Source: Gemmatimonadota bacterium (lineage in GTDB: Bacteria; Gemmatimonadota; Gemmatimonadetes; Longimicrobiales; Longimicrobiaceae). From it: a stretch of 64,000 nt of DNA. Each line of letters begins with the position of its first letter. Position 1 is the first letter of the stretch. This document shows, piece by piece, positions 1-64,000 of the stretch. A program made the position numbers and the translations under genes. Location: contig JBFMFL010000004.1 of assembly GCA_040752145.1 (NCBI GenBank), positions 13,031-77,030 on the forward strand, in the 5' to 3' direction. Below the pieces are notes generated by a model. The model was not told where the DNA came from. It did no database searches and worked only from the letters and a program-made list of their open reading frames with translations.

Positions 1-512
1 CACTCGTCGCGGAGCGGGTAGCGGTACCGGTAGCGGTCGTCGTCGTAGAGCTCCAGGCCGCGGAGGCGGTCCTTGGGGCCCGCGTCGTATCCGATCCACT
101 TCTCGATGCGGCCGCCGCGGCGCCAGGCGCGCTGCGCCAGGTCCCAGCCTGCCTCGTACTTCTGCTGGGGCTCGACCTTGAACTTGAGGCTGCACCCCTT
201 GTAGCCGAAGGCCAGGCTCGGGAGGGTCTGGTTCGCGAGCAGGTTGCCTTCCAGGCTCGTGTACCGGTCGTGGCGGGGCACGTAGCGGACTTCGACCAGG
301 TCGGGGAAGCCAATCGCGCGCAGCCACGGGCGGAGCACGCGCTCCTTGTACTCGTACGTTGCGGGGCGTTCGCCGTCGTCGCCCACGTCGGCGAAGAGGA
401 TCAGGTCGGGGCGGATCCCGAGGCGGCGCATGCCGACCAGCATCGCCATGCTGTTGGCCCCTACGCCGCAGGCGACGGAGACCGGGTCCGTGCCGTCGGG
501 GCTCTCCAGCAT
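1..512 (-). CDS. PAPS-reductase / PP-loop (adenine-nucleotide alpha-hydrolase)-like protein; 3' end lies outside the window
   Basis: Not in the ORF track. Hand translation of the minus frame from ATG at 512-510 to the window edge gives 170 codons with no stop and G/C at almost every third position. 'VSVACGVGANSMAMLVG...LILFADVGDDGERPATYEY' follows the PAPS-reductase family N-terminal layout ('SGGKDS ... DTG..fpET.ef'), but the PP-loop is degenerate. A GTG at 551 is an alternative start. Same strand as the C5-MTase, 168 nt downstream. Confidence 0.45.
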   Translation of the reverse strand, partial: MLESPDGTDPVSVACGVGANSMAMLVGMRRLGIRPDLILFADVGDDGERPATYEYKERVLRPWLRAIGFPDLVEVRYVPRHDRYTSLEGNLLANQTLPSLAFGYKGCSLKFKVEPQQKYEAGWDLAQRAWRRGGRIEKWIGYDAGPKDRLRGLELYDDDRYRYRYPLRDE

Positions 513-679
513 GTCCAGCTGCCCCCGTGGGGGCGTGCGGCGGCGTGTCACTGGCGTGGGATCCGTGGGGCGGGGGAGCGGCGGGGACGCGCGCCGGCGT
601 GGACCCGGGGGGCGCACCCGGCGGGTCACGCCGGCTGGCCGGCGAGGAGGATGCGGGCCCTCCCGCGAGGCGAGGGCGG

Positions 680-2095
680 TCACGCGCCGGTGAGCGAGGA
701 CGGGCCGGGCTCCGGGGAGTCGGCGCCGGGCCTGCCTGTCACGGCGGCGATCACGCGGCGGAAGAGGTCCACGTGGACGCCCTGGCCGAGCGCTTCGCCG
801 GCGACGGCGCGCGAACGCCCGAGGTCGTAGTGGGCCGGGACGGCGAAGAGCCGGCGCGCTTCGCCGAGGGTCATCCACCGGTACTCGCCCGGGCGGGCAT
901 GGTCGCCGATCACGAAGTTGTCGCCCTGGCCGGCGAAGTAGCGGCGCGTCAGGGTGGGGACGCGGTCCGTCTCCGGGAAGAGGACGCGTCCGGCGAAGCC
1001 GTTCCCGCGGGCGGTCTGGGTCTCGCGGTGGTGGAAGAACCAGCGCTTCGTGTCGCGGGTGAAGAAGAGGTCCGCGGTGGCCGCCGGGGCGTCCATGATG
1101 TCGGCGAGGCGCGGACGCCCGGCGCCGGGGGTGGGCCAGCGGATCGGGGCCGGGTCGCTCGTGGCGGCGACGACCGCGCGCGGGCGGTCGCCCAGGTACC
1201 CGTAGTCGGCCGGGCTGAGGACCTTCGACTCGACGTGGTAGCCCATGCGGGTCAGGGCGCCGGCCAGCAGGTACGCCGCGGCCGACTTGAGGAACAGGGG
1301 CACCTGCTCGACGAGGACGTACGCGGGGTTGAGGGCGTCGGCTGCCTTCAGGAGCCAGAACACCAGGTCGGAGGAGGGGTGCGCCTCGCGCGGCGTGTCC
1401 GGGGCCCGGCGCTCTCCCGTTCCCGGGAGGGTCATGAGCTTCCGGGACCAGGGGCGGCAGTCGAGGCCGCTGACGAGCAGCTCGACCGGCGGCAGGTCCT
1501 CCATGTCCACGTCGGAGACCGACTGGTTGAACATCGTCGCGCCGCGGTGGTTCGCTTCGTACAGGGCGGCGTAGCGGTCGGAAACCTCGACGGCCCAGCC
1601 CGGGGTGAAGCCGGCCTGGCCGGCGGCCTCGTCCAGCAGCCCGGCCCCGCTGCAGAGCGAGCCGGCGGCGCCGTTGCGGCAGCGGCTGAGCCGCTTGCGG
1701 GCGGTGCGCTCCAGGGAGATGTCGATCTCCCCCTCGGTCACCCGCACGCGGACGGTGGTGGCGGACCCGAAGGCCGCGCGGAGCTGGGCCGTGTGGAGAT
1801 CGATCACCGGGACGGTGGCGCCGGCGCGATGCTTCGCGCAGACGGCCCGCGGCCCGTCCGGGACCAGGCGGATGCGGACGCGGCCGGGCGTGAACTCGGC
1901 CTGGATGCGCGCGGCGGGCTCGAAGCGCGCTCGGGCGAGGTAGGCGCCCTGGAGGTAGATGCGCTCGGCGCCGCGGGAGACGCCCACCGTCGCGGTCCCG
2001 ACGCGAAGGTACGGGGCGGGGGAGGGCGGGGCGTGCTGGTCCCGGGTCAGCATGGCGAGAGAGGGCTGCGGGGGGGCGGCGATGAAGTGCCGCAA
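680..2095 (-). CDS. DNA (cytosine-5)-methyltransferase, divergent, with a ~140-aa N-terminal extension
   Basis: 471-aa ORF. Motif I-like 'GSLCSGAGLLDEAAG', catalytic-Cys region 'VSGLDCRPWS' (DC where PC is usual), 'VLVEQVPLF' (EQV where ENV is usual), 'TLTRRYF' and C-terminal 'GQGVHV'. These appear in the canonical order of C5-MTase motifs I, IV, VI, VIII and X. Confidence 0.7.
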   Translation of the reverse strand: MRHFIAAPPQPSLAMLTRDQHAPPSPAPYLRVGTATVGVSRGAERIYLQGAYLARARFEPAARIQAEFTPGRVRIRLVPDGPRAVCAKHRAGATVPVIDLHTAQLRAAFGSATTVRVRVTEGEIDISLERTARKRLSRCRNGAAGSLCSGAGLLDEAAGQAGFTPGWAVEVSDRYAALYEANHRGATMFNQSVSDVDMEDLPPVELLVSGLDCRPWSRKLMTLPGTGERRAPDTPREAHPSSDLVFWLLKAADALNPAYVLVEQVPLFLKSAAAYLLAGALTRMGYHVESKVLSPADYGYLGDRPRAVVAATSDPAPIRWPTPGAGRPRLADIMDAPAATADLFFTRDTKRWFFHHRETQTARGNGFAGRVLFPETDRVPTLTRRYFAGQGDNFVIGDHARPGEYRWMTLGEARRLFAVPAHYDLGRSRAVAGEALGQGVHVDLFRRVIAAVTGRPGADSPEPGPSSLTGA

Positions 2096-2433
2096 CGGTC
2101 AGGACACGAGGAAGGGCCAGAGGGTGGCCGCGAGGCCGGCGGCGCTGGCCACGAGCGCCGTCGCGACGGCGAGCGATTCCGCGCGCCGGCGGGTGACGGG
2201 TGGCGGCCGCATGCCGGCGGCGCGGCGGCGGCGCGAGCGGGCGATCAGCGATGCTGCGGCCGCGGCACCGGCGAGGAAGACGGCCGGCCCGGCGATCAGC
2301 TGGATCACGGTACGTTGCGCAGGGGAGGGGGGCGGGTCTGAGCCACCGGCCGTACGCCAGGGGAGGGGTGGGCTCGCATGGAACGCGCCGCCGCAGACTG
2401 GTTCACAGACCGCGGACAGGCCCGCGACCGTTC

Positions 2434-2975
2434 TCAGCCGGCGGTCCGGAAGTCGAGCAGGATCTGGAGGGGGGCGAGGGCGGCGAGGGGCGCGGCGGGG
2501 ACGACGGGGGGCGCGCCGGGGCGCGCTTCCCGTGTGCGGTTCTGGAGGCGTGCGGAGCGGCGCCACAGCATCTCGTCCAGCTCGGCGCAGGACACACCCA
2601 GGGAGTCGGCGTAGCCCTGGAACACACGCTCCAGCGCCTCGTACACGGATCTGTTCTGTGGGCTCGAACCGGGCGTTTTGTGGCCCCGCTCGGCGAGTCA
2701 GCGGAGGACGTGCGTGTCGAGTACCGCCGCACGGACCTCGGGGCGGGAGTACACGAGGATGAACTTGGCCGTCTTTCAACTGCACCCGTGCACCGCGGCC
2801 AGGTCCTCCTCGGTGCAGGTGCGCAGGTCCAGGTTGCGGTCGACGATCTCCGTGAGAGCCCGGCCGATCCGGGTGTACCGGCCCAGGCGAACGGACTCCA
2901 TGGCCACCGTGCGGACCTGGACGAAGCTGCTCTTCCCCGCCACGGAGATGGCGAAGATCGCGAACTCCTGGAGCT
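2434..2975 (-). pseudogene. 5'-truncated gene remnant with two in-frame TGA codons; family not recognised
   Basis: One minus frame has strong GC3 bias from ~2975 to 2434. It reads '...PVELQEFAIFAISVAGKSSFVQVRTVAMESVRLGRYTRIGRALTEIVDRNLDLRTCTEEDLAAVHGCS*KTAKFILVYSRPEVRAAVLDTHVLR*LAERGHKTPG..YEALERVFQGYADSLGVSCAELDEMLWRR'. The TGA codons are at 2776-2778 and 2698-2700. No start codon or N-terminus is present; GC3 collapses upstream of ~2975. Confidence 0.5.
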
Positions 2976-2985
2976 CGACAGGGTC

Positions 2986-3156
2986 GTGTTGAACTTCCTG
3001 GAGGACTTCCTCTGGTTCGTGTTCAACCCCGAGTACGGGGTGCGGCGCTTCACCCCGGAGCACGCCTGGTGGCACGCGCCCGCGTGGTGGTGGATCATGC
3101 CCCGGGAGTACTGGGTCTTCACCCCCGTCGGGGTGGCGCTCTACCTCTGGAGCTGA
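2986..3156 (+). CDS. Trp-rich small ORF, possibly the C-terminal fragment of a truncated membrane protein
   Basis: From GTG at 2986, nearly every codon ends in G/C ('VLNFLEDFLWFVFNPEYGVRRFTPEHAWWHAPAWWWIMPREYWVFTPVGVALYLWS*'). The same frame loses GC3 bias immediately upstream. Confidence 0.35.
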   Translation: MLNFLEDFLWFVFNPEYGVRRFTPEHAWWHAPAWWWIMPREYWVFTPVGVALYLWS

Positions 3157-3276
3157 CGGGGGCCGAAAACGCGCGGGCTCGATGCGCAACCGTTACGGCT
3201 TCCCGGCGGCGGCGTGGCCGCCGCTCCTCACGTTCAGGCGTGTTCGGCACCGTACACGCCTCACGAGGGACGCCGC

Positions 3277-3801
3277 ATGCATTTCTGGCTCCTGCGCCTG
3301 CGCCACCACGACGAGCGGATCCTGCACGCCCTGGTGCTCCGCCGGCGGCGGACGGCGGACCGCCTGATGCACGGGATCACGCACCTGGGCGACGCGGCGG
3401 TCACGGTCGTGCTCACCATGGCGATGCTCGCCGGCCTCCTCCCCGGCCTCGCGGAAGCCGGAGCGAGGGCCGCCTTCGCGCTCGTCTCCTCGCACCTGGC
3501 GGTGCAGCTCCTCAAGCGCACGGTGGTACGCACCCGTCCTCGGCTCCCCGTCGGGTACGGGTCGCTGGTACGGGCCCCGGACCGCTTCAGCTTCCCCTCG
3601 GGCCACGCCGCGGCTGCGCTGTCCGTGGCCCTGGGGCTCGCGTCGGTCCTCCCCCCGGCGAGCGGGGCGGCGGTGATCTTCCTGGCGGGTTTGGTGGGCG
3701 TTTCGCGGTGCTACCTGGGGGTGCACTACCCCGGCGACGTCGCGGCGGGATGGCTCCTCGCCGCCGCCGGGGCGGGAGCCGCCGGTCTGGTCCTCGGCTG
3801 A
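3277..3801 (+). CDS. PAP2-superfamily lipid phosphatase
   Basis: All three acid-phosphatase motifs are present: 'KRTVVRTRP', 'PSGH' and 'SRCYLGVHYPGD'. Hydrophobic segments occur throughout. Start taken at ATG 3277 (MHFWLL...); the track ORF opens at 3214. Confidence 0.8.
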   Translation: MHFWLLRLRHHDERILHALVLRRRRTADRLMHGITHLGDAAVTVVLTMAMLAGLLPGLAEAGARAAFALVSSHLAVQLLKRTVVRTRPRLPVGYGSLVRAPDRFSFPSGHAAAALSVALGLASVLPPASGAAVIFLAGLVGVSRCYLGVHYPGDVAAGWLLAAAGAGAAGLVLG

Positions 3802-3822
3802 CCGACCGCCCGTCCCGGTCAG
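3798..3822. terminator. Hairpin spanning the stop codons of two convergent genes (PAP2 / MCP)
   Basis: Inverted repeat CTGACCG-N11-CGGTCAG (3798-3804 / 3816-3822). No U-tract, so its function is uncertain. Confidence 0.25.
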
Positions 3823-5483
3823 CCGACCGCCGCCTCCAGCTTCGGATCCTCCTCCGTCTCCACCTTCGTTCCGCCACCGCTCCGGCCGGGCGCTGCCGGC
3901 GTCTCCGTCCGGAAGTACGAGATCAGCTCCCGCAGCCCCTCCGCCTGCGCCGCCATCTCCTCCGCCGTGGCCGCGAGCTCCTGCGCGCCGGCCGCCGCGC
4001 TCTCGGTCACGTGGTCCACGCGCGACATGGCGGCGGCGATCTCCTCGACGGCCGCGGCCTGCCGGCGCGAGGCCGCCGCGACCTCGTGCACCCGGCCCGC
4101 GGTGTCCTGGATGGAGGGGACCAGGTCGCCGAGCAGGTAGGCCGAGCGCTCCGCCACCCGGATGCTGGAGGCGGTCAGGTCGCGGATCTCGGCCGCCGCG
4201 GCGCTGCTGCGCTCCGAGAGCCGCCGCACCTCCTCGGCCACCACGGCGAATCCGCGGCCGTGCTCCCCCGCCCGCGCGGCCTCGATGGCCGCGTTGACGG
4301 CGAGCAGGTCCGTCTTGCGCGCGATCTCCCGGATGATGGTGACGCGCCCGGTGACGGAGCGCATCGCCTCCAGCGTCTCCTCGACCGCGCCGCGGCTCTC
4401 CTCCGCCGTCCGCACGCCTTCCTGCGCCGCCTTCTCCAGGAGCCGCGAGTGCTCGGCGGTGGTGGCGATGGAGGCGCTCATCTCCCGGAGCCCCGTCCCG
4501 GTCTGCACCACGGAGGCGCTCTGTTCCGCGGTGCCCAGCGCCAGGTCCTGCGAGGTGGAGGTGATCTGGGCCGCCGCGGCCGAGACGGACTCGGCCCCGG
4601 CCCGCACCTCGCCGATCACCTCGGCCAGCCGCGCGGCCATCCGGCCCATGGCCCCCCGCAGCTTGGCGATCTCGTCCCCGCCGCCTGCGTCGCCCCGGCC
4701 CCGCAGGTCTCCCCGCGCGATCTCCTCCGCCAGGAGCACCGCCTCGCCGACGCGGGCGGCGAGCCCCCTGACCAGGAGCATGGACAGGAGCAGCGCGACC
4801 GCCACCGCGAGCAGGGGATACCAGGCGAGCCGGAGCAGCTCGCGGTGCGACTCCGCGACGGCCGCGTCCGCCCGCACCGACGCCACCACCAGCCCCGCCG
4901 CGATCCCGTCGCTGTCCATGACCGGAGCGACGGCCACCAGGCGGTCGCCCTCCGGGAACCAGTAGGGGGCCGTTCGCCCCGCCCGGTAGGACCGGAGGCT
5001 GTCCGCGAGGCCGGCGGGGGGCGTCCACCGGACCGGGTCCGCCGGGGGATCGCCGTTGCCGCCGGAGCGCGCCAGCACCCTGTACTCACCCCGCGCCTGC
5101 CGCACCAGCAGGAGCCCGTCCGCGGCGCCGGGCGCGGCCGTGTCCCCCGCCACTCCCGGCTGGAAGGCGCCCAGGGCATTCCGCGCGAGCAGGTAAGGGA
5201 CCGTCACCCGTCCCGGCTGCGCCGCGACGGAATCCACCGTCGCGGCCGGCACCGCCACGCTCGCGCCCAAGGCGAGCGCGACGAGCCGCTCGCGGTAGGC
5301 GTTGGTCACCTGGGTGCGGGTGCCCAGGTACGCCGGCACCAGCATCAGCGCCACCGCCAGCACGACCACCGCCTGGCTCGCCAGCACCAGCTGCCAGCGG
5401 AACGGGATCCCCAAGCCTGCGCCTGCCTTCCCGGGGCGGGCGCGTCCGCCGCGGGGCGCCCCGCCCGTCCACCTCATCCTCAT
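3819..5483 (-). CDS. Methyl-accepting chemotaxis protein
   Basis: Canonical signalling domain '[35 protein letters not shown]'. Also an N-terminal TM helix, a periplasmic sensor region, a second TM helix and a HAMP-like segment. Start taken at ATG 5483 (the ORF opens at 5552). Confidence 0.9.
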
Positions 5484-5829
5484 CCGTGCTCTCCCGGTTG
5501 TCGTTGTGGGTCCGGGAAAGCTCACCGGAACCCCCGGCGGGGGGGCACGCAACGCGTCACACGCAGGTAACGTGGAGGGAGGGGCACGGGCGGCTGCAGA
5601 CGGGCCTCGCCGCCGCCCCGCGCACCGTTGCCGTTCGCCCTCCGGATCGTGACCGAAGCGAAGGGTGGCGGGGCGAGATTGGTCCGCGTTTCAGGTGATT
5701 CCTTCCCGGACGATCCGGCCAGCCGGGGATCGAGCCGGCATCCCGCCCAGGGAGCCTTCATGCAGCGAGCGCCGGGCAGAACCGTGGTTCCCTCCCGATC
5801 CCCCCTGCCACTCCGCCGGTAGGGCCGGT

Positions 5830-6792
5830 ATGCCAGGCGTCGCGCTGCACTGCCTCCTCGCCGACCAGGCCCTCGCCGACGCGTCCTCCACCGACTGCCT
5901 CCCTTTCCCCGCCGCCGATCCCGAGTGCAGGAACGCCTTCCTGCACGGCGCGATCGGTCCGGACGCTGGCTACTTCCCCGGCGCGGACCCGTTCTGGTCG
6001 GACCTCGCCCACTACGTGCGGGCCGGCGACCTCGCCCGGTCTGTGGTGCGGGAGGCGGCGACGGCGACGGAGCGCGCCTTCGCGTGGGGATGGGTCACCC
6101 ACCTGCTCGCCGACGCGGCCATCCACCCGCTGATCAACCGCGCCTGCGGCGAGCTGGTGCTCGGCGACGGCGAGCGGCCCCTCACCGCGGCCGACGACGC
6201 GGCGTCGCACCTCCGGGTGGAGATGGGGCTGGACCTCGCCTGCTCGGCCGCACACCCCCGCCTGCGCTCGATCCGCCTCCACCCGGTGTTCTCGGGGGCC
6301 GGGATCCGGTTCCTCGGCCGCGCCTACCGCGCGACGTACGCCCTGCCGGTGGAGCTGCGGCCGCTGCTCGGCGCCCACCTGGCCGCCGGCAGGCTCACCT
6401 CCTCGCTGCTCGCGCTCCACTGGCTGCTCCCGCGCCGCGCGGCGGGGGAGCGCCGGAGCGCCCTCGGGGCCGTGCGCCGGCAGCTCCCCTCCGCGCCGTA
6501 CCGCGCGTCGGGGCTGGCGCTCACGCAGGGCTTCCTGACCCCCGTGGAACCGGCCCCCTGGCTCCTCCTCCGGGTGCGCGAGGAGACCGCGGCGTTCGGC
6601 GCCCTGTTCCGCTCGCACCTCGATTCGTGCCTGGCGGGCCTGCCGGACCGCAACCTGGACACCGGCGCAGCGGAGGGCGAGGAGCCGGCGTACTCCCGCG
6701 CGATCCACGCGATGCGGGTGCTGGCGGCGCGAGCCCGCCGCCCCCAGCCCGCCCCCGCCTCACCTCCCTCCCCATCCCTCGTCACGACATGA
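5830..6792 (+). CDS. Zinc-dependent phospholipase C-like family protein
   Basis: His-rich helical pattern 'HCLLAD...FLHGAIGPDAGYF...DLAHY...WGWVTHLLADAAIHP' resembles the bacterial Zn-PLC-like family. Start at ATG 5830. The stop overlaps the phoU start (ATGA at 6789-6792). Confidence 0.5.
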   Translation: MPGVALHCLLADQALADASSTDCLPFPAADPECRNAFLHGAIGPDAGYFPGADPFWSDLAHYVRAGDLARSVVREAATATERAFAWGWVTHLLADAAIHPLINRACGELVLGDGERPLTAADDAASHLRVEMGLDLACSAAHPRLRSIRLHPVFSGAGIRFLGRAYRATYALPVELRPLLGAHLAAGRLTSSLLALHWLLPRRAAGERRSALGAVRRQLPSAPYRASGLALTQGFLTPVEPAPWLLLRVREETAAFGALFRSHLDSCLAGLPDRNLDTGAAEGEEPAYSRAIHAMRVLAARARRPQPAPASPPSPSLVTT

Positions 6793-7490
6793 ACACCGTC
6801 CTGGCGTCACACGTCTTCGTGCCCCCGACCGCCGGCGTCCGTTCGCTCCTCCTCGAGATGGGGGCGCTGGCGGAGGTGCAGGTGCGCGCCTGCGTGGCCG
6901 CCCTCGTCCGGGCGGACCCGGAGCTCGCCACGGCGGCCATCCTCAGGGACCCGGAGCTGGACGCGATGGAGCTGGAGGTGGACGAGGCCTCGCTGACGCT
7001 CCTCGCCCGCCGGCACCCGGTCGCCGCGGATCTCCGCCTGGTCGTGGCGGCGATGAGGACAGCCAGGGAGCTGGAGCGGATCGGCGACCACGCCGTCGGC
7101 ATCGCCCACGCGGTGCGCGACCTGGCCGGGCGGCCGTTCCCGGAACTGCCCCACCTGGAGGAGATGGGGACGATCGCCGGGGAGATGCTGACCGCGGCCC
7201 TCGACCACCTGGTCCGGGCGGACGCGGAGCAGGCGATCCTCCTGTGCCGGCGCGACGAGCAGGTGGACTCGCTGCTGGATCGCCTGACCCACCAGCTGGC
7301 CGCGGTGATGTCCGGGGACCCGCGGGAGATCGTTCCCGGGATGGCGCTCCTCCGGGTGGGGCGCAACCTGGAGCGGATCGCGGACCTCGCCACCAACATC
7401 GCCGAGGATGTCGTCTACGTGGTGGAGGGCCGGCGGTTCCAGCGGAGCAGGGACACGGCGGGGGCGAGGCTGCGGAGACTCTCGGTGTGA
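6789..7490 (+). CDS. phoU: Phosphate signalling complex protein PhoU
   Basis: Two PhoU repeats with 'ELERIGDHAVGIA' and 'NLERIADLATNIAEDVVY'. 233 aa. Confidence 0.9.
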   Translation: MNTVLASHVFVPPTAGVRSLLLEMGALAEVQVRACVAALVRADPELATAAILRDPELDAMELEVDEASLTLLARRHPVAADLRLVVAAMRTARELERIGDHAVGIAHAVRDLAGRPFPELPHLEEMGTIAGEMLTAALDHLVRADAEQAILLCRRDEQVDSLLDRLTHQLAAVMSGDPREIVPGMALLRVGRNLERIADLATNIAEDVVYVVEGRRFQRSRDTAGARLRRLSV

Positions 7491-7544
7491 GCGTCGCGCC
7501 GAGGGCCGGGGCGCATTGGGGGGCGGTGCGGGCCGTGCCCTGGT

Positions 7545-7799
7545 CTACCCCAGCCGGTCGATCGCCTGCTCCAGGCGCAGCCTCGCAGCCGTCCAGTCGT
7601 CGTCGCCCACCAGGGCGAGAAACGCGTCCTTCACGGCGCCGGCGGCGTCCGCTGGGATGCCGTCCCACTCCTCCCTGAGAAGCCGGTAGTGCCCTCGGAA
7701 CGCAGCGTCCGCCTCCGTCCGGCGCTCCAGATCCCGCTCGCCGCTGCCGACCAGCTCGCGCATCGACCGGAGGTGGCGTCCCAACTCGATCCCATCCAT
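7545..7799 (-). CDS. Hypothetical small protein (84 aa)
   Basis: C-terminal part of a long shadow ORF: 'MDGIELGRHLRSMRELVGSGERDLERRTEADAAFRGHYRLLREEWDGIP...'. Normal composition, convergent with phoU. Confidence 0.45.
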   Translation of the reverse strand: MDGIELGRHLRSMRELVGSGERDLERRTEADAAFRGHYRLLREEWDGIPADAAGAVKDAFLALVGDDDWTAARLRLEQAIDRLG

Positions 7800-7949
7800 C
7801 GCAGATCCCCTGTCGCCGTGGTCACGCGGGGGCGCGGAGCGCGCTCCTCCTCCATCGTGGGGACCGCCACGGCCGGGCGCCAGCGCACTCGTGTAACGAT
7901 CACGCAGGCTTTTCGCGTCCGTCTTCCGACCCGCACCCGACCCGAGCCC

Positions 7950-9080
7950 ATGCTCCTTACCAGCGTCCTCGCCGCCGCGCTGCTCGCCGGCCCGGCGGAC
8001 ACCCTCGCCCGTCCCGTCGTCGTCGCCCACCGGGGCGCCAGCGGGCACCGCCCCGAGCACACCCTGGAGGCGTACCGCCTTGCCGTCGCGGCCGGGGCCG
8101 ACTTCATCGAACTGGACCTCGTCTCCACCCGCGACGGCGTGCTGGTCGCCCGGCACGAGAACGAGCTCTCCGGCACCACTGACGTGGCCGCCCACCCGGA
8201 GTTCGCGGGCCGGCGCACCACGAAGTTGATCGACGGCCGGGAGGTGGCCGGGTGGTTCGCGGAGGACTTCACCCTGGCGGAGCTGCGGACGCTGCGCGCC
8301 CGCGAGCGCCTCCCCCGGCTCCGCCCGGGCAGCGCGGAGCACGATGGTCGCTATGGGATCCCCACCCTGCAGGAGGTGATCGGGCTGGCGAAGCGCGAGT
8401 CCGCCGCGCGGGGGCGGACCATCGGGATCTATCCCGAGACCAAGCACCCCACGTACTTCGACTCCATCGGACTCTCGCTGGAAGAGCCGCTCCTCCGCGC
8501 CCTGGAGCGCGCCGGGTGGACGGACGCGGAGGCGCCGGTGTTCGTGCAGTCGTTCGAGACGGGGAACCTGCGGGAGCTGCGGCGGAGCACGGGCGTGCGC
8601 CTGGTGCAGCTCCTCGCCGCCGAAGGCCGCCCGTACGACCTGGTTCGCCGCGGCGACTCCCGCACCTACGCCGACCTGGCGACCGCCGCCGGCCTCGCGG
8701 AGATCGCCACGTACGCGGACGGGATCGGTCCCGCCAAGGAGCTGGTGGTCCCGCGCGACTCCGCGGGCAGTCCGAGCGCGCCGACCACGCTGGTCGCCGA
8801 CGCGCACGCGGCGGGGCTGGTGGTGCATCCCTGGACCTTCCGCAGCGAGAACCACTTCCTTCCCGCCGGCCTGCGCCGGGGCGACCCGGCCGGTCCCGCC
8901 TTCCCGCGCGAGCACGGCGCCGCCGCCGCTGAGTACCGGCTGTTCGAGGCGCTGGGGGTGGACGGATTCTTCAGCGACTTCCCGGCGGAAGCGAGGGCGG
9001 CGCTGCACGGCACGGCAGGGGCCGTCGGCCGCAAGGCCCCGCTCCCGGCACGCGGTCGCTCGCCCAATACACGGCCGTGA
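7950..9080 (+). CDS. glpQ: Glycerophosphodiester phosphodiesterase, secreted
   Basis: Signal peptide 'MLLTSVLAAALLAGPADTLA'. GDPD motifs 'VVAHRGASGHRPEHTLEAY', 'FIELDLVSTRDGVLVARHE' and 'IYPETKHPTYF'. Confidence 0.9.
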   Translation: MLLTSVLAAALLAGPADTLARPVVVAHRGASGHRPEHTLEAYRLAVAAGADFIELDLVSTRDGVLVARHENELSGTTDVAAHPEFAGRRTTKLIDGREVAGWFAEDFTLAELRTLRARERLPRLRPGSAEHDGRYGIPTLQEVIGLAKRESAARGRTIGIYPETKHPTYFDSIGLSLEEPLLRALERAGWTDAEAPVFVQSFETGNLRELRRSTGVRLVQLLAAEGRPYDLVRRGDSRTYADLATAAGLAEIATYADGIGPAKELVVPRDSAGSPSAPTTLVADAHAAGLVVHPWTFRSENHFLPAGLRRGDPAGPAFPREHGAAAAEYRLFEALGVDGFFSDFPAEARAALHGTAGAVGRKAPLPARGRSPNTRP

Positions 9081-9207
9081 CACTTCCGTCGTCCGCCGAT
9101 TGCATTCTTGAGGGGCGGGCGCCGGAGGCGTCCGCCACCCCGACCCACCACCGGGAGCCGGACGGACGAGGATTCTGCGCCGGCCGGGCCCGCAACCGAG
9201 AGGAATC

Positions 9208-10941
9208 GTGAGCGCTCCGGATACCAGCCCCTGGCACAAGCTCCTCGAGGAACGCCTCAGCCGGCGCGCCGCCCTCCGCGGGGCGCTCACCGCCGGGGCG
9301 GGCGCGCTTCTCCCCCTGGATCTCCGCGCCTCGCCCGCTCCGGCCGCCCCCGCTCCTCCGGTTCCCGCGGGCCGCCGCCCGACCGCGCCGCCCTTCCGCC
9401 CCATCCAGCCGACCACGCGCGACGCGCTGGTGCTGCCCGAGGGGTACCGGTACGACGTACTGCGCGTCTACGGCGAGGAGATCGCCCCGGGGCTCCCCTT
9501 CGGCTACAACGCCGACTTCACCGCCTTCTTCCCCATCGACCTCCCCGAGGGAGGCCGCTCCTCGACGGACGGCCTGCTCTGGGTCAACCACGAGTACGTC
9601 AACCCGCTCCTGATGTACGGCTACCGCGGCGGTCCCAAGACCGAGGCGCAGCTCGACGTGGAGCGGATGGCGGTGGGCGGCTCGGTGATCCGCGTGCGGC
9701 GCGGCGCCGACGGGCGCTGGAGCTTCGCGGCGGACGCCCGCAACCGGCGCATGACCGGGCTCACCCGCTGCCGGCTCACCGGCCCCGTCGCCGGCTCCTC
9801 GGGGGTGCGGGGTGCGACCGAAGTGAAGGGGAGCGTGGGGAACTGCTCCGGCGGCGTCACGCCCTGGGGGACCGTGCTTTCCTGCGAGGAGAACGTGGAC
9901 GAGTACGGGCTGGCGGTCGAGCCCGGCGGATACGGGCTGGGGTGGACCGGCTACGAGAGCGTGCACCAGGGGTGGGTGGTGGAGGTGGACCCCTTCGACC
10001 CCTCCTTCACCCCGCTGAAGCGCACCGCGCTGGGCCGCTTTCGCCACGAGAACGTGGCGCTCCGCCTGGCGGCGGACGGGCGGGCCGTGGCCTACATGGG
10101 CGACGACAAGCGCGACTCGTGCGTGTACAAGTTCGTGAGCGACCGCCCCTTCCGCCCCGGCGACCGGGACTCCAACCTGCGCGTCCTGGAGCGGGGGAGG
10201 CTCTACGCGGCCGACTTCGGGCGGGGGGCCTGGGTGCTGCTGGATTACGACGCCCAGCCCCGGCTCCGGGAGGCCCGCCGCCCCGACGGCACGCCGCTCT
10301 TCGCCGGCCAGGCCGACGTCCTCCTCGACGCCCGCGCTGCGGCACTCGCCCTGGGCGCCACGCCGGTGGACCGCCCCGAGGACATCGAGATCCACCCGCA
10401 GACCGGCCATGCCTACGTCGCGCTGACCAACAACTACCTGCACGGCAACTTCCACGGGCAGATCGTCCGCATCCGGGAGGCGGACGGCGCGCCCGAGGCC
10501 ACGGCCTTCGAGTGGGACTTCTTCGCGGTGGGGGGGCCGCAGAGCGGGTTCTCGTCGCCGGACAACCTGCTCTTCGACCCGTACGGCAACCTGTGGATGG
10601 TCACCGACGTCTCCTCCGGCGTGGTCGGTGAGCCGGGGAGCATCTACGCCTTCCAGGGGAACAACGCGATGTTCTTCTTCGCCACGGAGGGCCCGGACGC
10701 CGGGAAGGCGGTGCAGTTCGCCTCCGGGCCGACCGAGTGCGAACTGACCGGCCCCTTCTGGACCCCGGACGGGACCACCCTCTTCCTCTCCGTCCAGCAC
10801 CCCGGGGAGGAGTCCGGGGGGCTGGAGGCGCTTACCAGCCACTGGCCGCGCGGCGACGGCAGGTCCGTCCCGCGCCCCGGCGTGGTCGCCGTCACCGGCT
10901 TCCCCGGGTGGGCGCCGGACCGTCGCTTCCACGCATGGTGA
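9208..10941 (+). CDS. phoX: PhoX-family alkaline phosphatase (DUF839) with a twin-arginine signal
   Basis: Tat motif 'LSRRAALRGAL'. PhoX-like blocks 'GYNADFTAFFP', 'LWVNHEY', 'NCSGGVTPWGTVLSCEEN', 'RFRHENVA' and 'DRPEDIEIHP'. GTG start. Confidence 0.85.
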   Translation: MSAPDTSPWHKLLEERLSRRAALRGALTAGAGALLPLDLRASPAPAAPAPPVPAGRRPTAPPFRPIQPTTRDALVLPEGYRYDVLRVYGEEIAPGLPFGYNADFTAFFPIDLPEGGRSSTDGLLWVNHEYVNPLLMYGYRGGPKTEAQLDVERMAVGGSVIRVRRGADGRWSFAADARNRRMTGLTRCRLTGPVAGSSGVRGATEVKGSVGNCSGGVTPWGTVLSCEENVDEYGLAVEPGGYGLGWTGYESVHQGWVVEVDPFDPSFTPLKRTALGRFRHENVALRLAADGRAVAYMGDDKRDSCVYKFVSDRPFRPGDRDSNLRVLERGRLYAADFGRGAWVLLDYDAQPRLREARRPDGTPLFAGQADVLLDARAAALALGATPVDRPEDIEIHPQTGHAYVALTNNYLHGNFHGQIVRIREADGAPEATAFEWDFFAVGGPQSGFSSPDNLLFDPYGNLWMVTDVSSGVVGEPGSIYAFQGNNAMFFFATEGPDAGKAVQFASGPTECELTGPFWTPDGTTLFLSVQHPGEESGGLEALTSHWPRGDGRSVPRPGVVAVTGFPGWAPDRRFHAW

Positions 10942-11240
10942 CCGCGGAGCGGCTGCACGCGCGGGTGGACGACTACCTGCGGGTGATCGTCCGGACGCGC
11001 CCCTGGACGCGGCGCGCGGAGGAGGAGGCGCTGGCCGCGCTCGCGGAGTGGGCGGCCGGGGATCCCGCCCGCCTGGAGTTGCGGGCCCCTGGCGCGCCGG
11101 ATGCCGTCGCCGCGCGCTGTGCCGCGGAACTCCGGCTTGCCCCCGAGCAGCAGGAGCGGATGACGGCGGCGCTCCGGAGCTTCGCCGCCTGGGCGGAAGC
11201 GGAGGAGGGGCTCGCCGCGCCGCGCGCCCCGGACGGATGA
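10935..11240 (+). CDS. Hypothetical 101-aa protein resembling only the N-terminal core-binding (SAM-like) domain of a tyrosine recombinase
   Basis: Its ATG overlaps the phoX stop. 'VDDYLRVIVRTRPWTRRAEEEALAALAEWAAG...ERMTAALRSFAAWAEAEEGL' follows the helical pattern of integrase N-terminal domains. No catalytic domain follows. Confidence 0.35.
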   Translation: MVTAERLHARVDDYLRVIVRTRPWTRRAEEEALAALAEWAAGDPARLELRAPGAPDAVAARCAAELRLAPEQQERMTAALRSFAAWAEAEEGLAAPRAPDG

Positions 11241-11340
11241 GCCGGCGAGGCGGGTCGAGGAGACGGCGCGGCTCACTGCGGAGAACCGGCGCGCCAGCCG
11301 GTGGCGCGCGGGCAGTCAAACCTGAGCAGAGCATCCCCGA

Positions 11341-12137
11341 ATGGCAGGCTCGTCCCTCATCCCCGTCCTGGCGCAGGCCCTGGTCGACCCAGGTGCAGCC
11401 GGGGCCAGGGACGTCATCCGTGCCGCGCTCCTGCACCTGGTCGCGCTGGGCCACCTCGGCGTGGAGGTGCAGGAGAAGAAGGTGCTCTTCACCACGAGCC
11501 GGGTGGTGCGGCTCCAGCGGCGGGAGGGCCGCGCCCCTTGCCCGCCGGAGCTGACGGTGATCCTGGATGCGCTGTTCCCGCCCGACAAGCCGGAGAAGCC
11601 GCTCGGCGCGACCGAGGTGGTCTACAGACTACAGCAGGTGTTCGGGTACGACTACGGGCGGTACCTCGCCCGGCACGTCCACCCCGAGCTGGTCGGCCGG
11701 GCTGGCTGCGCGTCGATGAATACCGGTCGCTCGGGATCGTGCCCCGCCGACGCTACCACCGGACCGCGGAAGGCGATCGCATGAGGGCGGCGCTGGACGA
11801 GCGGCTCCGCTCCGCATCGGAGGTGCCGCAGCTCCCGGAGCGTGATCCGGAACGGGCGCTCGGCATCGTGGCCGGCCTCGGGACGCTCGCGGTGCTGTCG
11901 GATACGCTCCGGCCCCACTACGCCGCGCTGGCGGAGGCGGCACGCGCGCAGGGGACCGGGATCCCCCTCGCGCCGGACGTGCTCCCCGCGACGGAAGAGG
12001 ACGAGCACCGGATGGCGTGGATGGAGGGCCTGGAGATGCTCTCCGCGCTCGACTGGGCGAACGTGCTGGACGCCATCGATAGCCTGGGCGATGCGTTCGA
12101 TGGCGGGGCGGACGGCGGCGATGGCGGAGGGGAGTAG
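11341..12137 (+). CDS. Hypothetical protein with an apparent 1-nt frameshift near 11699-11701
   Basis: Coding signal moves from the 11341 frame ('...YLARHVHPELVGR') to the 11301..12137 frame ('GWLRVDEYRSLGIVPRRRYHRTAEG...') at a G-run. The protein ends in an acidic Gly/Asp tail. Confidence 0.45.
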
Positions 12138-12198
12138 GAGACCCTCAACGAACGGGGCACCGGTGGAGCCGCTCCGACGAACCGAGGATCTGGCGGGC

Positions 12199-12462
12199 TC
12201 AGACGCCGGCCGGTTGGCGGAGCGAAGGCCAGCGGGCCTCCACCCACTCCGCTCCGATGGGGGTGAGCCGCACGCTGGAGTCGCTCCCCGCGTAGGCCAG
12301 GTGTCCGAGCCGTTCCAGCACGCTTGTGTATCCCCGGGCCCCCTCCGCCGAGAGCCCGAACCCGCCGCCGGCGTCCGCCGGGTCCACCTCGGCGGCCGGG
12401 TCCCCGCCCGCCAGGTCGTAGATCCTGCGCATCATCAGCAATACCACCGCTTCCTTGCTCAT
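12199..12462 (-). CDS. Hypothetical small protein (87 aa)
   Basis: Protein-like sequence: 'MSKEAVVLLMMRRIYDLAGGDPAAEVDP...YTSVLERLGHLAYAGSDSSVRLTPIGAEWVE'. Confidence 0.45.
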   Translation of the reverse strand: MSKEAVVLLMMRRIYDLAGGDPAAEVDPADAGGGFGLSAEGARGYTSVLERLGHLAYAGSDSSVRLTPIGAEWVEARWPSLRQPAGV

Positions 12463-12686
12463 CTCGATCTTCTCTCCGGTTCGTGGTACGTGTTCCTGCC
12501 GCAGGTGGAATCTTCACCCTGCGAGGTCCGCCGCGCCGGTGACCGCGGGGCCGAAGCGGAGGTGCGGCGGCTCCCGGACGGGCTCGAGCCCGGGGTCCGG
12601 AAGCTGTTCCGGGTGGTGGACCGGGCGGCGCTCGACGGGAGCGGGGCCGCCCCCCGCGCGCGCTGGCGCGGTCGGCCGAGCAGGGG

Positions 12687-12974
12687 GTGCGCTTCAGCGC
12701 GCGCAGCGGCGGGAGCGCCGCAGCGTCCACCGCGGACGGCACCCACGGCTACCTGCCGACGTTCGACCCGGACATCCTGACCGCCTTCGTCGCCCGGGGT
12801 GCAGGCGTGCGCGGGGGCGCGGTCGCGCCGGTCCTGCACATGGGGGACGTGGCGCCGTTCGTCGCCGGCCTGCCCGGCATCCCGTTCGACGCGCCGGACG
12901 TCGTGCTGCGTCCCGGCCTGCTCGCCCCACCGTCGGCGCGCCCGGCAGTGCAGGGGACCGGCGGCTCCCGGTAA
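12687..12974 (+). pseudogene. C-terminal remnant of a nucleotide pyrophosphatase/phosphodiesterase (alkaline-phosphatase superfamily) gene
   Basis: 'GTHGYLPTFDPDILTAFVARGAGVRGGAVAPVLHMGDVAPFVAGLPGIP' matches the conserved C-terminus of NPP-type enzymes ('G.HGY.P...M.a.F.A.Gp......DVaP.i..lLGi'). The catalytic N-terminal part is absent. Upstream frames show only broken fragments. Confidence 0.45.
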
Positions 12975-13032
12975 GCGGGGGACAGCGGATCGCAGGGCGC
13001 CCGGCCGCATGAATCCTGCCCGGCCCGCCGCT

Positions 13033-14264
13033 TTACTCGGATCCGACCCGCACCACCGTCACGCCGTCCGCGTTGACGGGGTCGTCCCCGTTCTCCCGGA
13101 TGGCCACCGACTGCAGGCGGAGCGTCCCGCCGCCCGCCTGGTTCTGCTCCACCTGGATCCCGTCGTCCGCGTTGCCGGCGACGGTCGAGTTCACGACCCG
13201 CCCCTCCAGGTCTCCCGCCCCGAATTCCTCCACCTTGATCCCGTCGTCGTCCCGGCTGCCGGAGGCGGTCACGTCGTGGAAGTCGAAGTCGATGCTGCCG
13301 CCCGCCCGTTCCTCCTCGTCCTCGGTCAGGGTGATGCCGGTGTCCAGGTTGCGCGACGCCTCCACCCGGTGGAACACGGCCCGGATGCCGCCGGTTCCCT
13401 CCTCGTCCAGGTCGATCCCCTCGTCCTCGTTGCCGTTCGCGCGGACGTGCGTGAGCCGGGCCCGGATGTCGCCCGCGCCGGCCTCGTCGATGTCGAAGCC
13501 GTCCTCCAGGTCGCCGGGGTTCTGCGGCTGGTCGCCGTTCTCGTGAACACGGTGTGCTGCACCCGCGCCTCCACGTCACCGGCGCCCCTCTCGTCCAGCT
13601 CCACCCCGTCGGCGGCGTTGCCGGTGACCACGCTCCGGTGCATCACCAGCTCCAGGTCGCCCGCGCCTCCCTCGTTCACCCGCACCCCGTCGAAGTCCGC
13701 GAACTCGGCCCCGGCCCGGAAGCCGTTCCGCTCGATCCGGCTCTCCTGGATCGCCAGCGACACGCTGGCGGGGGACGCATGCTCCTGGTCCTCCACCCAG
13801 AGCCCGCTCAGGCCGTTGTCCCGGAGCGTGACCCCGTGCAGGGCGACGTCGACCGTGCCGGCGGCGCCCGCGGGGACGTCCACGTAGACGCCGTGCCCGG
13901 CCGCGCCCGCGATCGTCACGTCGCGCAGGGTCAGGTCCGCGCCTCCGGTGACGGTCAGCGCGTCGCCGCCCGCGGGGCCGGTGATCGTCGCCCCGCGCCC
14001 CTCGATGCGCAGCTCCTGCTGCCCCGCGTAGGTGATGGTCGAGGCGAGCGTGAAGTCGCCGGCGAGGCGCACAACGCGCACGGACGGGCCGGCGAGCGGC
14101 GCGTCCAGCGCGGCTTGCAGGCCGGCCTGGCTGTCCACTTCCACGGCCGCCGCGGACAAGCTGCCCGCCGGGAGCGAGGTGGGGGACGGGCCGGTGATCC
14201 CGTCTGAGCAGGAGGCTGCCAGCGCCGAGAGCGGCAGGGCGAGCAGGGAGCGGAGATGCTTCAT
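13033..14264 (-). CDS. Right-handed beta-helix repeat lipoprotein, with an apparent 1-nt frameshift near 13543-13548
   Basis: Lipobox 'LSALAASC'. Repeated 'G..V...N..DG(I/V).(V/L).E' units continue across two ORFs (13326..14366 and 13033..13377) through a third frame. 'VQHTVF|HENGDQPQNPGDLEDGFDIDEAG...' is restored by adding one C in 'gtgttcacgag'. Confidence 0.6.
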
Positions 14265-14454
14265 GTGGGGCGACTCCTGGCCTGGGGGCGGACGCCGCCA
14301 CCGGCCGATCACGGGTTCCGGAGTCCGGACACGTACTGCGGTCTCAAGCTGGGGCGCCAAGCGCAATGGCAGGGTCGGCCGCCGGTATCGGCTGTGTCAC
14401 GAGCGGACCGTGCCCTCGGGCTCCGGGAGTCGGGGCGGGGGTGGCGCGGGCGGC

Positions 14455-14655
14455 CTAGCCGTCCTGCTTCTTCATTGCCTTCCGACCCTTCCCGCCCTTC
14501 TTCCGCTTTCGCTGGGCGCGCTCGATCAGGGCGGTCGCCGCGCTGCTCGCCAGGCTCAGGAGCAGCGTGGTGGCGACCTCCTGCCCGTGCCGCTTCACGG
14601 GCCGGCGGGTGTCCCTGGCGAGCTTGCGCCGGGTCTTTCCCTTCACCGGTTCCAC
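14455..14655 (-). CDS. Small basic protein (66 aa)
   Basis: GTG start with high GC3: 'VEPVKGKTRRKLARDTRRPVKRHGQEVATTLLLSLASSAATALIERAQRKRKKGGKGRKAMKKQDG'. Confidence 0.4.
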   Translation of the reverse strand: MEPVKGKTRRKLARDTRRPVKRHGQEVATTLLLSLASSAATALIERAQRKRKKGGKGRKAMKKQDG

Positions 14656-15009
14656 GGGTCCTCCAGGGTGTACGCCCGAGTCGTGGCCGCAGCCGCAGGC
14701 GGCCGACCCCACGTCCCGCATGCCGCCCCCGCACCGTGGCCGTCTCCCTCCCGCGGCGGCGCGATCCGGCCGTCGAGCCACGGTGGACGTCCTCCGCCCC
14801 GGACTGCGCCGACAGGCGCGCGGACGCCGCGGCGCCGCGGGACGGCAGGTGGAGCGTCGACGCCCCTTCCAGCTGGGCTGCGCGCCGGAGGTGTTCGGCC
14901 CTTTACCGGACCGGTGCTCCGGGGTCGTCTGGGCGTCACGGACGGGCGCGATCCTGGACCTGCGGCCCCCGCCCGTGGAGCCGCGCGCCACCGTGAAGGG
15001 AGATGTCCG

Positions 15010-15819
15010 ATGAGGCTGAGTGATGCCCGGTTCGCGGATCTGCACTGTCGGGTCGTACCGGGGGTGGATGGCGGCTCGCCGTCGGTGGTGAAGGCGATCC
15101 AGTCCCTGCGGGCGCTCCGCAGCGAGGGCGTAGGCGCTCTGGTGTTGGCCCAGCCGCTGGAGCCGGCCCGGCATCCCGGTTCCATGGCGCTGCGGCGGAG
15201 GCTCGACGAGCTCCAGGCCGGGTACGAGCGGATGTGCGAGGCCGCCGCGGGCCGGCTCGACGTACCCGTGCTGCACTCCGGGCAGGTGATCCGCATCGTG
15301 GATGCGGACGACGTCCGGCGCGTGGCGGAGGACCCGCGGGTGGGGCTCGGCGGCAGCCGGTTCCTGCTGGTGGAGTTCGACCGGGACCTCCGGGGCGAGC
15401 CGCTGAAGCTGATCCGCGCCGTCCGTTCGGCGGGCCGCGAGCTCCTGGTTTCCCACCCGGAGCGCTGCCGCTTCCCCTGGAGCCCGAACCCACTGGACAC
15501 GGTGCGCCGCTGGGTAGACGCGGGCGCCTATCTTCAGGTCGGCCTGGCGAGCCTGGCGGAGGGAGGAGGCGCCTGCGGAGCAGACGCGGAAGCCCTGGCG
15601 TGGAGCCTCCTGGAGGCGGGGCTGGTGCACGCTCTCTCGTCCGGCGCCCACGTCGAGGTCGCGTCCCTGCCGGTGCAGCACCGCGCGGTGCTCGGGAGGC
15701 TCGCGAGGTGCGGCGGGGCCAGGCAGGCGGCCCAGCTCCTCGGCGGCAACCCTCGCCGAGTCCTCCGGGACCAGCTTCCAAGCCCGGTCGCACCCCTCCG
15801 GGTGCCCCTGCCGGTGTAG
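15010..15819 (+). CDS. CpsB/YwqE-type PHP-domain tyrosine phosphatase homologue with degenerate metal ligands
   Basis: 'DLHCRVVPGVDGGS' aligns with the family motif 'DIHCHILPGIDDG', and 'VSHPERC' and 'SSGAH' align with the AHPER and SDAH blocks. The second His of HxH is Arg, and the 'TPH' block reads 'AQP'. Confidence 0.6.
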   Translation: MRLSDARFADLHCRVVPGVDGGSPSVVKAIQSLRALRSEGVGALVLAQPLEPARHPGSMALRRRLDELQAGYERMCEAAAGRLDVPVLHSGQVIRIVDADDVRRVAEDPRVGLGGSRFLLVEFDRDLRGEPLKLIRAVRSAGRELLVSHPERCRFPWSPNPLDTVRRWVDAGAYLQVGLASLAEGGGACGADAEALAWSLLEAGLVHALSSGAHVEVASLPVQHRAVLGRLARCGGARQAAQLLGGNPRRVLRDQLPSPVAPLRVPLPV

Positions 15820-15944
15820 CGGCGCAGCACGTCCCGCCGCGCCGAGGCGCGGGACCCGGGGCTCGCGTCCACGCGCGCCCGGGCGCTGCTGGACCGGGAT
15901 CACGGTGGAGGCGATGGCCCGGCACGCGCACGTGAGCGTGCGGG

Positions 15945-16330
15945 TCAGGCTCGCGCCCGGGGGCGTCGCGCAGGACCAGCGGGCGTCCCCGGAGAGTCCG
16001 CGGCCCGGGTGGCGAGCCGCGAGGGGACGGTCTTTCTCCGGGGGTGCATCCGGACGGGGACGACGGCGATGGTCTGGCCGGCGGTCTCGCGCGCCTGGCG
16101 CTGGTCGTGGTCTCCACCGCCGCGCCCGCGCATCGACCGCTCGGCGCCGTCGGGGGTCGCCCAGGTCTTCGCGTCCCCCAGGTGGGGGGCTCAGCTCGCC
16201 ATCGAGGTGGATCCCGACGGCCCGGGTCGCGTAGCGCGGGCGGTTGGCCTCGATGCCGTTGAGGAGGACCTGGATGGCGTGGCGGATGATCTCCTCTGGT
16301 ACCGGTGCCTCCCTGGGGGGAGCGGATGGA
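15945..16330 (-). pseudogene. Decayed coding fragment of unknown family, frameshifted at a G6 run (16184-16189)
   Basis: High-GC3 stretches 'VPEEIIRHAIQVLLNGIEANRPRYATRAVGIHLDGE' and 'HLGDAKTWATPDGAERSMRGRGGGDHDQRQARETAGQTIAVVPVRMHPRR' lie in two different minus frames. No credible start was found. Confidence 0.3.
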
Positions 16331-16723
16331 CGGCCGTCCCGGGTCACGGCGGCCACCCCGAAGCCGGGCGCCCCAACCCGAGCTGGTCGACGTGGACGTC
16401 GACGAGGGCGAGGAGCGCAGCCCGGAGACCGGGGAACCTGCTGGGTCGAGGCGAGTCGAACTGCGTCGGTGCTGCCGTAGCGGGGGGGAGGGGGCACGCC
16501 GGGCAGAGCCGGGTTCAGGCATCAACGCGAGAAGGAAGAAACGAAAGCAGCCCGGGTGAACAGAACCCGAGCCGTGGCCCGATCGTTTTCTGTGGCGGGG
16601 GAGGGGGAGGTCAGGAAACCCAGAACCTCTGGGCGATTGATCTGCGCACCCACCGCGCTCACGAAGAGCCGCAGACAGGGCCCGGTCAACACCGCGAGTC
16701 GGTGAGGCATGTGCCCGCGATGC

Positions 16724-17548
16724 TCACCGCGGGTCCCGCCACTCCAGGGGGATGGCGACTCCACCGAGCGCGGTAACGCGGTAGAGTGCGGCTCCTCGCC
16801 GCCCGGCCACGTCCGCGATCCACTTTTGTACGAGCCCTGCGCGCACGAGCCACGCCAGGTCGGCCGGTCCCGGTCCGCTCGGCGCTGAAACGAGGGGCGG
16901 GTCACCGATCAGCGGATCCCACCCCTCCGCACGTTCTTCCCGGACGATCTGGTCCACCCAGCCGTCGTCTCCCATCCACGGCTCCCCGGTATCGTCCCGC
17001 GCCGCCTCCACCTCCTCTTCGCGGATGATCTTCCACGGCTCGCGCCGGGACCCGGGCTCCCAGGACCGTTTCGTCCGCTGCCGTCCCGTGGCCTGCTCCC
17101 GCAGCTCGTCCATGGTCCGCCAGCCGGGTTCCCCCGGGAGGTGCGGGGATTCCACCCTCATCTCCATCGCACGGCGCAGCTCCCGCAGCGCGAGGACCGC
17201 GCCGGCAGGGACGTAGATCGCCGCGTCCGTGTCCCGCTCGGCGAGCCGCTGCGGGCCAGGGATCGGGCGCCGCGGGAGGTCTGCCTGCGCCGCCGCCCGG
17301 TCCGCTCCGGCCCGCGTGACGCGGTAGATCCAGGCGGGGCGGGGGAGGCCCGGCGCGCGGACGTCCTCCCGGTCGAGCAGCCCCCGCCCGTGCAGCACCG
17401 GCAGCCGTTCGGGTAACCGTAACTCGGTGGCCCGCTCCACGTCTTCCCGCATGGCCCACCCCGGCACTTCCCGGCGCGTGTAGCCGCCTTCACGCAGGGC
17501 GAGGTAGCGAAGGTACCGCAGCGCGGCTGCATCCGGGTTCGTTTTCAT
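16724..17548 (-). CDS. Hypothetical 274-aa protein, left copy of a duplicated family (paralogue at 40616..41437)
   Basis: 59 of 75 residues are identical to the right copy over the N-terminal stretch I aligned by eye ('LRYLRYLALREGGYTRREVPGWAMREDVE...'). The C-termini also match: 'LYRVTALGGVAIPLEWRDPR' versus 'LYRITPLGGVVIPLEWREPR'. Confidence 0.75.
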   Translation of the reverse strand: MKTNPDAAALRYLRYLALREGGYTRREVPGWAMREDVERATELRLPERLPVLHGRGLLDREDVRAPGLPRPAWIYRVTRAGADRAAAQADLPRRPIPGPQRLAERDTDAAIYVPAGAVLALRELRRAMEMRVESPHLPGEPGWRTMDELREQATGRQRTKRSWEPGSRREPWKIIREEEVEAARDDTGEPWMGDDGWVDQIVREERAEGWDPLIGDPPLVSAPSGPGPADLAWLVRAGLVQKWIADVAGRRGAALYRVTALGGVAIPLEWRDPR

Positions 17549-17693
17549 GGTGCCAATACTGGCGGCCCTGTTCCCGGCGCGAAAATCCGGAGTGTGGTGT
17601 CACCTTCTATTTACCGGATGGTGCTGGCGGGTTCTGTATGGTGTGAATAGCTTGCGTTGCTCACCCGGTTTTCCCCAGCAACAGGAGGTTCCC

Positions 17694-17912
17694 ATGCGTA
17701 GAGCGATGATCCTCGGACTGTGCCTTGTCGCTTCCCTCGCCGCGTGCGGCGGCGAGACCCCCACAGGTGTGAACACCCCTGAAGGTCCGAGTTTCGACAC
17801 CGGATTGTTGGTGGGGAGCGGAGGGCAATCTGCGGAGGGCGCGGGAGGGACGACTACTACTTCGGACAGCACGACCGCCCGGTCGGGCTGGCTGGTCGGA
17901 TCGGGCGGTTAG
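17694..17912 (+). CDS. Small lipoprotein (72 aa)
   Basis: An AGGAGG sits 5 nt upstream of ATG 17694. Lipobox 'LVASLAAC', followed by Gly/Thr/Ser-rich mature sequence. Its end overlaps the convergent TPR-like gene by 4 nt. An analogous lipoprotein sits next to the right-hand TPR-like gene. Confidence 0.55.
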   Translation: MRRAMILGLCLVASLAACGGETPTGVNTPEGPSFDTGLLVGSGGQSAEGAGGTTTTSDSTTARSGWLVGSGG

Positions 17913-19264
17913 TGCCCGGATGACAGGGGCCGGCGGGCGGGCACGAGTTGCTGCCCTCCCGCCTCCCTTTCGACGCTGGGTTGTACGGGCCGCCGCATGG
18001 GCCGTTGGCGGGCCTGGAGAAGGAACATGATCCGGTCGTGGATCTCCGGGATGTGGCTGTCCTCCGGTGGCTGTGCGGGCGGGATCGGCGCCTCCAGCGC
18101 GTGAATGGCGGCGATGAACTCGTCCACCCCCTGCACGATTTCTGTCTCGCCCCGCGCCACCGCAATTGCACGCGCTCGCGTCGCAAAACGAAGCCCGACC
18201 TCCCCTTGGGCGAAAAAGCGAGCTCCGTACGCGGCGTGGGCTAGCGCCGCGGCGGCATAGGTGTGCGTACGCTCAACCAAGTTCTCGATGTGCTGCACCG
18301 CCTCTTCGTACAGCTGCTTGAACCCCGCCCCGGCGGCCGCACGGGACAGCGTGCCCCAACTTACAAGTTGAATCTCGAGTCGCTGGATGCTGGGAATGGA
18401 AGCCTGGAGTAGAGACGCGGCCTGCGAGTAGTAGCCCTGCTGGACAAGCAGAAAGCACCAGTCGTGGATGAGACCGGGAATCGCCGAGTGATGGACCGGA
18501 TAGTGTTGCAGTGCGCTCAGCATGTGGGCCTCGGCTTCGGGGTAGCTGCCGAGCATCACAGCGAGGGCATACAGGTCGTGGTGGGTCTCCGCGGCGAGGC
18601 GGTGGCGGCGAGTGGCGGCACAAAGACGCGCCGCCCGATCCAACAACGGGCGCGCATCGTCCAGCCGGCCGTGTTCTCGCAGGATCGTGCCCTTGCCGAG
18701 CAGAGCGCGGATCATCTCGCGCCGGTTCCGGTTCCCATCACGGCCGGCGATCCGGATGCCATAGTCGAACCAGCACTCGGAGCGGTCCGGGTGACCCGCA
18801 ATTCTGGCCATGCGCCCCGCGAAATTTGCACTAGCCGCGATATGTGGAGCGACTCGTACAGCGGCCTCTGAGTACAGAAGCGCGATGCAGCTCAAAGAAT
18901 TCCGGTGGGCCCACCGAGCGATGCGCTGGCAGGCTGCATTCAGGACTTCCGCAGTGGCGCGGTCCGAATCCGTGCGCAGGGCGGAGAGTGCCTGTACCGC
19001 TTCGGCAATGCTTTCACAATGCTCTGCCGCGAATCGGAGCGCATCGGTTCGATTCGGACTTGGTGCAAGTAGCAGCTTGGGCCGCTCCGTGGGGGTGGAC
19101 TCCGCCCAGAGCCGCAGATCGCGCAGCAAGAGCAGCAGGGCGAACAGGATGTGATCATCCCCGAGCGCATCTGCATCCTCGATGAGCTTGTGCTCCGGCA
19201 ACCATCGTGGCGCCGGAGGTAAGCTCCGCGGGCGGGGCTCGCGCTTGTTGGTTGTCTGCCCCAT
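17909..19264 (-). CDS. TPR-like all-helical regulator-type protein (family copy 1; low-GC copy)
   Basis: 451 aa of helical repeats. It shares 'RHRL', 'AAAGAG..(L)YEEA' and overall layout with 36934..38277 and 27452..28441. GC is visibly lower than in neighbouring genes. Confidence 0.65.
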   Translation of the reverse strand: MGQTTNKREPRPRSLPPAPRWLPEHKLIEDADALGDDHILFALLLLLRDLRLWAESTPTERPKLLLAPSPNRTDALRFAAEHCESIAEAVQALSALRTDSDRATAEVLNAACQRIARWAHRNSLSCIALLYSEAAVRVAPHIAASANFAGRMARIAGHPDRSECWFDYGIRIAGRDGNRNRREMIRALLGKGTILREHGRLDDARPLLDRAARLCAATRRHRLAAETHHDLYALAVMLGSYPEAEAHMLSALQHYPVHHSAIPGLIHDWCFLLVQQGYYSQAASLLQASIPSIQRLEIQLVSWGTLSRAAAGAGFKQLYEEAVQHIENLVERTHTYAAAALAHAAYGARFFAQGEVGLRFATRARAIAVARGETEIVQGVDEFIAAIHALEAPIPPAQPPEDSHIPEIHDRIMFLLQARQRPMRRPVQPSVEREAGGQQLVPARRPLSSGH

Positions 19265-19515
19265 CCGAATCTGAGGTGGCGAGTAGCGTGCGTTCGCAGG
19301 GCGCCATTAACGCGGACAAAGTAGACGCTGCCCCGGCGTCCTGCAATGCACCCTCGGTCACCCGCCGGAGACCAGCACCAGTCTCGGCCCTGTCCACCCT
19401 CTGTCGCGCGGCTGCCGTGAAAGCGATTCAGGACGTGGTGGAGGCGGAGGAGGCTCAGGCGTGGGCAGCCCTTGAGGAATGGGCACGCTCGCGCCGCCCT
19501 GGCTGCCGAGCATGC

Positions 19516-19956
19516 TCATGGGCGCCTCCGCCGGTCCTCGATCTCCAGGGCGAGCCACCGCGGCACGTCCTCCCCGGCCTCGTGGTAGAGGTGAGTCAGG
19601 GTCTCGGCAAGCTTCAAGCGGGCGCCGTACCGCGCGCTCGCCGGCAGGTCGTCCATCAGAAGGGCCAGGCACACGGCTTCCACCGGCATCTCCGCGGCCG
19701 GACGGTCCGCGGCCCATTCGCGAATGCGGTCCAGGTTGGCGACTTCGGGCACGCTGCGCATCTCCAGGAATTTTCTCACCACCGAGCGCCCCACGCCGAT
19801 CATCCGCGCGAGCGCCAGCTGCCCCGTGTGCGTGCGCAGCTCCCGCCGGATCACCTGCCGCAGCTCCTCCAGCCCCCACGCATCTGCCACCCGGTTGAAC
19901 CCGCCGGTCCGGCTTGGCGCCACTCCGGTCCGCTGCAAGTAGTCTGTCTGCTGCAT
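19516..19956 (-). CDS. HTH protein (146 aa), left copy of a duplicated family
   Basis: 104 of 146 residues match 39858..40298 in a gap-free alignment by eye. HTH-like core 'GQLALARMIGVGRSVVRKFLE'. Confidence 0.75.
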   Translation of the reverse strand: MQQTDYLQRTGVAPSRTGGFNRVADAWGLEELRQVIRRELRTHTGQLALARMIGVGRSVVRKFLEMRSVPEVANLDRIREWAADRPAAEMPVEAVCLALLMDDLPASARYGARLKLAETLTHLYHEAGEDVPRWLALEIEDRRRRP

Positions 19957-20506
19957 ACGTGCTCCCTGTTGAGGTGTGCCGCGTCACGGAATACGTTGCA
20001 GTCATGGGCGCTCCGGCGATATTGCGGACGGGAGAGGCGGGAAACGTGCGGCGGGCTCCATGGCAGGTCCCTGCGCTCCAATGTGGACAAAATGGACGCC
20101 TGGGTCCTGCCCGATCTCGCAACCCGTGCACGCTCGCCGGCTTCTCGGGAGGTGGAGGCCGTTCTGAGGGACCTGACGTCCGGCCTTCATGTCCGGGGCA
20201 GTGCGGATCGGGCTCTCGAACCGCGTGTTCCAGGTCCCGCGCCTGCGAGGAGGCCGCCTGGCTCCAGGGTAGGTCCCACCGGACGGCAGTATACAGAGTG
20301 GACATCTGGGGCCTGGCGAAGACGGAATTGATCCTGGAGTGACGAAAAGGAGAGGCGCCTGGCGGGGTGAACCTGCCAGCGCCCTCGCAATTCTGGCTCA
20401 CACCGGAACCCGTTCTGAGCTCATCCCGCTGCTCGTGCGGGAATCTGGGTCCCAGGTCCGGACCTGCCTGGCTCCAATCGAGCGCGGAAAGCCGCTGTCG
20501 ACGGAC

Positions 20507-20655
20507 GTCTATCCCCGCTCGCGCGGGGAACACATCTGCTTGTTCGCGAGCCCGAGCTGGCGCTGTGGTCTACCCCCGCTCGCGCCGGGATCACAGGTGG
20601 CCCCCGCCCAAGTTCCCGACCTCGGTGGGGATACCCCGCGCGTGAGGGGATCTAA
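20507..20655 (-). CRISPR. Degenerate orphan CRISPR remnant with type I-E-like repeats
   Basis: R1 is 20507-20533 (GTCTATCCCCGCTCGCGCGGGGAACAC) and R2 is 20568-20594 (GTCTACCCCCGCTCGCGCCGGGATCAC). They share 24/27 positions and start exactly 61 bp apart. A weaker third unit lies at ~20628-20654. The reverse complement of R1 closely matches the canonical I-E repeat core (GTTCCCCGCGC.AGCGGGGATA). No cas genes occur in the window. Confidence 0.4.
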
Positions 20656-20830
20656 GGTCATGCCCCGCTGCTCGCGACGGTTCTCCGGGTGGTGGGGTCG
20701 CGCGCAGTGAAGGGGTAGCGGGAAGGTGCGGGGCGGGGAATGCGAAAGGCCGGCCGGCCCCGTGGGGCTGGCCGGCCTTGCTGCCTGGTGTCGCTGCCGG
20801 GGTGGCGTGGAATCCCGGCGGCCGCGCGGG

Positions 20831-21268
20831 TCAGCGGTGGGAGCGAGCGTCCAGGCGGAACGCGTGCTCGACGAGCTCGCCGATGCGGAACATGACCCGC
20901 GCATCGGCTGCGGCCTCCTCCTCGCCGCGGAAGCCGGAGTAGCCGCCGACCCGGATGCGGACGAGCGGGGCGCCCTGGTCGTCGTTGTATTCCACCGCCA
21001 GCTCGGCGGAGCCCCTCCAGCCGGCGTTCAACGACGTGTTGACGTCGGTGGCCGTCAGCGACATGAACGCGTACGGGCCCCGCACGGTGGACTCGCGCAT
21101 CCGGTCCGGGTCGAGGCGGCGGAGGTTCCTGGTCGCCAGCAGCTCGTCGGTGAGGCGGGATGCCACCCGCTGCGCGGTCGTCCCGGGGGGGAGGAGCTGC
21201 ACCTGGGTCTCCAGGTCCTGCCGGACGTGCGTGGGCGGGATGGGCTTTTCCTCGGGCTCGCTCATCAT
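20831..21268 (-). CDS. Hypothetical protein (145 aa); last gene of the long minus-strand gene run
   Basis: 'MMSEPEEKPIPPTHVRQDLETQVQLLPPG...'. Its ATG overlaps the stop of the upstream gene (ATGA at 21265-21268). Confidence 0.6.
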   Translation of the reverse strand: MMSEPEEKPIPPTHVRQDLETQVQLLPPGTTAQRVASRLTDELLATRNLRRLDPDRMRESTVRGPYAFMSLTATDVNTSLNAGWRGSAELAVEYNDDQGAPLVRIRVGGYSGFRGEEEAAADARVMFRIGELVEHAFRLDARSHR

Positions 21269-22104
21269 TCCGGGGCGGCGGCGCCGGGGGCGGAGCCAGG
21301 GTCCTGGGGGCCCGCCTCGGCGGCCCGCATTTCCAGCAGGCGCGGGCGGAGCGCGCCGTGGAGCGGGGGAAGGCCGGTCGCGGGCGCGAACACGACCAGG
21401 GTGGTGCGCTTGATCCGTCTGCCGCGGGTGTCCGTCGCGAACCACTCCCAGGCCGGCCGCATCTCGCCGCTCTGGTAGTGCTTGCGCATCCGGTGGCGGA
21501 CGCGGTAGCCGTGGGAGAGGGCATAGGCGATCAGCACCTCGTCGCCGGGCCGAGGACGGTTGAACGAGTCGTCGTCGACCTCGATGCCGATGTGCGCCAG
21601 GGCGTCGCGCCACGCGGAGACGGACGCGCGAACCGTCTCGACGTCGCCCTTGCGGGCGTACTCGATTGCGTGCTCCAGCGCGTCGGCCGTGCCGGTGGGG
21701 ATGTTCCACTGTCCCTTGGCTGCGGCCTTGTCCTGCTCGTCCTGGAGGTAGATGAGCAGATTTTCGAGGAGGTCGGCGTCTCCCTCGGGCCGAACGTCCG
21801 GGTCCCACAGGTCGTCCAGAGCGCCGTTGGTCTCGATCACCAGGTGGTCGCGGCGGACGAGATAGTAGGTGCCGCCGCGGACGTGGAGACAGACCGGGCA
21901 GGGGATCCCGGTCTGCCAGCCGATGAACGGGTCGTAGGCGGCGTCGAGGACATCCGGCGCCCTGGTGACCGTCAGCTCGGAGCCGCACTTGCCGCAGGCG
22001 AGCGGGACGGGGGGCGCGGATGGCGGCGACTGCCGGGATGTGGGCATCGTGTGGTCGATGCGGAGCGGGTGAGGGGGGCCGCGGGGGTTCGCAGGAAGGT
22101 GCAT
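21265..22104 (-). CDS. Hypothetical protein with an N-terminal zinc-ribbon
   Basis: 'CGKCG...(27 aa)...CPVC' is followed by an acidic helical region. Start may be ATG 22047 (MPTSRQ). Confidence 0.6.
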   Translation of the reverse strand: MHLPANPRGPPHPLRIDHTMPTSRQSPPSAPPVPLACGKCGSELTVTRAPDVLDAAYDPFIGWQTGIPCPVCLHVRGGTYYLVRRDHLVIETNGALDDLWDPDVRPEGDADLLENLLIYLQDEQDKAAAKGQWNIPTGTADALEHAIEYARKGDVETVRASVSAWRDALAHIGIEVDDDSFNRPRPGDEVLIAYALSHGYRVRHRMRKHYQSGEMRPAWEWFATDTRGRRIKRTTLVVFAPATGLPPLHGALRPRLLEMRAAEAGPQDPGSAPGAAAPE

Positions 22105-22148
22105 GTTGTGGCTGCGCGGGGGCCGCTGTCAACCCGGAGGAACCGGGC

Positions 22149-22772
22149 CTACAGCCCGCCGGCGAGGGAGGCGCTCACGGAGCGGCCGATCTCCCAGCCG
22201 ATGAGGTGGAGGTCGGGGTAGTCGAGCTCCAGGCCCCGGGCCTCCAGGGCGGTGCCGAAGGCTGCGGCCACGTCCATGGGTGGATAGGTGTGCAGCAGCG
22301 CCGCCACGGCCTCGGCCAGCGCCGGATCGGCGTCGGCGCCGGGTGCCGCGGAGGGATCATCTCCGGTGCCGCGGTCGTCCTCGGCGACGGAGCCGGCGTG
22401 CATGCCGTTCTCTTCCGCGATCTCGGCGAAGACCCGGGTACGGCGGGCGAGCATGCGCAGCTGCTGGAGCTTGCCGTCGGGCTCCCACGCCGCGGGGTGC
22501 GTGAGGGCGTGCGCGATGCGCGCGGCGGCCGCGGCCGCGTACCACGCCTGCCTCGCGGCGTCGGCCCCCCGGCCGATCAGGTCCATGTGGTGTGCGACCG
22601 ATTCCTGGCCGACCTCGGTGGCGGCGCGGGGACCGGCGAGGACCCCCCGCGTCGCGCGAAAAAGCCGCAGGATGGCCAGGCGCGCGTGGCGGGTCGTGGT
22701 GCGGGCGTCGTCGTGGGTGCGGCGCGCGAGGTCGGCGACCTCGGCCGGGTCGACTCCGGGGTGCAGTTCCAT
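22149..22772 (-). CDS. Hypothetical helical protein (207 aa)
   Basis: Normal composition and high GC3. No recognised motif. Confidence 0.55.
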   Translation of the reverse strand: MELHPGVDPAEVADLARRTHDDARTTTRHARLAILRLFRATRGVLAGPRAATEVGQESVAHHMDLIGRGADAARQAWYAAAAAARIAHALTHPAAWEPDGKLQQLRMLARRTRVFAEIAEENGMHAGSVAEDDRGTGDDPSAAPGADADPALAEAVAALLHTYPPMDVAAAFGTALEARGLELDYPDLHLIGWEIGRSVSASLAGGL

Positions 22773-22908
22773 TCGATCGAGCGGGGATGGGGTGTCGGAC
22801 CGCCGGCGCGAGCGGATGTCGTGCTTCGCGGCACCGCGCGGAGGCGTAAGCGGGATGGCGGCCGGCGCGGCTGGCCGAGCGCGCCGGACTCGGGAGCGCC
22901 TGGCGGGG

Positions 22909-23031
22909 TCAGCGGGGCGCCGGCGCCCCGCGGAAGGCGCTGGGCGCGCGGGGCTGCGGCTCCGGCATGCCCTCGCCGGAGGCGAGCTCCGCGAGGTAGT
23001 CGTCGTGGCGGTCGGTGTTCGCGTGCATCAT
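22909..23031 (-). CDS. Mini-ORF (40 aa)
   Basis: 'MMHANTDRHDDYLAELASGEGMPEPQPRAPSAFRGAPAPR'. Every codon ends in G/C. Confidence 0.35.
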   Translation of the reverse strand: MMHANTDRHDDYLAELASGEGMPEPQPRAPSAFRGAPAPR

Positions 23032-23083
23032 AGGCCGTCGGGAAGGGGAGGTGGCGCCGCCGGGGGGCGGCGCCGGTGCGGGG

Positions 23084-23659
23084 TCAGCGGCGGGGGAGCA
23101 GCGTGCGGAAGACGGTGCGCAGGTCGTCGTCGATGGCGGGGACGGGGGAGCCCGGGTCGCGCGGGCACGAGACGACCGTCTGGCCGTCGCGGCTCGTCCA
23201 GGTCCAGCAGGGTCCGTGGGTGCCATCCGCCGCCTCCACGGCCTCCACGCGCCAGCCGCGCGTCTGGGCCACCAGCATCAGGTGGGCGTCCTCCAGGGGA
23301 TCGGGCTTCTGGATGTCGGCGAGGATCCGGTTCATGGCATCGGCGGCCGCGGTGAGGTGCTCGGCGATCACCTCGACGGTTGTCGTGACGCGCATGGCGA
23401 TGTCGGGGCCCATGCCGACGTCGAGCTGGGCCCGGATGGCGGAGAGCAGCGCGGTGTGCGCGATGCGGGCGTCGCGATCCGGGGACTGCTCCAGGAGCAG
23501 GGTGCCGACGGCGAGGACCGCGGCGGCGTGGTCCGACAGCGGGTTGCACTCGGCGTCCCAGGTATCGAGCGCGAGCTGTGTGTGGGCCAGGGCGGCGCCG
23601 GAGGCGAGCAGGCGGGCGAGGAGCGCGCCGTGGCGGCCGCGCGGAGTGTAAGGCGGCAA
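23084..23659 (-). CDS. Hypothetical protein (191 aa)
   Basis: Protein-like composition: a helical N-terminal half and a beta-type C-terminal part ('GPCWTWTSRDGQTVVSCPRD'). Confidence 0.55.
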   Translation of the reverse strand: MPPYTPRGRHGALLARLLASGAALAHTQLALDTWDAECNPLSDHAAAVLAVGTLLLEQSPDRDARIAHTALLSAIRAQLDVGMGPDIAMRVTTTVEVIAEHLTAAADAMNRILADIQKPDPLEDAHLMLVAQTRGWRVEAVEAADGTHGPCWTWTSRDGQTVVSCPRDPGSPVPAIDDDLRTVFRTLLPRR

Positions 23660-23684
23660 GGAAGTCTCCAGAGGTACGTGTGGG

Positions 23685-24110
23685 TCAGATGGGGACCGGG
23701 CGGAACTCGAGGCCGGAGACAGCGATCCGGGTCTCCCCGGGGAAGCGATCCGCGAACCAGGCCGGCGGCGCGTCGACGCATACCTCCAGGGCGAGGTAGT
23801 AGATGGTGCAGGCGTCGTTGCCTTCCTCGATGCGGTAGCCGGTGACCACGCCCGGGCCGAAGCCGTTCAGGGTGACGACGACGCGGGCTCCGATCGCCGG
23901 GACGTCGTGGGGCCCGCTCCAGTTGAGCCCGGGGACGGGGCCGCCGCCGCTGTCCCGCATCAGGTGGAGCGGCTGCGGGACCGCGGACAGGCCGGTGGTC
24001 AGGCCCCGGGGAAGGGCGGCGAAGCCGCCGGGCGGGGGGGTGGTCTCCGCGGAGGGCTGGTCGATGCCGGTGGAGCGGGCGGGGGACGCCGGGTCGCCGC
24101 GCCGGGTCAT
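23685..24110 (-). CDS. Hypothetical protein (141 aa)
   Basis: '...GARVVVTLNGFGPGVVTGYRIEEGNDACTIYYLALEV...'. Its ATG overlaps the upstream stop (ATGA at 24107-24110). Confidence 0.55.
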   Translation of the reverse strand: MTRRGDPASPARSTGIDQPSAETTPPPGGFAALPRGLTTGLSAVPQPLHLMRDSGGGPVPGLNWSGPHDVPAIGARVVVTLNGFGPGVVTGYRIEEGNDACTIYYLALEVCVDAPPAWFADRFPGETRIAVSGLEFRPVPI

Positions 24111-24334
24111 CCCGCCAGCTCCGGATCGCCGACCCGGATGGGCAGCGGCTCGTCGAGCGTCAGCACGCCGTAGGGGAGCGTGCCCAGGGTGGGCACCTCC
24201 ACCGGGTCGTCCGTCAGGATCTCGAAACGCCCGTCGGCGCCGAGGGAGACGGTCAGCTGCTGGAGCCCGCCGGTGTTCGCGCGGTCGATCGTGACGGTCT
24301 CGCCGGCGGCGGCGAGGGTAACCTGTATCTTCAT
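24107..24334 (-). CDS. Hypothetical small beta-rich protein (75 aa)
   Basis: 'MKIQVTLAAAGETVTIDRANTGGLQQLTVSLGADGRFEILTDDPVEV...'. ATGA overlaps at both ends. Confidence 0.55.
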   Translation of the reverse strand: MKIQVTLAAAGETVTIDRANTGGLQQLTVSLGADGRFEILTDDPVEVPTLGTLPYGVLTLDEPLPIRVGDPELAG

Positions 24335-24882
24335 CGGCCTGGATGGTGGGAGGGGCGCGGCAACGCGGCCGCGCCGTGCACGCCGGGCGCGTAGCGGAAG
24401 AACTCGGGCGGCGCATGCGCGTCGTACAGCTCCGCCGCGGTCTCGAACGGCAGCCGGCGGAGCGCGGCCAGCATGGCCTGGCGCTGCAGGTGGCCCCGGC
24501 GGGCGACGGCGGCGTCGTCGGAGTAGCTGTAGCTCCAGTCGTGGGTCTGGACGAGGTGGCGTGCCTCCGCCACGGCGGTCGCCGCCGGGTCGGCGGCTCG
24601 GTAGAGCGCCGCGACGGCGGCCAGCGTCTCGCGGTCCCCGGGCGCGGCTTCGGCCTCGCTGGGATGGGTGATGCGCGCGGACCCGGCGGGCGTCCGGAGC
24701 CGGAGGACTCCGGGGAGGAGAGCGGTTATCTCCACGGCCCCGCCCGTGGCGAGGGTGCCGGTCCACGCCGGTCCGGGGGAGAGGGTGAAGTCGACCGAAG
24801 CCAGCAGCTCGGCGGCGGCAGGGTCGACGAAGGGACGGGGGGACGCGAGTGTGGCGGCGAGGACGGCGGCGAAGCTGGCCAT
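24331..24882 (-). CDS. Hypothetical protein (183 aa)
   Basis: Protein-like composition. No recognised motif. Confidence 0.55.
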   Translation of the reverse strand: MASFAAVLAATLASPRPFVDPAAAELLASVDFTLSPGPAWTGTLATGGAVEITALLPGVLRLRTPAGSARITHPSEAEAAPGDRETLAAVAALYRAADPAATAVAEARHLVQTHDWSYSYSDDAAVARRGHLQRQAMLAALRRLPFETAAELYDAHAPPEFFRYAPGVHGAAALPRPSHHPGR

Positions 24883-24940
24883 CGGGGCGAGCGGCGGCTG
24901 GGGCGCCGGGGGGCGCGGTGGTGGTGGTGACCGAGGCGGC

Positions 24941-26218
24941 TCAGGCGAGGGCGAGCTCGATCTGGCGGGGTGGAGCGCCGCGGAGCATGTCGGGCAGGTA
25001 GAGGCGGAGGTCCTGCACGTCGCAGAACTCGAAGGCGGAGCCGCGCAGGTACGTCAGGGCCAGCTCTCCGGCCAGCCACCGGCGGCCGGCCCGCTCGGCC
25101 GCGCGCGCGGTCTTGCCGCTCCCGCTCGCCGGGTCCACGACCAGGTCGCCCGCGTCGGTGAGGAACTCGATGAACCAGGCGGGCAGGGCCTCAGGGAAAC
25201 GGGCGGGATGGGCCGGGATCCCCGCGGCCCGGCAGGCGCGGAGGTAGTACGAGCCGCTGTCGGTGTTGGGGATGTCGAGGAGCGTGCCCGGGATGCTCCC
25301 GCGGTTGCGGCGGGCGAAGGCGCCCGCGGCGAGGCGGTGGCCGCTGGGTCGCACGCCGGCGCGGTCGCCGCCGGAGGCGATGCGTCGCTCCATCGCGGGC
25401 GAGTACGGGCGCAGGACCCTGGTGTTCGATGCCTTCGGGTGCGGCGTCTTCGAGAACCAGAGGCACGGCTCCACCGTCGGCGTGACGCGCTCGCGGCGCA
25501 CGCACACCCACTCGGCCGGGCCGGGGAGCTTCGCCCGGTTGTGCCAGTAGAAGGTCTGGCACTTGAAGAACCCCAGCTCGTCCGCCAGGGCGACCGCGAG
25601 CCGCTCGATGTACAGCGACTGCGCCGGGATCCCCTCCCGCCAGACCTCGCCCAGGTCCAGGACCATGCTTCCGTCCTCCGTGAGCTTGGGCTTCCATGCC
25701 TCCGCGAACCCCAGCGCCCAGCGCACGTGCTCCTTCTCCGGGTGCTGGTTGGCGTAGGGCTTACGGGTCAGCAGGGGGTACGGAAGGGACGTGAAGAGCA
25801 GGTTGACGGAGTCGTCGAGGACGACGCCGGCGGTGTCGTGCAGGTCGCCCCAGAGCATCGTGCCGAGGGCCGTCTCGAAGACGACGCAGACGCACCCGCG
25901 CGGCGCCGGCTGGAGGGCGTCGGCTCCCTGCTCGGTGAGTGCCCACACGCCGTCCTGCGGGCCTCGCACGTACCCGCGGAGCTTCGCCTTCTGCTGGGCC
26001 CACCGGACCCGGTGGGCGAAGTCGTTGACCCGGCGGGTGCCGCCGATCGGCACGGTGGCGGCGCGCTCGGCCGGCGAGAGGTCGAAGCGCTCCGCGAGCG
26101 CGTCGTAGGCGTCCGGGGTCCGGAGGGCGCCGCCGGCGGCCCGGATCTCCTCCAGGAGCGGCAGGACCAGCGCGCCCTGCGAAGGCAGCGAGGACACCGT
26201 CAGAGGCGGAGCTGCCAC
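24941..26218 (-). CDS. Beta-class N4/N6 DNA methyltransferase with an N-terminal Mrr_N-like winged-helix domain; no adjacent endonuclease
   Basis: Motif IV variant 'LLFTSLPYPLL' precedes the SAM motif I 'LVVDPASGSGKTARAAERAGRRW' and 'HPARFPEALPAWFIEF'. This is the PF01555-type order. The N-terminus 'LVLPLLEEIRAAGGALRTPDAYDALAERFDLSPAE...RVRWAQQKAKLRGYV...GVWALTEQG' resembles the Mrr N-terminal domain. Confidence 0.75.
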   Translation of the reverse strand: MAAPPLTVSSLPSQGALVLPLLEEIRAAGGALRTPDAYDALAERFDLSPAERAATVPIGGTRRVNDFAHRVRWAQQKAKLRGYVRGPQDGVWALTEQGADALQPAPRGCVCVVFETALGTMLWGDLHDTAGVVLDDSVNLLFTSLPYPLLTRKPYANQHPEKEHVRWALGFAEAWKPKLTEDGSMVLDLGEVWREGIPAQSLYIERLAVALADELGFFKCQTFYWHNRAKLPGPAEWVCVRRERVTPTVEPCLWFSKTPHPKASNTRVLRPYSPAMERRIASGGDRAGVRPSGHRLAAGAFARRNRGSIPGTLLDIPNTDSGSYYLRACRAAGIPAHPARFPEALPAWFIEFLTDAGDLVVDPASGSGKTARAAERAGRRWLAGELALTYLRGSAFEFCDVQDLRLYLPDMLRGAPPRQIELALA

Positions 26219-26589
26219 GCGACGCCGCCGTAGCTCTGGTCCGCGTGCCGGACGGCGCCCTCGCGTGCGTCCTGGAATCCGGTGTAGCCCGTCGTGGCGC
26301 AGGCGTGCTTGCGGCCGGGGCCGGCGATCTCGTGCGCCCAGGCCCCGTGGTAGGCGACCAGCAGCACGGTGCCGTCGTTGCAGCCGATCATCTCGCGCTC
26401 CGGGCTGGCGGCGGCGGCGAGCGCGTCCTGGACGTGGGCGGTGAGCTTGCCGAGCAGGTCGGCGCGGATGCGGGCCGGCGACGTGGCGCGGGTGGAAACG
26501 CTGGGGATCCCCTCGACGTGGGCGGGCTGGCCGTCCGCGGCCGGGACCACTCTGAAGCGGAGGGAGATCGTGGCGGCGCGGGTGCTCAT
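26200..26589 (-). CDS. Hypothetical protein (129 aa)
   Basis: 'MSTRAATISLRFRVVPAADGQPAHVEGIPSVS...'. Normal composition. Overlaps the MTase start by 19 nt. Confidence 0.5.
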   Translation of the reverse strand: MSTRAATISLRFRVVPAADGQPAHVEGIPSVSTRATSPARIRADLLGKLTAHVQDALAAAASPEREMIGCNDGTVLLVAYHGAWAHEIAGPGRKHACATTGYTGFQDAREGAVRHADQSYGGVAWQLRL

Positions 26590-26609
26590 CGGCGGTGGCT
26601 CGCGTCGGG

Positions 26610-26855
26610 TCAGATGGAGGGGATGCGATCGCGAGGGAAGGCGCGACGCTTCTTCGTGCGGATCCGCTTCAGGAGGCGGCGCTGCCTGGGGGTGAAGCGT
26701 GGGCGATCCGGATCTCCCCAGGAGCCGATGGCGGCTCCCTGCGCTGCCCATTCGAGCGCCGCGGCTTCCATGCGCACGCGGACGTGGTGGGGATGGGTGC
26801 GGCGCAGATTGCGGGTGCCGCGATCCGTGCCCTTCGAGGATGCGGTACGCTGCAT
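26610..26855 (-). CDS. Small basic protein (81 aa)
   Basis: '...WGDPDRPRFTPRQRRLLKRIRTKKRRAFPRDRIPSI'. GC3 bias is moderate. Confidence 0.35.
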   Translation of the reverse strand: MQRTASSKGTDRGTRNLRRTHPHHVRVRMEAAALEWAAQGAAIGSWGDPDRPRFTPRQRRLLKRIRTKKRRAFPRDRIPSI

Positions 26856-26899
26856 CGTTCCGGGGTGGTGGCGGGGGGAAGGGGTGCATCCAGCAGCAG

Positions 26900-27364
26900 C
26901 TACGGGAGGGCGGCGGCCCAGCGGCGGACGTCCCCGAAGCAGTAGGCGGAGCCCGCCGAGAGCGGGCGGTCGTCGGCGTGGCCCTCGGCGTTCGCGACGG
27001 CGAGGGCGGCGCGCCAGTCCGCGCGGTAGACGCGGGCGAGGACCTCGTCCAGCGCCTCGCGGGCGGTGAGCGTGGGGGTGGGCGCGGCGATCCCGAGCTC
27101 GCCTCGCAGCCGGACGAGGAGCGCCTCGATGGTGGTGAAGGTGCGGACGGAGGCGCTCGGCGCTCCGTGCCGGACGGCGCCGAGCAGGAAGGTATTCGCG
27201 GCGACGAGCACGTTGAGGGTGGAGGGCCCCCACTGCGGAGGCGCGTCGGCGTCCGGAATCACGATCTCGCCCTCGTACTCGGGGTCGGACTCGTAGAGCT
27301 TGACCTCGCGGACGGGGATGCCGGCGGCGCGGAGCTGCTCGGCGATGGCGGCCAGTTTGTACAT
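26900..27364 (-). CDS. Hypothetical protein (154 aa)
   Basis: Start at ATG 27364: 'MYKLAAIAEQLRAAGIPVREVKLYESDPEYEGEIVIPDADAPPQWG...'. Confidence 0.55.
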   Translation of the reverse strand: MYKLAAIAEQLRAAGIPVREVKLYESDPEYEGEIVIPDADAPPQWGPSTLNVLVAANTFLLGAVRHGAPSASVRTFTTIEALLVRLRGELGIAAPTPTLTAREALDEVLARVYRADWRAALAVANAEGHADDRPLSAGSAYCFGDVRRWAAALP

Positions 27365-27451
27365 GGGGCGGACGGCGATCCGGGTGGGTGGTGTGCGGCG
27401 GGCCGGGGCACAGGTCCGTACCCCGCCCGGGAGGGACACGCCGACGCCGGG

Positions 27452-28441
27452 CTACTCCCCTGGCTGTGGCGGGGACATGCCGCGGGCGACGCTGGCCGCG
27501 GCTGCCCGGAGCTCGGCGATCGCCTGGCGCTGGGCCGGGGCCGCGTGGCTGGCCACGGAGTCGATCAGCCTGGTGGCCTCGGGGATGCGGCGCTGCGCGA
27601 CGCGGAGCCACGCGAGGTCGAGGAGCACGCTGGCCCCGTGGGAGGTGCGCGGGTCGCACAGGCGCTTCGCGGCGGAGACGAAGGGCTCGGCGGCCGCGAG
27701 GTCCCCGCTGATCGTGGCGAAGCGGATCAGCGCGTGGAGCGTCCGCGCGTGCGCGCTGGGGAGACCGGCCCGGCGGGCGGCGCGGAGCGCGCGGACGAGG
27801 TGATGGCGCGCGGCGGCCGGCTTCCCGTCGTGGACGAGGATCCACGCGAGGTCCACGGAAGCCTCCGCGTAGGCGTTCGGGTCGGTGGCGGAGCGGGCGA
27901 GGGTGAGGGTGCGGCGGAACCACGTCTCCGCGCGGACATACCGCCCGGTGCGGTACAGGAGCTCGCCGGCGTGCAGGGCGAGGTTGGCGGACCGGGGGTG
28001 CGTCAGGGCCGCGGCCTGCGCGAACTCCACGGCGGTCCCCGGTGCCTGCTGCTCCTCGGCCCACGTGGAGATGGCGTAGCATGCGGCGGCGACCGGGACG
28101 GGATCGGCGGCCTCGCCCTTCGCGAGTACCAGGTTCGCCAGCTCCTCCAGCGACTGGCCGAGAGCCGGGGCCGGCCGGGCGCGGGCGAGCAGCCGCTGAC
28201 GGGATTTCAGGGCGGCCGCGGTGAAGAGGAGCGGGCGCCGGTCCGGCGGGGTCGCGGTCCAGAGCAGGACGCTGCGGAGCGTCTGGAAGAGGGCCACGCC
28301 GAGCGCGTCCTCGAACTCGCCGAGGATGGAGACGCCGTCGAGGGTGTCGCCGGGGTCGCGGAGGAGCGCGGGAGGAGCTGCGGCCGGGCGGCCGGGGCGC
28401 GGCGTCGCCCCGGAGGGGCCGGTGAGGGTGCGTCGCTTCAT
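27452..28441 (-). CDS. TPR-like helical regulator-type protein (family copy 3), embedded in the gene run
   Basis: Same family layout as 17909..19264 and 36934..38277: 'LFQTLRSVLLWT', then repeated helical pairs, 'ARRAGLPSAHARTLHAL'. Start at ATG 28441, or at 28537. Confidence 0.6.
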   Translation of the reverse strand: MKRRTLTGPSGATPRPGRPAAAPPALLRDPGDTLDGVSILGEFEDALGVALFQTLRSVLLWTATPPDRRPLLFTAAALKSRQRLLARARPAPALGQSLEELANLVLAKGEAADPVPVAAACYAISTWAEEQQAPGTAVEFAQAAALTHPRSANLALHAGELLYRTGRYVRAETWFRRTLTLARSATDPNAYAEASVDLAWILVHDGKPAAARHHLVRALRAARRAGLPSAHARTLHALIRFATISGDLAAAEPFVSAAKRLCDPRTSHGASVLLDLAWLRVAQRRIPEATRLIDSVASHAAPAQRQAIAELRAAAASVARGMSPPQPGE

Positions 28442-28544
28442 CTGGGGCTTCTCATTCGGGGCGGGACGTGTGACTCCACGGCGGGGAGGTGCGGGCGCCC
28501 GCGCGGTCGCGCCCGGGGAGGTGGTCCCCGGGCGCATGTGGTGG

Positions 28545-29255
28545 TCAGGCGGCCCAGCGGGCGTCGCCGTCCCGGTAGGGGTGGTGGGAGGCGTCGAACT
28601 CGTCGCAGGCGCGGTCCTCGTCGGGCCCCCACTCGTCGCCGTAGTGGTTGCCGCCGTAGAGGGTGCCCCGGCCGGCGCGGACCTCGTCCTCCATGTGGAC
28701 CAGGTCGCGCGCGATGCGCATCAGCGTCTCGAGGTCGATGGTGTAGCCCCGCTGTGCGAGCTTGACGACGCGCTCCAGGGTGTTGAACCAGGGGATGCCG
28801 TCGCGCGGCGGGCCGGAGTAGCTGAGCCGGAGGGCCGTCAGGTCGTCGTAGAAGTCCTCGTGCGCGGCGGAGCGCCAGCTGCGGGTGGGCGTCCACCAGA
28901 CGGCGGCCTTGCAGACGGTGAAATCGAACCCGTCGAGGAGGTCGGCGACGTCGTGGAAGGGGCGCCCGAAGATGATCTGGACGGGGGTGGGGAGCTCGAC
29001 CGTGAGCGCGATCGACGTCTCGGTGACGGGTGCGCCGTCGGCGAGGGCGGCCGCGATCCGGCGGGCCTCGGCGGCCGTGGCCTGGACGAAGACGTCGATG
29101 TCGCGGATCGGGGCGCCGGAGACGACCGAGCGGATCATGCCGCCGGCGAGGACGGCGCGGGGGCCCAGCTCGCGGAGCGTGCTGGCGACCGCGGCCGGGA
29201 TCAGGTCGAGGACGGCGCGGAGATGGCGCTCGCGAAGGGGGGCGGTCGGCTGCAT
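28545..29255 (-). CDS. Pol-beta-superfamily nucleotidyltransferase (CCA-adding/poly(A)-polymerase-like head domain)
   Basis: 'VLAGGMIRSVVSGAPIRDIDVFV' fits the 'GG.vRD...g....DiD' catalytic signature. High GC3 continues upstream of the ATG in this frame, so it may be fused to the upstream ORF. Confidence 0.6.
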   Translation of the reverse strand: MQPTAPLRERHLRAVLDLIPAAVASTLRELGPRAVLAGGMIRSVVSGAPIRDIDVFVQATAAEARRIAAALADGAPVTETSIALTVELPTPVQIIFGRPFHDVADLLDGFDFTVCKAAVWWTPTRSWRSAAHEDFYDDLTALRLSYSGPPRDGIPWFNTLERVVKLAQRGYTIDLETLMRIARDLVHMEDEVRAGRGTLYGGNHYGDEWGPDEDRACDEFDASHHPYRDGDARWAA

Positions 29256-29309
29256 CGGCGGCTCCTGGAGAGAGGGGAGATGGATGCCCTCCCCGTTCTC
29301 CGGAGCGGT

Positions 29310-29706
29310 TTCCCGAGAAGTCGTCGCGGCTGCTGAGGAGGTGGGCGAAGCGGGCGTGCACCTCGGGGGTGGCGAACTGGTAGTGCCGGATCCGGCGGCG
29401 GACGATGTCCACGACGCGGTCGCGGTCGCGGTGGAGCTCGACCTGGTAGAGGTCGGCGTGCTTCCGGCCGCGGGGGGGTGGGGCGGCCTTGTCGTTGATC
29501 CGGCGGTGAAGGGCGGAGCGGAACTCGCGCCGGAAGGCGCCGGCGTCGAGCGGCGCCGTGTTCCAGTGCATCTGGATGGTGCCGCCGCCGTCGACGACCT
29601 GGAACGCGCGGCGGTAGAGGGCGAGCATCGTTCCGGTGTCCCGGTAGCGCCACGGCGTCCAGGCGGGCGGTCCCGGTCGCGGGGCTCGTTCGGAGGTCAC
29701 GGGCAT
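29310..29706 (-). CDS. Hypothetical N-terminal module; its frame has no stop before 28438, so it is probably joined to the nucleotidyltransferase by a 1-nt frameshift near 29307-29314
   Basis: 'MPVTSERAP...WRYRDTGTMLALYRRAFQVVDGGGTIQMHWNTAPLDAGAFRREFRSALHRRIND...RIRHYQFATPEVHARFAHLLSSRDDFSG' has high GC3. The bias then moves to the NTase frame ('APENGEGIHLPSLQEPPMQPT...') at an AAA/GGG run. Confidence 0.45.
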
Positions 29707-29761
29707 GCGTGCTGTCCGGATGGGCTTGCGTGCGCGGCCGCGGGCGTGGCCGTCGCGGGGT

Positions 29762-29959
29762 TCAGGATCCGCCGGTCCAGCGGAGGAGGGCGCCGCGTGT
29801 GCCGGGAAGGAGGTCGTGCCGGAGCAGGAAGGCGCGCACGCCGATGGCGCGGCCGTCCTCCTGCGCGGACTCCAGCACCCGGTCGACGTCGCACGCGCGC
29901 AGGCGCTCCGGCCCGTCCGCGGCCAGGTGGATGTAGCGAAGGGCGTCGGCGCTGCTCAT
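29762..29959 (-). CDS. Hypothetical small protein (65 aa)
   Basis: 'MSSADALRYIHLAADGPERLRACDVDRVLESAQEDGRAIGVRAFLLRH...'. ATGA overlap with the upstream gene. Confidence 0.5.
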   Translation of the reverse strand: MSSADALRYIHLAADGPERLRACDVDRVLESAQEDGRAIGVRAFLLRHDLLPGTRGALLRWTGGS

Positions 29960-30174
29960 GGGGTCGTGTCGGTTCGCGCGGCGCGGAGGGCCGCGGCGCA
30001 CATCGAGCCGCAGACGTGGGTGCCCAGGTCGGCGGCGTGGAACGCGAGGGCGCGGGCCCCGAAGGGCCAGCGGCAGGCGGGGCATCTGCTCGTGTCGTGC
30101 GGCGCCAGCACGCTCACCATGGTGAGGCCGTGGTGACGGGCGCGCGCGGCGAGCAGCTGGGGCAGCGTGGTCAT
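29956..30174 (-). CDS. Small Cys-rich (zinc-ribbon-like) protein (72 aa)
   Basis: '...SRCPACRWPFG...(20 aa)...HVCGSMCAAAL'. ATGA overlaps at both ends. Confidence 0.5.
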   Translation of the reverse strand: MTTLPQLLAARARHHGLTMVSVLAPHDTSRCPACRWPFGARALAFHAADLGTHVCGSMCAAALRAARTDTTP

Positions 30175-30269
30175 GGCACGGGGGGCGAGGGGGCGACGCC
30201 GACCTCGACGCCGGGGTGCGCGGCGGTGATCGAAGCGCCGGGCGCGGTGAGGCCGAGGGTGGCGTTCAT
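30171..30269 (-). CDS. Mini-ORF (32 aa)
   Basis: 'MNATLGLTAPGASITAAHPGVEVGVAPSPPVP'. High GC3, and its stop overlaps the next gene's start. Confidence 0.3.
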   Translation of the reverse strand: MNATLGLTAPGASITAAHPGVEVGVAPSPPVP

Positions 30270-30289
30270 GCGGGCTCCGGGGCTGGGGG

Positions 30290-30886
30290 TCAGGCCGCAG
30301 CCCGGGCGGCTTCCGGGGCGAAGACCGGTCCGGCGGCGGTGCGGACGATGCTGCCGAGGAGCTCGCCCGTGCTGACGTCGGTGACGACCACGGTGGGGTC
30401 GTGGTCGGGGTTGGGCCGGTCGAAGCGGAGGGTCGCCTCGGGGCGCGCGAGCGTGTCGGCCACCTCGCCGCGGAGGCGGGCCGTCAGGCGGATCGGCGGG
30501 GGGCGCAGGCGGTCCTCCAGCGTCCGGACGTAGGCGCGCAGCCCGGCCAGCAGGGTCCCGGCGGCACGGAGCACGATCGGGTCGCCGCACGCGAGCCTGA
30601 CACGGAGGACGTGTTTGCAGGGCCCCAGGAACGGGGGGCCGCGCCACGCCATGTCGCCGCAATCGCACGCGACGGCGGCGCTCGGGCGCACGTCGACGTA
30701 GTGCGGCTCGCGGCCGCCCGTGACGAGGTAGCGGCCGTCCTCCAGTCGCTCGGCGTCCAGCTCCAGGGCGCGCTCCAGGCGGGCGAGCTCGACGCCGGCG
30801 ACCTGGTGGCCGGAGAAGACGTGGGGCGTGGCGGAGCCCCCCCGGCGGGCGCTCCGCGGGAGCGGGGTGATGTCGGTCGAGCCCAT
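30290..30886 (-). CDS. SWIM zinc-finger protein
   Basis: CxC-x(n)-CxH signature: 'VACDCGDMAWRGPPFLGPCKHVLRVRL'. Confidence 0.65.
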   Translation of the reverse strand: MGSTDITPLPRSARRGGSATPHVFSGHQVAGVELARLERALELDAERLEDGRYLVTGGREPHYVDVRPSAAVACDCGDMAWRGPPFLGPCKHVLRVRLACGDPIVLRAAGTLLAGLRAYVRTLEDRLRPPPIRLTARLRGEVADTLARPEATLRFDRPNPDHDPTVVVTDVSTGELLGSIVRTAAGPVFAPEAARAAA

Positions 30887-31004
30887 CGGCGGCTCCGTCG
30901 TGGCGGGGGCGCGGGATGCGCACGCGAAAGAGGGGACGCCGACGCGAACACGCCGGCGCCCCCTCGATCGTTCTCCTGCTGCGATTCGGGAGATCAGGGG
31001 CGCG

Positions 31005-31208
31005 TCACGGCGAAGCCGGGGCGCCCGGGGTGTCGGTGGGGGGAGGCGGAAGAAAGCGGACCGCGGCGAAGCCCTGCCACCGCCCGTCGACCAGCTCCTG
31101 GCAGAAGGCGTATTCGGCCGGGCGGCCGCGGACGGTGGTGGGGCGGAAAGCCGTACGGCGGAACTCCGGGCCCTCCACGGCCCAGGCCGGAGCCTCCGGG
31201 GCGCTCAC
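31005..31208 (-). CDS. Hypothetical small protein (67 aa)
   Basis: GTG start overlaps the stop of the ThiF-like gene (GTGA at 31205-31208). High GC3: '...RPAEYAFCQELVDGRWQGFAAVRF...'. Confidence 0.4.
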   Translation of the reverse strand: MSAPEAPAWAVEGPEFRRTAFRPTTVRGRPAEYAFCQELVDGRWQGFAAVRFLPPPPTDTPGAPASP

Positions 31209-32008
31209 GCGAGGGCCGCGGCACGTTCGCGCAGGCGGCGGCGGATGCGGTGCTGCTGCTTGATCTCCCGCCATGCCTCGGCCTTGACCGGGATCCTGGA
31301 GTAGATGGCGCCGGCCGGGTCCAGGAACTCGGCGTGGTGGGAGATCTGGCCGAAGCGGAACAGCTGCTCCAGAAGGTTGAGGGCGTGGGTCGCGACCAGG
31401 CGGTTGAGGAACATCCCCTGGCGCTCGATCGACTCGGCCTGGGAGCAGCTGGGCAGGTTGTCGTCGTCGAGGGACGGGTCGATCATGTCCGGGTACAGCT
31501 CGGCCACCATCGGGAGACGCTGTGCCTCGAGGCGGTTGGGGCTGGTGCGCGGCTGGCCGAGGATGTACTGGCCCTTCTGGTCGGTGTTGCCGAGGTCGAG
31601 CCAGTAGATCACGGCGCTATTGTCGATCCGGTCATGGATCACCTGGCGGGCCCCGCGGGTGTCGACGCAGCTGATGACCAGGTCGTAGTCGACGTTTCCG
31701 CCCGTGGGGCTGAGCCGGGTGGGCAGCGCGCGCCAGCGCAGGCCCCAGTACGGGTTGATGCGGTCGATCAGCACCACCGCCTTGTTGGAGCCGACGTCCG
31801 CGGGGGAGAACACCTGGCGGACGCAGTTGGCGGTGGTGACGACGCTCCCGTCCATCGCCGTCACGGAGAGCCCGTGCGGGTGGCCGAGCGCCTTCATCCC
31901 CATGTGCAGGAACGGCAGGCCGGACAGGATGGCCGAGCCGGTGCCGCCGCATCCCACGACGAGAACGCGGACGGCGCGGGTCAGGAGTGCGGGGTGGAGG
32001 AGGTGCAC
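31205..32008 (-). CDS. ThiF/MoeB/E1-like adenylyltransferase (PRTRC-type ThiF family protein)
   Basis: Rossmann motif 'RVLVVGCGGTGSAILSGL', then 'DGSVVTTANCVRQ' and 'DLVISCVDTRGAR'. 267 aa. It directly follows the E2-like gene. Confidence 0.75.
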   Translation of the reverse strand: MHLLHPALLTRAVRVLVVGCGGTGSAILSGLPFLHMGMKALGHPHGLSVTAMDGSVVTTANCVRQVFSPADVGSNKAVVLIDRINPYWGLRWRALPTRLSPTGGNVDYDLVISCVDTRGARQVIHDRIDNSAVIYWLDLGNTDQKGQYILGQPRTSPNRLEAQRLPMVAELYPDMIDPSLDDDNLPSCSQAESIERQGMFLNRLVATHALNLLEQLFRFGQISHHAEFLDPAGAIYSRIPVKAEAWREIKQQHRIRRRLRERAAALA

Positions 32009-32012
32009 GGGA

Positions 32013-32723
32013 TCAGGACTCGATGAAGGCGGCGAGGGTCTCGTCGGCGGGCTTGAGGTGCTGCACGGGGAAGCGCTTGCGGCCGGCGAGCGGCTTCCAC
32101 AGCGCGTGGAAGCCCTTCGGGTGCGCGGTGGGGTCGAAGCGCAGCGTGTTGAAGTCGCTGCGGAAGTACCCCGCCTCCCAGGCGGGCATCGCGTCGACGC
32201 CGTGCTCGGACGGGCGCGGCATGGAGCCCATGCAGACGGTCTTGTCCGAGTAGTCGTTGGGGTACGGGGCCAGGAAGAGCGGGGTCTCCGGGGTGGGGGC
32301 GGTGGCGTCGCGGAGCGCGCGCAGCATCAGCTTCCCGTCGACGGCCTTCCAGACGAGGGCCGGGTGGGGGTACATCTTCCCGGACAGCTCGCTGAACGCC
32401 TTGCTGCTGCCCCGGAAGAAGAGCGCCCGCTGGCTGGGCGCGGTCCACCAGACGATGGTGTCGTCCGTGAGGCAGAGCACGTTCGGGGGCAGGTAGCGCC
32501 GGGTCAGCTGGCGGGTGCCGAGCGTCTTGCTGAGGTCGAGCAGGAACGCATGGCTGAGCAGCTGGTGGGGCCCGAGGCTCGCTTTTCCGGCGGCGTGGTG
32601 CTGCACCGGGTGCAGGGTGGCCATGGCGCGGACGCTGCTGCTCCCGCCCTCCCCGGTGTAGAGGAGGAGGCCGCCTGCGAGAGAGAGGCTGGTCTCGCGG
32701 CCGAGGTCGACGGAGCCGGTCAT
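32013..32723 (-). CDS. E2/UBC-like protein (PRTRC protein B-like)
   Basis: 'APYPNDYSDKTVCMGSM' has an HPN-like tripeptide (YPN) and a Cys with the same spacing as canonical UBC 'HPNINSNGSIC'. ATGA overlap with the upstream gene. Confidence 0.6.
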   Translation of the reverse strand: MTGSVDLGRETSLSLAGGLLLYTGEGGSSSVRAMATLHPVQHHAAGKASLGPHQLLSHAFLLDLSKTLGTRQLTRRYLPPNVLCLTDDTIVWWTAPSQRALFFRGSSKAFSELSGKMYPHPALVWKAVDGKLMLRALRDATAPTPETPLFLAPYPNDYSDKTVCMGSMPRPSEHGVDAMPAWEAGYFRSDFNTLRFDPTAHPKGFHALWKPLAGRKRFPVQHLKPADETLAAFIES

Positions 32724-33993
32724 TCGTCGTCGGGTGGCTTGACGTTGGAGTCGTTCTGGGGGGTCCGGTCGAGGATCCGGCTCGCCCCCACGAGGAGGGC
32801 GCAGAGCAGGGCGAGCCGGTCGAATGCGCTCCGGACGCTGGTGGGGTCGTCGGCGCGCATGATGAACAGGGAGGACGGGGGGTGGCTGCCGATCTGCGGC
32901 CAGACCTGGCTGTCCTCGTCCCAGTAGTGCTGGATGACGTCGCCCACCTCGTAGACCGCGAGGAGCGCCGGGAGCACGGGGCCGTCGTAGTAGCGGGAGC
33001 TGTCGAACGGGAGGCAGTCGGGCTCGGCCGTCGCCGCCAGGCGCGCCAGGTCCGCCGCATCCTGGAGGAGCGAGCGCAGATCCGGGGCGAGGGCGGAGCC
33101 GTGGGCGGCGAGGGCGGCCTCGGGCGCGACCGGAGAGCAGTGCATGTAGCCGGGCAGCACTTCGGCCGGGTCGTCCAGGTAGCTCATCCGCTCGGCCAGG
33201 TCTTCCCGGTAGGCTTCGTCGTCCTCGGACCCCGCTTCATCGCCCTCGAACTTCGCTTCCAGGCACTCGAGCTCGCCTTCCAGGCTCTCCTTCTCGCCCT
33301 CGAAGCACGCGAACGCGTCGGCGTGGTCGTAGGTCCGGAGCCAGTTCTCGAAGATGGCCAGGAAGGAGAAGTAGAAGGCGCTGGCGAGGTCGGGCGACAC
33401 CGCCTCGAAGCGCTGCAGCGTCGGCCCCAGCTCCGCGAAGGCGGCGCTGTAGGAGTAGACGCCCAGGTAGAGCGGGTCGCTGACGCCGCCGTCTCCCGTC
33501 CGCTTCTCGAAGCCGTTGTCGATGGCGAGGTGGGAGAGGCGCGCGGAGAGGGAGAAGCGGCGGTCGATCTCCGGGCCGCCGTGGAGCTGGAGCCAGCGGT
33601 CCAGCGTGCGCTGGACGAACTCGGTCGGCGAGCGGTCGCTGGCGAACCAGTCGGCGCCGAGGCCGATGCCGGTCTCCAGCAGGCTGCGGCAGAGCGCGAG
33701 GGAGCGCTCGTTGAGCTCGTGGATGCGGTGGACGACGGGGACGCCGTCCAGCAGCGGCAGGGTCAGAACGGGGGCGGAGCGAGGATCCCCGGGGGCAGGA
33801 ACAGCGGCTGCGACGTCGGGTTGCTGGTGTGCGCGCTGACGGCGCGGAGCAGAAGGTCGGCGGCGCGTTGCGAGTCGGGGCATCGCAGCAGTTCCTGGAC
33901 GATGGGGGTGTTGACGGGGCAGGTGCCCTGCGCGATCGAGTCGATGTCGCGCAGGGCTGCCTCCCGGTCCGGGTCGGGCGGCGCGTCCAGCAC
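32720..33993 (-). CDS. Large acidic helical protein (PRTRC protein F-like), with an apparent 1-nt frameshift near 33770-33774
   Basis: The real N-terminus appears to be the ORF 33763..33993 ('MLDAPPDPDREAALRDIDSIAQGTCPVNTPIVQELL...', high GC3). It runs into the 32720..33883 frame ('...PVLTLPLLDGVPVVHRIHELNE...') at a C5 run. The annotated N-terminus of the latter ORF has poor GC3. Confidence 0.55.
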
Positions 33994-33996
33994 CGT

Positions 33997-34239
33997 TCAG
34001 CCCTTGGAGCCGAGCACGGTGGTGAGGGTGTGCACCCGCTTGTTGCCCTTCACCTCGGGGCCGGAGACCGTGGCGGTGGCGATGTCGGGGTAGCGCGCGG
34101 CGTAGAAGCGCTTCGCCTGCTCGATGTCGGTCTCGCCGGCGGGGAAGGGGAGGGTGGTGCCGTTGTACGAGATCGTGTCGGTGATCTTCTCGACCGTCAC
34201 GCCGCGGCGGGCGGGCTGGATGGTTCCGGTGGTCGGCAT
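33997..34239 (-). CDS. Ubiquitin-like small protein (PRTRC protein C-like)
   Basis: 80 aa: 'MPTTGTIQPARRGVTVEKITDTISYNGTTLPFPAGETDIEQAKRFYAARYPDIATATVSGPEVKGNKRVHTLTTVLGSKG'. It ends in a free C-terminal Gly. Size and position fit the Ubl of E1/E2 cassettes. Confidence 0.6.
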   Translation of the reverse strand: MPTTGTIQPARRGVTVEKITDTISYNGTTLPFPAGETDIEQAKRFYAARYPDIATATVSGPEVKGNKRVHTLTTVLGSKG

Positions 34240-34286
34240 GTGGGGTTCGCTTCCTGGGGGAGGTTGAGGGTGGTGCCGGAGGTGGG

Positions 34287-34802
34287 TCAGTTCGCCGCGG
34301 CGGCGACGGCGGGCGCGCCCATCACGTCGATCCCGAACAGCGTCAGCTCGCCCGTGTCGGTGGGCTCCCGGGGCCCGCCCTCGTCGGGCACCTCGGTGGC
34401 GATCGCGACGGTGGTGATCGTGGTGGTGCGGGAGGCGGCGGCGCCCGCGGCGGCCCCGGTGCCGGTAGCTCCGGCGGCTCCTCCCGCGGCCTTCTTGGCG
34501 CCCTTGCCTTTCAGCGTGTCGCGCGCGGCCGCCGAGGCGGCGACGACCGCGGCCCTGACCTCGTCCAGCGTGGTCCGCAGGCCGGCGTGCGCCTCGGTGT
34601 ACTCGCCGAGGAGCTGCGGGAGCGCCTCGTCCACCTCGTCGTAGCTGCCGGTGACGAGGAGGGGCTCGCAGAGCGCGGGGTTGTCGTCCTTCGCGAGCTG
34701 CTCGGGGATGACCGCGACCTGGAGCTCGTCCTCGCCGAGCTGGCAGAGGGCGAGCATCACGGGGCGGCCGGTGGCGAGGATCGGGCGGAGTTCCTTGAGC
34801 AT
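34287..34802 (-). CDS. PRTRC protein E-like protein
   Basis: A ~90-aa globular N-terminus ('MLKELRPILATGRPVMLALCQLGEDELQVAVIPEQL...'), then an Ala/Gly/Lys/Thr low-complexity linker and an acidic tail. Confidence 0.5.
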   Translation of the reverse strand: MLKELRPILATGRPVMLALCQLGEDELQVAVIPEQLAKDDNPALCEPLLVTGSYDEVDEALPQLLGEYTEAHAGLRTTLDEVRAAVVAASAAARDTLKGKGAKKAAGGAAGATGTGAAAGAAASRTTTITTVAIATEVPDEGGPREPTDTGELTLFGIDVMGAPAVAAAAN

Positions 34803-34841
34803 TCGGATGTGGCGTTGGGGGGTGCTGGGCCGCGGTGCGGC

Positions 34842-35450
34842 CTAGCGGGAGGTCCAGACGTGGACGTAGCCGCGGTGATCGACGCTGCGCACGTCGGCCG
34901 CGAGCTGGAGCATGGTGCGGCCGATCGGCCACGCGTACGGGGTGAGAGGGTGAAGGGTGATCCCGTCGACGCCGGCGAAGGCGCCGCCGAAGGCGGCCCG
35001 GTGGAGGGCGCGCTGGAGGTCGTGGTCGGAGTCGCCGCGGTGCGCCGCCACCAGGTGCGCGCCGACTCCGGGGGCCTGGGCGAGCCACACCGTGGCGGTC
35101 GTGGGGTGGAAGCTGTGGCGGACGGTGGAGAGGTGGACCCGCGAGGCGGGGATGGCGAGCGGGGTCGCCGGCCGCGGCGGCGACGGGTCCAGCTCCCAGG
35201 CGCCGACGCCGATCGGGGAGACGAGGAATCCGCCGGCGCCGGCGGCGCTCGCGCGGAGAATGGCCACCACGGTGGCGATCCGGGTGCCCGGCGGAAACGC
35301 GGCCAGGCGGTCCACGTGCCCGGGCCGCAGCACGCGGTAGAGGGTCACGGGCGGCCCGAGGCGGGGCGGGCCGCGCGGCTGGAGCGCCGGCGCGGGCGCC
35401 CGTGCCGGCCGGGCGGCGGCCATGGACGGGGGACGTCGGAGGTCGATCAT
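34842..35450 (-). CDS. Hypothetical 202-aa protein in the position expected for PRTRC protein A
   Basis: ATGA overlap with the upstream gene. 'HSFHP' and 'GDSDHD' only loosely resemble a JAB/MPN metalloprotease motif. Confidence 0.4.
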   Translation of the reverse strand: MIDLRRPPSMAAARPARAPAPALQPRGPPRLGPPVTLYRVLRPGHVDRLAAFPPGTRIATVVAILRASAAGAGGFLVSPIGVGAWELDPSPPRPATPLAIPASRVHLSTVRHSFHPTTATVWLAQAPGVGAHLVAAHRGDSDHDLQRALHRAAFGGAFAGVDGITLHPLTPYAWPIGRTMLQLAADVRSVDHRGYVHVWTSR

Positions 35451-36214
35451 GGAGACGGTGCGGCGAGGGCGGGCGCGGGCGCGAGGCGGGGGCGCCGTGG
35501 AGGAAGGGGGATCCGCCGCACGCGTTCTCCCTCCGCGGTTGCCGGAGCGGGGGACGCGGGGGGATCGAAGAGGCTGGGCTGGAGCGACGGGGGTGCGTAG
35601 CGGGCCAGCCAGGCGTGGAGCCGGGCCTGCATCACGCCGGGGGCGCCGCCGCCTTCGATCAGGCGCACCCCGGCCGGGAACCAGCGGTCCGGGAGGGCGA
35701 GCCGGTAGGTCCGCCCCATCGCCAGGTACACCTCGCCGGCGTCCTCCTCGTAGACCGCACGGGGAACCGCGCAGTTGAGGAACCACTTCATGTGCTCGGC
35801 CCGCTCGCGGTCCATCCGCTCGTCGTAGGGCTCGATCAGGTCGGTGGGGCGCAGGAGGCCGTAGCGGGCGCTCAGGATGCGGATCCCGATGTCGGGCACG
35901 GCGTCCACCAGCTGGAGGCGCTTGCACACCCGGAAGAGGATCCCGTCGTAGAGGCTCCAGGCCGGCGCCGGGCCGGCGGAGGCGTGCTTGGTCGCGGAGC
36001 ACGAAAGGATCAGCAGGCCGCGGGACGCAGAGCCGAGCTCGCAGCGGCCGCGGCACCAGCGGCCGAAGGACATGCCCGGGTGGTGCGGGGCGCCGCACCG
36101 CTCGCACGGCGGGCCGGACGCGATCCACTGGCCGGTGGGGCTGCGCGACCAGGTGGTGGGGACGACGTGGCGGTCGACGGCGTAGGCGTAGTCGTTCGGA
36201 GGACGGTAGCGCAT
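35447..36214 (-). CDS. Hypothetical protein with a zinc-ribbon-like N-terminus and a DUF6884-like core
   Basis: 'CERCG...' near the N-terminus. 'LLILSCSATKHASAGPAPAWSLYDGILF...IRILSARYGLLRPTDLIEPYDERM' matches my recollection of the 'CS..K ... ILSA.yGL..p...I.PYD' pattern of DUF6884-type proteins. Unverified. Confidence 0.45.
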   Translation of the reverse strand: MRYRPPNDYAYAVDRHVVPTTWSRSPTGQWIASGPPCERCGAPHHPGMSFGRWCRGRCELGSASRGLLILSCSATKHASAGPAPAWSLYDGILFRVCKRLQLVDAVPDIGIRILSARYGLLRPTDLIEPYDERMDRERAEHMKWFLNCAVPRAVYEEDAGEVYLAMGRTYRLALPDRWFPAGVRLIEGGGAPGVMQARLHAWLARYAPPSLQPSLFDPPASPAPATAEGERVRRIPLPPRRPRLAPAPALAAPSP

Positions 36215-36225
36215 CGGCGGGGGCG

Positions 36226-36489
36226 CTAGTCGGCGTCGGGGCGAGGGGCCGGCAGGGCGGCGGACGGGCGGACGTGGAACTCGTCGGGGCCGGCCTGGAC
36301 GAGCAGGGAGGCGCACGTGTGCTCCACCATCCCGTCGTCGCCCCACCAGACGGCGTGCTTGAGGTGCGCGCAGCCCTTCGCCCCGCAGGGGACGCTCTCG
36401 CCCAGGGCGACGCCGGTGACGTCGCCCGCGGCGGCGACGATCAGCGCGCCGGCCCGGGGGGACGGTGTGGAACTGGAGGCCATTCGCAT
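36226..36489 (-). CDS. Small Cys/His-containing protein (87 aa)
   Basis: '...GESVPCGAKGCAHLKHAVWWGDDGMVEHTCASLLV...'. High GC3. Confidence 0.45.
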   Translation of the reverse strand: MRMASSSTPSPRAGALIVAAAGDVTGVALGESVPCGAKGCAHLKHAVWWGDDGMVEHTCASLLVQAGPDEFHVRPSAALPAPRPDAD

Positions 36490-36508
36490 CCTGGGGGTGG
36501 GGTGCGCG

Positions 36509-36745
36509 TCAGCGCAGCGCGAGCGAGAGGTGCCGGGCGTACACGGAAACCAGGCGCCAGTACATCGCCATCGGGCCCTTCCGCTGCCGCCAGCTCGTCT
36601 CCGCGCGGACGGCGGCGTCGCGGGCCAGGTCCTGGAGGACGGCGCGCATCGCTTCGCGGCTCTCCGGGGGAAGGGCGCCCAGGGCGTGTGCCGCCGGGAG
36701 GGCGAGCACGGGGTTGCGGACGATGGGGGAGCTGGAGCGGAGCAT
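36509..36745 (-). CDS. Hypothetical small protein (78 aa); first gene of the run
   Basis: 'MLRSSSPIVRNPVLALPAAHALGALPPESREAMRAVLQDLARDAAVRAETSWRQRKGPMAMYWRLVSVYARHLSLALR'. Confidence 0.5.
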   Translation of the reverse strand: MLRSSSPIVRNPVLALPAAHALGALPPESREAMRAVLQDLARDAAVRAETSWRQRKGPMAMYWRLVSVYARHLSLALR

Positions 36746-36810
36746 GGGAGCGCCGGGGAAGAAGCACGGAGGCGGAGAAAGGGAGATCGCCGCCACCGTT
36801 CTCGGGCAGC

Positions 36811-36853
36811 GGTTGAAAAGAAAAAAAGGAGCCCCGCGCCATCGCGCGGGGCT
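36811..36853 (-). terminator. Rho-independent terminator/attenuator-like hairpin in the 5' leader of the minus-strand gene run
   Basis: The minus strand reads AGCCCCGCGC-GATG-GCGCGGGGCT (10-bp perfect GC-rich stem, 4-nt loop), then CC-TTTTTTT-C-TTTT. It lies 66-108 nt upstream of the first start codon (36745). Confidence 0.6.
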
Positions 36854-36933
36854 GTGCAAATCAGGTCCGGAAAACCACGGGGAAATAATGCTATGGATTG
36901 TGCACGGACGCACCAATAGTTTGTAAATAAACC

Positions 36934-38277
36934 GTGTCACCGTGGGCGCGCATGCGGACCGACACGGTGTCCACCAATCCAGCCGCCATGCCATCTGTTC
37001 CTGAGCCGATCCGGCGCACGTGCCCGCTTGCCGTGGGTCCCCTGACGCAGGAGGAGGAATCCCCGGAGGGTGTCGCCATCCTGCTGGAGGTCCCGGGCGC
37101 GCCGGGCGCGCTCCTGTGGGGCGCGCTCCGCGACGTGCTTCTCTGGATCGAGGCTCGACGGAGTGGCCAGGGAAAGCTGTTCGCGCCGGACGCGGCGCGC
37201 ACCCGCATCGAGTGGATCCGCTCTCATCCGGTGCCGGAGGACCTCGTCCCGCCGTTGCTGGTGCTCGCCGAGATGACCGGCGAGGCCGGGGGCGTGATGC
37301 GGGACGCTGTGACAGTGGCCTGCGGGCGGGTCGCTACATGGGCGATGGAGAACGGTGCGGTGGAGCTCAGGCTTGCGTTCACGGAAGCTGCAGCGCTCCT
37401 TGCCCCCGAAGATCCACACATGGCGCTTGCAGCCGGGCGACTGGCTCGCGACGTGGGCCGCCCCGCGCGGGCGGAAACCTGGCTGCGAAAGGCGGTCAAG
37501 CTGGCCCGCAACCGAGACTGGGAGACGTACGTGTGGGCCTTTACCGGGCTGGGGCTCATGTACTGGCGCGCCGGGAACCTCCGTGGGGCGCTCGCGGTCG
37601 CTGAGCGCGCCCTGCGCACTGCCTCCCGGCACCGGCTCCGGCACCTGGAGGGCGTGGTGCTGCACAACCTCTTCATGTTCGTCTCCGACCACGACGTCGC
37701 CAGAGCGTACCAGCATGTCTGGGGGGCGCTGCGCGCGTACGGAGCGGGGAACCCGCGCCTCGCCGTGCTGGCGCAGGACGTCGCCTGCTACTGGGCGGAC
37801 CACGGGCAGTTCGCCCGCGCTCTGCCGGTGATCGAGGCGGCGCTGCCCCGCATGTCCGACCCCCACGAGCGCATGCTGGTGCTGGCGGGCCGGGCCCGCG
37901 CAGCGGCAGGGGCCGGTCTCACGGACGTGTACGAGGAGGCGAGGGTTCAAACTCTTCGGGCCCTCTCGGAGACCCACGGCGAGGCACGAGCGGCGGAGAC
38001 GCTGGTCGTGCTCGCCTCGGCCGACCTGCTGGCGCGCAAGATGGACCGGGCCGAGGAGGCTGCGCGCCGCGGAGCAGAGACCGCGGCCCGCCGCGGCGAG
38101 CATGCCGCTAGGATGGCGGCCGAGGCGGTGATCGAGGCCGCGCGCGCACGGAGGCCGCACGCCTCCAGCCGAGCCGCCCCGGAGCCAGCCGGCCTTGCCC
38201 GTCAGGCGGACCGTCTACAAGGAGACCTGATCCTCTCGCTCGCGGGGGAGCCCGCCGGTGGGACTCACGCTCTTTGA
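36934..38277 (+). CDS. TPR-like helical regulator-type protein (family copy 2)
   Basis: 447-aa helical repeat protein. Shares 'LLWGALRDVLLW', 'RHRL' and 'AAAGAGLTDVYEEA' with the other two copies. Alternative in-frame ATG at 36952. Confidence 0.65.
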   Translation: MSPWARMRTDTVSTNPAAMPSVPEPIRRTCPLAVGPLTQEEESPEGVAILLEVPGAPGALLWGALRDVLLWIEARRSGQGKLFAPDAARTRIEWIRSHPVPEDLVPPLLVLAEMTGEAGGVMRDAVTVACGRVATWAMENGAVELRLAFTEAAALLAPEDPHMALAAGRLARDVGRPARAETWLRKAVKLARNRDWETYVWAFTGLGLMYWRAGNLRGALAVAERALRTASRHRLRHLEGVVLHNLFMFVSDHDVARAYQHVWGALRAYGAGNPRLAVLAQDVACYWADHGQFARALPVIEAALPRMSDPHERMLVLAGRARAAAGAGLTDVYEEARVQTLRALSETHGEARAAETLVVLASADLLARKMDRAEEAARRGAETAARRGEHAARMAAEAVIEAARARRPHASSRAAPEPAGLARQADRLQGDLILSLAGEPAGGTHAL

Positions 38278-38299
38278 GCCCCGCCGGCAGCTCCGATTC

Positions 38300-38527
38300 C
38301 TACGGCGTGGTGACCACCGTCACGGTGTCGACGGGCGCCGAGGTCGTGCCGCCCGGTTCACTGCCGTCGGCAGTACGGCCCCCGCCGCCCACCATGCCGA
38401 TGCCGTCCAGCGCCGGGGTCGGCGAGGGGCGGACGGCAGGATCCGTCGCCCCCTGTGAGTCGCAGGCCGAAAATGTCAGGGCGAGGGCGAGTGCGAACGT
38501 GGCCGTAAAAGCGCGGAGCCTGCTCAT
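38300..38527 (-). CDS. Small lipoprotein (75 aa)
   Basis: Lipobox 'LALTFSAC', then Gly/Thr/Pro-rich mature sequence. Convergent with the TPR-like gene, as in the left module. Confidence 0.5.
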   Translation of the reverse strand: MSRLRAFTATFALALALTFSACDSQGATDPAVRPSPTPALDGIGMVGGGGRTADGSEPGGTTSAPVDTVTVVTTP

Positions 38528-38670
38528 GGTGTAACTCCTTTCGGACAAATGGAAAGCGAGGGCAAAGGCGCACTCGGCCTGTGCCCGGGGAGAAGTTCCG
38601 AAAGGTGCGCCCGCTCCGGTCCGAGGGTCAAGGCGCGTCGTGAAAACCACCCCCCGATGGGGATTCCCTG

Positions 38671-39507
38671 ATGCAACCTGTTGTTCGCCCGCTCTTTCTC
38701 TTGCACTCGGACCCGGCGCTGCGCCACGCCCTGGGCCGCATTCCCGGCCAGCCGTACATCCTCTCGCTCGTGTCGAACTGGGAGGCTTTGCAGGATGGTT
38801 TGCGCCGGGCGCCGCCAACCGCCCTGGTGGTGGCTGACCCGCGTGGTGAGAGCGAGGAGGGCGGCCTTACCTGCGCTCTCGCCGAGCTCCTGCGCACCTA
38901 CCCCTCCGCCACGGTGCTCGCGGCGCTTCCGGTTGCTCCGGAGGATGCGGAGCTGGTGCTCAGGTTGAGGGAGTGGGGTGTCGCCGACGTGATCGACCTG
39001 GCTCGGGAGCGCACCCCGGAGGCGCTGGAGCGACGCCTCCGGGTCGTACAGGGTCGGGCCGTTCGGCGTCTCCTCCAGCGTGCCCTGCCGCCCAATGTGC
39101 CGGGGCGCACCCGGACGCTGCTCGCGGCCGCGGCCGAAGTGGTATCCCGCGGTGGCCAGTCCCCGGAATTTGCCGCGTCGCTCCAGGTGACGGAGCGGAC
39201 CGTCGCCCGTTGGTGCGAGCGGGCGGACCTGCCCCCGCCGCGGCGGCTCCTGGCCTGGATGCGGATCCTGCTCGCCACGGAATTGCTCGACGATGCCGGC
39301 AGGTCGCTGGAGTCGACCGCGCGGGCCTGTGGATACTCCGGTGCGGGAAGTCTGAAGCCCGCGCTGCGCAATTTCCTGAACAGGTCAGCGCGTGAACTGC
39401 GCGAGGCGGGAGCGTTCGCCACGGCCGTCCAGGTGTTCCGCGAGGAGATGGACCAGATCCGTGAGGCAGGCCGGAGCGTGAAGCCGGCCAAGGTCTGGCT
39501 GAACTGA
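38671..39507 (+). CDS. Receiver-like domain + AraC-type HTH transcription regulator
   Basis: The N-terminal ~120 aa have a CheY-like layout ('PLFLLHSDPAL...ALVVADP...VLAALPV'), but the acidic pocket is incomplete. The C-terminus 'SPEFAASLQVTERTVARWC...ARACGYSGAGSLKPALRNF' is an AraC/XylS-type double HTH. Confidence 0.6.
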   Translation: MQPVVRPLFLLHSDPALRHALGRIPGQPYILSLVSNWEALQDGLRRAPPTALVVADPRGESEEGGLTCALAELLRTYPSATVLAALPVAPEDAELVLRLREWGVADVIDLARERTPEALERRLRVVQGRAVRRLLQRALPPNVPGRTRTLLAAAAEVVSRGGQSPEFAASLQVTERTVARWCERADLPPPRRLLAWMRILLATELLDDAGRSLESTARACGYSGAGSLKPALRNFLNRSARELREAGAFATAVQVFREEMDQIREAGRSVKPAKVWLN

Positions 39508-39857
39508 TCGGCTACGGAGTCATGCGCCAGAAGGTTCTCCACGGCCTCGCGACCGGGTATTTCGAGACGCGCTTTGAAGAACCCGGCCGGCGGCATTCAG
39601 GAGCCCGGCTTTTCGCAACTCGAACGGCTTTCGGGCCGCAGCGGCGATTCCAGGCTCCAGCGGAGCAGCCCTGGGTACGTGCAAATCCCCAGCTTCTGCG
39701 GCCGTTTGGGCTCCCGCTGTCCACTCTGTCCACCTTGCACCGTAGGAGCCCGGTCCGGGAGCCGCCGTGCGCCGGCCGGTCCTGACCTACGCGGTGCCGC
39801 GGTGCCCCTTGTCGTAAGGAGCTCCGTACCGGGGCAAACCATTACTCAGGAGCGCGT

Positions 39858-40298
39858 ATGCAGCGGATGGAATACCTGCGGCGAACAGGGGTGGCAGCGA
39901 GCCGAGACGGCGAGTTCGACCGGCTCGCGGACGCATGGCGGCTGGAGGAGCTGAGACAGGTGATCCGGCGTGAGCTGCGCACCCATTGCGGTCAGCTGGC
40001 GCTCGCGCGGATCATCGGCGTCGGGCGTTCGGTCGTGAGGAAGCTCCTGGAGATGCAGAGCGTGCCCGAGCCCGAAAACCTTGGCCGCCTGCGGGAGTGG
40101 GCGGCTGACCGCCCTTCGGCCGACACTCCACGGGCCGTGGTGTGCCTGGCGGTGCTGATGGAGAACCTGCCGCCGAGCGCGCGGTACGGCGCCCGTCTCG
40201 AGGTGGCCGAGACCCTGACCCGGCTTTACCGCGAGACCGGCACTGAAGTGCCGCAGTGGCTCGCTCACGAGGTGCAAGACCGCGGGAGGGAGCTGTGA
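39858..40298 (+). CDS. HTH protein (146 aa), right copy of the duplicated family
   Basis: 104/146 identical to 19516..19956 (gap-free alignment by eye). Confidence 0.75.
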   Translation: MQRMEYLRRTGVAASRDGEFDRLADAWRLEELRQVIRRELRTHCGQLALARIIGVGRSVVRKLLEMQSVPEPENLGRLREWAADRPSADTPRAVVCLAVLMENLPPSARYGARLEVAETLTRLYRETGTEVPQWLAHEVQDRGREL

Positions 40299-40615
40299 GT
40301 TCGCCCGGCGGACAGCCTGTCGCGAGCCTCCCGGCTACACCCGAGGCGTCCGCGCCCGTGCAACTCCCCCGGAGTCCCCGGTGCGACCCGTCCACCCCTC
40401 CGGAGCGGGTACGTCGGGTTGCTTCCGGCTTCTGCTGGTCTCGGGTGGATAGAGGATGCGTCTCCCGAGAGGGTGGGTCTCCTGCCGCTGAGGGCGACCA
40501 GCACGCGAGAAGCAGAAGCTGGGTGGAGCACATACAAGCTGCCACCACTCTCCGCTACACAGGAAGTGCCTCCATGCGCCGGATTTCGCCGCTGCAAAGG
40601 GAGTAACTTGGTGCC

Positions 40616-41437
40616 ATGGACATGACTCCTGATGCAGTCGCGCTACGATACCTGCGTTACCTGGCCGTTCGCGAGGGCGGATACTCCCGTCGCGGGGTGC
40701 CGGGATGGGCGATGCGGGAAGACGTGGAGCAGGCCACCGACCAGAAGCTGCCGGAGCGCCTGCCGCGCCTTCACGCCCGCGGGCTGCTCGACCGCGAGGA
40801 CGTCCACGCGCCACACCTGACCCGGCCGGCGTGGATCTACCGGATCAACCAGGCAGGGGGAGATCGGGTGGCTGAGGAGGCGGATCTACCGCTCCGCGTG
40901 ATTCCCGGTCTGTTGCGCCATGGACCGGAGCGGCAGATGGATGCAGCCGTCTACATCCCGCCCGGTGCAGTCCTGGCGCTCCGCGAGCTGTGCTGTGCGA
41001 TGGACGCGCGGGTCGAGTCCCGGCACCTCCCGGGGGAGCGGGGATGGCGGAACGCCGCGGATCTTCGCGAGCAGTTCCTCGGGGAGGACCCAGCCAGGTC
41101 CCACTGGGAACCGCGCAGCAGCGGAGATGCGTGGATGAATGCCCGCGAGGTGGACGAGACTGAGCTCCTGCCCGGAGAGCCGTGGATGGGCGACCACGAT
41201 GGGCTGGACCAGGTCGCTCGCGAAGAGCGAGAGTGGGGATGGGATCCGCTTGTGGGGGAGCTGCCGCTCGGCCCCACCCCGCGGACTCCCTTGCCCGATG
41301 ACCTGCGGTGGCTTGTGCGGGTGGGTCTGGTGCAGCAGTGGACCGCACAGCACCCCGGCCGACGGCGGGTGACGCTGTATCGAATCACTCCCCTCGGCGG
41401 CGTAGTCATCCCTCTCGAGTGGCGGGAGCCTCGATAG
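40616..41437 (+). CDS. Hypothetical 273-aa protein, right copy of the duplicated family
   Basis: Paralogue of 16724..17548 on the opposite strand. Confidence 0.75.
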   Translation: MDMTPDAVALRYLRYLAVREGGYSRRGVPGWAMREDVEQATDQKLPERLPRLHARGLLDREDVHAPHLTRPAWIYRINQAGGDRVAEEADLPLRVIPGLLRHGPERQMDAAVYIPPGAVLALRELCCAMDARVESRHLPGERGWRNAADLREQFLGEDPARSHWEPRSSGDAWMNAREVDETELLPGEPWMGDHDGLDQVAREEREWGWDPLVGELPLGPTPRTPLPDDLRWLVRVGLVQQWTAQHPGRRRVTLYRITPLGGVVIPLEWREPR

Positions 41438-41493
41438 GTCGAGCTTGCGCGATCTGGGAGCCGCCCGCGGCGCACCTCCCTCGGCGCTGTCAC

Positions 41494-41582
41494 GCATGAA
41501 CGGTCACGGCTTATCGGCAGGGGTCGCGGCCTGACTTCGCATAAACGGTCACGCCAGGTTCAGCCGGCGTGACCGTTTATGC
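41494..41582. repeat. Perfect 17-bp inverted repeat plus a third direct copy of the same motif
   Basis: GCATAAACGGTCACGCC (41539-41555), a 10-nt loop, then GGCGTGACCGTTTATGC (41566-41582). A 15/17 direct copy, GCATGAACGGTCACGGC, lies at 41494-41510. The right arm overlaps the TAA stop of the 41577..41921 gene. Confidence 0.7.
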
Positions 41583-41921
41583 GCAGGGATCCTCGCCGCG
41601 AAGGATCGCGACGATCAGCTCCCGTGCTCGTGCTCGCCTGGGCCCGGGCAGGATCCGCAGCAGGGCCTCCAGCGCGACTTCCTCGGCAGTGCTGAAGTCG
41701 CCAACCAGGTAGCGCGCGTGCCAGGCACGGAGCTTCTGGAGGGTGCTCCGGTACGACCCGCGGCCATCGAGCACCTTCTGCAGCCCGCTCGCGGTCATTC
41801 CCACTTCGCGCGCCACACCTCGGAGGCTGGTCGCGTCGACCCGCTCCTGCAGGGTCGTGCGAATGGTGCCGACGTTCAACTCACCCCTGGCACTGTGCGC
41901 CGCGGTGTCGCCACTGGACAT
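41577..41921 (-). CDS. HTH protein (114 aa), third and more distant member of the 146-aa HTH family
   Basis: 'SLRGVAREVGMTASGLQKVLDGRGSYRSTLQKLRAWHARY...ALEALLRILPGPRRARARELIVAIL' parallels the family pattern 'LALARMIGVGRSVVRKFLE...IREWAADR...LALLMDDLPASARYGARL'. Confidence 0.6.
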   Translation of the reverse strand: MSSGDTAAHSARGELNVGTIRTTLQERVDATSLRGVAREVGMTASGLQKVLDGRGSYRSTLQKLRAWHARYLVGDFSTAEEVALEALLRILPGPRRARARELIVAILRGEDPCA

Positions 41922-42163
41922 GGGCTACCCTCGATGCCCGGGGAGCGTGTGATGGGAAGTAGACATAAGTTGGGCCGTTCCGCTGGCTGCGCAACTATGC
42001 CCCCCAACCACGGCGGCGGACACGACGGACGCCGCCGCGGAGAGGAACGGCAGCATCCTCGGCTGCGGGAACTGAGTGAGTCAGGGCGCCGGGGGTTCCG
42101 CTCCGCCGGCGCCCTCCCCCGGCCCGTCCTCCGGGTCGGCGGCCCCGGTGCGTAGGGGCGGGT

Positions 42164-42948
42164 TCATCGGCCGGAGCGCAGGCGCAGGTACGTGGTGCTG
42201 CCCGGGACGGGCCGGGCTGCGAGGAAGTCTCCGTCGGGGAGCTCGACGATCTGTCGCGCGAGCGACCAGGCGACCTTCTGGACCGCCTGGAGGGGAGGCG
42301 GGGAGGGGAATGCTCCCGGGGGAGGGACGAGCAAGCACGAGGCCGTGGAGTGCGCTTCCGCGAGCGAGGCGACGCGGCCGGCGATCCGGAGCCCGACGCA
42401 CCGGAGCCATGCGGGGTCGAGGCTGCGGGCGCTGGTGGCGGCAAAGCAGACGGCGAGCTGGGAGTGGCGCAGCGGAAGGGGAGCACCGGCGGACTCCAGA
42501 AACGCCAGCGGGTGCCGGGCCCCCGGCGAGATGCCGCCCAGGGACGTGGCGTCCGGGACGACCAGGGTGGCGGGTGAGTCGGGGAGGTGCCGGACAACGT
42601 CGCAGACGCGCGTCCCGTACGCGGCGCGGCTGGCGGCACCTGCGAGGGGCGGCAGCTCGAAGGAGAGCGACGCGGTGCGGTACAGGGAATCGCGCACCTC
42701 CCCAGCTCCGTCGCGTCGCGGCTCACGCGGGCCCACCGGTGGTCGGCGGTGTCCGGCGCGAGGGCCCCGGTGGGATCGAGGACCAGGAGGCGTGCGGCCG
42801 CGGACCAGCTCCGTGTCAGGCCGGCGAGCAGCCGCTGGTTGGCGCCGGGCACGGCCGACAGGATGGCCAGCCCCTCGGTGGCGGTGGGGGCGAGGAGATC
42901 GAGGCCCTCAGCGAGCGGCAGCGTGGCGGCGCTGGGGACGGTCGGCAT
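42164..42948 (-). CDS. Hypothetical protein with an apparent 1-nt frameshift near 42700-42703
   Basis: The N-terminal part lies in ORF 41995..42990 ('MPTVPSAATLPLAEGLDLLAPTATEGLAILSAVPGANQRLLAGL...RVSRDATELG'). It continues in ORF 42164..42736 ('EVRDSLYRTASLSFELPPLAG...'). The join falls on a G4/C4 run. Confidence 0.45.
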
Positions 42949-43021
42949 GCGCCTCGCGGCGGGGGATGGGGAAGGGGAGATCCGGGGCACCGTACCCCGG
43001 GGCGCGGCAGCTCGCCCGGAG

Positions 43022-43372
43022 TCAGCCGGGCGCGGGCGGACCCTGGCGCTGCCGGTGGACCGCGGCCGCGGCGGCCGGGCTCAGGCGCCACACGGGGACG
43101 GGGCGGAGGTGGCCGGGCACGCGGATCGCGCGGCCGGCCGGCTGAACGAGGCCGGCACGGGCGAGGGCACGCGCCACATCGACCTGGAGCGGCGCGACCT
43201 CATCGGCGGCCACCTCCCCGGCGGGGACGGCGGCTGGCGTCCACGCTTCCGCCATCGGGCCGGGGCGGCCGTCGGGAAGGAGGAGATCGCAACCGGGAAG
43301 GCCACGGGAGTCCTCGCCCCAGCGGGCGATCACCAGCGCGCCCAGCCAGGTGAGGGGGCCGGGAGGGCTCAT
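43022..43372 (-). CDS. Hypothetical protein (116 aa), winged-helix-like C-terminus
   Basis: '...VDVARALARAGLVQPAGRAIRVPGHLRPVPVWRLSPAA' resembles the C-terminal segment of the 274-aa family ('LAWLVRAGLVQ...'). Confidence 0.45.
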   Translation of the reverse strand: MSPPGPLTWLGALVIARWGEDSRGLPGCDLLLPDGRPGPMAEAWTPAAVPAGEVAADEVAPLQVDVARALARAGLVQPAGRAIRVPGHLRPVPVWRLSPAAAAAVHRQRQGPPAPG

Positions 43373-43637
43373 CGGGCGGCCGGCCGGTGCGACGCGGGGC
43401 GGCGCACGCCGTAGAAGGCGAGGAGACGGCGGCCTCCGCGCGGCCGCGTGAGGGTCGGGAGGGCGCCGGCGGGAGACGGGGCGGTGGCGAGGGGGAAGGG
43501 GGCGTACACGGCGGGCCTCCGGGAGCAGGGGAGAGGGACGGGAATTCCCCCCCCGCGTTCTCGCGGTCGGCGGTTCGGAAGCAGTGGATTGGCGCCTGGA
43601 GGAGATGCGGGGCAGCACGGCGCGGGCGATCCCCCCG

Positions 43638-44234
43638 CTAGGCCCCGTGGCCCCGGACCGCGCGCCAGAACTGCTTGGGCGTCAGCCCGGTCGTGTTGGC
43701 CATGCTGGACCGGAGGCCCGGCCGGGCGAGCACCCACGCGACGAAGTCGCGCTGGTTGCGGTGCATCGCCGAGCTGACGGCGGGTTTGGCGTAGGGCGGC
43801 AGCAGGCTCTTGAGGGCCATGCGCTGCAACCAGCGCCTTTGGCGTGGGTGGGAAGCCAGCCGTCGGAGGCCGATGTTGTAGGGCAGGACCTCGTCGTCGG
43901 GGCTCAGCGGGCGGACGCCTTTTCGGAGTCCGATGCCTTTGCGCTTCTCGGCGTGGCGCGCCATGCCCACGAGATCGCTGAAGTTTCCGACGACCTCGCC
44001 GTGCTCGTAGACCAGGTAGCAGGGCGGGTCCCGCTCGACGCGCTCGGCGCTCCAGGTCATGAGCCCGTCGGCGATGAACTCGCGCACGCATTCGTTTTCG
44101 CGGGCGGCCGCCGCAAGCACTTCTCGGGTGGGGTGCTCCAGGACCTGGGGTCTGGTGGACACCGGGCGTGGAACCTCGGGGAAAGCGAGTCCGATCTGCG
44201 GACTGAAGCGCGCGGCATAATCGGCGATGGTCAT
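43638..44234 (-). CDS. Hypothetical protein (198 aa)
   Basis: Starts at ATG 44234 (MTIADYAARF...). Good GC3 throughout. No recognised motif. Confidence 0.5.
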   Translation of the reverse strand: MTIADYAARFSPQIGLAFPEVPRPVSTRPQVLEHPTREVLAAAARENECVREFIADGLMTWSAERVERDPPCYLVYEHGEVVGNFSDLVGMARHAEKRKGIGLRKGVRPLSPDDEVLPYNIGLRRLASHPRQRRWLQRMALKSLLPPYAKPAVSSAMHRNQRDFVAWVLARPGLRSSMANTTGLTPKQFWRAVRGHGA

Positions 44235-44782
44235 GGCGGGTCGGATCCGGTCGGGATGGGAATCGCAGTGGATACCGCGGCAGGCGTCGGTGAACGAGGA
44301 AGCCGGGGAGTTGCCGTCGCGTGTTCTCCGGGTTCTTCGGGGTCTCCAGGAGCGGGCCTCCCGGAGCGCGGGCCGATCAGCTCCGCCGGGAGGGCCTGAG
44401 GGACCGGGTCCCGCCCCTGCCGCAGGAGCCTCGGCAGCGGCTGCCCAGCCTGTTCTCCGCGTACGGACGGCGAGCGCCCGCATCCGCACGGACTCCGCGC
44501 GTACAGGCACACCCTGACGAAACGGGGGCAGGACTCTCTCGAGCCCTGCCCCCGTTGGCGAACTGCAGCTGAACAGCAACGACACACGCCTGTGTCAGTG
44601 AGCAAGAATGAGGGCTGGTCGATCTCGCGGGTTCTCCGGTTTCGTCGGGGGAGGGCCGGCGCGGAGCCGGCTGGGCACGAATCACGATCCAGCCGCGGCG
44701 CCCCGATGCGCCATCACGAACAGGTCGGCCGGCGGGGCACAGGCGTGACCCGCCCGGACCCTTCATCCGGCCCATACTTCTG

Positions 44783-45304
44783 CTACTGCACCCGGACCGT
44801 GTGCGTGCCTGCCTCGTGGTCCCGCCACAGCTCGGCCGCGGGATCGTCCGCCCCCCTTCGCTCCCCCGGACGCACTCCGCGGTAGTCGTAGACGATGCGG
44901 AGCCGGTGGGGCCCCGGGGCGAGGCGCCGGAGCGTGGCTTCGTACTGCGCCATCACCACCCGGTCGGCCCGCCCGCACGCCCCGCTGTGGCTCCGGGAGC
45001 CGCGCACCACCACCCGCATCGTCAGGCCCGCCCGGTCCGGCACCACCTCCGCACCCACGTCGTCGCACTGGTCCGGCATCGCGATGAGGCCCCGGACGTG
45101 GATGGACCCGGCACCTCCCTCCGCGAAGGTCGGCTCCGGGGGGAGCCGGACCGGGCTCCCGGAGTTGCTTTCCACGACGTCGGTGTGGACCACCGCGAAC
45201 TCGAGCGCGGGCTCTCCCCCGCACGAAGAGCAGGAGACGGCCGCGGCGAGCAGGGCCCACCTCCGGGTGCGCAACCAGACGCGAGCGAAGCCGGCAGCAT
45301 CCAT
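44783..45304 (-). CDS. Lipoprotein (173 aa)
   Basis: Signal and lipobox 'WALLAAAVSCSSCGG'. Beta-rich mature part. Confidence 0.55.
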   Translation of the reverse strand: MDAAGFARVWLRTRRWALLAAAVSCSSCGGEPALEFAVVHTDVVESNSGSPVRLPPEPTFAEGGAGSIHVRGLIAMPDQCDDVGAEVVPDRAGLTMRVVVRGSRSHSGACGRADRVVMAQYEATLRRLAPGPHRLRIVYDYRGVRPGERRGADDPAAELWRDHEAGTHTVRVQ

Positions 45305-45369
45305 CCGTGTTCTCCCGTCGGGGGTTCCCGCCGCACGCCGAAGGGCCGCGGACCCGTGCCGGCGGCGCG

Positions 45370-46296
45370 TCACACCGCCAGCGCAGGCTCCTCGAAGCCC
45401 TCCTGCTCGAGCTGGATCGTCGCGTGGCCGATCCCGAAGCGGTCGTGGAGCGGCGCCCGGATCTGCCGGAGCATCGCCTGGCCGAAGTGCTCCTCGTCCA
45501 CCACCACGTGACCCGACATCGCCACCATGCCGCTGGTGATCGTCCACACGTGCAGGTCGTGCACCGCGCGGACGCCGGGCACCCGCTTGATGGCCTCGCT
45601 CACCTCGTCCACGTCGATGTGGCCGGGTGCGCCCTCCATCAGCACCGCCACCGTCTCCTTGAGGAGCGCCCACGACGAGTAGAGCACCAGGACGCCGATC
45701 AGCACCGACGCGGCCGGATCCGCCCACCGCCAGCCGAAGGCCCAGATCAGCCCGCCGGCGGCGATGGCCCCGACGCTCCCCAGCGCGTCCGTCAGGACGT
45801 GCAGCCACGCCCCGCGCACGTTCAGGCTCTCCGACCTCCCGGCGCTCAGGATCCAGAGCCCGGCCAGGTTGACGGCGAGGCCGCCGAGGGCGATCCCCAC
45901 CATGAGCCCGCCCTGGACCTCCGGCGGCTCGCCGATGCGGCGGTACGCCTCCACGAAGATGTAGGCCGAGACCGCGACCAGGGTGGCGCCGTTGAGCAGC
46001 GCCGCCAGGATCTCCGTACGGTAGAAGCCGTAGGTGTGCTTCGCCGTCGCCGGCCTCTGCGCGATCCAGATGGCGAACATCGACAGCGCGAGCGCCGCCA
46101 CGTCCGAGAGCATGTGCCCCGCGTCGGCCAGCAGCGCCAGCGAGTTGGTCAGCAGCCCGCCCACCACCTCCGCCACCATGTAGGCGGCGGAGAGCCCCAG
46201 CACCACCGCCAGCCGCTTCCGGTTCTTTGCCCCGTACGACCCGCCGTGCGAGTGCCCGTGGGCGTGTCCCGGCCCGTGGCTATGCCCGGCTCCCAT
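45370..46296 (-). CDS. czcD: Cation diffusion facilitator (Zn/Co/Cd efflux)
   Basis: His-rich N-terminus 'GHSHGPGHAHGHSHG'. CDF signature 'SLALLADAGHMLSDVAAL', 'HVLTDALGSVG', and a C-terminal cytoplasmic domain 'VHDLHVWTITSG'. Confidence 0.9.
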   Translation of the reverse strand: MGAGHSHGPGHAHGHSHGGSYGAKNRKRLAVVLGLSAAYMVAEVVGGLLTNSLALLADAGHMLSDVAALALSMFAIWIAQRPATAKHTYGFYRTEILAALLNGATLVAVSAYIFVEAYRRIGEPPEVQGGLMVGIALGGLAVNLAGLWILSAGRSESLNVRGAWLHVLTDALGSVGAIAAGGLIWAFGWRWADPAASVLIGVLVLYSSWALLKETVAVLMEGAPGHIDVDEVSEAIKRVPGVRAVHDLHVWTITSGMVAMSGHVVVDEEHFGQAMLRQIRAPLHDRFGIGHATIQLEQEGFEEPALAV

Positions 46297-46336
46297 GTGC
46301 CTCCTCCGTTCGGTGGTTGCGCCTCTCCCGCAGGTC

Positions 46337-46458
46337 CTCGGTCCACGCGCAGAGCCCGGGGCGGACCCGCAGGGTCACCGGCGCAGACGTCGCCAGCCCC
46401 CGGCCGCCACCGCGGCGAGCGGGCTCTGCACCTCGCCGCCCGTCCCGTGCGAGAGCGC
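46337..46458 (-). pseudogene. Remnant of the 3' end of a czcA-like RND gene
   Basis: The minus strand encodes 'ALSHGTGGEVQSPLAAVAAGGLATSAPVTL..PGLCAW', against 'ALSHGTGAEVQRPLATVVIGGLVTSTLLTLLVLPTLYAW' at the end of the intact czcA. The nucleotide similarity to 47231-47352 is obvious by eye. Confidence 0.6.
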
Positions 46459-46503
46459 GCAGCGCGTGCGGCCCGGGCGCCGGGCCGGAGCGCCACCCCT
46501 CCA

Positions 46504-47151
46504 TCAGGTCCCCCCGCGCGAAGGCGGGTGGCCGGGCTTCCGCGCCAGCGCCACCTGGAAGGTGCCGCCGAGCAGCGACGGCTCCCGCCGGACCAGCTCC
46601 AGCCCGCCCGCCCGCAGCAGCGGCCCGAGCCGGCGGTTGATCTCCGTGGCCAGGGTGCCCATCACCAGGTTGGCGGCGCTCCGGAGGACGGACGGCCGCG
46701 CATCGTCCGGGAGGAACTTGTCGAAGACCGACGCGCGCCCTCCCGGCCGGAGCACCCGCGCGGCCTCGCGCGCGCACGCCTCCGCGTCCGGGACGACGGC
46801 GAGGATCAGGTGCAGCGCCACGCAGTCGAAGCTCCCGTCGGGGAGATCCAGCCGCTGTGCGTCCATCACCTCCGCCGTCACCGGGCGGCCGAGCGCCCGG
46901 GCCCGCGCCCGGGTCCGCTCCACCATCGCCGGCGTGTAGTCGATCGCCGTGACCTCGGCGCCCGCGGGCAGGTGGTCCAGGTCGAGCCCGGTGCCGCAGC
47001 CGACCAGGAGCACCCGCTCCCCCGGCCGGACGTCGAGGAGCTGCAGGGCGCGCCGGCGGCCCCGGTCCAGGTAGCGGACGAAGAGGTCGTAGAACGGGGC
47101 GTACAGGGTGTAGCGGACCCGGTTCCACGCCGCGGTGTTGGTGCGGACCAT
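46504..47151 (-). CDS. Class I SAM-dependent methyltransferase
   Basis: Motif I 'RVLLVGCGTGLDL', 'FDCVALHLIL' and 'LRPGGRASVFD'. Its ATG at 47151 lies 1 nt after the czcA stop. Confidence 0.75.
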   Translation of the reverse strand: MVRTNTAAWNRVRYTLYAPFYDLFVRYLDRGRRRALQLLDVRPGERVLLVGCGTGLDLDHLPAGAEVTAIDYTPAMVERTRARARALGRPVTAEVMDAQRLDLPDGSFDCVALHLILAVVPDAEACAREAARVLRPGGRASVFDKFLPDDARPSVLRSAANLVMGTLATEINRRLGPLLRAGGLELVRREPSLLGGTFQVALARKPGHPPSRGGT

Positions 47152-47152
47152 G

Positions 47153-50100
47153 TCAGCCCTCCGGCTGGAGGAGAGCACCCGGGCCGCGCCCCTGCGCCGC
47201 GCGTGCCGCGGCGCGCCGGTCCCGCCGCCCCTCGATCCACGCGTAGAGCGTGGGGAGGACCAGCAGGGTCAGCAGCGTGGACGTCACCAGCCCCCCGATC
47301 ACCACCGTGGCGAGCGGGCGCTGCACCTCCGCGCCCGTCCCGTGCGAGAGGGCCACGGGGATGAAGCCGATGCTGGCCACCAGCGCCGTCATGAGCACCG
47401 GCCGCAGCCGCTCGCGCGAGCCTTCGACCGCCGCCTCGGCCGCGGATGCGCCCTCCTGCCGGCGGCGCTGCACCGTCGTGAGCAGCACCAGGCCGTTGAG
47501 GACGGCCACGCCGAAGAGCGCGATGAAGCCGATGGAGGCGGACACCGAGAGGTGCAGGTCCCGCAGCCAGAGCGCCGCGATCCCCCCCACCGCCGCGAAC
47601 GGGAGGTTCGCCAGCACCAGCCCCGCCAGCATCCACGACCGCAGGGAGGCGTAGAGCAGCAGGGCGATCAGCGCGATGGAGACCGGCACGACGATGCGCA
47701 GCCGGGCCATCGCGCGCTGCTGGTTCTCGAACTGCCCGCCGAAGTCCAGGAACACGCCGGGAGGGAGGTCGACGCGCTCCTGCACCACGGCCTGCACCTC
47801 CTCCGCGAACCCGCCCAGGTCGCGCCCGGCGACGTTGGCGGAGACCACCACCAGCCGCTGCGCCCGCTCGCGGCTCACCTGCACGGGACCGGACTCCAGC
47901 CGGATGTCCGCGAGCTGCGCCAGGGCGATGCGGGCGCCGCTCGGCGACGGGATGGTGATGGCGCCGATCGCCTCCACCGAGGTGCGCAGCGCCGCGGGGT
48001 ACTGCACCACCACGTCCATCGCGTAGCTGCCGTCCACCACCTGCGACACCGGTCGGCCGCCCACCGCGGTCTCCAGCGCCTCCTGCATCTCCTCCATCGG
48101 GATCCCCAGGCGGGCCATCGCCCCGCGGTCCATCCGCACGTTGAGGTAGCCCTGTCCCTCGGTCGCCTCCACCTGGACCTCCGCCGCGCCCGGCACCGAG
48201 CGGACGGCCGCAGCCACCCGCTCCGCGGCCTGGCGGTTCTGCTCCGGGTCATCGCCGAAGACCTTCACGGCCAGGTCCCCCCGCACTCCGCTGATCAGCT
48301 CGTCCAGCCGCATCGCCATCGGCTGGGTGAAGACGAAGCCCATCCCCGGCACCCGCTCGCCCAGCCGGTGCTCCATCTCCTCCTGGAGCTCCTGCTTGGT
48401 GAGGCCGGGGCGCCACTGCGAGCGGGGCTTGAGCATCACGAACACGTCCGCCTGGTGAAGGCCCATGGGGTCGCTGCCGATCTCGGCCCGGCCGACGCGG
48501 CTGACCACGGTGCTGACCTCGGGGGACATGCGCAGCGTCCGCTCCAGCTCGCGCTGCATCTCCACGGAGCGGGTGAGGGAGACGCTGGGGTCGCGCAGCG
48601 CCTGGATCACGATGGACCCCTCGTCCAGCTCCGGCAGGAACTCCGTGCCCAGCGCGGGCACGAGCAGGAGGGCGCCCGCGAAGAGCGCAGCGGCGGAGGC
48701 GAGCGTGGCCTTCGGCCGCGCCATGGTGCGGCGCAGCAGCGGCCCGTAGCGCCGGTCCAGCCAGGCGGAGAGCCGCACCGCATAGGCGGACTCCTTCGCG
48801 CCCCGCCGGAAGGCGAAGCTCGCCGCGGCCGGCACCCACGCCAGCGCCAGGACCAGGCTCCCGAAGAGCGCGATCGCGACGGTGATCGCCATCGGCCGGA
48901 ACATCCGCCCCTCCAGCCCCTGGAGCGTGGCGATGGGGACGTAGACCAGCATGATGATGAGCACGCCGAAGGTGATCGGGCGGCCGACCTCGCGCCCGGC
49001 CTCGATCAGGCGCCGGGCCAGCCCGGCGCGGTCGGCGGGGAGGCGCCCCTCCTCCTCGTCCTGGTGGAGCGTCTTCACGTAGTGCTCCGCCATCACCACC
49101 GAGCCGTCCACGATCATCCCGAAGTCGATCGCGCCCAGGCTCATCAGGTTGGCGGAGAGGCCCAGCCAGCGCATCCCCAGGAAGGCGAACAGGAGCGAGA
49201 AGGGGATGGTGAGCGCCACGATCAGCGCCGCGCGCACGTTGCCCAGGAAGAGCAGCAGCACCGCGATCACCAGGAAGCCGCCCTCCAGCAGGTTGGTCCG
49301 CACGGTGCCCAGCGTCCCCTGGACCAGGTCGGTCTGGTCGTAGTACGGCCGGACCCGCACCCCCTCCGGGAGCGACCGGTTGATCTCCTCGACCTCCTCC
49401 TTGACCCGGCTCACCACCTCGCGGCCGTTCTCGCCGCGGAGCATCAGCACCAGCCCGCTCATCACTTCTCCGCGCCCGTCGCGCGAGACCGCGCCCTGCC
49501 GCAGCTCAGCCCCGTAGCCCACGTCGGCCACGTCGCCCACCAGCACGGGGACCCCCGCGGCGTTGGAGCGGATCACCGTGCGGGCGAGGTCCTCCGGCCC
49601 GACCGCCTGGCCGAGACCGCGCAGGATGTACTGCTCGTCGCGGTGCTCCAGGTAGCCGCCGGCCGCGACCGCGTTGTTGGCCTCCACCGCCTGCACCACG
49701 TCGTGCAGGGTCAGGCCGTAGCTCGCCAGCGCCTCGGGGCGGATGATGACCTGCACCTGCCGCACGTGTCCGCCGAAGGAGTTCACCTCGGCGACGCCGG
49801 GAACCGTGCGGAGCTGGGGCTTCACCACCCGGTCGTGGAGCGTGCGCAGCTCCATCAGGTCCTTGCCGTCCCCCTCCACGGTGTAGAAGTAGATCTCGCT
49901 GTTGGCGGCGGACATGGGGCCCATCTCCGCCTCGGCGCCCGGCGGAAGGGACTCGCGCACGCCCTGGAGCCGCTCCGCCACGAGCGTGCGGGCGAAGTAA
50001 AGGTCCACGTCGTCCTCGAAGACCACCGTCACGGCCGCGAAGGCGTACTTGCTCACGGACCGCACCTGCGTGACCCCCGGGAGCCCGTTCAGCGCCACCT

Positions 50101-50308
50101 CGATGGGGAAGGTGGCGAGCCGCTCCACCTCCACCGGCGAGAGCCCCGGGGCTTCCACCAGCACCTGCACCTGCACGTCCGTGAGGTCGGGAAACGCGTC
50201 CACGCGGAGGGTGCGGAGCGCCCAGACGCCCAGCCCGACCAGGGCCAGGACGCCGAACATCACCGCCCCGCGGTTGCGGACCGACCATTCGATCAGCTTG
50301 TTGATCAT
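47153..50308 (-). CDS. czcA: Heavy-metal efflux RND pump, CzcA/CusA family
   Basis: 1051 aa. 'MINKLIEWSVRNRGAVMFGVLAL...DAFPDLTDVQVQV' and the 12-TM RND architecture. Confidence 0.9.
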   Translation of the reverse strand: MINKLIEWSVRNRGAVMFGVLALVGLGVWALRTLRVDAFPDLTDVQVQVLVEAPGLSPVEVERLATFPIEVALNGLPGVTQVRSVSKYAFAAVTVVFEDDVDLYFARTLVAERLQGVRESLPPGAEAEMGPMSAANSEIYFYTVEGDGKDLMELRTLHDRVVKPQLRTVPGVAEVNSFGGHVRQVQVIIRPEALASYGLTLHDVVQAVEANNAVAAGGYLEHRDEQYILRGLGQAVGPEDLARTVIRSNAAGVPVLVGDVADVGYGAELRQGAVSRDGRGEVMSGLVLMLRGENGREVVSRVKEEVEEINRSLPEGVRVRPYYDQTDLVQGTLGTVRTNLLEGGFLVIAVLLLFLGNVRAALIVALTIPFSLLFAFLGMRWLGLSANLMSLGAIDFGMIVDGSVVMAEHYVKTLHQDEEEGRLPADRAGLARRLIEAGREVGRPITFGVLIIMLVYVPIATLQGLEGRMFRPMAITVAIALFGSLVLALAWVPAAASFAFRRGAKESAYAVRLSAWLDRRYGPLLRRTMARPKATLASAAALFAGALLLVPALGTEFLPELDEGSIVIQALRDPSVSLTRSVEMQRELERTLRMSPEVSTVVSRVGRAEIGSDPMGLHQADVFVMLKPRSQWRPGLTKQELQEEMEHRLGERVPGMGFVFTQPMAMRLDELISGVRGDLAVKVFGDDPEQNRQAAERVAAAVRSVPGAAEVQVEATEGQGYLNVRMDRGAMARLGIPMEEMQEALETAVGGRPVSQVVDGSYAMDVVVQYPAALRTSVEAIGAITIPSPSGARIALAQLADIRLESGPVQVSRERAQRLVVVSANVAGRDLGGFAEEVQAVVQERVDLPPGVFLDFGGQFENQQRAMARLRIVVPVSIALIALLLYASLRSWMLAGLVLANLPFAAVGGIAALWLRDLHLSVSASIGFIALFGVAVLNGLVLLTTVQRRRQEGASAAEAAVEGSRERLRPVLMTALVASIGFIPVALSHGTGAEVQRPLATVVIGGLVTSTLLTLLVLPTLYAWIEGRRDRRAAARAAQGRGPGALLQPEG

Positions 50309-50317
50309 GGCGGCCCC

Positions 50318-51556
50318 TCAGTGGTCGTGCTCGAAGCCGGCCTTGCCCAGCTCCGACTTCAGCGTGAAGGCGCCGGAGACGGCGACCCGCTCCCCGGCGG
50401 CGAGGCCGGAGCGGACCGCGACCCGCTCCGTGCCGGGCACTGTGGAGCCGGGCGCGCTCAGCACCTCCACCTGCACGGCGCGCCGCTCGAAGGTGCGCGG
50501 CGCGACCTCCACGAACACGTAGCGCTCGGCCCCGTCCGTGACGACCGCGGACTCCGGGATCGTCAGCAGCGTGGACGCGGGCGCCTGCAGGGCGGCCGTG
50601 GCGGGTGCGTCCAGGACGACGTTGGCGAACATCCCCGGCCGGAGCGCCCGGTCGGGGTTCGGCACGTGGAGGATGGCTTTCACCGTGCGGGTGGTCGGGT
50701 CCAGCTGGTCCCGCAGCCGCTCCACGCGCCCCTCGAAGCGGAGAGCGGGATAGGCCGCGAGCGTGATGGTGCCCCGCTGCCCGATCCGCAGCAGCGGCAT
50801 CGCCCGCTCCGGCACCTCCGCCACCACGTCCACCACCGACAGGTCCGCGATCTTGAAGAGGGGGGTCCCGGGCTCCACCGCGGTGCCCGCGAGCGCGTGC
50901 GTCTCCACGATGCTCCCCGCGAAGGGAGCGGGAACCGGGAGCACCGGGCTGATCTCCCCGCTGGAGGCGGTCCGGGAGATGGTGGCGTTCCCGACGCCGA
51001 GCAGCCGGAGGCGGCGCCGGGCCGCCTCCGCGAGCGCCCGGGCGCCCTGCTCGTCCTGGGTGCCCGCGAGCAGCTCCGCCCGCCGCGTGGCCTGCACCAG
51101 GTCGTTCTGCGCCGTCAGGTACGTGGGGCTGGTCAGCAGCGCGACCGTCTGCCCGGCGCCGACTCGGTCCCCCTCCACCACGGTGAGGCGCTCGATCCGG
51201 CCCGCCACCCGGGGCGAGACCATCGCGACCCGGGCGGGGTCGAACTCCACCTGCCCGGGGACCTGGAGGCCGGCGCTCGCCGCCGCGGCGGGCTGGGCGC
51301 CGACCGCCTCCACGCGGATCCCGGCGGTCCGGTACGCCGCCTCCGTGAGCGTCACCCGCCCTTCCGGGCCGTGCTCCTCCTCCCCCTCGGCGTGCTCCTC
51401 CCCTTTCGCGTGCCCGCCGGCGGCCTCCCCGGCTTCGGCGTGGGACTCGCCCTCTTCCCCGGCGTCCGGCGAGCAGGCGCCGGCGAGGGCGGCCAGGAAC
51501 GCGAGCAGCACCAGGAGGGCGCGCCCGCGGGCGATCGTACGAAGTCTATCGGTCAT
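50318..51556 (-). CDS. czcB: RND efflux periplasmic adaptor (membrane fusion protein)
   Basis: Lipoprotein-type signal 'LAALAGAC'. His/Glu-rich segment 'ESHAEAGEAAGGHAKGEEHAEGEEEHG'. HlyD-like barrel-sandwich and beta-barrel regions. Confidence 0.85.
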   Translation of the reverse strand: MTDRLRTIARGRALLVLLAFLAALAGACSPDAGEEGESHAEAGEAAGGHAKGEEHAEGEEEHGPEGRVTLTEAAYRTAGIRVEAVGAQPAAAASAGLQVPGQVEFDPARVAMVSPRVAGRIERLTVVEGDRVGAGQTVALLTSPTYLTAQNDLVQATRRAELLAGTQDEQGARALAEAARRRLRLLGVGNATISRTASSGEISPVLPVPAPFAGSIVETHALAGTAVEPGTPLFKIADLSVVDVVAEVPERAMPLLRIGQRGTITLAAYPALRFEGRVERLRDQLDPTTRTVKAILHVPNPDRALRPGMFANVVLDAPATAALQAPASTLLTIPESAVVTDGAERYVFVEVAPRTFERRAVQVEVLSAPGSTVPGTERVAVRSGLAAGERVAVSGAFTLKSELGKAGFEHDH

Positions 51557-52958
51557 GGCTCCCTCCGGTGCGGGAGGTGGTTTCGTCGTGGTCAGGGGCG
51601 CCGGCGCCGCTCCCGGCCGCCAGCAGGTCGGCCAGTGCGTCGGCCGCGTCCAGGACGCTGCGGAGACGCTCCGTCTCGGCGCGGGCCAGCGCACGCTCGA
51701 AGTCCAGCAGCTCGATCAGGGAGAGGTCGCCGGTGCGGAAGCTCGCCAGGGCAGCTTCCCGCTCCTCCCGCGCGCCGCGCAGCAGGGCGGCATCGTACAC
51801 GGCCAGGCGGGTCCGCGCGGCCTCGTAGCGCTCGCGGGCGGCGACCAGCTCCGCCCGCACCGCCGCTGCGGTGGCGGCGCGCTCCGCCTCCGCGGCGGCC
51901 ACGTCGGCCGCGGCAGCTTCGGTGGCGGTGGCGTTCGCCCGGCGGGCGGTGAACGGCAGGGACACGGAGGCGCCGAGCGTCGGGCCCAGCGTGCTCCCCC
52001 CGCCGTCGGAGGGGAAGCGCTGGACCCCGACGGCCCCGGCCAGGCGGGGCCGCTGCTCCGCCAGGAGGAGCTGCCGCCCGGCCCGGGCGCGCTCGACCTC
52101 CGCCTCCGCGAGGCGGATGGCCCCGGACTGCGCCAGGAGGGAGTCGACGTCGGGGGGAGGGGGGAGCGCCGCCGTGGGCGCGCGGCCCGCCGCCTCCGCC
52201 AGGGCGGCCTCCAGCAGGGCGGTCTGCGCCGGCGCGGGGGCGGGCCCGAGGAGCGCCTCCAGGGCGACCCGGCCGGCGCGCGCCTCCGCGGCCGCTTCGG
52301 CACGCTCGGACTGCACCCGCAGCCGCTCCGTCCGCAGCCGCAGCACGTCCACGTAGCGCGCGTCGCCCACGGAGAAGCGGGCGCGGAGCGCGGCCTCCGC
52401 GGACACCAGGAGCGAGTCCTCCGCGCCCAGCCGGCGGGCGATCGCGGACCACCCCGCCGCCTGCGTCAGCGCGCGGGTGGCGAGCGCCGCGAGCCTGCGC
52501 TCGGCGGAGGAGAGCGACGCGGATGCGGCCCGCACGTCGGCCGCGGCCACGGCGCGCGCGCCCTCGCGCCGGCCGCGGGACAGGAACTCCCTCTCCACCT
52601 CCACGCGCACGGAGGCGTCGCGCAGGTCGATGCCGGGGATCTCCTCCGCCTCCCCGGAGAGGAAGGCGGGCCCGGCGTAGCCGGCGGCGCGGGCCCGCGC
52701 CTCGGCCGCCTGCACGGCGGCCCGGCGGGCGGCGAGCTCGGGGTTGGTGCGCACGATGGCCTCGCGGAGCGCATCGGCGCGAGGTTCGGCCTGCGCACGG
52801 GCCTGGAACGGGAACAGCAGCGCGGCGGCCAGGACCACCCATCCCACGCGGGAACGGGAAGGGCGCGGCCGACCCCGCGGTCGGACTGCACGAAGAACGG
52901 AGATCACGGAGTGACCCTTTCTCGAATGGGCTCTGACGTTCCCCGCAGGCAGGCGCAC
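51546..52958 (-). CDS. czcC: TolC-family outer-membrane efflux protein
   Basis: Two-repeat helical TolC-like sequence, with a signal peptide 'VVLAAALLFPFQARAQ'. Overlaps the adaptor gene by 11 nt. The exact start is uncertain. Confidence 0.8.
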   Translation of the reverse strand: MRLPAGNVRAHSRKGHSVISVLRAVRPRGRPRPSRSRVGWVVLAAALLFPFQARAQAEPRADALREAIVRTNPELAARRAAVQAAEARARAAGYAGPAFLSGEAEEIPGIDLRDASVRVEVEREFLSRGRREGARAVAAADVRAASASLSSAERRLAALATRALTQAAGWSAIARRLGAEDSLLVSAEAALRARFSVGDARYVDVLRLRTERLRVQSERAEAAAEARAGRVALEALLGPAPAPAQTALLEAALAEAAGRAPTAALPPPPDVDSLLAQSGAIRLAEAEVERARAGRQLLLAEQRPRLAGAVGVQRFPSDGGGSTLGPTLGASVSLPFTARRANATATEAAAADVAAAEAERAATAAAVRAELVAARERYEAARTRLAVYDAALLRGAREEREAALASFRTGDLSLIELLDFERALARAETERLRSVLDAADALADLLAAGSGAGAPDHDETTSRTGGSHDR

Positions 52959-53081
52959 GCGCGCCGGCCCATTAACGGGGACGGAACGAACGATCAGGCG
53001 CTTTGGATGATTCGAGGCGTCCGGAGCGGACGCGGGCGGTCACGGGCGGAGCGGAAGCTCGCCGGGCGACCCGCCGCAGGG

Positions 53082-53489
53082 TTACGCGCGGGGAGGGTGG
53101 AAGAGCGGGGTGGGAGTCCCGTGCGGACCGCGGCTGCGGCTGGCGGGCGGGATCTCCTGGACGAGACCGGAGAAGAGGGGCTCGAAGGGGGTCACCAGCA
53201 TGGCGGTTCCGTGCTGGTGCGTGCAGTGGTCGGAGTTCGTGCCGTGCTCGTGTCCGCGCGAGTGGCGGTGGTTCCCGGGGAGGGAGCCGTCCTCGTGCCC
53301 GTGGTCCCCGCGCGCGTCCACCCCGTGCAGGGCCGCCAGGGCACCGCTCTCGTGGTGTACCTCGCCGTCGCGCAGCTCGCCCAGCACCGACTCCAGGGCG
53401 GAGCCGGCGGTCAGGAGCAGCAGGAGCAGAGCGAGCAGTCGGCGCACGGACGTTTCGTTGGTTCCGTCGTTGCGGGCCTGGACAGGCAT
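53082..53489 (-). CDS. Secreted His-rich protein (135 aa), putative metal binding
   Basis: Signal 'LLALLLLLLTAGSA', then 'HHESGALAALHGVDARGDHGHEDGSLPGNHRHSRGHEHGTNSDHCTHQHG'. Divergent from the ArsR-family gene. Confidence 0.6.
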   Translation of the reverse strand: MPVQARNDGTNETSVRRLLALLLLLLTAGSALESVLGELRDGEVHHESGALAALHGVDARGDHGHEDGSLPGNHRHSRGHEHGTNSDHCTHQHGTAMLVTPFEPLFSGLVQEIPPASRSRGPHGTPTPLFHPPRA

Positions 53490-53505
53490 CCGGGACCCGG
53501 ATATC

Positions 53506-53522
53506 ATTCGGTCGCCCCGAAT
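53506..53522. promoter_or_regulatory. Inverted repeat ATTCGG-N5-CCGAAT in a divergent promoter region; candidate ArsR/SmtB operator
   Basis: Lies in the 49-nt gap between the His-rich gene and the ArsR-family gene. A second palindrome, ATGAA-N6-TTCAT, spans the RBS and start (53525-53540). Confidence 0.3.
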
Positions 53523-53538
53523 ATATGAAGGAGTGTTC

Positions 53539-53934
53539 ATGCGTGCAAGCAAGCCGATGAGCCCGGCCGACCCGCAGGCGGGGAGCGACCTCTGCGAGGT
53601 CCAGTGCGTGGACGAGGTCAAGGTCCGCCGCGCCCGGAACGAGATGAAGCCCGCGCCGACGCTGGCCGCGCTCGCGGAAACGTTCAAGGTGCTGGGCGAC
53701 CCCACCCGCCTCTCGATCGTGTGGGCGCTCTCGCGGGAGGAGCTGTGCGTCTGCGACCTCGCCAACGTCCTCGGCATGTCGCAGTCCGCCGTCTCCCACT
53801 CGCTCCGCGCGCTCCGGCAGCTCCGGCTGGTGCGCTACCGCAAGGCGGGCAAGATCGCCTACTACACCCTCGACGACGCGCACATCGCCCACCTCCTGGA
53901 GGAGGGTGTCCGGCACGTGGAGGAGGCGCCGTGA
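53539..53934 (+). CDS. ArsR/SmtB-family metalloregulator
   Basis: 'FKVLGDPTRLSIVWALSREELCVCDLANVLGMSQSAVSHSLRALR': the wHTH with the CVC motif typical of CadC/SmtB-type sensors. An N-terminal 'CEVQC' pair is also present. GAAGGAG RBS. Confidence 0.85.
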   Translation: MRASKPMSPADPQAGSDLCEVQCVDEVKVRRARNEMKPAPTLAALAETFKVLGDPTRLSIVWALSREELCVCDLANVLGMSQSAVSHSLRALRQLRLVRYRKAGKIAYYTLDDAHIAHLLEEGVRHVEEAP

Positions 53935-54377
53935 CCGCCGTGGTCCGGGTCTCCACGCACCTGGACGCGCCGGCGGCGCGGGCGTGGGAGCTCGCCCGCC
54001 GCAGCGACACCTTCCGCTACGTCACCCGTGGGTTCCTGGGCTTCCGCAGCCCCGAGCCGCTCCCCGAGGTCTGGCGGGAGGGCCGCAGCGCGCGCGGGCG
54101 CCTGGTCTTCTTCCACCTGGTGCCGGCCTGGACGCACGAGATCCGGATCGCCTCGGTGGACGCCCACGCCCGGGAGATCCGCACCCACGAGACGGGCGGC
54201 CCGGTCACGGCCTGGAGCCACCGCATCCGCGTCCGGCCCGACGGCGAGGGATCCCGGTACACGGACGAGGTCCGGATCAGCGCGGGCCTGCTGACCCCGC
54301 TGGTCTGGCTGCACGCCCAGCTCTTCTTCCGCTACCGGCAGATGCGCTGGAGGCGCCTGGTGCGGAGGCCCGCGTGA
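53931..54377 (+). CDS. SRPBCC (START/polyketide-cyclase-like) family protein
   Basis: GTG start overlapping the ArsR stop. 'VRVSTHLDAPAARAWELARRSDTFRYVTRGFLGF...'. Confidence 0.55.
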   Translation: MTAVVRVSTHLDAPAARAWELARRSDTFRYVTRGFLGFRSPEPLPEVWREGRSARGRLVFFHLVPAWTHEIRIASVDAHAREIRTHETGGPVTAWSHRIRVRPDGEGSRYTDEVRISAGLLTPLVWLHAQLFFRYRQMRWRRLVRRPA

Positions 54378-56764
54378 GCGGCGCCGCGGCGGGCTGGGCG
54401 CGGGCGGCGGGAGCCGGCCGGCCGGACGGAACGTGCACGCTGACCGTCTCCGGGATGGACTGCGGCAGCTGCGCGGCCAGCGTGGACCGGGCACTCCGCA
54501 GCCTGGATGGGGTGCAGGACGTGCGCGTGGACGTGATGGGCGGCAAGGTCACGGTCGAGTACGCCGAGGGGAAGCTGGCGCGCGGCGACCTGACCGGCGC
54601 CATCACCCGCGTGGGCTACCGGGTCCAGGACGACGCCCCGGTGCGCCGGGAGGTGTTCGAGGTCGAGGGGATGGACTGCGCCGACGAGGTGCGGCTGATC
54701 GAGGGGAAGCTCGGCAGCCTCCCGGGGGTCGCGCGCCTCGGCTTCGACGTGGTGAACCGGCGCCTCACGGTGGCGGGGGAGATCGCCGCGGGCGAGGTGG
54801 AGCGCGCCGTCGCGCAGCTCGGGATGCGGGCGCTGCTGGTGGGCGAGGAGCGGGCGGAGGCCGCCTGGTGGGAGCGCCGGGGGCGGATTGTGCTGGCCGC
54901 GGTCTCGGGCGTGTTCTGGCTGAGCTCGCTGGTGGCGGAGCACGCGCTGGAGAGCCATGCGCTGGCCGCGGCTCTCGCCGTGGGCGCCATCGTCGCGGGC
55001 GGGTGGCACATCGTCCCGCGCGGCGTGCGTGCGGCGCTGAACCGCGCGCTCGACATGAACTTCCTGATGAGCGTCGCCGCGGTGGGCGCCGTGCTGATCG
55101 GGGAGTACGAGGAGGGTGCCTCGGCGATGTTCCTGTTCGCGGTCGCGCAGCTCCTGGAGACGTACTCGATGGACCGGGCCCGGAACGCGATCAGGGCCCT
55201 GATGGACCTGAGCCCGGCCGAGGCGACGGTGCTGCGGGAGGGACGCGAGGAGCGCGTCCCCGTGGACCGGGTGGAGCCGGGGGAGACGGTGGTGGTGCGC
55301 CCGGGCGAGAAGATCCCGGTGGACGGCACCGTGCTCACCGGCCGCTCGGGCGTGGACCAGGCGCCGATCACCGGCGAGTCGATGCCGGTGGACAAGGAGC
55401 CGGGGGCGGAGGTGTTCGCCGGGTCGCTGAACGGCGAGGGCGCGCTGGAAGTGCGCTCCACCAGGCCGGCGTCCGACACCACGCTGGCCCGCATCATCCA
55501 CGCGGTGGAGGAGGCGCAGGCCAGCCGCGCCCCGAGCCAGGCGTTCGTGGACCGGTTCGCCCGCGTCTACACGCCCGCCGTGGTCGCGCTGGCGCTGCTG
55601 GTCCTGGTGGTGCCCCCGCTCGCCGGGTGGGGGAGCTGGGCCACCTGGATCTACCGCGCGCTCGCCCTGCTGGTGGTGGCCTGTCCCTGTGCGCTGGTGA
55701 TCTCGACCCCGGTGACCATCGTCTCCGCGCTGGCCGGCGGCGCGCGGCGGGGCATCCTCATCAAGGGCGGGCTGCACCTGGAGAACGCCGGCCGCGTCCG
55801 CGTGGTCGCGCTGGACAAGACCGGGACGCTGACGGAGGGCCGGCCGGAGGTGGTGGAGGTGGTGCCGCTGGACGGCACGGACCCCGCGGAGGTGGTCGCG
55901 CTGGCCGCGGCCGCGGAGGCGCGCAGCCAGCACCCGCTCGCCCGGGCGGTGCTCCGGCACGCGGAGCAACTCGGCGTCGCGTTCCGGCCCGCCGCGGACG
56001 TGCAGGCCGTCACCGGCAAGGGGCTCCGGGCGCGGGTGGGCCAGGAGACGGTCCACCTGGGGAACGAGCGGCTGTTCGCCGAGCTGGGCGCGCTGGACGC
56101 CGCGGCGCGCTCGGCCCTGGAGGCGCAGGCCGCGGGCGGGCGCACGGCCGTGCTGGTGGGGACGGCGGCGGGGGAGGGAGGACCCGTGCGGGTCCGCGGG
56201 ATCATCGGGATCGCGGACCGGGTGCGCCCGGGGGCCGCGGACGCGCTGCGGGCCCTGCACCGCGCGGGGATCGCGCGGGTGGTGATGCTGACCGGCGACA
56301 ACCAGGGGACGGCGCGCGCCGTGGCGGCGTCGCTGGGCGGGCCGGGCGCGGGGGTGGACGAGTTCCGGGCCGAGCTGCTCCCCGAGGACAAGACCGCGGC
56401 GGTGGAGGAGCTGCGCCGGGCGCACGGCGCGGTGCTCTTCGTGGGCGACGGGGTCAACGACGCGCCCGCGCTGGCCGCGGCCGACGTGGGCGTGGCGATG
56501 GGCGCGGGCGGGACCGACGTGGCGCTGGAGACCGCAGACATCGCGCTGATGGCGGACGACCTCTCGAAGCTGGCGACCACGATCCGGCTCGCGCGCAAGG
56601 CGGAGCGGATCATCCGCGCGAACATCGCCTTCTCCCTGCTCACCAAGGCGGCGTTCGTGATCCTGGCGGTGCTCGGCCACGCGACGCTCTGGATGGCGGT
56701 GGCCGCCGACATGGGGGCGAGCCTGCTGGTGGTGATGAACGGGCTCCGGGCCCTCCGAACGTGA
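54374..56764 (+). CDS. cadA: Heavy-metal (Zn/Cd/Pb-type) P1B ATPase
   Basis: Two HMA domains ('GMDCGSCAASV' and 'GMDCADEVRLIE'), TM 'CPC' motif ('VVACPCALVIS'), 'DKTGTLT', 'GDGVNDAPAL' and 'TGES'. GTG start overlaps the previous stop. Confidence 0.9.
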   Translation: MSGAAAGWARAAGAGRPDGTCTLTVSGMDCGSCAASVDRALRSLDGVQDVRVDVMGGKVTVEYAEGKLARGDLTGAITRVGYRVQDDAPVRREVFEVEGMDCADEVRLIEGKLGSLPGVARLGFDVVNRRLTVAGEIAAGEVERAVAQLGMRALLVGEERAEAAWWERRGRIVLAAVSGVFWLSSLVAEHALESHALAAALAVGAIVAGGWHIVPRGVRAALNRALDMNFLMSVAAVGAVLIGEYEEGASAMFLFAVAQLLETYSMDRARNAIRALMDLSPAEATVLREGREERVPVDRVEPGETVVVRPGEKIPVDGTVLTGRSGVDQAPITGESMPVDKEPGAEVFAGSLNGEGALEVRSTRPASDTTLARIIHAVEEAQASRAPSQAFVDRFARVYTPAVVALALLVLVVPPLAGWGSWATWIYRALALLVVACPCALVISTPVTIVSALAGGARRGILIKGGLHLENAGRVRVVALDKTGTLTEGRPEVVEVVPLDGTDPAEVVALAAAAEARSQHPLARAVLRHAEQLGVAFRPAADVQAVTGKGLRARVGQETVHLGNERLFAELGALDAAARSALEAQAAGGRTAVLVGTAAGEGGPVRVRGIIGIADRVRPGAADALRALHRAGIARVVMLTGDNQGTARAVAASLGGPGAGVDEFRAELLPEDKTAAVEELRRAHGAVLFVGDGVNDAPALAAADVGVAMGAGGTDVALETADIALMADDLSKLATTIRLARKAERIIRANIAFSLLTKAAFVILAVLGHATLWMAVAADMGASLLVVMNGLRALRT

Positions 56765-56821
56765 CGCCGTCCACAGGTTCCCACCGTGCTTCGTGACCCG
56801 AACCGCTACGGTAGCCCTGGC

Positions 56822-57160
56822 ATGACGTTCCTGCCCATCGCAAAGTCCGTCCTGCTGTTCGTCCTCGCCGGCCTCATGGAGATCGGCGGCGGCTACCTGG
56901 TCTGGCTCTGGCTGCGGGAGAGCCGGGCCTGGACACTGGGCGCGCTCGGCGGATTTCTGCTGTTCCTCTACGGCGTCGTGCCCACGCTTCAGCCGGCGTC
57001 CTTCGGACGCGTGTACGCGGCCTATGGGGGCGTCTTCGTGGTGCTCTCGGTTCTCTGGGGGTGGCGGGTGGACGGAGTCCGTCCCGACCGGCCGGAGGTG
57101 GTCGGGGCACTGATCTGCCTGGTGGGCGTGGCCGTGATTATGTACTGGCCCCGCTCCTGA
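56822..57160 (+). CDS. ynfA: YnfA-family (UPF0060) small membrane protein
   Basis: '[19 protein letters not shown]...[21 protein letters not shown]' is characteristic of the YnfA family. Confidence 0.8.
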
Positions 57161-57323
57161 GATTCTCGCTGACCCTATAACTCCAAGAGTAACACCGGGG
57201 TAGCACCGGGCCGGGGGCGCGCGATGTTGCTCTTCCGATCCAGCGTGGGCCCTCCGGCTACGCCCGCGTTGGCTGACCTGCTCTTGACGGGGCGGCGCAG
57301 GGGGCGTACTCTGTCGCGGACAG

Positions 57324-57343
57324 TTGAGATTGATTCTCAATCA
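57324..57343. promoter_or_regulatory. Fur-box-like overlapping palindromes upstream of the hmuY-receptor operon
   Basis: TTGAGATTGATTCTCAATCA contains TTGAGA-N5-TCTCAA and GATTGA-N3-TCAATC. It is AT-rich in a GC-rich genome and lies 24-43 nt upstream of ATG 57367. Confidence 0.45.
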
Positions 57344-57366
57344 CGTCCGTTCCATAAGGAGTTCCC

Positions 57367-57978
57367 ATGCCCATCCCCTCGTTCGTCGGCTCCGCTCCCC
57401 GGCTGATCGGAGCCGCAGGTGCCGCACTGGTCCTGGCCGCCTGCGACGGCGGCCTCACCGACGCCGCTCCGGTCGACCCCGGCGCCACGCTCACCGTGGA
57501 CGCCTCCAGCGCGACCGCCTGGGCCCTCGTGGACCTGGGCAGCCCCGCCCGGCTCGTGCAGGCTGCGGATCCCGCGTCCTCCCCGGCCTGGGACATCGCC
57601 TTCCGCACGACCGCCGTCACGGTGAACGGCGGGACGAGCGGTCCGGCCGACGTGGTGGCCTACTGCGTCTGCCAGAACGAGAGCGCCACGAACGAGCAGG
57701 TGAAGACCATGACGCCGGAGTCGGAGTTGGCGGACTTCCAGGCCGTCACCCGGGCGCAGATCCCCGCGGCGGGCGCGGCGTGGTCGGCCGCGGCGCTCGA
57801 CCAGAAGAAGTGGTACCGCTACAACATCACCGGGAGCGACCACCAGGTCTGGCCGACCCACGACGTCTACCTGGTGAAGCGGGGGGAGGAGGTCTACAAG
57901 GTCCAGCTCACCGGCTACTACGGCGCGGACGGCAAGCCGCGCCAGATCACCTTCCGCTACGCCAAGCTGGCCGGCTAA
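57367..57978 (+). CDS. hmuY: HmuY-family lipoprotein
   Basis: Lipobox 'LVLAAC'. 'WDIAFRTTAVTVNGGTSG' and 'WYRYN....H.V.P...VY.VK...G.vYK' are typical of the HmuY family. Confidence 0.7.
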   Translation: MPIPSFVGSAPRLIGAAGAALVLAACDGGLTDAAPVDPGATLTVDASSATAWALVDLGSPARLVQAADPASSPAWDIAFRTTAVTVNGGTSGPADVVAYCVCQNESATNEQVKTMTPESELADFQAVTRAQIPAAGAAWSAAALDQKKWYRYNITGSDHQVWPTHDVYLVKRGEEVYKVQLTGYYGADGKPRQITFRYAKLAG

Positions 57979-57990
57979 AAGGAGGACGCG

Positions 57991-60111
57991 ATGCGAGTCA
58001 TCCGATCCGCCCGGCGCACCCTCCTCCTGCTGGCCCTCGGGCTGGGCGGGGCGGGGGCGTTGCGGGCACAGTCCGCCGGGGAGCTGCGGGGGCGGGTGGT
58101 GGAGGCCGGCTCCGGGGCCCCCGTGGCGGGCGCCTCGGTCCGGACCGACGGCCCGGCCGCCGGCTCCGCCACGACCGACGCCGACGGGAGGTGGAGCGTC
58201 GGGCCGCTCCCCCCCGGCGAGCACCGCGTCCACGTCGGGCACCTGGGGTTCGCCGGGCGCACGGTCGTCGTGGCGGTGCCCCGGCCGGATGGCGCGGAGC
58301 TGACGGTGGCGCTCACGCCGGAGGCGCTGCCGCTGGACGCGGTGGTGGTCACGGCCAGCCGGCGCATGCAGCGGCTGGCGGACGCGCCGGTCGCCACCGA
58401 GCTGATCACCCGCCGCGAGATCGAGCAGGCGGGGGTCTCCGACCTCTCGTCGGTGCTGGTGCAGCGCCTGGGCATCCAGCTCGAAGGCGGCCACCCCGCC
58501 GGCGAGGGGGTCATGCTGCAGGGGCTCGGCTCGGAGCGCGTGCTGGTCCTGCTGGACGGCCAGCCGATGGTCGGGCGGATCAGCGGCCAGGTCGACCTCT
58601 CGCGCATCCCCACCTCCATGGTGGAGCGGGTGGAGGTGGTGAAGGGGCCGCAGTCCTCCCTCTACGGCTCGGAGGCGATGGGCGGGGTGGTGAACGTGAT
58701 CACGCGGCGGGCCCCGTCCGGGGGCTGGGACGCCGGCGTGGACCTCACGGCGGGGACGCAGGGCCGGGCGGACCTGTCCGGCACGCTGCGGGGGACGGTG
58801 GGATCCTTCCAGTACCTGGCGGACGCGGGGCGGCGCTCGACGGAGCTCACCCCCGGGATGGCCGAGACGCAGGGCGCCCTGGCGGAGCGCTGGGACGGGC
58901 TCTTCAAGCTCGGCTGGGCGCCGGATTCCGCACTGCGCGTGGAGGCGAGCGCGGTGGTGCTGGACGAGCGGCAGCGCTGGCAGGGCGGCCAGCTCTTCAC
59001 CTTCGCGGACAACACCCAGTGGAGCGCCCGGGTGGGGGCGGACTGGACGCGCGGCGCGCACCGCCTGGCGCCGGCGCTGTACTGGACCGGGTTCGACCAC
59101 CTCTCCCGCCGCGCCACCGCGGCGCGGCCGGTGGACGGGACGGGCGAGGAGGAGCTCCAGCGCCTCCTCGAGGGCGAGCTGCTCTACAACCTGGCGCTGG
59201 GCCGGCACGCCCTGGACCTGGGCGTGGAGGCGAAGCGGGAGGAGATCTCCTCGGACCGCGTGCGGGGGCGGGACCGCGCCCTGCACGCGGTGGAGCCGTT
59301 CGCGCAGGCGACCTGGGCGCTCGGCGGGTGGCAGCTCGTCCCGGGGGCGCGCCTCTCCTGGAGCGAGCAGTGGGGGACGCACTTCACCCCCCGCCTGGCG
59401 GCGCTCTTCCGGCCGGTCCCCTCGCTGGCGCTCCGGGGCTCGGTGGGGCGCGGCTACCGCGCGCCCGGCTTCAAGGAGCTGTACATGGAGTTCCTGAACC
59501 TGGGCGCCGGCACCGGCTACACGGTGCGCGGCAACCCGGACCTGCGGCCGGAGACCTCCACCAACCTCTCGCTGGGCGCCGAGTGGTCCGCCGGGACGGG
59601 GTACCTGCGCGGACAGCTCTTCCACAACCGGTTCGAGGACTTCGTCGAGACCCGCCTGGCGGGGGACTCCAGCGGGGTCGCCTTCTACACCTACGGCAAC
59701 ATCGCCGACGGCTCCACCCGCGGCGCCGAGCTGGAGGCGGGCGTCTCCCGCGGCGGGCTGCGCGCGGAAGCCGGCTACGGCTACCTGGACGCGCGCGAGT
59801 CGGGGACCGACGCCCCCCTCCTCGGCCGTCCGGCGCACTCGGGGCGGCTCTCGCTGGAGTACGCGCTCCCCGGGGGGCCGCGCACGGCGCTCAGCGGCGT
59901 CTACACGGGCGAGACCCCGGTGCGCCGGACGGAGGCCGGGGTGGTCGAGCGCGACGGCTTCCTGCGCTTCGACGCGCGGATCGCGCAGGCGCTCCCGCGC
60001 GGGATCGAGCTCTCGCTGGGGGCGCGGAACCTCTTCGACGCGCGCCCCGAGGAGTGGCCGGGCTTCACGGGCAGGCACCTCTACCTGGGGCTCGGGTGGC
60101 GGACGGATTGA
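57991..60111 (+). CDS. TonB-dependent receptor with an N-terminal carboxypeptidase-regulatory-like domain
   Basis: 'GELRGRVVEAGSGAPVAGASVRTDG' (CarboxypepD_reg-like). Plug domain 'VVVTASRR...Q...D.P....' with 'GSERVLVLLDGQP'. C-terminal beta-barrel with a terminal aromatic ('LGLGWRTD'). Confidence 0.85.
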   Translation: MRVIRSARRTLLLLALGLGGAGALRAQSAGELRGRVVEAGSGAPVAGASVRTDGPAAGSATTDADGRWSVGPLPPGEHRVHVGHLGFAGRTVVVAVPRPDGAELTVALTPEALPLDAVVVTASRRMQRLADAPVATELITRREIEQAGVSDLSSVLVQRLGIQLEGGHPAGEGVMLQGLGSERVLVLLDGQPMVGRISGQVDLSRIPTSMVERVEVVKGPQSSLYGSEAMGGVVNVITRRAPSGGWDAGVDLTAGTQGRADLSGTLRGTVGSFQYLADAGRRSTELTPGMAETQGALAERWDGLFKLGWAPDSALRVEASAVVLDERQRWQGGQLFTFADNTQWSARVGADWTRGAHRLAPALYWTGFDHLSRRATAARPVDGTGEEELQRLLEGELLYNLALGRHALDLGVEAKREEISSDRVRGRDRALHAVEPFAQATWALGGWQLVPGARLSWSEQWGTHFTPRLAALFRPVPSLALRGSVGRGYRAPGFKELYMEFLNLGAGTGYTVRGNPDLRPETSTNLSLGAEWSAGTGYLRGQLFHNRFEDFVETRLAGDSSGVAFYTYGNIADGSTRGAELEAGVSRGGLRAEAGYGYLDARESGTDAPLLGRPAHSGRLSLEYALPGGPRTALSGVYTGETPVRRTEAGVVERDGFLRFDARIAQALPRGIELSLGARNLFDARPEEWPGFTGRHLYLGLGWRTD

Positions 60112-60185
60112 AACCGCCCGCCCTTCCCACACGTGCCAGGATCCCGTGCGGGACCTGGAGAACCAGACCAACGAGGACACCGTTC

Positions 60186-61109
60186 ATGTTTTCACAGCTT
60201 CGCAGGATCGCGGCCGCCCTGGCCGTCCTCCTTGCCGCGCCCCCGGCGCTCCACGCCCAGGCGGCGAAGCCGGTGGGCACCCTGCTGATCGCGCACGGCG
60301 GCGGGCCCGCCTGGGACGCGCAGGTGCAGACCGTCGCCTCGATGGTCAACACCGGCGGCCCGGTGGAGGTGAGCTTCCTGATGGGGCCGGGCGCGAAGAC
60401 GCACCGCTTCCAGGACGCCGCGCGACGCCTGGCGGAGAAGGGGGCGGGCGAGATCGTGGTGGTGCCGCTCCTGGTCTCCAGCCACAGCGGCCACTACCAG
60501 CAGATCCGCTACCTGGCGGGGCAGACCGATTCCCTGGACGCGCAGATGCACCACCACCTGCACATGGGGGGGATCGAGCGTGCCGACGTGCGGGTGCCGA
60601 TCCGCCTCACGCAGGCCATCGACGACGCCCCGGAGGTGGCGCGCGTGCTCGCCGAGCGCGCCCGGGCGCTGGCGACCGCGCCCCGGGAGCAGGCGCTCTT
60701 CCTGGTGGGGCACGGGCCGAACTCCGCCGAGGACCACGCCGGGTGGATGCGCCACCTGCGCCCCGTCGCCGACAGCGTGAAGGCCGCCACCGGCTTCCGG
60801 GACGTCAAGGTCGGGCTGGTGCGGGACGACGCGCCCGCGGAGGTCCGGGCGGAGGCGGTGCGGGGCATCCGCGAGACCATCGAGCTCCAGCACCTGGCCA
60901 CGGGGAAGCCGGTGGTGGTGGTGCCGGTGCTGATCTCCACGGGGAGCGTCAGCCGGGAGAAGCTGCCCCGGGACCTCGCCGGACTCCCCATCGTCTACCG
61001 GGGCGACGCGCTCCTGCCGCACGCCGGCATGGCGCGCTGGGTGGAGGCGCGGGTGCGGGAAGGGGGGCGCGCGAGCGCGGCCCGGCCGTCGTCATCCGGG
61101 CACCACTGA
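60186..61109 (+). CDS. Secreted tandem CbiX/SirB-type chelatase-fold protein
   Basis: Signal peptide 'AAALAVLLAAPPALHAQA'. Two CbiX-like halves: 'LLIAHGGG...VVVPLLVSSHSGHY' and 'LFLVGHGPNS...VVVVPVLISTGS'. Confidence 0.65.
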   Translation: MFSQLRRIAAALAVLLAAPPALHAQAAKPVGTLLIAHGGGPAWDAQVQTVASMVNTGGPVEVSFLMGPGAKTHRFQDAARRLAEKGAGEIVVVPLLVSSHSGHYQQIRYLAGQTDSLDAQMHHHLHMGGIERADVRVPIRLTQAIDDAPEVARVLAERARALATAPREQALFLVGHGPNSAEDHAGWMRHLRPVADSVKAATGFRDVKVGLVRDDAPAEVRAEAVRGIRETIELQHLATGKPVVVVPVLISTGSVSREKLPRDLAGLPIVYRGDALLPHAGMARWVEARVREGGRASAARPSSSGHH

Positions 61110-61203
61110 GCCGTCCTCGACGCGGCGCGCGGCGCCGGACCGGGGTGGTCCCCGGGTTCGGGCGGGCGGAGGAACGCCATGCCTTTACGAAGGGTAAAAC
61201 GGC

Positions 61204-61716
61204 ATGTATTCTGAAGGTGTGTCCCGCGTACCCACGATCGAGGCCTCCCACGTGAGCAGAGAACCTTCCTCCTCGGACCGCGAGCCGCTCCGTATCCAGG
61301 ACACCGTCCGCCTGTCGGCGGACGGGCTGGCGAAGGTCCTGGGCGACCTGGAAGCCCGCGTGATGCGTACGGTCTGGCAGATCGACCGCCCAGCCACCGC
61401 GCGGACCATCCACGAGCAGGTCGTGCGCGAGCACAACGTGGCGATCCACACGACGATCACCGTCCTCAACAAGCTGGTCGAGAAGGGGCTGCTCCGCAGG
61501 GAGAAGAAGGACGACCTGCTGCACTACGAGGCGCGCTTCACCGAGGAGGAGTTCCGCTCGCAGGCCTCCCGCCGCGTGGTCGAAGGCATCCTCTCCATGG
61601 GCCCCGAAGCGGTGACCGCCTCCTTCCTCGACGTGCTGGCCGAGCACGACCCGGAGCGCCTCACCGAGCTCGCCCGCCTGATCCAGGAGCGCCTGGCCGG
61701 ACACGGGGACGGCTGA
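61204..61716 (+). CDS. BlaI/MecI/CopY-family transcriptional repressor
   Basis: 'LGDLEARVMRTVWQIDRPATARTIHEQVVREHNVAIHTTITVLNKLVEKGLLRRE' is the family wHTH. The start may lie downstream of 61204. Confidence 0.8.
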   Translation: MYSEGVSRVPTIEASHVSREPSSSDREPLRIQDTVRLSADGLAKVLGDLEARVMRTVWQIDRPATARTIHEQVVREHNVAIHTTITVLNKLVEKGLLRREKKDDLLHYEARFTEEEFRSQASRRVVEGILSMGPEAVTASFLDVLAEHDPERLTELARLIQERLAGHGDG

Positions 61717-62750
61717 TGGCGCAGGTCGCCCCCCATCGCAGCGCAGCGCTCGTGACCCGGGAGGAGGCTCACCGGCGCGTGCTGCTCCTCGGGACCGCGA
61801 CCCTCCTCGTGCTCAGCGTCGGCCCGGTCTTCGGCCACCACTTCGCCACGGGCCTGGAGCACGGTCTCCGCGGCCAGGACCACTTCGGGGCCCTCTGCCT
61901 GATCGCGCTGCACGAGCTGCTGCAGCCCGTCCACCTCCTCTTCCACGTCCTCATCGTCGCGGGCCTGCTCTATGCCGTCTACGACCGCGTGCGCGCGGCG
62001 CGGCGCGTCCGTGCGGCCCTGCGCCCGCTCGACACGGCGGTCCCGGTCGAGGGAGACCCCTTCTGGACCGCGGCCGCCGCGGTGGGCGTGGACCCGCGCC
62101 GGGTGAGCGTCGTCCAGGGGCTCCCCACGCCGGCGTTCACGGTCGGATGGCTCCGCCCCCGGATCTACGTGGCCGAGGCGCTCGCCGAGCGGCTGCAGCC
62201 CGCCGAGCTGGAGGCGCTGCTCGCGCACGAGGGCGCGCACGTGGCCCGTCGCGACCCGCTGCGCCTCTCCGCGCTCCGCTTCCTGGCGCTCGTCCTCTTC
62301 TGGATCCCGGCGCTGCGGCGCCTGGCCGACGACCTGGCGGACGAGGCGGAGGTGCAGGCGGACGACCGCGCCGCCCGCGAGCGGCCGCTCGCGCTCGCCT
62401 CCGCGATCCTCGCGCTCGCCGGGTGGCGGCAGTCGTCGCCGGCTTCGGACGACACGGTGGGGTTCGCGCAGCGCGCCAACCTCCTGGAGCGCCGCATCCG
62501 CCGCCTGGCGGGGGAGGACCCGCCGGTGGGGAGCCACGTCACGCGCCGGTCCCTGGCCGGCGCGCTGCTCGCGCTGGCGCTGGTGCTGTTCTCCGGCGCG
62601 ATCATGGCGCACCCGCTGCCCACCGAAGGCGCCGACCACCACCTCCTCCACTGCGAGCACCCCGGCCGGTCTCCGTTCACGCACCTGTTCTGCTTCCCGC
62701 AGGCGCTGCGCATGGAGGGCGACCTCTGTCCGCACGCCCGCAGGGCGTGA
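61716..62750 (+). CDS. M56 (BlaR1-like) zinc metalloprotease lacking a penicillin-binding sensor, with His/Cys-rich termini
   Basis: 'LLAHEGAHVARRDPL' HExxH motif after the TM segments. C-terminal tail 'AHPLPTEGADHHLLHCEHPGRSPFTHLFCFPQALRMEGDLCPH'. The TGATG overlaps the repressor gene. Confidence 0.75.
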   Translation: MAQVAPHRSAALVTREEAHRRVLLLGTATLLVLSVGPVFGHHFATGLEHGLRGQDHFGALCLIALHELLQPVHLLFHVLIVAGLLYAVYDRVRAARRVRAALRPLDTAVPVEGDPFWTAAAAVGVDPRRVSVVQGLPTPAFTVGWLRPRIYVAEALAERLQPAELEALLAHEGAHVARRDPLRLSALRFLALVLFWIPALRRLADDLADEAEVQADDRAARERPLALASAILALAGWRQSSPASDDTVGFAQRANLLERRIRRLAGEDPPVGSHVTRRSLAGALLALALVLFSGAIMAHPLPTEGADHHLLHCEHPGRSPFTHLFCFPQALRMEGDLCPHARRA

Positions 62751-62852
62751 CGCACCGTGCCCGCGGCCGCCGGCCTTGCGGCGGCCGGAACCTGCACATA
62801 GGCTGTGGGGGTATCAGGATCCGATTCGGGTGAACGGCGCACGGGAGGAGCC

Positions 62853-63218
62853 ATGGCAGCGACGGAGTCGCAGGCGGAGAGTCCGGGAGCCGCCTGCGGG
62901 TGCGGCACCCACGAGGAAGGGGGGGAGGGGCGGAAGGCGGTCGGCGTGGACGGCGCGGTCAAGGACCGCAACCTGAAGCGCCTGCGCCGGATCGAGGGGC
63001 AGGTGCGGGGGCTCCAGCGGATGGTCGAGGAGGACCGCTACTGCGCCGACATCATGACGCAGATCTCCTCCGTCCACGAGGCGCTGCGCGGCGTCGGCCG
63101 GGAGCTGATGCGCAACCACCTGAAGCACTGCGCGTCCTCGGCGATCGGCTCCGGCGGGGACCAGGCGGAGGCGATGTACGACGAGCTGGTCGAGATGATG
63201 TACAAGCACGCGCGCTGA
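62853..63218 (+). CDS. CsoR/RcnR/FrmR-family metal-sensing repressor
   Basis: 'NLKRLRRIEGQVRGLQRMVEEDRYCADIMTQISSVHEALRGVGRELMRNHLKHC' (DUF156 signature with the Cys ... His-x-x-x-Cys ligands). A GGGAGGAG RBS precedes ATG 62853. Confidence 0.85.
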   Translation: MAATESQAESPGAACGCGTHEEGGEGRKAVGVDGAVKDRNLKRLRRIEGQVRGLQRMVEEDRYCADIMTQISSVHEALRGVGRELMRNHLKHCASSAIGSGGDQAEAMYDELVEMMYKHAR

Positions 63219-63359
63219 GGCACGGGGCGACGACGCCCCGCTTCTTGCGAGCATGTTTTATGCTGAGTAAAATCCAACTCCCCCCGGGCTGGTCCAGAGA
63301 GGGCTCCGGCGCGGGCCGGGGGGAGCGCAGGCAGAGGCAATCACGAGAACACGGAAGCC

Positions 63360-64000
63360 ATGAAGACCCGACTCAAGCTGGCCGGTGGAATGACGGCCGC
63401 GGCGCTCGCGCTCGGCGCGCAGGCCGCCCCGGCGCTCGCGCAGACCGACTACTACAACACCGACACCGGGCGCCCGGTGCGGATCGAGGACGCCTACCCG
63501 GTCGAGCGGTACGCCTTCGAGCTCCAGCTCGCGCCGCTCCGGGCGGAGCGCGCGTCCGGCGGCGTCTACAGCTGGGAGGTCGCCCCGGAGATCGCCTACG
63601 GGATCCTCCCCCGCACCCAGCTGGAGATCGGCTTCCCGATCGCGTTCGTGGACGCGGGCGGGGAAGGGAAGACCACGGCGCTTGCCGGGATCGAGGTCGC
63701 CGCGCTCCACAACCTGAACGTGGAGACGCGGACGCTGCCGGCGCTCGCCGTCGCGGCGGACGTGCTGCTCCCGGTCGGCGGGCTCGGGCCCGACCGCGCG
63801 TACACGTCGCTCAAGGGGATCGCCACGCGCACTCTCAGCTGGGCGCGCTTCCACGCCAACGCGCAGTACACCCTCGGCTCGGATGCGGAAGAGGGCGAGG
63901 ACGTGGGCGAGGCTTCCCGGTGGATGGCGGGAGTCGCAGTGGACCGGACCTTTCCGCTCCGTTCCCTGCTGGTGACCGCCGACGTATTCGCGGAGCAGCC
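63360..64000 (+). CDS. Outer-membrane beta-barrel protein, 3' end outside the window
   Basis: Not in the ORF track because it runs off the window. Hand translation: 'MKTRLKLAGGMTAAALALGAQAAPALAQTDYYNTDTGRPVRIEDAYPVERYAFELQLAP...'. Signal peptide plus an alternating beta-strand pattern. Confidence 0.6.
   Translation, partial: MKTRLKLAGGMTAAALALGAQAAPALAQTDYYNTDTGRPVRIEDAYPVERYAFELQLAPLRAERASGGVYSWEVAPEIAYGILPRTQLEIGFPIAFVDAGGEGKTTALAGIEVAALHNLNVETRTLPALAVAADVLLPVGGLGPDRAYTSLKGIATRTLSWARFHANAQYTLGSDAEEGEDVGEASRWMAGVAVDRTFPLRSLLVTADVFAEQ

Follow-up and report, generated by a model that had tools for sequence, protein, structure and literature searches.

The closest described counterparts of the locus analysed here are the RRNPP peptide/receptor systems of Firmicutes and of their plasmids and phages; we compared it with Rap-Phr, NprR-NprX, PlcR-PapR, PrgX and AimR-AimP, and found Rap/Phr*/Rco of plasmid pLS20 and RapI-PhrI of ICEBs1 the nearest in logic. 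Peptide-signalling switches of this kind are known so far in Gram-positive bacteria only. The window, a 64,000-nucleotide stretch of contig JBFMFL010000004.1 from a Gemmatimonadota bacterium of the Longimicrobiaceae, contains two modules, left and right, of a cassette that resembles such a switch, since a repeat-protein receptor is paired with a small secreted lipoprotein bearing a duplicated short peptide motif. We read the modules as divergent L and R subtypes of a single conserved regulatory cassette, not as the ends of one element; an RRNPP-like peptide/receptor pair would switch both the cassette and accessory genes nearby. We put the chances of this reading at about even. An RRNPP-like cassette that tends to sit within accessory islands would best account for the data.

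As in RRNPP systems, a small (54-85 aa) propeptide gene with a signal peptide adjoins the gene for a TPR protein of 330-450 aa, the candidate mature peptide lies at the C-terminus, receptor/peptide pairs co-diversify, with several orthogonal pairs per locus, and the genes are often on or beside mobile DNA. Compared with the five-point RRNPP signature (PMC10075063), the cassette matches in propeptide length, signal peptide, receptor size (329-451 aa), TPRs, direct adjacency of the two genes and C-terminal motif. Its TPR protein has no HTH, as is the case for Rap, and stands beside an Xre-like repressor candidate, comparable to Rco or ImmR. The cassette differs from RRNPP systems, however, in several respects. 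The host belongs to a diderm phylum, Gemmatimonadota, and not to the Firmicutes; the TPRs are homologous to none of the RRNPP receptors, be it in sequence or specifically in structure; the export signal of the propeptide is of the lipoprotein (SPII) type; the precursor carries the motif twice; and the genes are convergent. The 274-aa tandem winged-helix protein, the small HTH3 protein and a coupled micro-ORF ending in a similar motif are extras without a counterpart.

Two cassette subtypes beside a PRTRC-type island

The L-type cassette comprises HTH146 (a 146-aa helix-turn-helix protein), the coupled micro-ORF, a TPR protein, a convergent lipoprotein and the 274-aa protein. Its block (16653..20321, minus strand) is kept as a unit in other Longimicrobiaceae, with blastn matches to the surveyed loci L002, L003, L006 and L020, and has a GC content of 68%, against 74% in its flanks. 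The R-type cassette, made up of TPR, lipoprotein, AraC regulator, HTH146, a 273-aa protein and HTH3, occupies 36850..42005 (plus strand) and is 90.5% identical in nucleotides, over 5.16 kb, to OY970303.1, an 8.4 Mb Gemmatimonadales chromosome. Inverted repeats at the DNA level connect 19453-19965 with 39849-40361 (74%) and 16891-17556 with 40608-41270 (73-76%). The first-pass annotation had described the modules as diverged paralogues of differing gene order, and not as terminal inverted repeats. This is borne out, as the copies are diverged and each block is conserved independently; the gene coordinates given there were all recovered, and its suggestions of a successive integration of related elements and of a regulatory module come close to what our comparisons show.

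Between the modules lies a PRTRC-type run (20831..36745; Pfam and NCBIfam) whose ~28 genes are all minus-strand. Like PRTRC systems, it holds PRTRC ThiF (31205-32008), Prok-E2_D/PRTRC_B (32013-32723) and Prok_Ub/PRTRC_C (33997-34236), all above the NCBIfam cut-off; an Mrr_N plus N6_N4 DNA methylase (24941-26218) and a DUF6884 protein (35447-36130) are also present. No match to ParB or to the PRTRC A/D/E/F models was found in the ORFs tested. The cassettes themselves, however, fall outside the PRTRC definition and are mostly found without PRTRC genes, and a general tie to PRTRC finds no support, the link being seen only in the window and in one close relative. The island is collinear with contig SRR12181061_25871 over window positions 22393-36853, at 90-98% amino acid identity, and the junction between island homology and R block was placed within 3 nt. 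The L cassette probably belongs with the PRTRC island, and the R cassette would be a separately acquired block abutting the island head.

TPR proteins, lipoproteins and their peptide motif

The L-type TPR protein (451 aa; 17909..19264, minus strand; Pfam TPR_12) is predicted to be a cytoplasmic TPR superhelix without a DNA-binding domain (AF2 pLDDT 86.5, helices 23-417). The model matches generic TPR structures only, with Rap of pLS20 at rank 32 (E 1.7e-3, TM ~0.37), and no sequence homology of the TPR proteins to any RRNPP family was detected. The R-type TPR protein (36934..38277, plus strand), conserved elsewhere, has 447 aa when read from a GTG, the ATG at 36952 (441 aa) being the more likely start; it is 27% identical to the L-type protein over 373 aa (BLASTP, E 1e-31). 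A third TPR-like copy inside the gene run had been noted in the first pass, and BLASTP agrees, the three proteins being 26-32% identical. This internal, "orphan" paralogue (329 aa; 27452..28441, minus strand) is 32% identical to the R-type protein (E 1e-25) and 26% to the L-type (E 4e-16); it has no adjacent lipoprotein gene, and an orthologue (68-71% identical) occupies the same position in the related island.

The L-type lipoprotein, a candidate propeptide (72 aa; 17694..17912, plus strand; lipobox LAAC), carries GLLVGSGG internally and GWLVGSGG as its C-terminus, and its gene is convergent with the TPR gene, overlapping the TPR stop by 4 nt. The R-type lipoprotein (74 aa; 38300..38524, minus strand; lipobox FSAC) has a single, internal motif, GIGMVGGGG. 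It too is convergent with its TPR gene, so that the arrangement originally described for both modules stands. Both ORFs are conserved in other genomes, the R-type protein being 83% identical in L001. In most L-type and related lipoproteins the motif G-(W/L/I)-x-x-G-S-G-(G/N) occurs twice, usually as one internal copy followed by R, K or Q and another forming the C-terminus, whereas the R-type ones have one copy. A regular expression for the motif gave 28 matches in 637k six-frame residues, all within cassette lipoproteins. Each TPR subtype, the internal one excepted, is paired with a lipoprotein of its own that bears a distinct motif variant; the two copies within one lipoprotein vary together (L005, L015b, L021), and the gene is found in tandem copies in L012 and L006.

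When the L cassette of the related contig (L020) is compared with that of the window, HTH146 is 95% and the 274-aa protein 92% identical, against 54-55% for the TPR protein and 56-58% for the lipoprotein, whose motifs are changed. The TPR and lipoprotein genes can be replaced together, leaving HTH146 and the 274-aa gene on either side ~92-95% identical. Over six cassettes, identity between TPR proteins rises with that between lipoproteins (Spearman 0.55) and not with that of HTH146 or the 274-aa protein (-0.12 to -0.24).

We propose that the lipoprotein is exported and processed, which would release octapeptide-like signals, and that the cognate TPR protein may sense the peptide. As it lacks a DNA-binding domain, the TPR protein would act in a Rap-like manner on the cassette DNA-binding proteins. 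The outcome would be a switch in transcription, both of the cassette itself and of accessory genes nearby (in the window, the PRTRC island), and the two cassettes of the window could form two orthogonal channels. Counting against this scheme are the single, non-C-terminal motif of the R-type lipoprotein, the internal TPR protein without a peptide gene, and a micro-ORF with a poorly conserved body and a frameshifted right copy. In addition, an SPII-lipidated, periplasm-anchored protein in a diderm is not an obvious diffusible signal.

Distribution and competing explanations

The cassette is a recurrent unit in many genomic contexts (~16 instances among the surveyed loci) and, as far as the sequences indicate, occurs only in soil bacteria of the Longimicrobiaceae and in related Gemmatimonadota (MAGs). 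Among 5.8e9 proteins, 36 close homologues of the 274-aa family and 24 of the L-type TPR family were found, with 193 profile matches to the former; the minority of matches to both families that carry an organism name are all Longimicrobiaceae or Longimicrobium. Seven cassette loci were found in GTDB representative genomes, and the IMG/VR search gave no cassette matches. Pfam, NCBIfam and PADLOC returned nothing specific for the cassette families, none of which had been recognised in the first pass either. The survey of co-occurrence suggested there showed the families to be rare and tightly linked to each other. Other cassettes adjoin flagellar genes, a mer operon, serine recombinases, TniQ/PDDEXK genes or ordinary chromosomal genes; surroundings of mobile-element type include PRTRC, serine recombinases, TniQ/PDDEXK, IS1595 and the mer operon. 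Because several cassettes lie among ordinary chromosomal genes, mobile-element control is not general. A cassette of only 42% identity retains the architecture and both peptide features.

A lineage-specific regulator cluster without peptide signalling, in which the TPR protein serves as a scaffold or co-regulator, the Gly/Ser/Thr-rich lipoprotein is an envelope protein that just happens to be encoded beside it, the motif is structural and the copies are plain paralogues retained near variable DNA, is possible but in our view rather unlikely. It fits the lack of specific RRNPP receptor similarity in the TPRs, the membrane anchoring predicted from the lipoprotein signal, the stable chromosomal neighbourhoods of some cassettes and the R-type lipoprotein without a C-terminal motif. 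However, it is at odds with the strict one-to-one pairing of TPR subtypes with a convergent lipoprotein (the internal TPR excepted), the co-change of paired motif copies in L005, L015b and L021, the joint replacement of TPR and lipoprotein inside an otherwise 92-95% identical cassette, and the tandem amplification of the lipoprotein gene. Small plasmid exclusion lipoproteins exist, e.g., TrbK of RP4, and the cassette might be a mobile-element exclusion or immunity module in which the lipoprotein serves in entry or surface exclusion and has diversified with exclusion specificity, the HTH proteins acting as repressors of the element. While the fast diversification of the lipoprotein and the frequent siting in islands with PRTRC, serine recombinases, TniQ/PDDEXK or IS elements agree with this, no conjugation or phage genes were found in the window run or beside most cassettes, there were no IMG/VR or PADLOC matches, and cassettes occur in non-mobile contexts too. 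Such a module also fails to explain why a cytoplasmic TPR partner is obligatory and varies together with the lipoprotein, and why the lipoprotein and the cytoplasmic micro-ORF have a motif in common; we consider it highly improbable.

Two further ideas of the first-pass annotation were that a regulatory or immunity module had been copied to both sides of a cargo, or that the modules are substrates for inverting the ~20 kb between them; on either, the modules would be the inverted ends of a composite element. Like invertible segments and composite elements, the window has two inverted homologous blocks, ~17-23 kb apart on either side of the run; both are lower in GC than the run and flanks, and bracketing of 4-8 kb of other genes by an L cassette and an inverted second TPR/lipoprotein pair is also seen in L002 and L015. 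Unlike in such elements, the blocks are only 73-76% identical, differ in gene order and are independently conserved in other genomes. Inversion is unlikely because the copies share only ~74% of their bases and no identical stretch longer than 22 nt; moreover, neither a recombinase nor an invertase domain turned up in the scanned ORFs, and in the sole available relative the run and L cassette have the same relative orientation. Neither do the modules look like two ends of one unit, since the ~1.2 kb upstream of the related run (that stretch alone) holds an unrelated gene and no R cassette, and the R block in OY970303.1 lies between unrelated flanks and without a PRTRC island. The block ends also lack terminal and direct repeats, and a composite element has very little likelihood.

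DNA-binding proteins, micro-ORFs and an upstream repeat

In the peptide/receptor reading, which we favour, the candidate DNA-binding partners are the Xre-like HTH146, the tandem winged-helix 274-aa protein, the small HTH3 and, in the R-type, the AraC-family protein. The left HTH146 (19516..19956, minus strand; sub-threshold HTH_3) has orthologues of 60-95% identity in 10 loci. Its paralogy with the right copy (39858..40298, plus strand), put forward in the first pass, was confirmed by BLASTP (104/144 identical, 72%). The 274-aa protein (16724..17548, minus strand; AF2 pLDDT 76) is predicted to fold into two winged-helix domains, one at each terminus, with a disordered acidic linker between them, and Foldseek gave weak PadR/MarR/ScpB-type winged-helix matches only. 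For the right copy (273 aa; 40616..41437, plus strand) the earlier figure of 59/75 identical N-terminal residues is exact, and the homology extends over the full length (171/275, 62%; BLASTP). Of the "REC/AraC" label given to the 278-aa regulator (38671..39507, plus strand), the AraC part stands, with a C-terminal HTH_18; its N-terminal domain (~140 aa) has no detectable family and no receiver-domain match by sequence. A 47% identical AraC homologue adjoins an R-like TPR in L002. HTH3 (114 aa; 41577..41921, minus strand), a recurrent companion with homologues in L001, L015, L017 and L021, had been called a third HTH relative. It is an HTH protein without a detectable BLASTP match to HTH146, and hhalign of the family alignments (E 7.7e-5, probability 62%, 91 columns) makes it a plausible remote relative.

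The left micro-ORF (53 aa; 19358..19519, minus strand) has an ATG that overlaps the HTH146 stop codon (ATGA), a Pro-rich body and the C-terminus ...RLVLVSGG*. Its length, start coupling and C-terminal motif are kept in L001, L003, L005, L012, L020 and L021, where the motif codons differ by synonymous changes; the body, with 8/3/5 substitutions at the three codon positions, is poorly conserved. HTH146-coupled micro-ORFs end in LLLVSGG or LGSGN. In the right-hand region (40295..40452, plus strand) a GTG overlaps the HTH146 stop, and the LLLVSGG* motif (40432-40452) is out of frame owing to a 1-nt deletion relative to L001. The coupled micro-ORF, the duplicated lipoprotein motif and the receptor/peptide swap had been left out of the first-pass annotation.

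A direct repeat, GTCCAT-TTT-GTCCAC (20083..20097, minus strand), lies ~140 nt upstream of the left HTH146 ATG, is present in 10/10 aligned cassettes and is a candidate promoter or operator element. A motif scan located a second copy, GTCYAC-N3-GTCCRC (19312..19326, minus strand), ~50-60 nt upstream of the L-type TPR ATG, so that HTH146 and the L-type TPR gene both have a GTCCAC-N3-GTCCAC element in front. A corresponding element, GTCCAC-TCT-GTCCAC (39719..39733, plus strand), lies upstream of the right HTH146.

Layout of the window and its paralogous blocks

The G+C content of the window is 74%, and the closest relatives of its proteins come from metagenome-assembled genomes of Longimicrobiaceae and Gemmatimonadales. 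Frame-specific GC3 analysis, combined with ORF lists, separated a left block read leftwards (16.7-20.3 kb), a run of ~28 genes on the minus strand (20.8-36.7 kb), and a right block read mostly rightwards (36.85-42.0 kb). G+C is 68-70% in the two blocks, compared with 74% in the run and the outer flanks. A minus-strand gene suggested by GC3 gene calling at 40.6-41.5 kb was discarded, as homology supports the plus-strand gene for the 273-aa protein. tRNA genes are absent from the window, which leaves no tRNA integration site within it.

Every gene listed in the first-pass annotation is present, and the paralogy that it proposed between the blocks was confirmed by BLASTP. The N-termini of the 274-aa (left) and 273-aa (right) proteins, which are candidate tandem winged-helix proteins, share exactly the 59 of 75 residues reported, and the full-length proteins share 171 of 275. 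The two copies of the Xre-like 146-aa HTH protein (HTH146) are identical at 104 of 144 positions. The TPR proteins of the left block (17909-19264, minus strand) and the right block (36934-38277, plus strand) are 27% identical over 373 aa (E 1e-31), and a third copy inside the run (27452-28441, minus strand) is 32% identical to the right and 26% identical to the left protein. The inverted copies are also evident in the DNA, with 73-76% nucleotide identity. The small genes convergent with the TPR genes of both blocks do encode lipoprotein signal peptides, conserved in other genomes.

Two assignments stood in part. HTH3, the small HTH protein at 41577-41921 (minus strand) that had been called a third relative of HTH146, is not linked to it by BLASTP, but hhalign of 5- and 9-member family alignments gave E 7.7e-5 with a probability of 62% over 91 columns (thinner alignments gave E 0.0025); on these profiles HTH3 is plausibly a remote relative of HTH146. 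Of the regulator labelled REC/AraC, the AraC half was upheld (PF12833 HTH_18, 38.7 bits against a cut-off of 33.6, at the C-terminus). The receiver half was not: Response_reg gave no match to the N-terminal domain at E ≤ 0.1, and phmmer and profile searches of this domain against PDB sequences returned no receiver structures.

A conserved cassette in two gene orders

The genes of the two blocks belong to a previously undescribed unit, which we call the cassette. Its families are rare: among 5.8 billion clustered proteins we found 36 close homologues of the 274-aa protein and 24 of the left-type TPR protein. The minority of these matches that carry an organism name are all from Longimicrobiaceae or Longimicrobium. 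A profile search for the 274-aa family returned 193 cluster representatives, all unnamed metagenomic proteins, and the GTDB representative genomes contain 7 loci. Metagenome scans yielded no locus with the 274-aa alignment and one with the HTH146 alignment, and owing to this poor yield the genomic-context work was based on exact-protein look-ups. Phage origin was rejected in view of the absence of relatives of the 274-aa family from IMG/VR. Identity with a defence system was likewise rejected, because PADLOC gave no match to the cassette-specific module proteins; the AraC protein gave only a weak local HTH match (mad1, E 7.7e-5).

Two fixed gene orders were found among the neighbourhoods read (loci in other genomes and contigs are numbered L001-L021). 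The L-type, HTH146 - (micro-ORF) - TPR - lipoprotein (opposite strand) - 274, is that of the left block and recurs in L002/9, L003/10/11, L005, L006, L012/13, L014, L015, L017 and L020, and also in L021 with just 42% identity. The R-type, TPR - lipoprotein (opposite strand) - AraC - HTH146 - 273 - HTH3 (opposite strand), is that of the right block and recurs in the 8.4 Mb chromosome OY970303.1 (L001/L004). HTH3-like genes adjoin cassettes again in L015, L017 and L021. The first-pass annotation had allowed that these families might be scattered regulators with no association with each other or with PRTRC-type genes. Since they are tied together across loci, the mutual association is strong; the association with PRTRC genes is not general, and most cassettes elsewhere have no PRTRC gene within 10 kb.

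The surroundings of the cassettes vary. Flagellar genes lie alongside in L002, a mer operon and a large serine recombinase in L017, another serine recombinase in L021, and TniQ/PDDEXK and IS1595 in L015. In L003/10, L006 and L012 the chromosomal neighbourhood is syntenic (E1 dehydrogenase, AI-2E transporter, DUF4142) and the position of the cassette within it varies by genome. In the window itself, the genes of the outer flanks are ordinary or related to metal resistance (PhoX, GDPD, MCP, CzcA-type RND pump, CDF transporter, P-type ATPase). In L002 and L015, too, the L cassette is followed 4-8 kb past its end by another TPR/lipoprotein pair in inverted orientation, so that clustering of paralogous pairs, as in the window, is recurrent; such clustered pairs occur in both orientations (L005).

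In L010 a 6.2-kb segment containing an L cassette and three small secreted-protein genes lies between the two copies of a 75-bp direct repeat (7121-7195 and 13317-13391, 96% identical) whose sequence is that of the 3' end of the AI-2E transporter gene; the repeat looks like an att-type duplication, and an integrase gene is absent. A pair made up of a PDDEXK_1 nuclease gene and a TniQ/TnsD-like gene, with 93% identity between two genomes, lies within 1-8 kb of cassettes in L001 (18752-20726) and L015 (3064-5915), and neither TnsB- nor TnsC-like genes are visible nearby; in L017 (10248-11279) a PDDEXK_1 gene adjoins a serine recombinase. In the related contigs L014 (6870-13393) and L018 (1-4646), a 974-aa gene apparently splits the cassette, separating the TPR/lipoprotein pair from a 269-aa winged-helix gene, and L018 extends into a RiPP gene cluster of the graspetide type, which includes a C39-peptidase ABC exporter.

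The PRTRC island and the apparently separate acquisition of the R block

The gene run encodes PRTRC ThiF, PRTRC_B (Prok-E2_D, E2-like) and PRTRC_C (Prok_Ub, ubiquitin-like) together, all above the NCBIfam cut-offs (TIGR03736, 262 bits; TIGR03737, 144.5 bits; TIGR03738, 48.3 bits). PRTRC is catalogued as a mobile-element-associated system (PMC3318190). The assignment applies to the run and not to the modules, as NCBIfam gave no match to the 274-aa, HTH146 or TPR proteins as PRTRC genes. Further genes of the run, recognised by Pfam, encode DUF6884 and an Mrr_N + N6_N4 DNA methylase.

The two modules bracket the run, and one possibility raised by the first-pass annotation was a regulatory or immunity module duplicated around cargo, which would make them the ends of a single element. 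The Logan contig SRR12181061_25871 (L019 and L020) carries the same island, collinear with window positions 22393-36853 at 90-98% amino-acid identity, and there the L cassette follows after some different genes in the same orientation relative to the run. Within ~1.2 kb upstream of the run, the only stretch covered there, this contig has an unrelated gene and no R cassette. The R block (36850-42005) is 90.5% identical in DNA to OY970303.1, where both flanks are unrelated to the window, with Nmad2, a LexA-like gene and small genes on one side and a 1625-aa protein, a RES protein and the TniQ/PDDEXK genes on the other. Homology to the island ends and homology to the R block begins within 3 nt (36850-36853), just past a G+C-rich hairpin (36828-36851) at one end of the run; on the minus strand a T-run comes after this hairpin, which pinpoints where island and R block join. 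Thus, the L cassette travels with this PRTRC island, while the R cassette is a separate acquisition that happens to abut the island. The view of the modules as related elements or a regulatory module was broadly right; that of two ends of one element was not supported.

The inverted paralogues had also been proposed as substrates for inversion of the intervening segment. An invertible segment would be expected to have near-identical inverted repeats and a dedicated recombinase. At 73-76% identity the two copies share no identical stretch longer than 22 nt, the scanned ORFs contain no recombinase domain, and the sole relative has the run and L cassette in the same relative orientation; inversion is therefore unlikely.

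Transposon-like ends were sought for the R block and dismissed, there being no terminal or direct repeats at either end. At the other end of the run a second G+C-rich hairpin (20746-20779) forms part of a 150-bp element (20670-20815), whose L020 counterpart is found at the opposite side of the L cassette. A search for att-like direct repeats flanking the L cassette of the window turned up only this terminator-containing element, and such repeats were also rejected.

Within the island, the Mrr_N + N6_N4 methylase gene (24941-26218, minus strand) is intact in the window and is split by an inserted CarboxypepD_reg-domain gene in L019 (12960-15278). The gene at 28545-29255 (minus strand), which adjoins the internal TPR gene, gave no match in a Pfam scan; its L019 orthologue is 79% identical and is annotated by its source as PF26128 (Gad2). 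These two adjoining genes are the fastest-evolving of the otherwise 90-98% conserved island.

Outside the blocks, ~13.6 kb of the window (2993-16653; MCP, Zn phospholipase C, GDPD, PhoX, CpsB-like PHP and others) are absent from the related contig, in which the counterpart of window 529-2993, a C5 DNA methylase region with 91% nucleotide identity, comes almost immediately after the L cassette. The left flank is thus a variable insertion in its own right, with many phosphate-scavenging genes. The right flank (45370-57000) is a heavy-metal resistance cluster with a CDF transporter, a methyltransferase, a CzcA-type RND pump with its membrane-fusion protein, and an HMA-domain P-type ATPase; beyond the cluster come HmuY/TonB-receptor genes and a repressor of the BlaI/Penicillinase_R type. 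L008 (4987-5632) matches window 44742-45388, next to the CDF transporter gene, at 91%, and an internally deleted 273-like gene (L008, 9984-10445) lies ~4.3 kb from this match with the relative orientation reversed; cassettes may repeatedly occupy the region next to the metal-resistance cluster.

Candidate peptide signalling by the cassette

The TPR proteins are 329-451 aa long and match Pfam TPR_12 and others. A confident AlphaFold2 model of the L-type protein (pLDDT 86.5) is an all-helical TPR superhelix over residues 23-417, with neither an HTH nor a signal peptide. Foldseek ranked designed consensus TPRs, LGN/Pins and OGT highest, all generic peptide-binding superhelices; Rap of pLS20 with Phr* appeared only at rank 32 (E 1.7e-3), so the TPR protein has no specific affiliation. 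The AlphaFold2 model of the 274-aa protein has helix/beta-hairpin units resembling winged helices at its two ends, with a small domain in the middle and an acidic linker that is disordered, and its Foldseek matches to PadR, MarR and ScpB are weak (all E > 0.1); one distant family member is labelled PadR-family by its source. HTH146 shows only sub-threshold similarity to HTH_3, and searches of PDB sequences with HTH146 and with the AraC N-terminal domain gave no match.

The lipoproteins are 54-85 aa long in all cassettes (72 and 74 in the window, 54 in the R-like pair of L002). Judged by eye, each has a basic n-region, a hydrophobic core and a lipobox L/F-A/T/S-A/G-C, that is, an SPII-type signal. 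In every subtype the gene is convergent with the TPR gene, 0-40 nt apart or overlapping, the exception being the internal TPR gene of the window, which has no lipoprotein gene adjacent. The part after the lipobox is short and Thr/Ser/Gly-rich in an alignment of the small ORFs, and in most L-type and related lipoproteins it contains the motif G-(W/L/I/F/G)-x-x-G-S-G-(G/N) twice, once ~20 residues past the lipid-modified Cys, followed by R/K/Q, and again usually at the very C-terminus. The internal and terminal copies read GLLVGSGG and GWLVGSGG in the left lipoprotein of the window, GILAGSGN and GLLAGSGN in L005, GGTYGSGG twice in the second pair of L015, and GGWTIGSG twice in L021. L007 has only a terminal copy (GFGMGSGG), as does the R-like lipoprotein of L002 (GPVSGSGT), and the right lipoprotein of the window, like that of L001, has only an internal GIGMVGGGG. 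The terminal copies of window L, L005, L007 and L002 are directly followed by the stop codon. The motif expression gave 28 matches in 637,000 six-frame residues of the compared DNA, all within cassette lipoprotein genes; as it was built from the lipoproteins themselves, this measures specificity and not discovery. L012 (8989-9850) has three lipoprotein genes in tandem, one of which ends at a stop immediately behind the first motif, and L006 (9423-9846), where the 274-aa gene is degenerate, has two.

A micro-ORF of 23-55 codons directly follows HTH146, its start overlapping the HTH146 stop (ATGA, GTGA or TGATG). It has a Pro-rich variable body and ends, before the stop, in (L/V)LL(V)SGG or, in the distant L021, in TLGSGN. 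Synonymous differences are seen among the motif codons (TCC/TCG, GGC/GGT/GGA) and the stops (TGA/TAG). It is intact in the left block of the window (19358-19519, minus strand), L001, L003/10 (called by the source as a 53-aa gene), L005, L012, L020 and L021, and degenerate in L002 and L006. In the right block (40295-40452, plus strand) it is frameshifted by a 1-nt deletion relative to OY970303.1, which may reflect either a genuine pseudogene or an error in the assembly. The body shows no clear third-position bias indicative of purifying selection, and its coding status is therefore likely rather than certain. The ending LLLVSGG resembles the lipoprotein motif. An inverted DNA repeat flanking the TPR gene was rejected as the source of this 'LLVGSGG' likeness, since codon usage differs and there is no DNA repeat.

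Comparison of the window with L020 shows that the TPR and lipoprotein genes, the candidate receptor and peptide genes, can be swapped as a unit. HTH146 and the 274-aa protein are 95% and 92% identical, respectively, and the TPR proteins 54-55% (82% in the first 50 residues, about 50% in the rest). The lipoproteins are 56-58% identical, with the signal peptide conserved and the motifs altered (GGLLAGSGN and GGWTMGSGN in L020). Among six complete L cassettes, a small sample, TPR identity correlates with lipoprotein identity (Spearman 0.55) and not with that of HTH146 or the 274-aa protein (Spearman -0.12 to -0.24).

Encoded peptide signals with cytoplasmic TPR receptors are regarded as a speciality of Firmicutes, where they control the timing of movement or lifestyle change in plasmids, ICEs and phages. 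In pLS20 Rap/Rco and ICEBs1 RapI/ImmR, a TPR protein that lacks an HTH works on a separate repressor; Rap/Phr*/Rco or RapI/PhrI/ImmR would be the nearest mechanistic analogue of the cassette. RRNPP systems have been given a five-point signature, in addition to a mature peptide that is usually C-terminal (Bernard et al. 2023, PMC10075063). By sequence the cassette appears to match it: the receptor falls within 250-500 aa and contains TPRs, the candidate propeptide falls within 10-100 aa and is encoded next to it, and the export signal, which is SPI in the strict definition, reaches only the detector's 'relaxed' level as SPII. The cassette combines a 330-450 aa TPR protein with an adjacent candidate propeptide of 54-85 aa that has a putative export signal and a candidate signal at the C-terminus, in co-diversifying pairs, with several pairs per locus, neighbouring DNA-binding proteins and a preference for accessory DNA. 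It differs from RRNPP systems in its diderm host, its lipoprotein-type signal peptide and a receptor without detectable homology, Pfam and NCBIfam giving only generic TPR matches and none to the Rap, NprR, PlcR, PrgX, Rgg or AimR subfamilies of RRNPP(A); by homology it is not a member of the RRNPP family.

The match to the signature and the Rap-type analogues lead us to propose that the cassette may be a peptide-responsive switch, in which case the window would hold two orthogonal versions and one orphan receptor. The main rival is a plain regulator cluster beside an unrelated envelope lipoprotein. The constant pairing of TPR and lipoprotein genes, the joint variation of the two motif copies and the exchange of the two genes as a unit make this rival less probable. 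A new form of peptide/TPR signalling is the most likely function of the cassette. A more comprehensive reading, which we offer tentatively and to which we give rather less than even weight, is that the cassettes are the first RRNPP-like communication systems with cytoplasmic receptors outside Firmicutes. Here the propeptide would be a lipoprotein with two copies of a signal octapeptide, the receptor would be separate from its DNA-binding partners, and the coupled intracellular micro-ORF with the same end motif would possibly be a built-in mimic or competitor. 'Pherotypes' would be swapped as receptor-peptide units, the components may be of independent origin, and the cassettes would gate host accessory islands, in this case the PRTRC island.

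Gemmatimonadota are an abundant and almost uncultured soil phylum. If the signalling reading is correct, a structurally analogous but unrelated cassette would extend peptide/TPR communication logic to diderm bacteria and provide a handle on the regulation of Gemmatimonadota genomic islands, and it would offer directly testable peptide/receptor pairs, since the sequences of the peptides follow from those of the genes. On the conservative reading too, four to six formerly unannotated families are joined in a single conserved unit whose boundaries and candidate promoter/operator motif are defined. This motif, GTCCAC-N3-GTCC(A/G)C, lies ~140 nt upstream of every HTH146 start and also ~50-60 nt upstream of the start of the L-type TPR gene; in the window it is found at 20083-20097, 19312-19326 and 39719-39733.

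Follow-up and report, generated by a model that had tools for sequence, protein, structure and literature searches.

A 16-kb same-strand gene array with a predicted reduced PRTRC cassette in a Gemmatimonadota bacterium probably derives from a mobile element

Introduction

A 16-kb run of about 29 genes, all facing one direction, lies within a 64,000-nucleotide stretch of contig JBFMFL010000004.1 from a Gemmatimonadota bacterium (hereafter the window). The initial annotation likened it to the leading regions of plasmids and integrative and conjugative elements (ICEs), and the question is whether it is such a region, which is defined by its position adjoining oriT, opposite the relaxase (PMC11541004), or something else. 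We find that the run probably represents one horizontally acquired, operon-like accessory array, of a type that occurs on large plasmids, on ICEs and on certain temperate phages. The feature is real and its kind already recognised. It contains a known but functionally unstudied cassette, PRTRC, and nothing marks it as a conjugative leading region.

Results

Extent and composition of the run

Minus-strand coding is uninterrupted from 36745 to 20831, with a codon-position GC frame plot and a likelihood-based gene call agreeing with the earlier reading that all credible genes here share this strand. The count of about 29 genes also stands, as 26 well-supported genes plus three to four doubtful short open reading frames (ORFs; 22909–23031, 26610–26852 and 30171–30269), and no other same-strand run in the window is as long, the next two having 12 and 10 genes. 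All 26 genes have intact frames, with GC3 values of 0.85–0.98. The description of gaps as mostly under 140 nt holds if the short ORFs are counted as genes (gaps ≤136 nt) and fails if they are left out, when three gaps of 310–506 nt appear. The gene spacing, with no strong terminators inside the run, points to a putative single transcript. The proteins had been called small and acidic or Cys-rich; 15 of 30 are ≤150 aa long and 14 of 30 are acidic, while Cys motifs occur in only a few.

Eight start-stop overlaps reported by the initial annotation were verified at the positions it gave, seven of them ATGA and one GTGA. They do not by themselves validate the ORFs of 30–80 aa, for which the initial annotation had counted them as support: an A or G precedes 43% of the TGA triplets in the run overall, and [A/G]TGA is found at 9 of 24 stop codons in the run versus 13 of 28 outside (binomial p = 0.79). 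Because this is the background frequency, the overlaps argue only weakly for these ORFs, whose support comes instead from GC3 periodicity and, for 33763–33993 and 31005–31208, from conservation as well.

The third codon position is C-rich throughout the run genes and not in neighbouring genes, which sets the run apart as one foreign block. GC3 skew ranges from -0.11 to -0.46 (mean -0.31) across 26 of 26 run genes, against -0.03 ± 0.13 outside the run (p about 1e-8 for the difference). The same codon bias is seen in a 91%-related contig (L087) and in genes at the left edge of the window, 19 kb from the run, the latter suggesting rearrangement. Since a strand-specific C3 bias is not general among PRTRC arrays, we do not read it as a signature of the transferred strand.

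Boundaries and flanking modules

Between the run and a divergent TPR gene lies an AT-rich putative promoter region (36860–36930, minus strand), in which local GC drops to about 0.46–0.60 and the elements TTTACA...CACAAT and TTGGTG-17-TAGCAT-like occur. A consensus scan of this region gave zero strict sigma-70 matches, so it is treated as an inferred promoter only. A 10-bp GC hairpin (9 of 10 pairs GC) followed by a T7 run sits in the leader, about 75 nt 5′ of the first ATG (36820–36853, minus strand); it is terminator-like, and a candidate attenuator or small-RNA end. At the other end, 53 nt past the last stop codon, a GC-rich hairpin is followed by TTTCGCATT (20748–20777, minus strand).

The right flank, divergent from the run (36934–41437, plus strand), encodes TPR, AraC-type HTH, 146-aa HTH-like and 273-aa proteins, with Pfam TPR_12 and HTH_18 matches and a codon bias unlike that of the run. 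The left flank (16724–19956, minus strand), encoding a 274-aa protein, a TPR protein and a 146-aa HTH-like protein, is an inverted repeat of the right module, with paralogy of 62–72%. Metal-resistance cargo adjoins the array. The window holds no tRNAs, and no att-like repeats delimiting an element were found.

A reduced PRTRC cassette

PRTRC denotes the ParB-Related, ThiF-Related Cassette, represented in NCBIfam/TIGRFAM by TIGR03734–03742. By its protein sequences, the Ubl/E2/E1 block noted in the initial annotation is assigned to this known cassette (operon type 6d, Iyer et al. 2006). Here it is reduced to E-C-small ORF-F-B-ThiF, with ParB, protein A (the JAB peptidase) and protein D missing. 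A six-frame search of the window with canonical PRTRC ParB gave zero matches. ThiF, B, C and E all exceed NCBIfam curated cut-offs, and F is assigned via its family.

All six genes are on the minus strand. Protein E (34287–34802; TIGR03741, 56.9 bits, cut-off 38) has homologues at a fixed offset in 50–59 related loci. Protein C (33997–34239; PF14454, 50.8 bits; TIGR03738, 47.7 bits) is an 80-aa ubiquitin-like protein with the C-terminus ...GSKG-COOH, and G[S/T/V/A]KG forms the C-terminal end of 60 of 60 homologues. A conserved 76-aa ORF in the interval between C and F (33763–33993; GC3 0.92) has homologues at the same position in 14 loci and is 87% identical in L087; it overlaps the longest-ORF start of F, which makes a start near 33766 more likely for F. 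Protein F (32720–33766) is a divergent, acidic, predicted all-alpha protein homologous to the same-position protein in 62–66 loci, with conserved residues including R183, Y185, D189, D315 and D322. The window's own F falls below detection by TIGR03742 (PRTRC_F), which matches 15 of 37 members of the F family; no other family does. Protein B (32013–32723) is E2-like (Prok-E2_D, PF14460, 107 bits; TIGR03737, 141 bits, cut-off 131), and its Cys164 is kept in 99% of 76 homologues. The E1-like, ThiF-family adenylyltransferase (31205–32008; TIGR03736, 261 bits, cut-off 145) has 2,673 homologues at E ≤ 1e-10, with GxGxxG and the PSCS Cys188 invariant in alignment A1. Neither B nor F has a relative in the PDB, and the match of the E1 profile to Cap2 is marginal (E about 2e-4).

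Co-localisation in other genomes, the yardstick proposed by the initial annotation, gave a split result. Among 86 related loci this six-gene core is the only unit that travels together, always on one strand and at fixed offsets. The remaining run genes never co-localised with the core in those loci, and their homologues were not grouped together elsewhere either. The JAB-less and mostly ParB-less layout is common to about 80 loci of other phyla, and so is a stable variant, not a local loss. PRTRC is carried by 353 plasmids, of which 186 are predicted to be non-mobilizable, and by 5 of 50,697 phage records, and it is also found on ICEs and on genomic islands with a type IV secretion system (T4SS; PMC3318190). 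Canonical PRTRC plasmids place ParB-E-C-F-B-A-ThiF within 25–40-kb same-strand arrays of small hypothetical genes, which supports reading the run as a mobile-element accessory array. In 36 Acidobacteriota loci the core sits in short same-strand runs (median 4 genes, by crude ORF calling), so the long-array architecture is not universal.

Set beside Aromatoleum aromaticum EbN1 plasmid 1, Rhizorhabdus pDC04 and the Delftia phn island, the run shares the order E-C-F-B-ThiF on one strand and the placement of the cassette within a lengthy series of small unknown genes on the same strand, beside metal-resistance cargo. It differs in its missing ParB, A and D, in the additional 76-aa ORF, in the direct abutment of B and ThiF, and in having no nearby T4SS, relaxase or partition genes in the window; identity to proteobacterial plasmid PRTRC proteins is only 33–44%. 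[quoted passage not shown] The run matches them in the C-terminal glycine of the Ubl, the E2-like Cys, the E1-like protein and a fast-diverging alpha-helical protein with conserved charged residues, and departs from them, along with the approximately 80 related loci, in lacking JAB.

The remaining genes form a mosaic

Apart from the core, the run appears to be a mosaic of a methyltransferase (MTase), a nucleotidyltransferase, a DUF6884 protein, a SWIM protein, a TPR protein and at least 16 lineage-restricted orphans, that is, proteins with no homologue or very rare ones only. All are encoded on the minus strand. The MTase, nucleotidyltransferase and SWIM proteins listed by the initial annotation are thus all present, the nucleotidyltransferase via PHROG models only.

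Upstream of the cassette, the first gene encodes a 78-aa basic orphan (36509–36745) with a strong GC3 signal; it weakly resembles (two matches, each of 39 bits) a 275-aa protein encoded after ThiF in L001. An 85-aa orphan with three Cys follows (36226–36483), supported by the gene call and with zero families and zero homologues. The 255-aa DUF6884-family protein (35447–36214; PF21818, 44 bits; phrog_5935) also matches the PADLOC candidate family PDC-M57A (31 bits). At the canonical ParB position is a 202-aa basic orphan (34842–35450), joined to its upstream gene by an ATGA overlap, for which family and homologue searches were empty.

On the 3′ side of ThiF, a 67-aa ORF (31005–31208), linked by the verified GTGA junction, is 70% identical across 33 aa in L087. 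The 198-aa SWIM zinc-finger protein (30290–30886; motif CDCGx15CKH, CxCx15CxH) has a weak match to phrog_17897 and an empty homologue search; its AF2 single-sequence model (pLDDT 38) is too low to use. Three ATGA-linked short ORFs (29762–30269), of 65 aa, 72 aa (four Cys) and a doubtful 32 aa, have zero homologues. A 150-aa basic orphan (29257–29706) is encoded in a frame that stays open, with no stop codon, until 28438; the coding signal departs this frame near 29300, a sign of a frameshift, of decay or of an error in the assembly. This ORF and the missing ParB and JAB also fit a decaying remnant, not a working unit.

The 236-aa nucleotidyltransferase-like protein (28545–29255) matches phrog_4400 (41.5 bits) and phrog_1614 'nucleotidyltransferase' (35.4 bits), with Pfam and plasmid homologue searches both empty. 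A TPR protein (27452–28441; TPR_12, 41 bits) is a paralogue of both flanking TPR genes (36% identity to g36934, 28% to g17909). Orphans of 129 and 154 aa and a doubtful 80-aa ORF (26610–26852, pI 12) occupy 26200–27364. They are followed by a solitary Mrr_N plus N6/N4 DNA MTase (24941–26197; PF01555, 86 bits; PF14338, 55 bits), whose family has homologues on 2,267 plasmids, 1,881 of them conjugative (83%). The distal block (20831–24882; GC3 0.91–0.95) contains eight orphans of 145, 279, 207, 40 (doubtful), 191, 141, 75 and 183 aa. It includes three ATGA overlaps, and a search of 5.8 billion proteins gave zero homologues at E ≤ 1e-3. For one gene, g21265, a search of 1.84 billion representatives gave just two clusters of distant homologues. 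One distant homologue is preceded by a CI-type repressor and belongs to a comparable array, which is transcribed divergently from TPR and HTH genes and has a large ParB gene after it.

Discussion

Could the run be a genuine leading region, belonging to an ICE or to a conjugative plasmid that has integrated, with oriT, relaxase and T4SS outside the window? We consider this unlikely, and hold equally unlikely its functional corollary, that early expression from the incoming strand would serve element establishment and counter host defences. Uniform orientation, many small uncharacterised orphans and a solitary MTase of a plasmid-borne, largely conjugative family do resemble the anti-defence islands of Samuel et al. 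2024, and the small families PRTRC_B and PRTRC_E appear in the supplementary family table of that work (PMC11541004). In pDC04, a MOBF plasmid, about 21–29 kb separate the PRTRC array from the TraD/relaxase end, and the array shares a strand with oriT-proximal small genes, the position of oriT there being inferred; the metal-resistance cargo is also placed as on PRTRC plasmids. However, no oriT was found in the 64 kb that would fix the position of the run, and the sizeable ORFs of the window matched no relaxase, T4SS, integrase, Rep or ParB families, as the initial annotation had stated. Run proteins matched no anti-restriction (ArdA, KlcA), anti-CRISPR, PsiB (SOS inhibitor) or SSB families, and a search of the head region for an Frpo-like ssDNA-promoter hairpin found none (z = -1.7), nor is there an ssi-like one. 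PRTRC is moreover carried by non-mobilizable plasmids and by phages, and its arrays do not generally show the C3 bias. Less probable still is a defence island, in which PRTRC would act like Bil or CBASS Cap2 by attaching Ubl to invader proteins and the MTase would belong to restriction-modification. CBASS type II (Cap2/Cap3), Bil and Bub share the Ubl, E1 and E2 logic and carriage on mobile or variable loci; the first two are antiphage systems, and Bub operons occupy mobile elements or defence loci (PMC11601596). In PADLOC, the MTase scores 266 bits on its Type II model PDLC03323 and the DUF6884 protein matches a candidate family, but ThiF, B, C, E and F match none of its models, nor do the MTase's neighbours match a restriction endonuclease model. 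The JAB peptidase encoded by all characterised bacterial Ubl defence pathways (PMC11601596) is absent, and it is plasmids, ICEs and phages themselves that carry the cassette.

We give similarly little weight to a functionless remnant of a plasmid or ICE that has lost ParB, JAB and backbone and is drifting in the chromosome. The missing genes, the ORF with no stop codon, the unameliorated codon bias and the same-bias genes at the left edge are what it would predict; against it stand the 26 intact frames, the intact E1 and E2 catalytic residues and Ubl terminus, the recurrence of the layout in other phyla and the retention of small ORFs in L087. A prophage or phage-plasmid, whose early or accessory region this would be, is the most improbable origin: PRTRC ThiF occurs in the 5 phage records, PHROG families match the MTase, nucleotidyltransferase and DUF6884 proteins, and the g21265 homologue neighbours a CI-type repressor, but the window has no capsid, portal, terminase, tail, lysis or integrase families, and plasmids far outnumber phages as carriers. 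The reading as a mobile-element accessory array, already implied by the initial annotation, agrees with the PRTRC carriers, the MTase plasmids, the foreign composition and similar annotated arrays. One of these, between the repA and tra regions of the IncC plasmid pYULZMPS10, spans about 40 kb and >55 same-strand genes, mostly small hypotheticals, and includes a 32%-identical homologue of the window MTase and a C5-MTase; besides the MTase, only the left-edge C5-MTase (680–2095) matches it, weakly. Unlike the run, that replicon has ParA/ParB/KorB, an integrase and a conjugation backbone, and it has no PRTRC.

As a mobile-element accessory array, the run would probably start at the AT-rich region near 36.9 kb, divergently from the TPR/HTH regulator genes, and end at the GC hairpin at 20.75–20.78 kb, after about 29 tightly packed genes. 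Its sole conserved machine is, as judged by homology, the reduced PRTRC (type 6d) ubiquitin-like conjugation cassette. PRTRC has no experimentally established function (PMC13366799), so each mechanistic step is drawn by analogy: the ThiF-like E1 would adenylate the 80-aa Ubl at its C-terminal glycine, which is already exposed, the Ubl would be handed to Cys164 of the E2-like protein B, and it would then be joined to some target, with F and E perhaps serving as accessory proteins or conferring specificity. Lacking the JAB peptidase, the cassette would encode no enzyme to undo conjugation. The solitary plasmid-type MTase probably provides self-protective methylation. For the array as a whole, the most likely role is in mobile-element maintenance or establishment, or in conflict between elements.

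Architecture of the minus-strand array

Because the GC content of the window is ~74%, raw ORF lists are uninformative here. Minus-strand coding is unbroken from 36745 to 20831 both in a frame plot of GC by codon position and in a position-specific likelihood gene call, in agreement with the run of about 29 minus-strand genes proposed by the initial annotation. The run comprises 26 well-supported genes with a GC3 of 0.85–0.98, along with a further 3–4 short ORFs that are doubtful, and represents the longest same-strand series in the window (29 genes, versus 12 and 10 for the next longest). Acidic proteins number 14 of the 30 candidates, and 15 of the 30 are no longer than 150 aa.

All eight start-stop overlaps previously called in the run are present, seven as ATGA and one as GTGA, and they fit a tightly packed operon. 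They had also been taken to validate even the 30–80-aa ORFs, which is a weak argument given their frequency: A or G precedes 43% of all TGA triplets on the run strand, and [A/G]TGA occurs at 9/24 TGA stops in the run versus 13/28 outside (binomial p = 0.79), so that an enrichment of ATGA overlaps over background was rejected. The small ORFs are supported instead by GC3 periodicity, and two of them also by conservation; the small ORF at 31005–31208 is 70% identical over 33 aa in L087, the closest related locus.

At the head of the run, an AT-rich stretch at 36860–36930 (minus strand) is a putative promoter. A strong, terminator-like hairpin of 10 bp (9 of them GC) followed by a T7 run lies at 36853–36820 (minus strand), ~75 nt before the first ATG; it may act as an attenuator or as a target of antitermination, or may mark where a small RNA ends. 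Past the tail of the run, 53 nt after the last stop codon, a GC hairpin of 13–14 bp (20777–20748, minus strand) is followed by TTTCGCATT. Terminator-like sites inside the run are at chance level, with 5 found versus 2.7 ± 2.0 expected.

An ORF starting at 29706 (minus strand) has no stop codon until 28438, and its coding signal is already gone near 29300, where coding continues in a different frame with a nucleotidyltransferase gene (ATG at 29255, preceded by AGGAG). The stretch between 28438 and 29706 on the minus strand must therefore contain a frameshift, the decayed end of a gene or an assembly error.

A reduced PRTRC cassette within the array

Family scans place a Ubl/E2/E1 block at 31205–34802 (minus strand), made up of components of the ParB-Related, ThiF-Related Cassette (PRTRC). 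NCBIfam models identify the E1-like PRTRC ThiF (TIGR03736, 260.7 bits versus a cut-off of 144.75), the E2-like protein B (TIGR03737, 141.2 versus 131.45 bits, with Prok-E2_D PF14460 at 107 bits), the Ubl protein C (TIGR03738/Prok_Ub, 47.7 versus 45.95 bits) and protein E (TIGR03741, 56.9 versus 37.95 bits), in the order E-C-(76-aa ORF)-F-B-ThiF. The 76-aa ORF (33763–33993) is conserved in 14 loci, with 87% identity in L087. The candidate for protein F is a 387-aa acidic protein between C and B, with no direct match to TIGR03742 even at E ≤ 10; it occupies the F position, and its counterparts there in more than 60 related loci align with it. In an alignment of 37 members of this family, the window protein is 22–34% identical to the other 36 (82% to its close relative in L087), and 15/37 match PRTRC_F (TIGR03742) and nothing else, with a best E of 2.8e-8 and all scores below the cut-off.

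Protein A, which lies between B and ThiF in canonical cassettes and is taken here as the JAB component of type 6d, has no NCBIfam or Pfam match, and canonical A proteins have no tblastn match in the window or in any of ~84 related loci. Only 4 nt separate the B and ThiF genes, and the JAMM motif is absent from every run protein. Run and flank proteins have no ParB_N or TIGR03734 match, canonical PRTRC ParB has no six-frame match in the window, and ParB is found in only 1–3 of the ~84 loci. The absence of protein A from all of these loci and the rarity of ParB among them show that the JAB-less and ParB-less architecture is a stable variant rather than a local deletion. Protein D (TIGR03739) has no match at E ≤ 0.01 on any run protein and is likewise missing from the annotated canonical examples viewed.

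Judged from conserved residues, the cassette looks catalytically intact. In the ThiF alignment the E1 keeps its GxGxxG motif and the cysteine of PSCS is invariant, while Cys164 of the E2-like protein B is conserved in 99% of homologues. All 60 Ubl homologues end in ...G[S/T/V/A]KG with a final Gly, and 51 of them share the GSKG of the window protein; because this carboxy-terminus is already free, the Ubl needs no processing peptidase for activation. By analogy with the chemistry of the family, the E1 would adenylate the Ubl at Gly80, and the Ubl would be passed on to Cys164 of the E2 and then conjugated to a target. Searches by sequence returned no solved structure for any PRTRC component, only marginal E1 matches to Cap2, ThiF and MoeB, and single-sequence AF2 models were unusable (pLDDT 43.5 for protein F and 38.4 for the SWIM-motif protein encoded elsewhere in the run).

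Genes surrounding the PRTRC core

Scans of the run proteins with Pfam, NCBIfam, PHROGs and PADLOC recovered the other genes listed by the initial annotation, all on the minus strand: a DNA methyltransferase (MTase) with Mrr_N and N6/N4 domains (24941–26197; PADLOC Type II MTase model, 266 bits), a nucleotidyltransferase-like protein (28545–29255), matched by PHROG models only, and a protein with a SWIM motif (30290–30886). A TPR protein (27452–28441) and a DUF6884 protein (35447–36214) were found in addition. No neighbour of the MTase matches a restriction-enzyme model in the PADLOC scan. The MTase family occurs on 2,267 plasmids, 83% of them conjugative, and one member lies inside a 40-kb same-strand array on an IncC plasmid.

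Sixteen orphans of the run, searched as two concatenated queries, gave no matches at E ≤ 1e-3 among 5.8 billion proteins, a search whose sensitivity is limited by its word prefilter and by E-values scaled to that number of sequences. For the largest orphan, g21265, exhaustive HMMER against 1.84 billion representatives returned no more than two clusters, both distant (39% and 32% identical). Searches against plasmids gave no match for the whole run (megablast), the nucleotidyltransferase or a 273-aa flank protein, and the MTase, used as a mid-run anchor in a metagenome scan, retrieved no relatives.

Only the core travels as a unit

The ThiF family contains 2,673 proteins at E ≤ 1e-10. The closest relatives are 91% identical on L087, a 3.2-kb metagenome contig, and 62% identical on the 137-kb contig L001. 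A scan of 185,579 reference genomes yielded 516 ThiF relatives with a best identity of 52%; the best 80 of these 516 come almost entirely from Acidobacteriota MAGs, often in several copies per genome. Several of these MAGs (L007–L086; for example JALHNH010000074/45/7 and JAFKEE010000023) carry 2–3 separate reduced cores, sometimes on one contig, which suggests repeated acquisition or multiple resident elements.

We compared every window protein by tblastn with 86 loci, which included at most 10 kb of flanking sequence per side. Homologues of the core were found for E in 50 loci, C in 65, the small ORF in 11, F in 66, B in 80 and ThiF in 86, always on the same strand and at fixed offsets. All other run genes were found in 0/86 loci, barring one weak partial match to the MTase and weak matches to g36509 in L001 and its two duplicate contigs; outside the run, g41577 also matches L001 weakly. 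The initial annotation had made co-localisation in other genomes a test of its reading: the core proved to be a co-localised unit, but the rest of the run was not co-localised in the 86 loci. Outside its core, the run is a mosaic. Recurrent neighbours of related cores, which include an SNF2-like helicase, a DUF6094 methyltransferase, a DUF2201/VWA protein with a MoxR-like AAA ATPase, Sipho_Gp157 and TSCPD, differ from the genes of the window.

The only homologue family of g21265 that could be detected, a distant one, is found on a further metagenome contig, L093 (1–7127). Small orphan genes, all on one strand and chained by 4-nt overlaps, form an array there that ends in a large ParB-family gene and is divergent from genes for a TPR protein and a CI-type HTH protein. 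The layout is that of the window, with no gene shared except the g21265 homologue.

In L001 (5755–7581), a 608-aa PAPS-reductase-like protein carries protein E fused at its C-terminus, and on an Aromatoleum plasmid a PAPS-reductase family gene lies one gene after ThiF. L001 also carries DpdA, RadC (a JAB-fold protein), a ComM-like ATPase and ParB. The PAPS-reductase fusion and neighbours hint that the cassette may be connected with the chemistry of nucleic-acid modification.

Composition and flanks of the array

The run is one foreign block. Its third codon positions are C-rich in 26/26 genes (GC3 skew −0.11 to −0.46, mean −0.31), versus a skew of −0.03 ± 0.13 in genes outside the island (Mann-Whitney p about 1e-8). 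This bias is common to the run and L087, whereas the mean GC3 skew of PRTRC cores in 76 loci is 0.00, which led us to reject the idea that PRTRC arrays in general bear the signature of a transferred strand or of ssDNA deamination. Since L087 has the bias and PRTRC loci in general do not, it is a codon-usage trait of the lineage.

Around the run lie two inverted, paralogous modules (16724–19956, minus strand; 36934–41437, plus strand) that form a degenerate inverted duplication with about 74% nucleotide identity. Their 274-aa proteins are 62.5% identical, their 146-aa HTH-like proteins 72% and their TPR proteins 28–36%; a third TPR paralogue is the one inside the run. These mirror-image modules have a lower GC content than the run and a GC3 skew opposite in sign to that of the run, and may either regulate the array or be host genes between which it inserted. 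Beside them, coding signal is weak or ambiguous and GC lower at 14400–16700 and 41900–44700, which may represent junction DNA where the acquired region ends, or genes that have decayed.

Two genes at the left edge of the window, 6–512 (minus strand; a truncated, uncharacterised protein) and 680–2095 (minus strand; a C5 cytosine DNA methyltransferase), share the C-rich bias of the run, about 19 kb away, and could be part of the same element or of a sister element. On plasmid pDC04, the PRTRC array is immediately followed by a homologue of 6–512 (L090, 23069–23476). The left-edge genes hint at an originally larger element or at a rearrangement. On the other side, a metal-resistance cluster adjoins the island (45370–56764; CDF transporter, CzcCBA-type RND pump, ArsR regulator and P-type ATPase), and similar czc/ars/P-type ATPase cargo is found beside PRTRC on pDC04 and on Deinococcus ficus pDFI1.

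Relation to mobile elements and defence systems

PRTRC, a bacterial ubiquitin-like class corresponding to operon type 6d, has been catalogued since 2006 and is abundant (>2,600 ThiF homologues, 353 plasmids, ICEs and some phages). It occurs with a T4SS on genomic islands (PMC3318190) and on plasmids (PMC7466150), and its function "has not been studied" according to a 2026 paper (PMC13366799). The 353 plasmids with PRTRC ThiF homologues, which include Pseudomonas megaplasmids, divide into 186 non-mobilizable, 97 conjugative and 70 mobilizable, and homologues are present in 5/50,697 phage records. On annotated plasmids the canonical cassette reads ParB-E-C-F-B-A-ThiF, whereas the window form is without ParB, A and D; compared with the type 6d operon of Iyer 2006 (Ubl, E2-like Cys, E1-like, alpha-helical protein and JAB), 4/5 components are in the window and JAB is absent. 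On Aromatoleum plasmid 1 the cassette sits inside a ~25-kb same-strand array whose genes, numbering more than 30, mostly encode small hypothetical proteins, and on pDC04 it sits beside the ars/czc cargo, about 21–29 kb from the TraD/relaxase end. A long one-directional array of small hypothetical genes, seen on these two plasmids and on the IncC plasmid, is thus a familiar large-plasmid setting, but it is not universal: in 36 Acidobacteriota loci, crude ORF calling gives a median of 4 genes for the same-strand run that surrounds ThiF.

The run is best described as a horizontally acquired accessory array of plasmid/ICE type, whose conserved heart is a reduced (JAB-less, ParB-less) PRTRC cassette surrounded by orphans of fast turnover and a solitary MTase of plasmid type. 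Within the window itself, family scans upheld the initial observation that relaxase, T4SS, integrase, replication initiator and ParB are absent from every sizeable ORF. The window likewise contains no tRNAs or Rfam RNA families and only chance-level matches to att-like direct repeats, so that none of the hallmarks of an ICE or integrated element (integrase, att repeats, tRNA target, relaxase, T4SS) is present. There are no virion, packaging or lysis genes in the run, where PHROG matches are limited to the MTase, the nucleotidyltransferase and families of unknown function, or in its flanks.

The initial annotation had likened the run to the leading region of a plasmid or ICE, rich in establishment and anti-defence genes. 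Leading regions lie next to oriT opposite the relaxase, with the transferred strand as template and Frpo/ssi promoters, and are enriched in anti-restriction, anti-CRISPR, SOS-inhibitor, SSB and MTase genes (PMC11541004). The only hallmarks that the run shares are its uniform gene orientation and the solitary MTase in array orientation, and the small PRTRC B and E families do appear in the supplementary table of that study. However, Pfam, NCBIfam, PHROG and PADLOC scans detected no known anti-defence, SOS-inhibitor or SSB gene in the run, the window has no relaxase or T4SS, and the run head folded as plus-strand ssDNA gives no clear sign of unusual structure (z = −1.69; 8/100 shuffles fold equally well). 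We consider a leading region with an anti-defence role unlikely. An array that would itself act as a defence system, by analogy with Bil and CBASS, is a weakened proposition too: the Ubl, E1, E2, E and F of the window have no PADLOC match, the peptidase is absent (no JAB in the window), and the usual carriers of the cassette are mobile elements themselves. The only NCBIfam trace of a Bil, Bub or CBASS-Cap2 Ubl defence system is a 14.7-bit match to the 6A-MBL cap2_3 model.

Implications for PRTRC biology

One further-reaching reading, which we consider a long shot, is that the JAB-less and ParB-less core (E-C-small ORF-F-B-ThiF), widespread in Acidobacteriota, would form a distinct functional class with irreversible Ubl conjugation. 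A mobile element would use it during establishment, with control by divergent TPR/HTH genes, to modify proteins of the host or of rival elements, and the orphans would be a reservoir of new anti-defence or host-takeover proteins.

To the catalogue of PRTRC systems, this locus adds that the reduced form without JAB peptidase and ParB is a stable architecture across phyla, that the selectable unit is the six-gene core only, and that the array around this core is a mosaic of orphans with fast turnover. These three additions narrow what a functional experiment must include, for which canonical cassettes in culturable hosts are no worse an entry point than the present locus. They also argue against ParB-linked partitioning as an essential role of the cassette.

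Follow-up and report, generated by a model that had tools for sequence, protein, structure and literature searches.

A reduced PRTRC-type ubiquitin-like cassette, predicted without JAB or ParB, in a Gemmatimonadota genome

A 64-kb stretch of a Gemmatimonadota genome (64,000 nucleotides, hereafter the window) contains a cluster of minus-strand genes that the preliminary description read as a PRTRC-type cassette, with a ubiquitin-like protein (Ubl), an E2-like protein and a ThiF-type E1 in the order E-C-F-B-ThiF, and which, with no ParB found, it put forward as the best candidate for an undescribed system. Here we ask whether the locus is a new system, a remnant or a variant of something already known, and what such a cassette might do.

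Identity and integrity of the cassette

Membership of the PRTRC families (TIGRFAM/NCBIfam TIGR03734-03742) was judged by their curated cut-offs. Four adjacent minus-strand genes (31205-34802), encoding proteins E, C (the Ubl), B and the ThiF-type E1, scored above these cut-offs (Table 1), and hmmsearch with the PRTRC, ThiF, Prok_Ub and E2 models returned significant matches for all four. All of the features described earlier are present at their positions on the minus strand, and the proposed cassette type and gene order are borne out, with protein F placed by profile-profile alignment (see below). The same order and tight packing are found in the records of EbN1, Paraburkholderia, Pelobacter and phage Dina; in the window the six genes (E, Ubl, small ORF, F, E2 and E1) are joined by stop/start overlaps or separated by gaps of 4-47 nt. 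Judged by these matches, the known PRTRC Ubl cassette, equivalent to operon type 6d, which Iyer, Burroughs and Aravind defined computationally in 2006 (PMC1779556), is present here in intact form, in a reduced architecture without JAB and without ParB. Therefore, it is not an undescribed system, because operon type 6d dates from 2006 and four of its proteins pass the PRTRC family cut-offs. The earlier statement that no role has been demonstrated for PRTRC agrees with our literature search, which found no experimental report on any PRTRC cassette.

Table 1. Predicted genes of the cassette block, with the evidence for each assignment and dN/dS against two independent relatives
Feature	Length (aa)	Position	Strand	Evidence or context	dN/dS
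PRTRC ThiF-family E1-like adenylyltransferase	267	31205-32008	minus	TIGR03736 263.7 bits (cut-off 144.75); Pfam ThiF E 1.3e-11	0.24-0.25
PRTRC protein B, E2/UBC-like (Prok-E2_D)	236	32013-32723	minus	TIGR03737 144.5 bits (cut-off 131.45); PF14460 E 1.5e-31	0.40-0.49
PRTRC protein F (alpha-hel2 family, acidic helical)	387	32720-33883	minus	hhalign vs canonical F	0.35-0.74
Conserved small ORF	76	33763-33993	minus	between Ubl and F; starts 4 nt after Ubl stop; F ATG inside its Cys codon	0-0.24 (non-overlapping part)
PRTRC protein C, Ubl (Prok_Ub)	80	33997-34239	minus	TIGR03738 52.8 bits (cut-off 45.95); PF14454 E 4.3e-15	0.65
PRTRC protein E	171	34287-34802	minus	TIGR03741 60.6 bits (cut-off 37.95)	0.43
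Lineage-specific orphan	193	34842-35423	minus	position held by ParB in canonical cassettes	0.31
DUF6884 / YaaA-like putative DNA-binding protein	255	35447-36214	minus	PF21818 E 8.9e-12; first gene of conserved block	0.17

The 80-aa Ubl had been singled out for its C-terminal Gly, and indeed it ends in TVLGSKG followed by the stop codon and is encoded with that Gly exposed. The C-terminal motif G-x-K-G is 98% conserved among 56 sequences, and a beta-grasp fold is predicted from the Pfam Prok_Ub match. The window Ubl deviates from its family at several conserved positions. In protein B the motif YPNDYSDKTVC places N156 eight residues before C164, the spacing of the UBC signature HPN...C that had been noticed previously; these two residues are conserved in 100% and 99% of 68 sequences respectively, and the Prok-E2_D match predicts a UBC fold. 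Moreover, the family carries a motif FTH whose His is found in 96% of the 68 sequences. This motif reads FNT (Thr193) in the window and in two relatives, L001 and L002. No further sequence substitutes the His, and the remaining two exceptions are alignment gaps. Iyer et al. (2006, PMC1779556) described the E2-like protein of operon type 6d as having a conserved Cys that is followed, towards the C terminus, by a His they termed 'absolutely conserved'; window protein B has the Cys (Cys164) and carries Thr in place of His193.

The E1 is a single 267-aa domain whose fold is assigned by HMM matches. Its nucleotide loop reads VLVVGCGGTGS, and the residues that are invariant among 76 sequences (G19, G21, G22 and G24 of GxGGxG, R64, K76, D116, R121 and C188) are all present, giving it the Rossmann loop, the catalytic Arg, Lys and Asp residues and the conserved Cys that characterise the E1 superfamily. 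The absence of CxxC pairs stands as first described, to which we add the family-invariant C188 in a PSCS motif, inferred to sit in the crossover loop. Asp55, 99% conserved in the family, is Ser in the window clade only.

Protein E has the architecture originally outlined for it, an N-terminal domain and an Ala/Gly/Lys/Thr linker, followed by a short ELTLFGID motif; it exceeds the TIGR03741 cut-off, with a weak match to Pfam PRTRC_E (13.9 bits). Family-wide, the linker is followed by a recurrent short motif ([ST]LF / DLF / DLASLL), and we take its [ST]LF form to be loosely like beta-clamp-binding peptides.

Relative to the two relatives, dN/dS of the locus genes is about 0.17-0.65 outside F and the small ORF (Table 1), and the coding regions are free of indels and frameshifts. 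Three independent assemblies, at protein divergences of up to about 20%, each carry all eight genes intact. Purifying selection acts on every gene of the cassette block. Among the core enzymes, dN/dS is highest for the Ubl and the E2.

Protein F and an overlapping small gene

Protein F gave no direct match to TIGR03742 or PF14456. The canonical F is PF14456 (E 9e-101), and an hhalign comparison of its profile with that of window-type F gave 98.7% probability (E 2.4e-16) over 307 columns. On this alignment the acidic helical protein is PRTRC F; its membership rests on profile-profile comparison and not on a curated cut-off, because no HMM matched directly. By tblastn, 42 PRTRC loci carry a relative of window F at the corresponding position, with E values as low as 5e-33. 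Over one set of loci F retains 18-32% identity, compared with about 46-52% for ThiF in those of Acidobacteriota type, and is thus diverging much faster. The predicted structure of F has a pLDDT of 33.

The helical protein had been given as ~420 aa with a possible frameshift. It is in fact two overlapping genes, F and a 76-aa ORF, the overlap spanning the first ~40 codons of F. This small ORF has a GC3 of 0.91, and both it and its frame relation to F are kept in L001 and L002 with zero indels. Both types of PRTRC locus have an equivalent of 65-77 aa (98 aa in one locus), which is present in 54/63 loci. In 40/41 loci F begins at an ATG located 103-121 nt ahead of the stop codon of the small ORF, and the TG of this ATG falls within a Cys codon. 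A frameshift lesion in F is ruled out by this conserved, indel-free overlap. The small ORF matched no Pfam family and is absent from the annotation of the three RefSeq plasmid records inspected; therefore, constructs designed from the annotation as it stands would lack a component or contain it in truncated form.

Missing components and genomic setting

Canonical PRTRC cassettes begin with a ParB-family gene. No ParB was found in the 64-kb window by tblastn with the EbN1 PRTRC ParB, by a PRTRC-ParB HMM on all window ORFs or by Pfam/NCBIfam scans of ~50 ORFs. Similarly, an HMM built from 10 canonical A proteins found nothing at E<=10 among all six-frame window ORFs, and the gap between B and ThiF is 4 nt. 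For protein D (TIGR03739) there was no NCBIfam match among the cassette and the scanned downstream minus-strand genes. The reported lack of ParB, protein D and JAB is thus confirmed. Protein D is not annotated beside the canonical cassettes inspected either.

The lack of ParB and JAB had been treated as special to this locus, a view that a wider survey does not uphold. Both B and ThiF could be placed in 72 related genome loci. Protein A is absent from 52 of these, and there ThiF follows B at a distance of 14-174 nt (one locus: 6.8 kb); in the 20/72 others protein A fills a B-ThiF gap of 659-844 nt. Among the A-less loci, 43 are longer than 12 kb; none of them matched the canonical protein A HMM at E<=10, and only two had a ParB match. 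IMG/VR viral contigs likewise include A-less versions, and the A-less, ParB-less layout with the same tight packing is common to dozens of Acidobacteriota loci. The JAB-less, ParB-less architecture is not rare.

Moreover, the Ubl ends exactly at Gly in 40/40 A-less loci, and it carries a C-terminal tail in 14/18 A-containing loci. The presence of JAB thus tracks tailed Ubl precursors, which points to a role for JAB (protein A) in Ubl maturation. Protein A would be dispensable in the window because the Ubl already ends at Gly, which fits A as a maturation peptidase. These observations suggest that tagging is one-way where JAB is absent.

Upstream of protein E lies an orphan gene, more likely of 193 aa than of 202 aa as first given. 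It has no matches in Pfam, NCBIfam, PADLOC or PHROGs, and a HMMER search of 1.84 billion proteins yielded one 95% orthologue and two weak relatives of 174/175 aa. Its AF2 model has a pLDDT of 40 and Foldseek returned no matches. The suggestion that this protein sits in the A position, as a degenerate protein A/JAB, was rejected: hhalign against canonical protein A gave 0.2%, and neither HSFHP nor GDSDHD is retained by the only relatives it has. Next to it, the DUF6884 protein carries both motifs of its family, CxxxK (SCSATK) and LSAxxG (LSARYG) (PMC11701544). Its gene is syntenic in L001, and it also matches the PADLOC candidate PDC-M57A (E 1.2e-8). The cassette surroundings include orphan DNA methyltransferases, a Gad2-like nucleotidyltransferase and the YaaA-like DNA-binding protein.

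PRTRC cassettes occur on plasmids, ICEs and phages. The ThiF family was found in 404 plasmid records, in the isolated phages Dina and BgVeeders33 and in 66 IMG/VR contigs. The cassette of phage Dina also lacks ParB. Culturable carriers, among them Ralstonia phage Dina and the EbN1 plasmid of Aromatoleum, would offer a better experimental entry than the uncultured high-GC lineage of the window.

Proposed activity, alternatives and known systems

We moderately favour the view that this intact reduced PRTRC cassette carries out E1-to-E2 conjugation of its Ubl without reversal, with a likely role in mobile-element/host conflict or element establishment. The ThiF-like E1 would adenylate the free C-terminal Gly80 of the Ubl, for which no processing would be needed because the gene already ends in GSKG. 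A thioester would then form between the Ubl and the invariant Cys188 of the E1, after which the Ubl would be handed to Cys164 of the UBC-like E2 and moved onto lysines of one or more targets. Protein F, protein E and the conserved small protein probably serve as adaptors or confer specificity. Tagging would be irreversible because there is no dedicated deconjugase. No target, effector or E3 was identifiable. Given the carriage of the cassette on mobile elements and its neighbours here, the role is most likely one of conflict or establishment and not housekeeping. In the window clade the chemistry may be altered or weakened, since the E2 FTH His and E1 Asp55 have been lost and conserved positions of the Ubl have changed.

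Taken further, JAB-less PRTRC cassettes might be self-contained irreversible tagging weapons of mobile elements that place a pre-matured Ubl on host or rival proteins. F would choose the target, the small protein would act either as a translational regulator or as a seventh, obligatory subunit, and the His-to-Thr clade would use a modified transfer chemistry. With DUF6884 and ParB as neighbours and a docking-type motif in protein E, the targets could be DNA- or replisome-associated. We offer this extended picture tentatively, and as a whole it is rather unlikely.

Activation of the Ubl could also stop short of proteins and feed sulfur transfer or small-molecule/peptide modification of the ThiS/MoaD, MccB or Uba4 type, with the E2-like protein as carrier or scaffold. 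The solved structures closest in sequence to the E1 fit such a role, being E. coli ThiF (E 1e-6) followed by Uba1, Uba5 and MoeB, with MccB and Uba4 also matched, as do the absent deconjugase, the lack of a recognisable E3 and a window E2 without the otherwise conserved His. However, we saw no rhodanese, cysteine desulfurase, ThiG/MoaE-type partner or peptide-precursor gene in the cassette or in its conserved neighbours. The UBC-type Asn-x7-Cys signature is 99-100% conserved across 68 family members, and the tailed Ubl precursors of JAB-containing relatives mirror ubiquitin-type maturation. We regard non-protein modification as distinctly unlikely. It is less probable again that the locus is a degenerate remnant which lost ParB and JAB, accumulated mutated E1 and E2 residues and persists only through recent acquisition. 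Decay would account for the absence of ParB, A and D, for an F missed by direct HMMs and for the changes to Thr193 and Ser55 in the window clade only, but it sits poorly with eight intact, frameshift-free genes under selection in three assemblies, with the same layout in dozens of Acidobacteriota loci and with a suspected frameshift that proved to be a conserved overlap.

A partition or maintenance module of mobile elements, in which Ubl chemistry regulates segregation or replication proteins on DNA, is something we likewise hold to be very improbable. The ParB-family gene that leads canonical cassettes, the YaaA-like protein heading the block here and the loose beta-clamp likeness of the [ST]LF motif in protein E all lean this way. 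Annotation papers have labelled PRTRC a 'ParB/ThiF partitioning cassette', on assumption (PMC13366799). Yet ParB is wholly absent here and in most relatives, as it is from the cassette of phage Dina, and we saw no ParA/ParM-type ATPase or centromere-like repeat array near the cassette.

The favoured conjugation cassette can be set beside several known systems. Like ThiF/ThiS and MoeB/MoaD, it pairs an E1-like adenylyltransferase of one domain with a small beta-grasp protein that ends in Gly; those pairs, however, have no E2-like partner and lie in biosynthetic operons, and PRTRC ThiF falls well short of the equivalog cut-offs for ThiF and MoeB, at 26.6 bits vs 275. Bil, the bacterial ISG15-like antiphage system (BilABCD), is similar as a small self-contained operon with separate Ubl, E2 and E1 and no obvious effector, whereas it has a JAB deubiquitinase and an E1 with tandem adenylation domains in place of the JAB-less, single-domain arrangement seen here. 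In PADLOC no Bil model was matched by window proteins, and ThiF alone gave weak CBASS E1-E2 hits. Bub (6E/DUF6527) and Type II CBASS Cap2/Cap3 (6b) are, like PRTRC, bacterial E1/E2/Ubl operons predicted in 2006, and both have been demonstrated to conjugate (PMC11601596). Bub works through oxyester intermediates on Ser/Tyr and has a serine protease of the DUF6527 type, and Cap2 is an E2-E1 fusion that conjugates CD-NTase; PRTRC, in contrast, has a conserved Cys on separate E1 and E2 proteins and its own Ubl family. Among the operon types of the 2006 prediction, there is cited experimental work on 6b (CBASS Cap2/3), 6e (Bub) and Bil, and we found none for PRTRC (6d).

Lastly, the window shares with canonical PRTRC the ThiF-type E1, the Prok-E2_D protein B, the Prok_Ub protein C, protein E and the alpha-hel2 protein F, together with their order and packing, the hidden small ORF between C and F and carriage by mobile elements. 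It differs in lacking ParB, protein A (DUF2016 + Prok-JAB) and protein D, in a Ubl encoded already at its terminal Gly, in an F below curated HMM thresholds, in an E2 without the His called absolutely conserved by Iyer et al., and in the DUF6884 protein and 193-aa orphan that occupy the place of ParB. The window thus shows no new system; what it yields is a pointer to the role of JAB, an overlooked gene and a minimal core (E, Ubl, small ORF, F, E2 and E1) that is widespread without JAB or ParB and is the natural set to reconstitute.

Identity and integrity of the cassette

All features noted in the preliminary description were located inside positions 31205-35450 on the minus strand, within a run of minus-strand genes that is unbroken from ~20.8 to 36.8 kb as judged by codon-position GC (window G+C ~74%). 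Families were called with curated HMMs at the NCBI trusted cut-offs, which four of the proteins exceed (see table). The observation of a PRTRC-type ubiquitin-like cassette is confirmed, well beyond chance. Its proposal as an undescribed system does not stand, as PRTRC (type 6d) is already known, though experimentally untouched; a search with PADLOC and PHROGs found no system-level match to the cassette. The locus is both genuine and intact: a PRTRC (type 6d) cassette in a reduced form that has neither JAB (protein A) nor ParB and carries clade-specific substitutions.

Features of the window, and examples of the small ORF in other PRTRC loci
Feature	Position	Strand	Description
C5 cytosine methyltransferase	680-2095	-	
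Left paralogous block	16724-19965		
Mrr_N-fused N6/N4 DNA methyltransferase	24941-26218	-	
Nucleotidyltransferase	28545-29255	-	L001 orthologue matches Pfam Gad2; matches phage nucleotidyltransferase PHROGs
ThiF-type E1	31205-32008	-	267 aa, VLVVGCGGTGS; TIGR03736 263.7 bits (cut-off 144.75); Pfam ThiF E 1.3e-11
B (E2-like)	32013-32723	-	236 aa, YPNDYSDKTVC; TIGR03737 144.5 bits (cut-off 131.45); Prok-E2_D E 1.5e-31
F	32720-33883	-	acidic helical protein
orf76 (small ORF)	33763-33993	-	76 aa, between Ubl and F genes
C (Ubl)	33997-34239	-	80 aa, ...TVLGSKG then stop; TIGR03738 52.8 bits (cut-off 45.95); Prok_Ub E 4.3e-15
E	34287-34802	-	171 aa, Ala/Gly/Lys/Thr linker; TIGR03741 60.6 bits (cut-off 37.95); Pfam PRTRC_E weak, 13.9 bits
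Orphan	34842-35423 or 35450	-	ORF, about 200 aa; no family match
DUF6884 / YaaA-like protein	35447-36214		gene preceding orphan; both family motifs, CxxxK and LSAxxG
Hairpin	36830-36853	-	10-bp stem, 9 G-C pairs, then T-run
Right paralogous block	36934-41437		
Putative heavy-metal resistance region	45370-63998		right of island
Small ORF of L003	6298-6507		between Ubl and F genes
Small ORF of L087	2772-3008		between Ubl and F genes
Small ORF of L088	3504-3713		between Ubl and F genes

The nucleotide loop of E1 and its residues R64, K76, D116, R121 and C188 (PSCS) are invariant in 76 sequences, and all are present in the window. Likewise, N156 (100%) and C164 (99%) of E2, with UBC-like spacing, are kept in 68 sequences and in the window. 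E1 D55, found in 99% of the family, is Ser in the window clade, and the His of the E2 FTH motif, a residue called absolutely conserved by Iyer et al. (2006, PMC1779556), has been replaced by Thr only in the window and its two close relatives, L001 and L002. This clade may therefore have a chemistry that departs from the family norm. Ratios of dN/dS against L001 and L002, respectively, were 0.24 and 0.25 for ThiF, 0.49 and 0.40 for E2 and 0.35 and 0.74 for F; against L001 only they were 0.65 (Ubl), 0.43 (E), 0.31 (orphan) and 0.17 (DUF6884). Selection maintains the cassette genes; they are not in decay. By sequence search, neither ThiF nor B nor the F profile found anything meaningful among solved structures, and only the ThiF-family profile weakly reaches E. 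coli ThiF, Uba1, Uba5, MoeB and Cap2 (E 1e-6 or weaker).

Protein F and a small overlapping gene

No direct match was found between F and TIGR03742 or PF14456. Relatives of F occupy the F position in 42 PRTRC loci by tblastn. Canonical F itself belongs to Pfam alpha-hel2 (E 9e-101), and its profile aligned with one built from the window-type proteins at 98.7% probability (307 columns, E 2.4e-16). F is the fastest diverging component, at 18-32% identity versus ~46-52% for ThiF in Acidobacteriota-type loci. A word-indexed homologue search with F, including a query fusing it to orf76, returned just one or two near-identical proteins, and a profile built from 26 F sequences matched at least 5. AlphaFold2 on F with a five-sequence alignment gave an unusable model (pLDDT 32.8).

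Between the Ubl and F genes lies orf76, which begins 4 nt past the Ubl stop and has coding-type composition (GC3 0.91). The F ORF begins at an ATG (33883) within orf76, in the -1 frame. The preliminary description had raised a frameshift lesion in F; what the relatives reveal instead is a conserved overlap of two genes. L001 (95% DNA identity to window positions 30209-36853) and L002 (80% identity in the F protein), two independent relatives, share exactly the same arrangement with zero indels. Moreover, 54/63 PRTRC loci spanning several phyla have an ORF that starts -7 to +8 nt from the Ubl stop and is 65-77 aa long, or 98 aa in a single locus, and the F ATG lies 103-121 nt ahead of the small-ORF stop in 40/41 loci, its TG falling within a small-ORF Cys codon. 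In a few loci (L060, L079) and in phage BgVeeders33 the F ATG sits directly at the small-ORF stop. In the non-overlapping part of orf76, dN/dS is 0-0.24.

We considered whether a frameshift, either real or programmed (-1), joins orf76 and F into a single product. A BLAST match between the orf76 C-terminus and the N-terminus of canonical F (E 0.06) is better accounted for by an LPxL motif where F truly begins. Fusion was rejected in favour of two overlapping genes because the F frame is open from a conserved ATG in 40/41 loci, because that ATG abuts the small-ORF stop in L060, L079 and phage BgVeeders33, and because the three close relatives are free of indels. From the layout and frame relation kept across relatives, and from its dN/dS, the small ORF is a real, conserved gene and no lesion. 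It has no match to a Pfam family, and it lacks annotation in all three RefSeq plasmid records inspected.

Protein A, ParB and the Ubl C-terminus

Annotated canonical cassettes have the order ParB-E-C-F-B-A-ThiF. Among 80 loci recovered by a ThiF-alignment scan (one genome per species), 20, mostly proteobacterial, have the canonical layout, with A occupying the 659-844 nt that separate B from ThiF, and 52, mostly from Acidobacteriota, are reduced, with no A and ThiF 14-174 nt after B (6.8 kb in one locus); being the best and most query-like matches, these loci give proportions that are no census. The window cassette is of the reduced form, and its best ThiF relatives (46-53% identity) come from Acidobacteriota MAGs and a viral contig. 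An HMM of canonical A, run on the 43 longer loci of the reduced form and on every six-frame ORF of the window, gave no match at E<=10 in either set. ParB was matched in just 2 of those 43 loci and, as already reported from the sequence, is missing here: the PRTRC-ParB HMM had no match in the window.

Canonical A comprises DUF2016 and Prok-JAB, with an invariant HxH...S..D motif. The 193-aa orphan upstream of E had been placed at the A position, with loose HSFHP and GDSDHD motifs that are not kept in its relatives, and its profile-profile probability against canonical A is 0.2%; we therefore reject it as protein A. It lacks a family match in four libraries. A word-indexed search with it gave just one or two near-identical proteins. 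HMMER, run in full against 1.84 billion representatives, gave one 95% orthologue and two weak relatives of 174/175 aa. The latter sit on short 2-kb contigs without PRTRC genes and so offer no functional lead. The AlphaFold2 model (4 sequences) was unusable, with pLDDT 40.3, and Foldseek with it found nothing below E = 3.

The Ubl stops exactly at ...[ST]KG in 40/40 A-less loci and has extra C-terminal residues in 14/18 A-containing loci. This correlation fits a role for protein A at least as a Ubl-maturing peptidase, in which case the reduced form, whose Ubl already ends at Gly, would manage without it.

Four canonical, JAB-containing loci (L041, L047, L049 and L050; Ubl genes ~6997-7374) carry a 57-aa Ubl extension past GTKG that is itself Gly-ended, hinting at a larger pro-protein or at cleavage into a second product. 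In L088 (Pelobacter propionicus pPRO1) the Ubl (3298-3501) ends ...GTKA rather than ...KG; its annotated cassette has B overlapping ThiF with A absent between them and ParB present, an intermediate architecture.

Possible function, mobile elements and related systems

Beyond the family identities, conserved residues, gene order and selection established for the cassette, a reaction course can be proposed by analogy with E1/E2 systems. Gly80 of the Ubl would be adenylated, and the Ubl would form a thioester on C188 and then on C164 before transfer to target lysines. As a deconjugase is absent, tagging would be one-way. For the choice of targets the leading candidate is F, the fastest to diverge, jointly with E and the small protein. 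Common to the E proteins is a short [ST]LF / DLF / DLASLL motif after the low-complexity linker, often at the very C-terminus (E of L003-L085), and window E has GELTLFGID near its C-terminus. The motif looks like a docking peptide and may loosely resemble beta-clamp-binding motifs.

PRTRC ThiF genes were found in 404 plasmid records and 66 IMG/VR contigs, the latter with mixed layouts, A-less among them. Isolated phages carrying the gene are Ralstonia phage Dina, whose cassette is E-C-F-B-A-ThiF with no ParB, and Burkholderia phage BgVeeders33; phage-type genes also adjoin the Acidobacteriota copies. These phage-type neighbours, together with the Mrr_N methyltransferase, the nucleotidyltransferase and the DUF6884 protein, lead us to conjecture that the cassette takes part in mobile-element conflict or in establishment. 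No tRNA, and no integrase among the ORFs scanned, was found to mark the borders of the island.

The methyltransferases and nucleotidyltransferase carried by the island belong to the usual defence or anti-defence cargo of mobile elements, and most remaining genes of the minus-strand array lack a family match. This 20-kb array is flanked by inverted paralogous blocks (~74% DNA identity), each with genes for a PadR-like protein (~273 aa), a TPR protein (~450 aa) and a protein of 146 aa; the right-hand block is mostly missing from the L001 contig. The hairpin, a strong one, lies just upstream of the conserved block, at the exact point where L001 DNA homology stops, and could be a terminator or 5′ regulatory element. 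Judged by ORF sizes and sequence motifs only, the region right of the island would encode a cation-diffusion-type protein, a putative P-type ATPase of 769 aa and a pump of 1051 aa, whose gene would form a putative efflux operon of the RND type with the two genes that flank it.

Our literature search found annotation mentions of PRTRC only, and a 2026 paper states that the function of the cassette 'has not been studied' (PMC13366799). To what the many culturable members of the family can show, the window instance adds little; what it chiefly offers is a view of a minimal core, of a connection of JAB with the Ubl tail, and of a hidden small gene. The related systems 6b (CBASS Cap2/3), 6e (Bub) and Bil are characterised (PMC11601596 for 6b and 6e).
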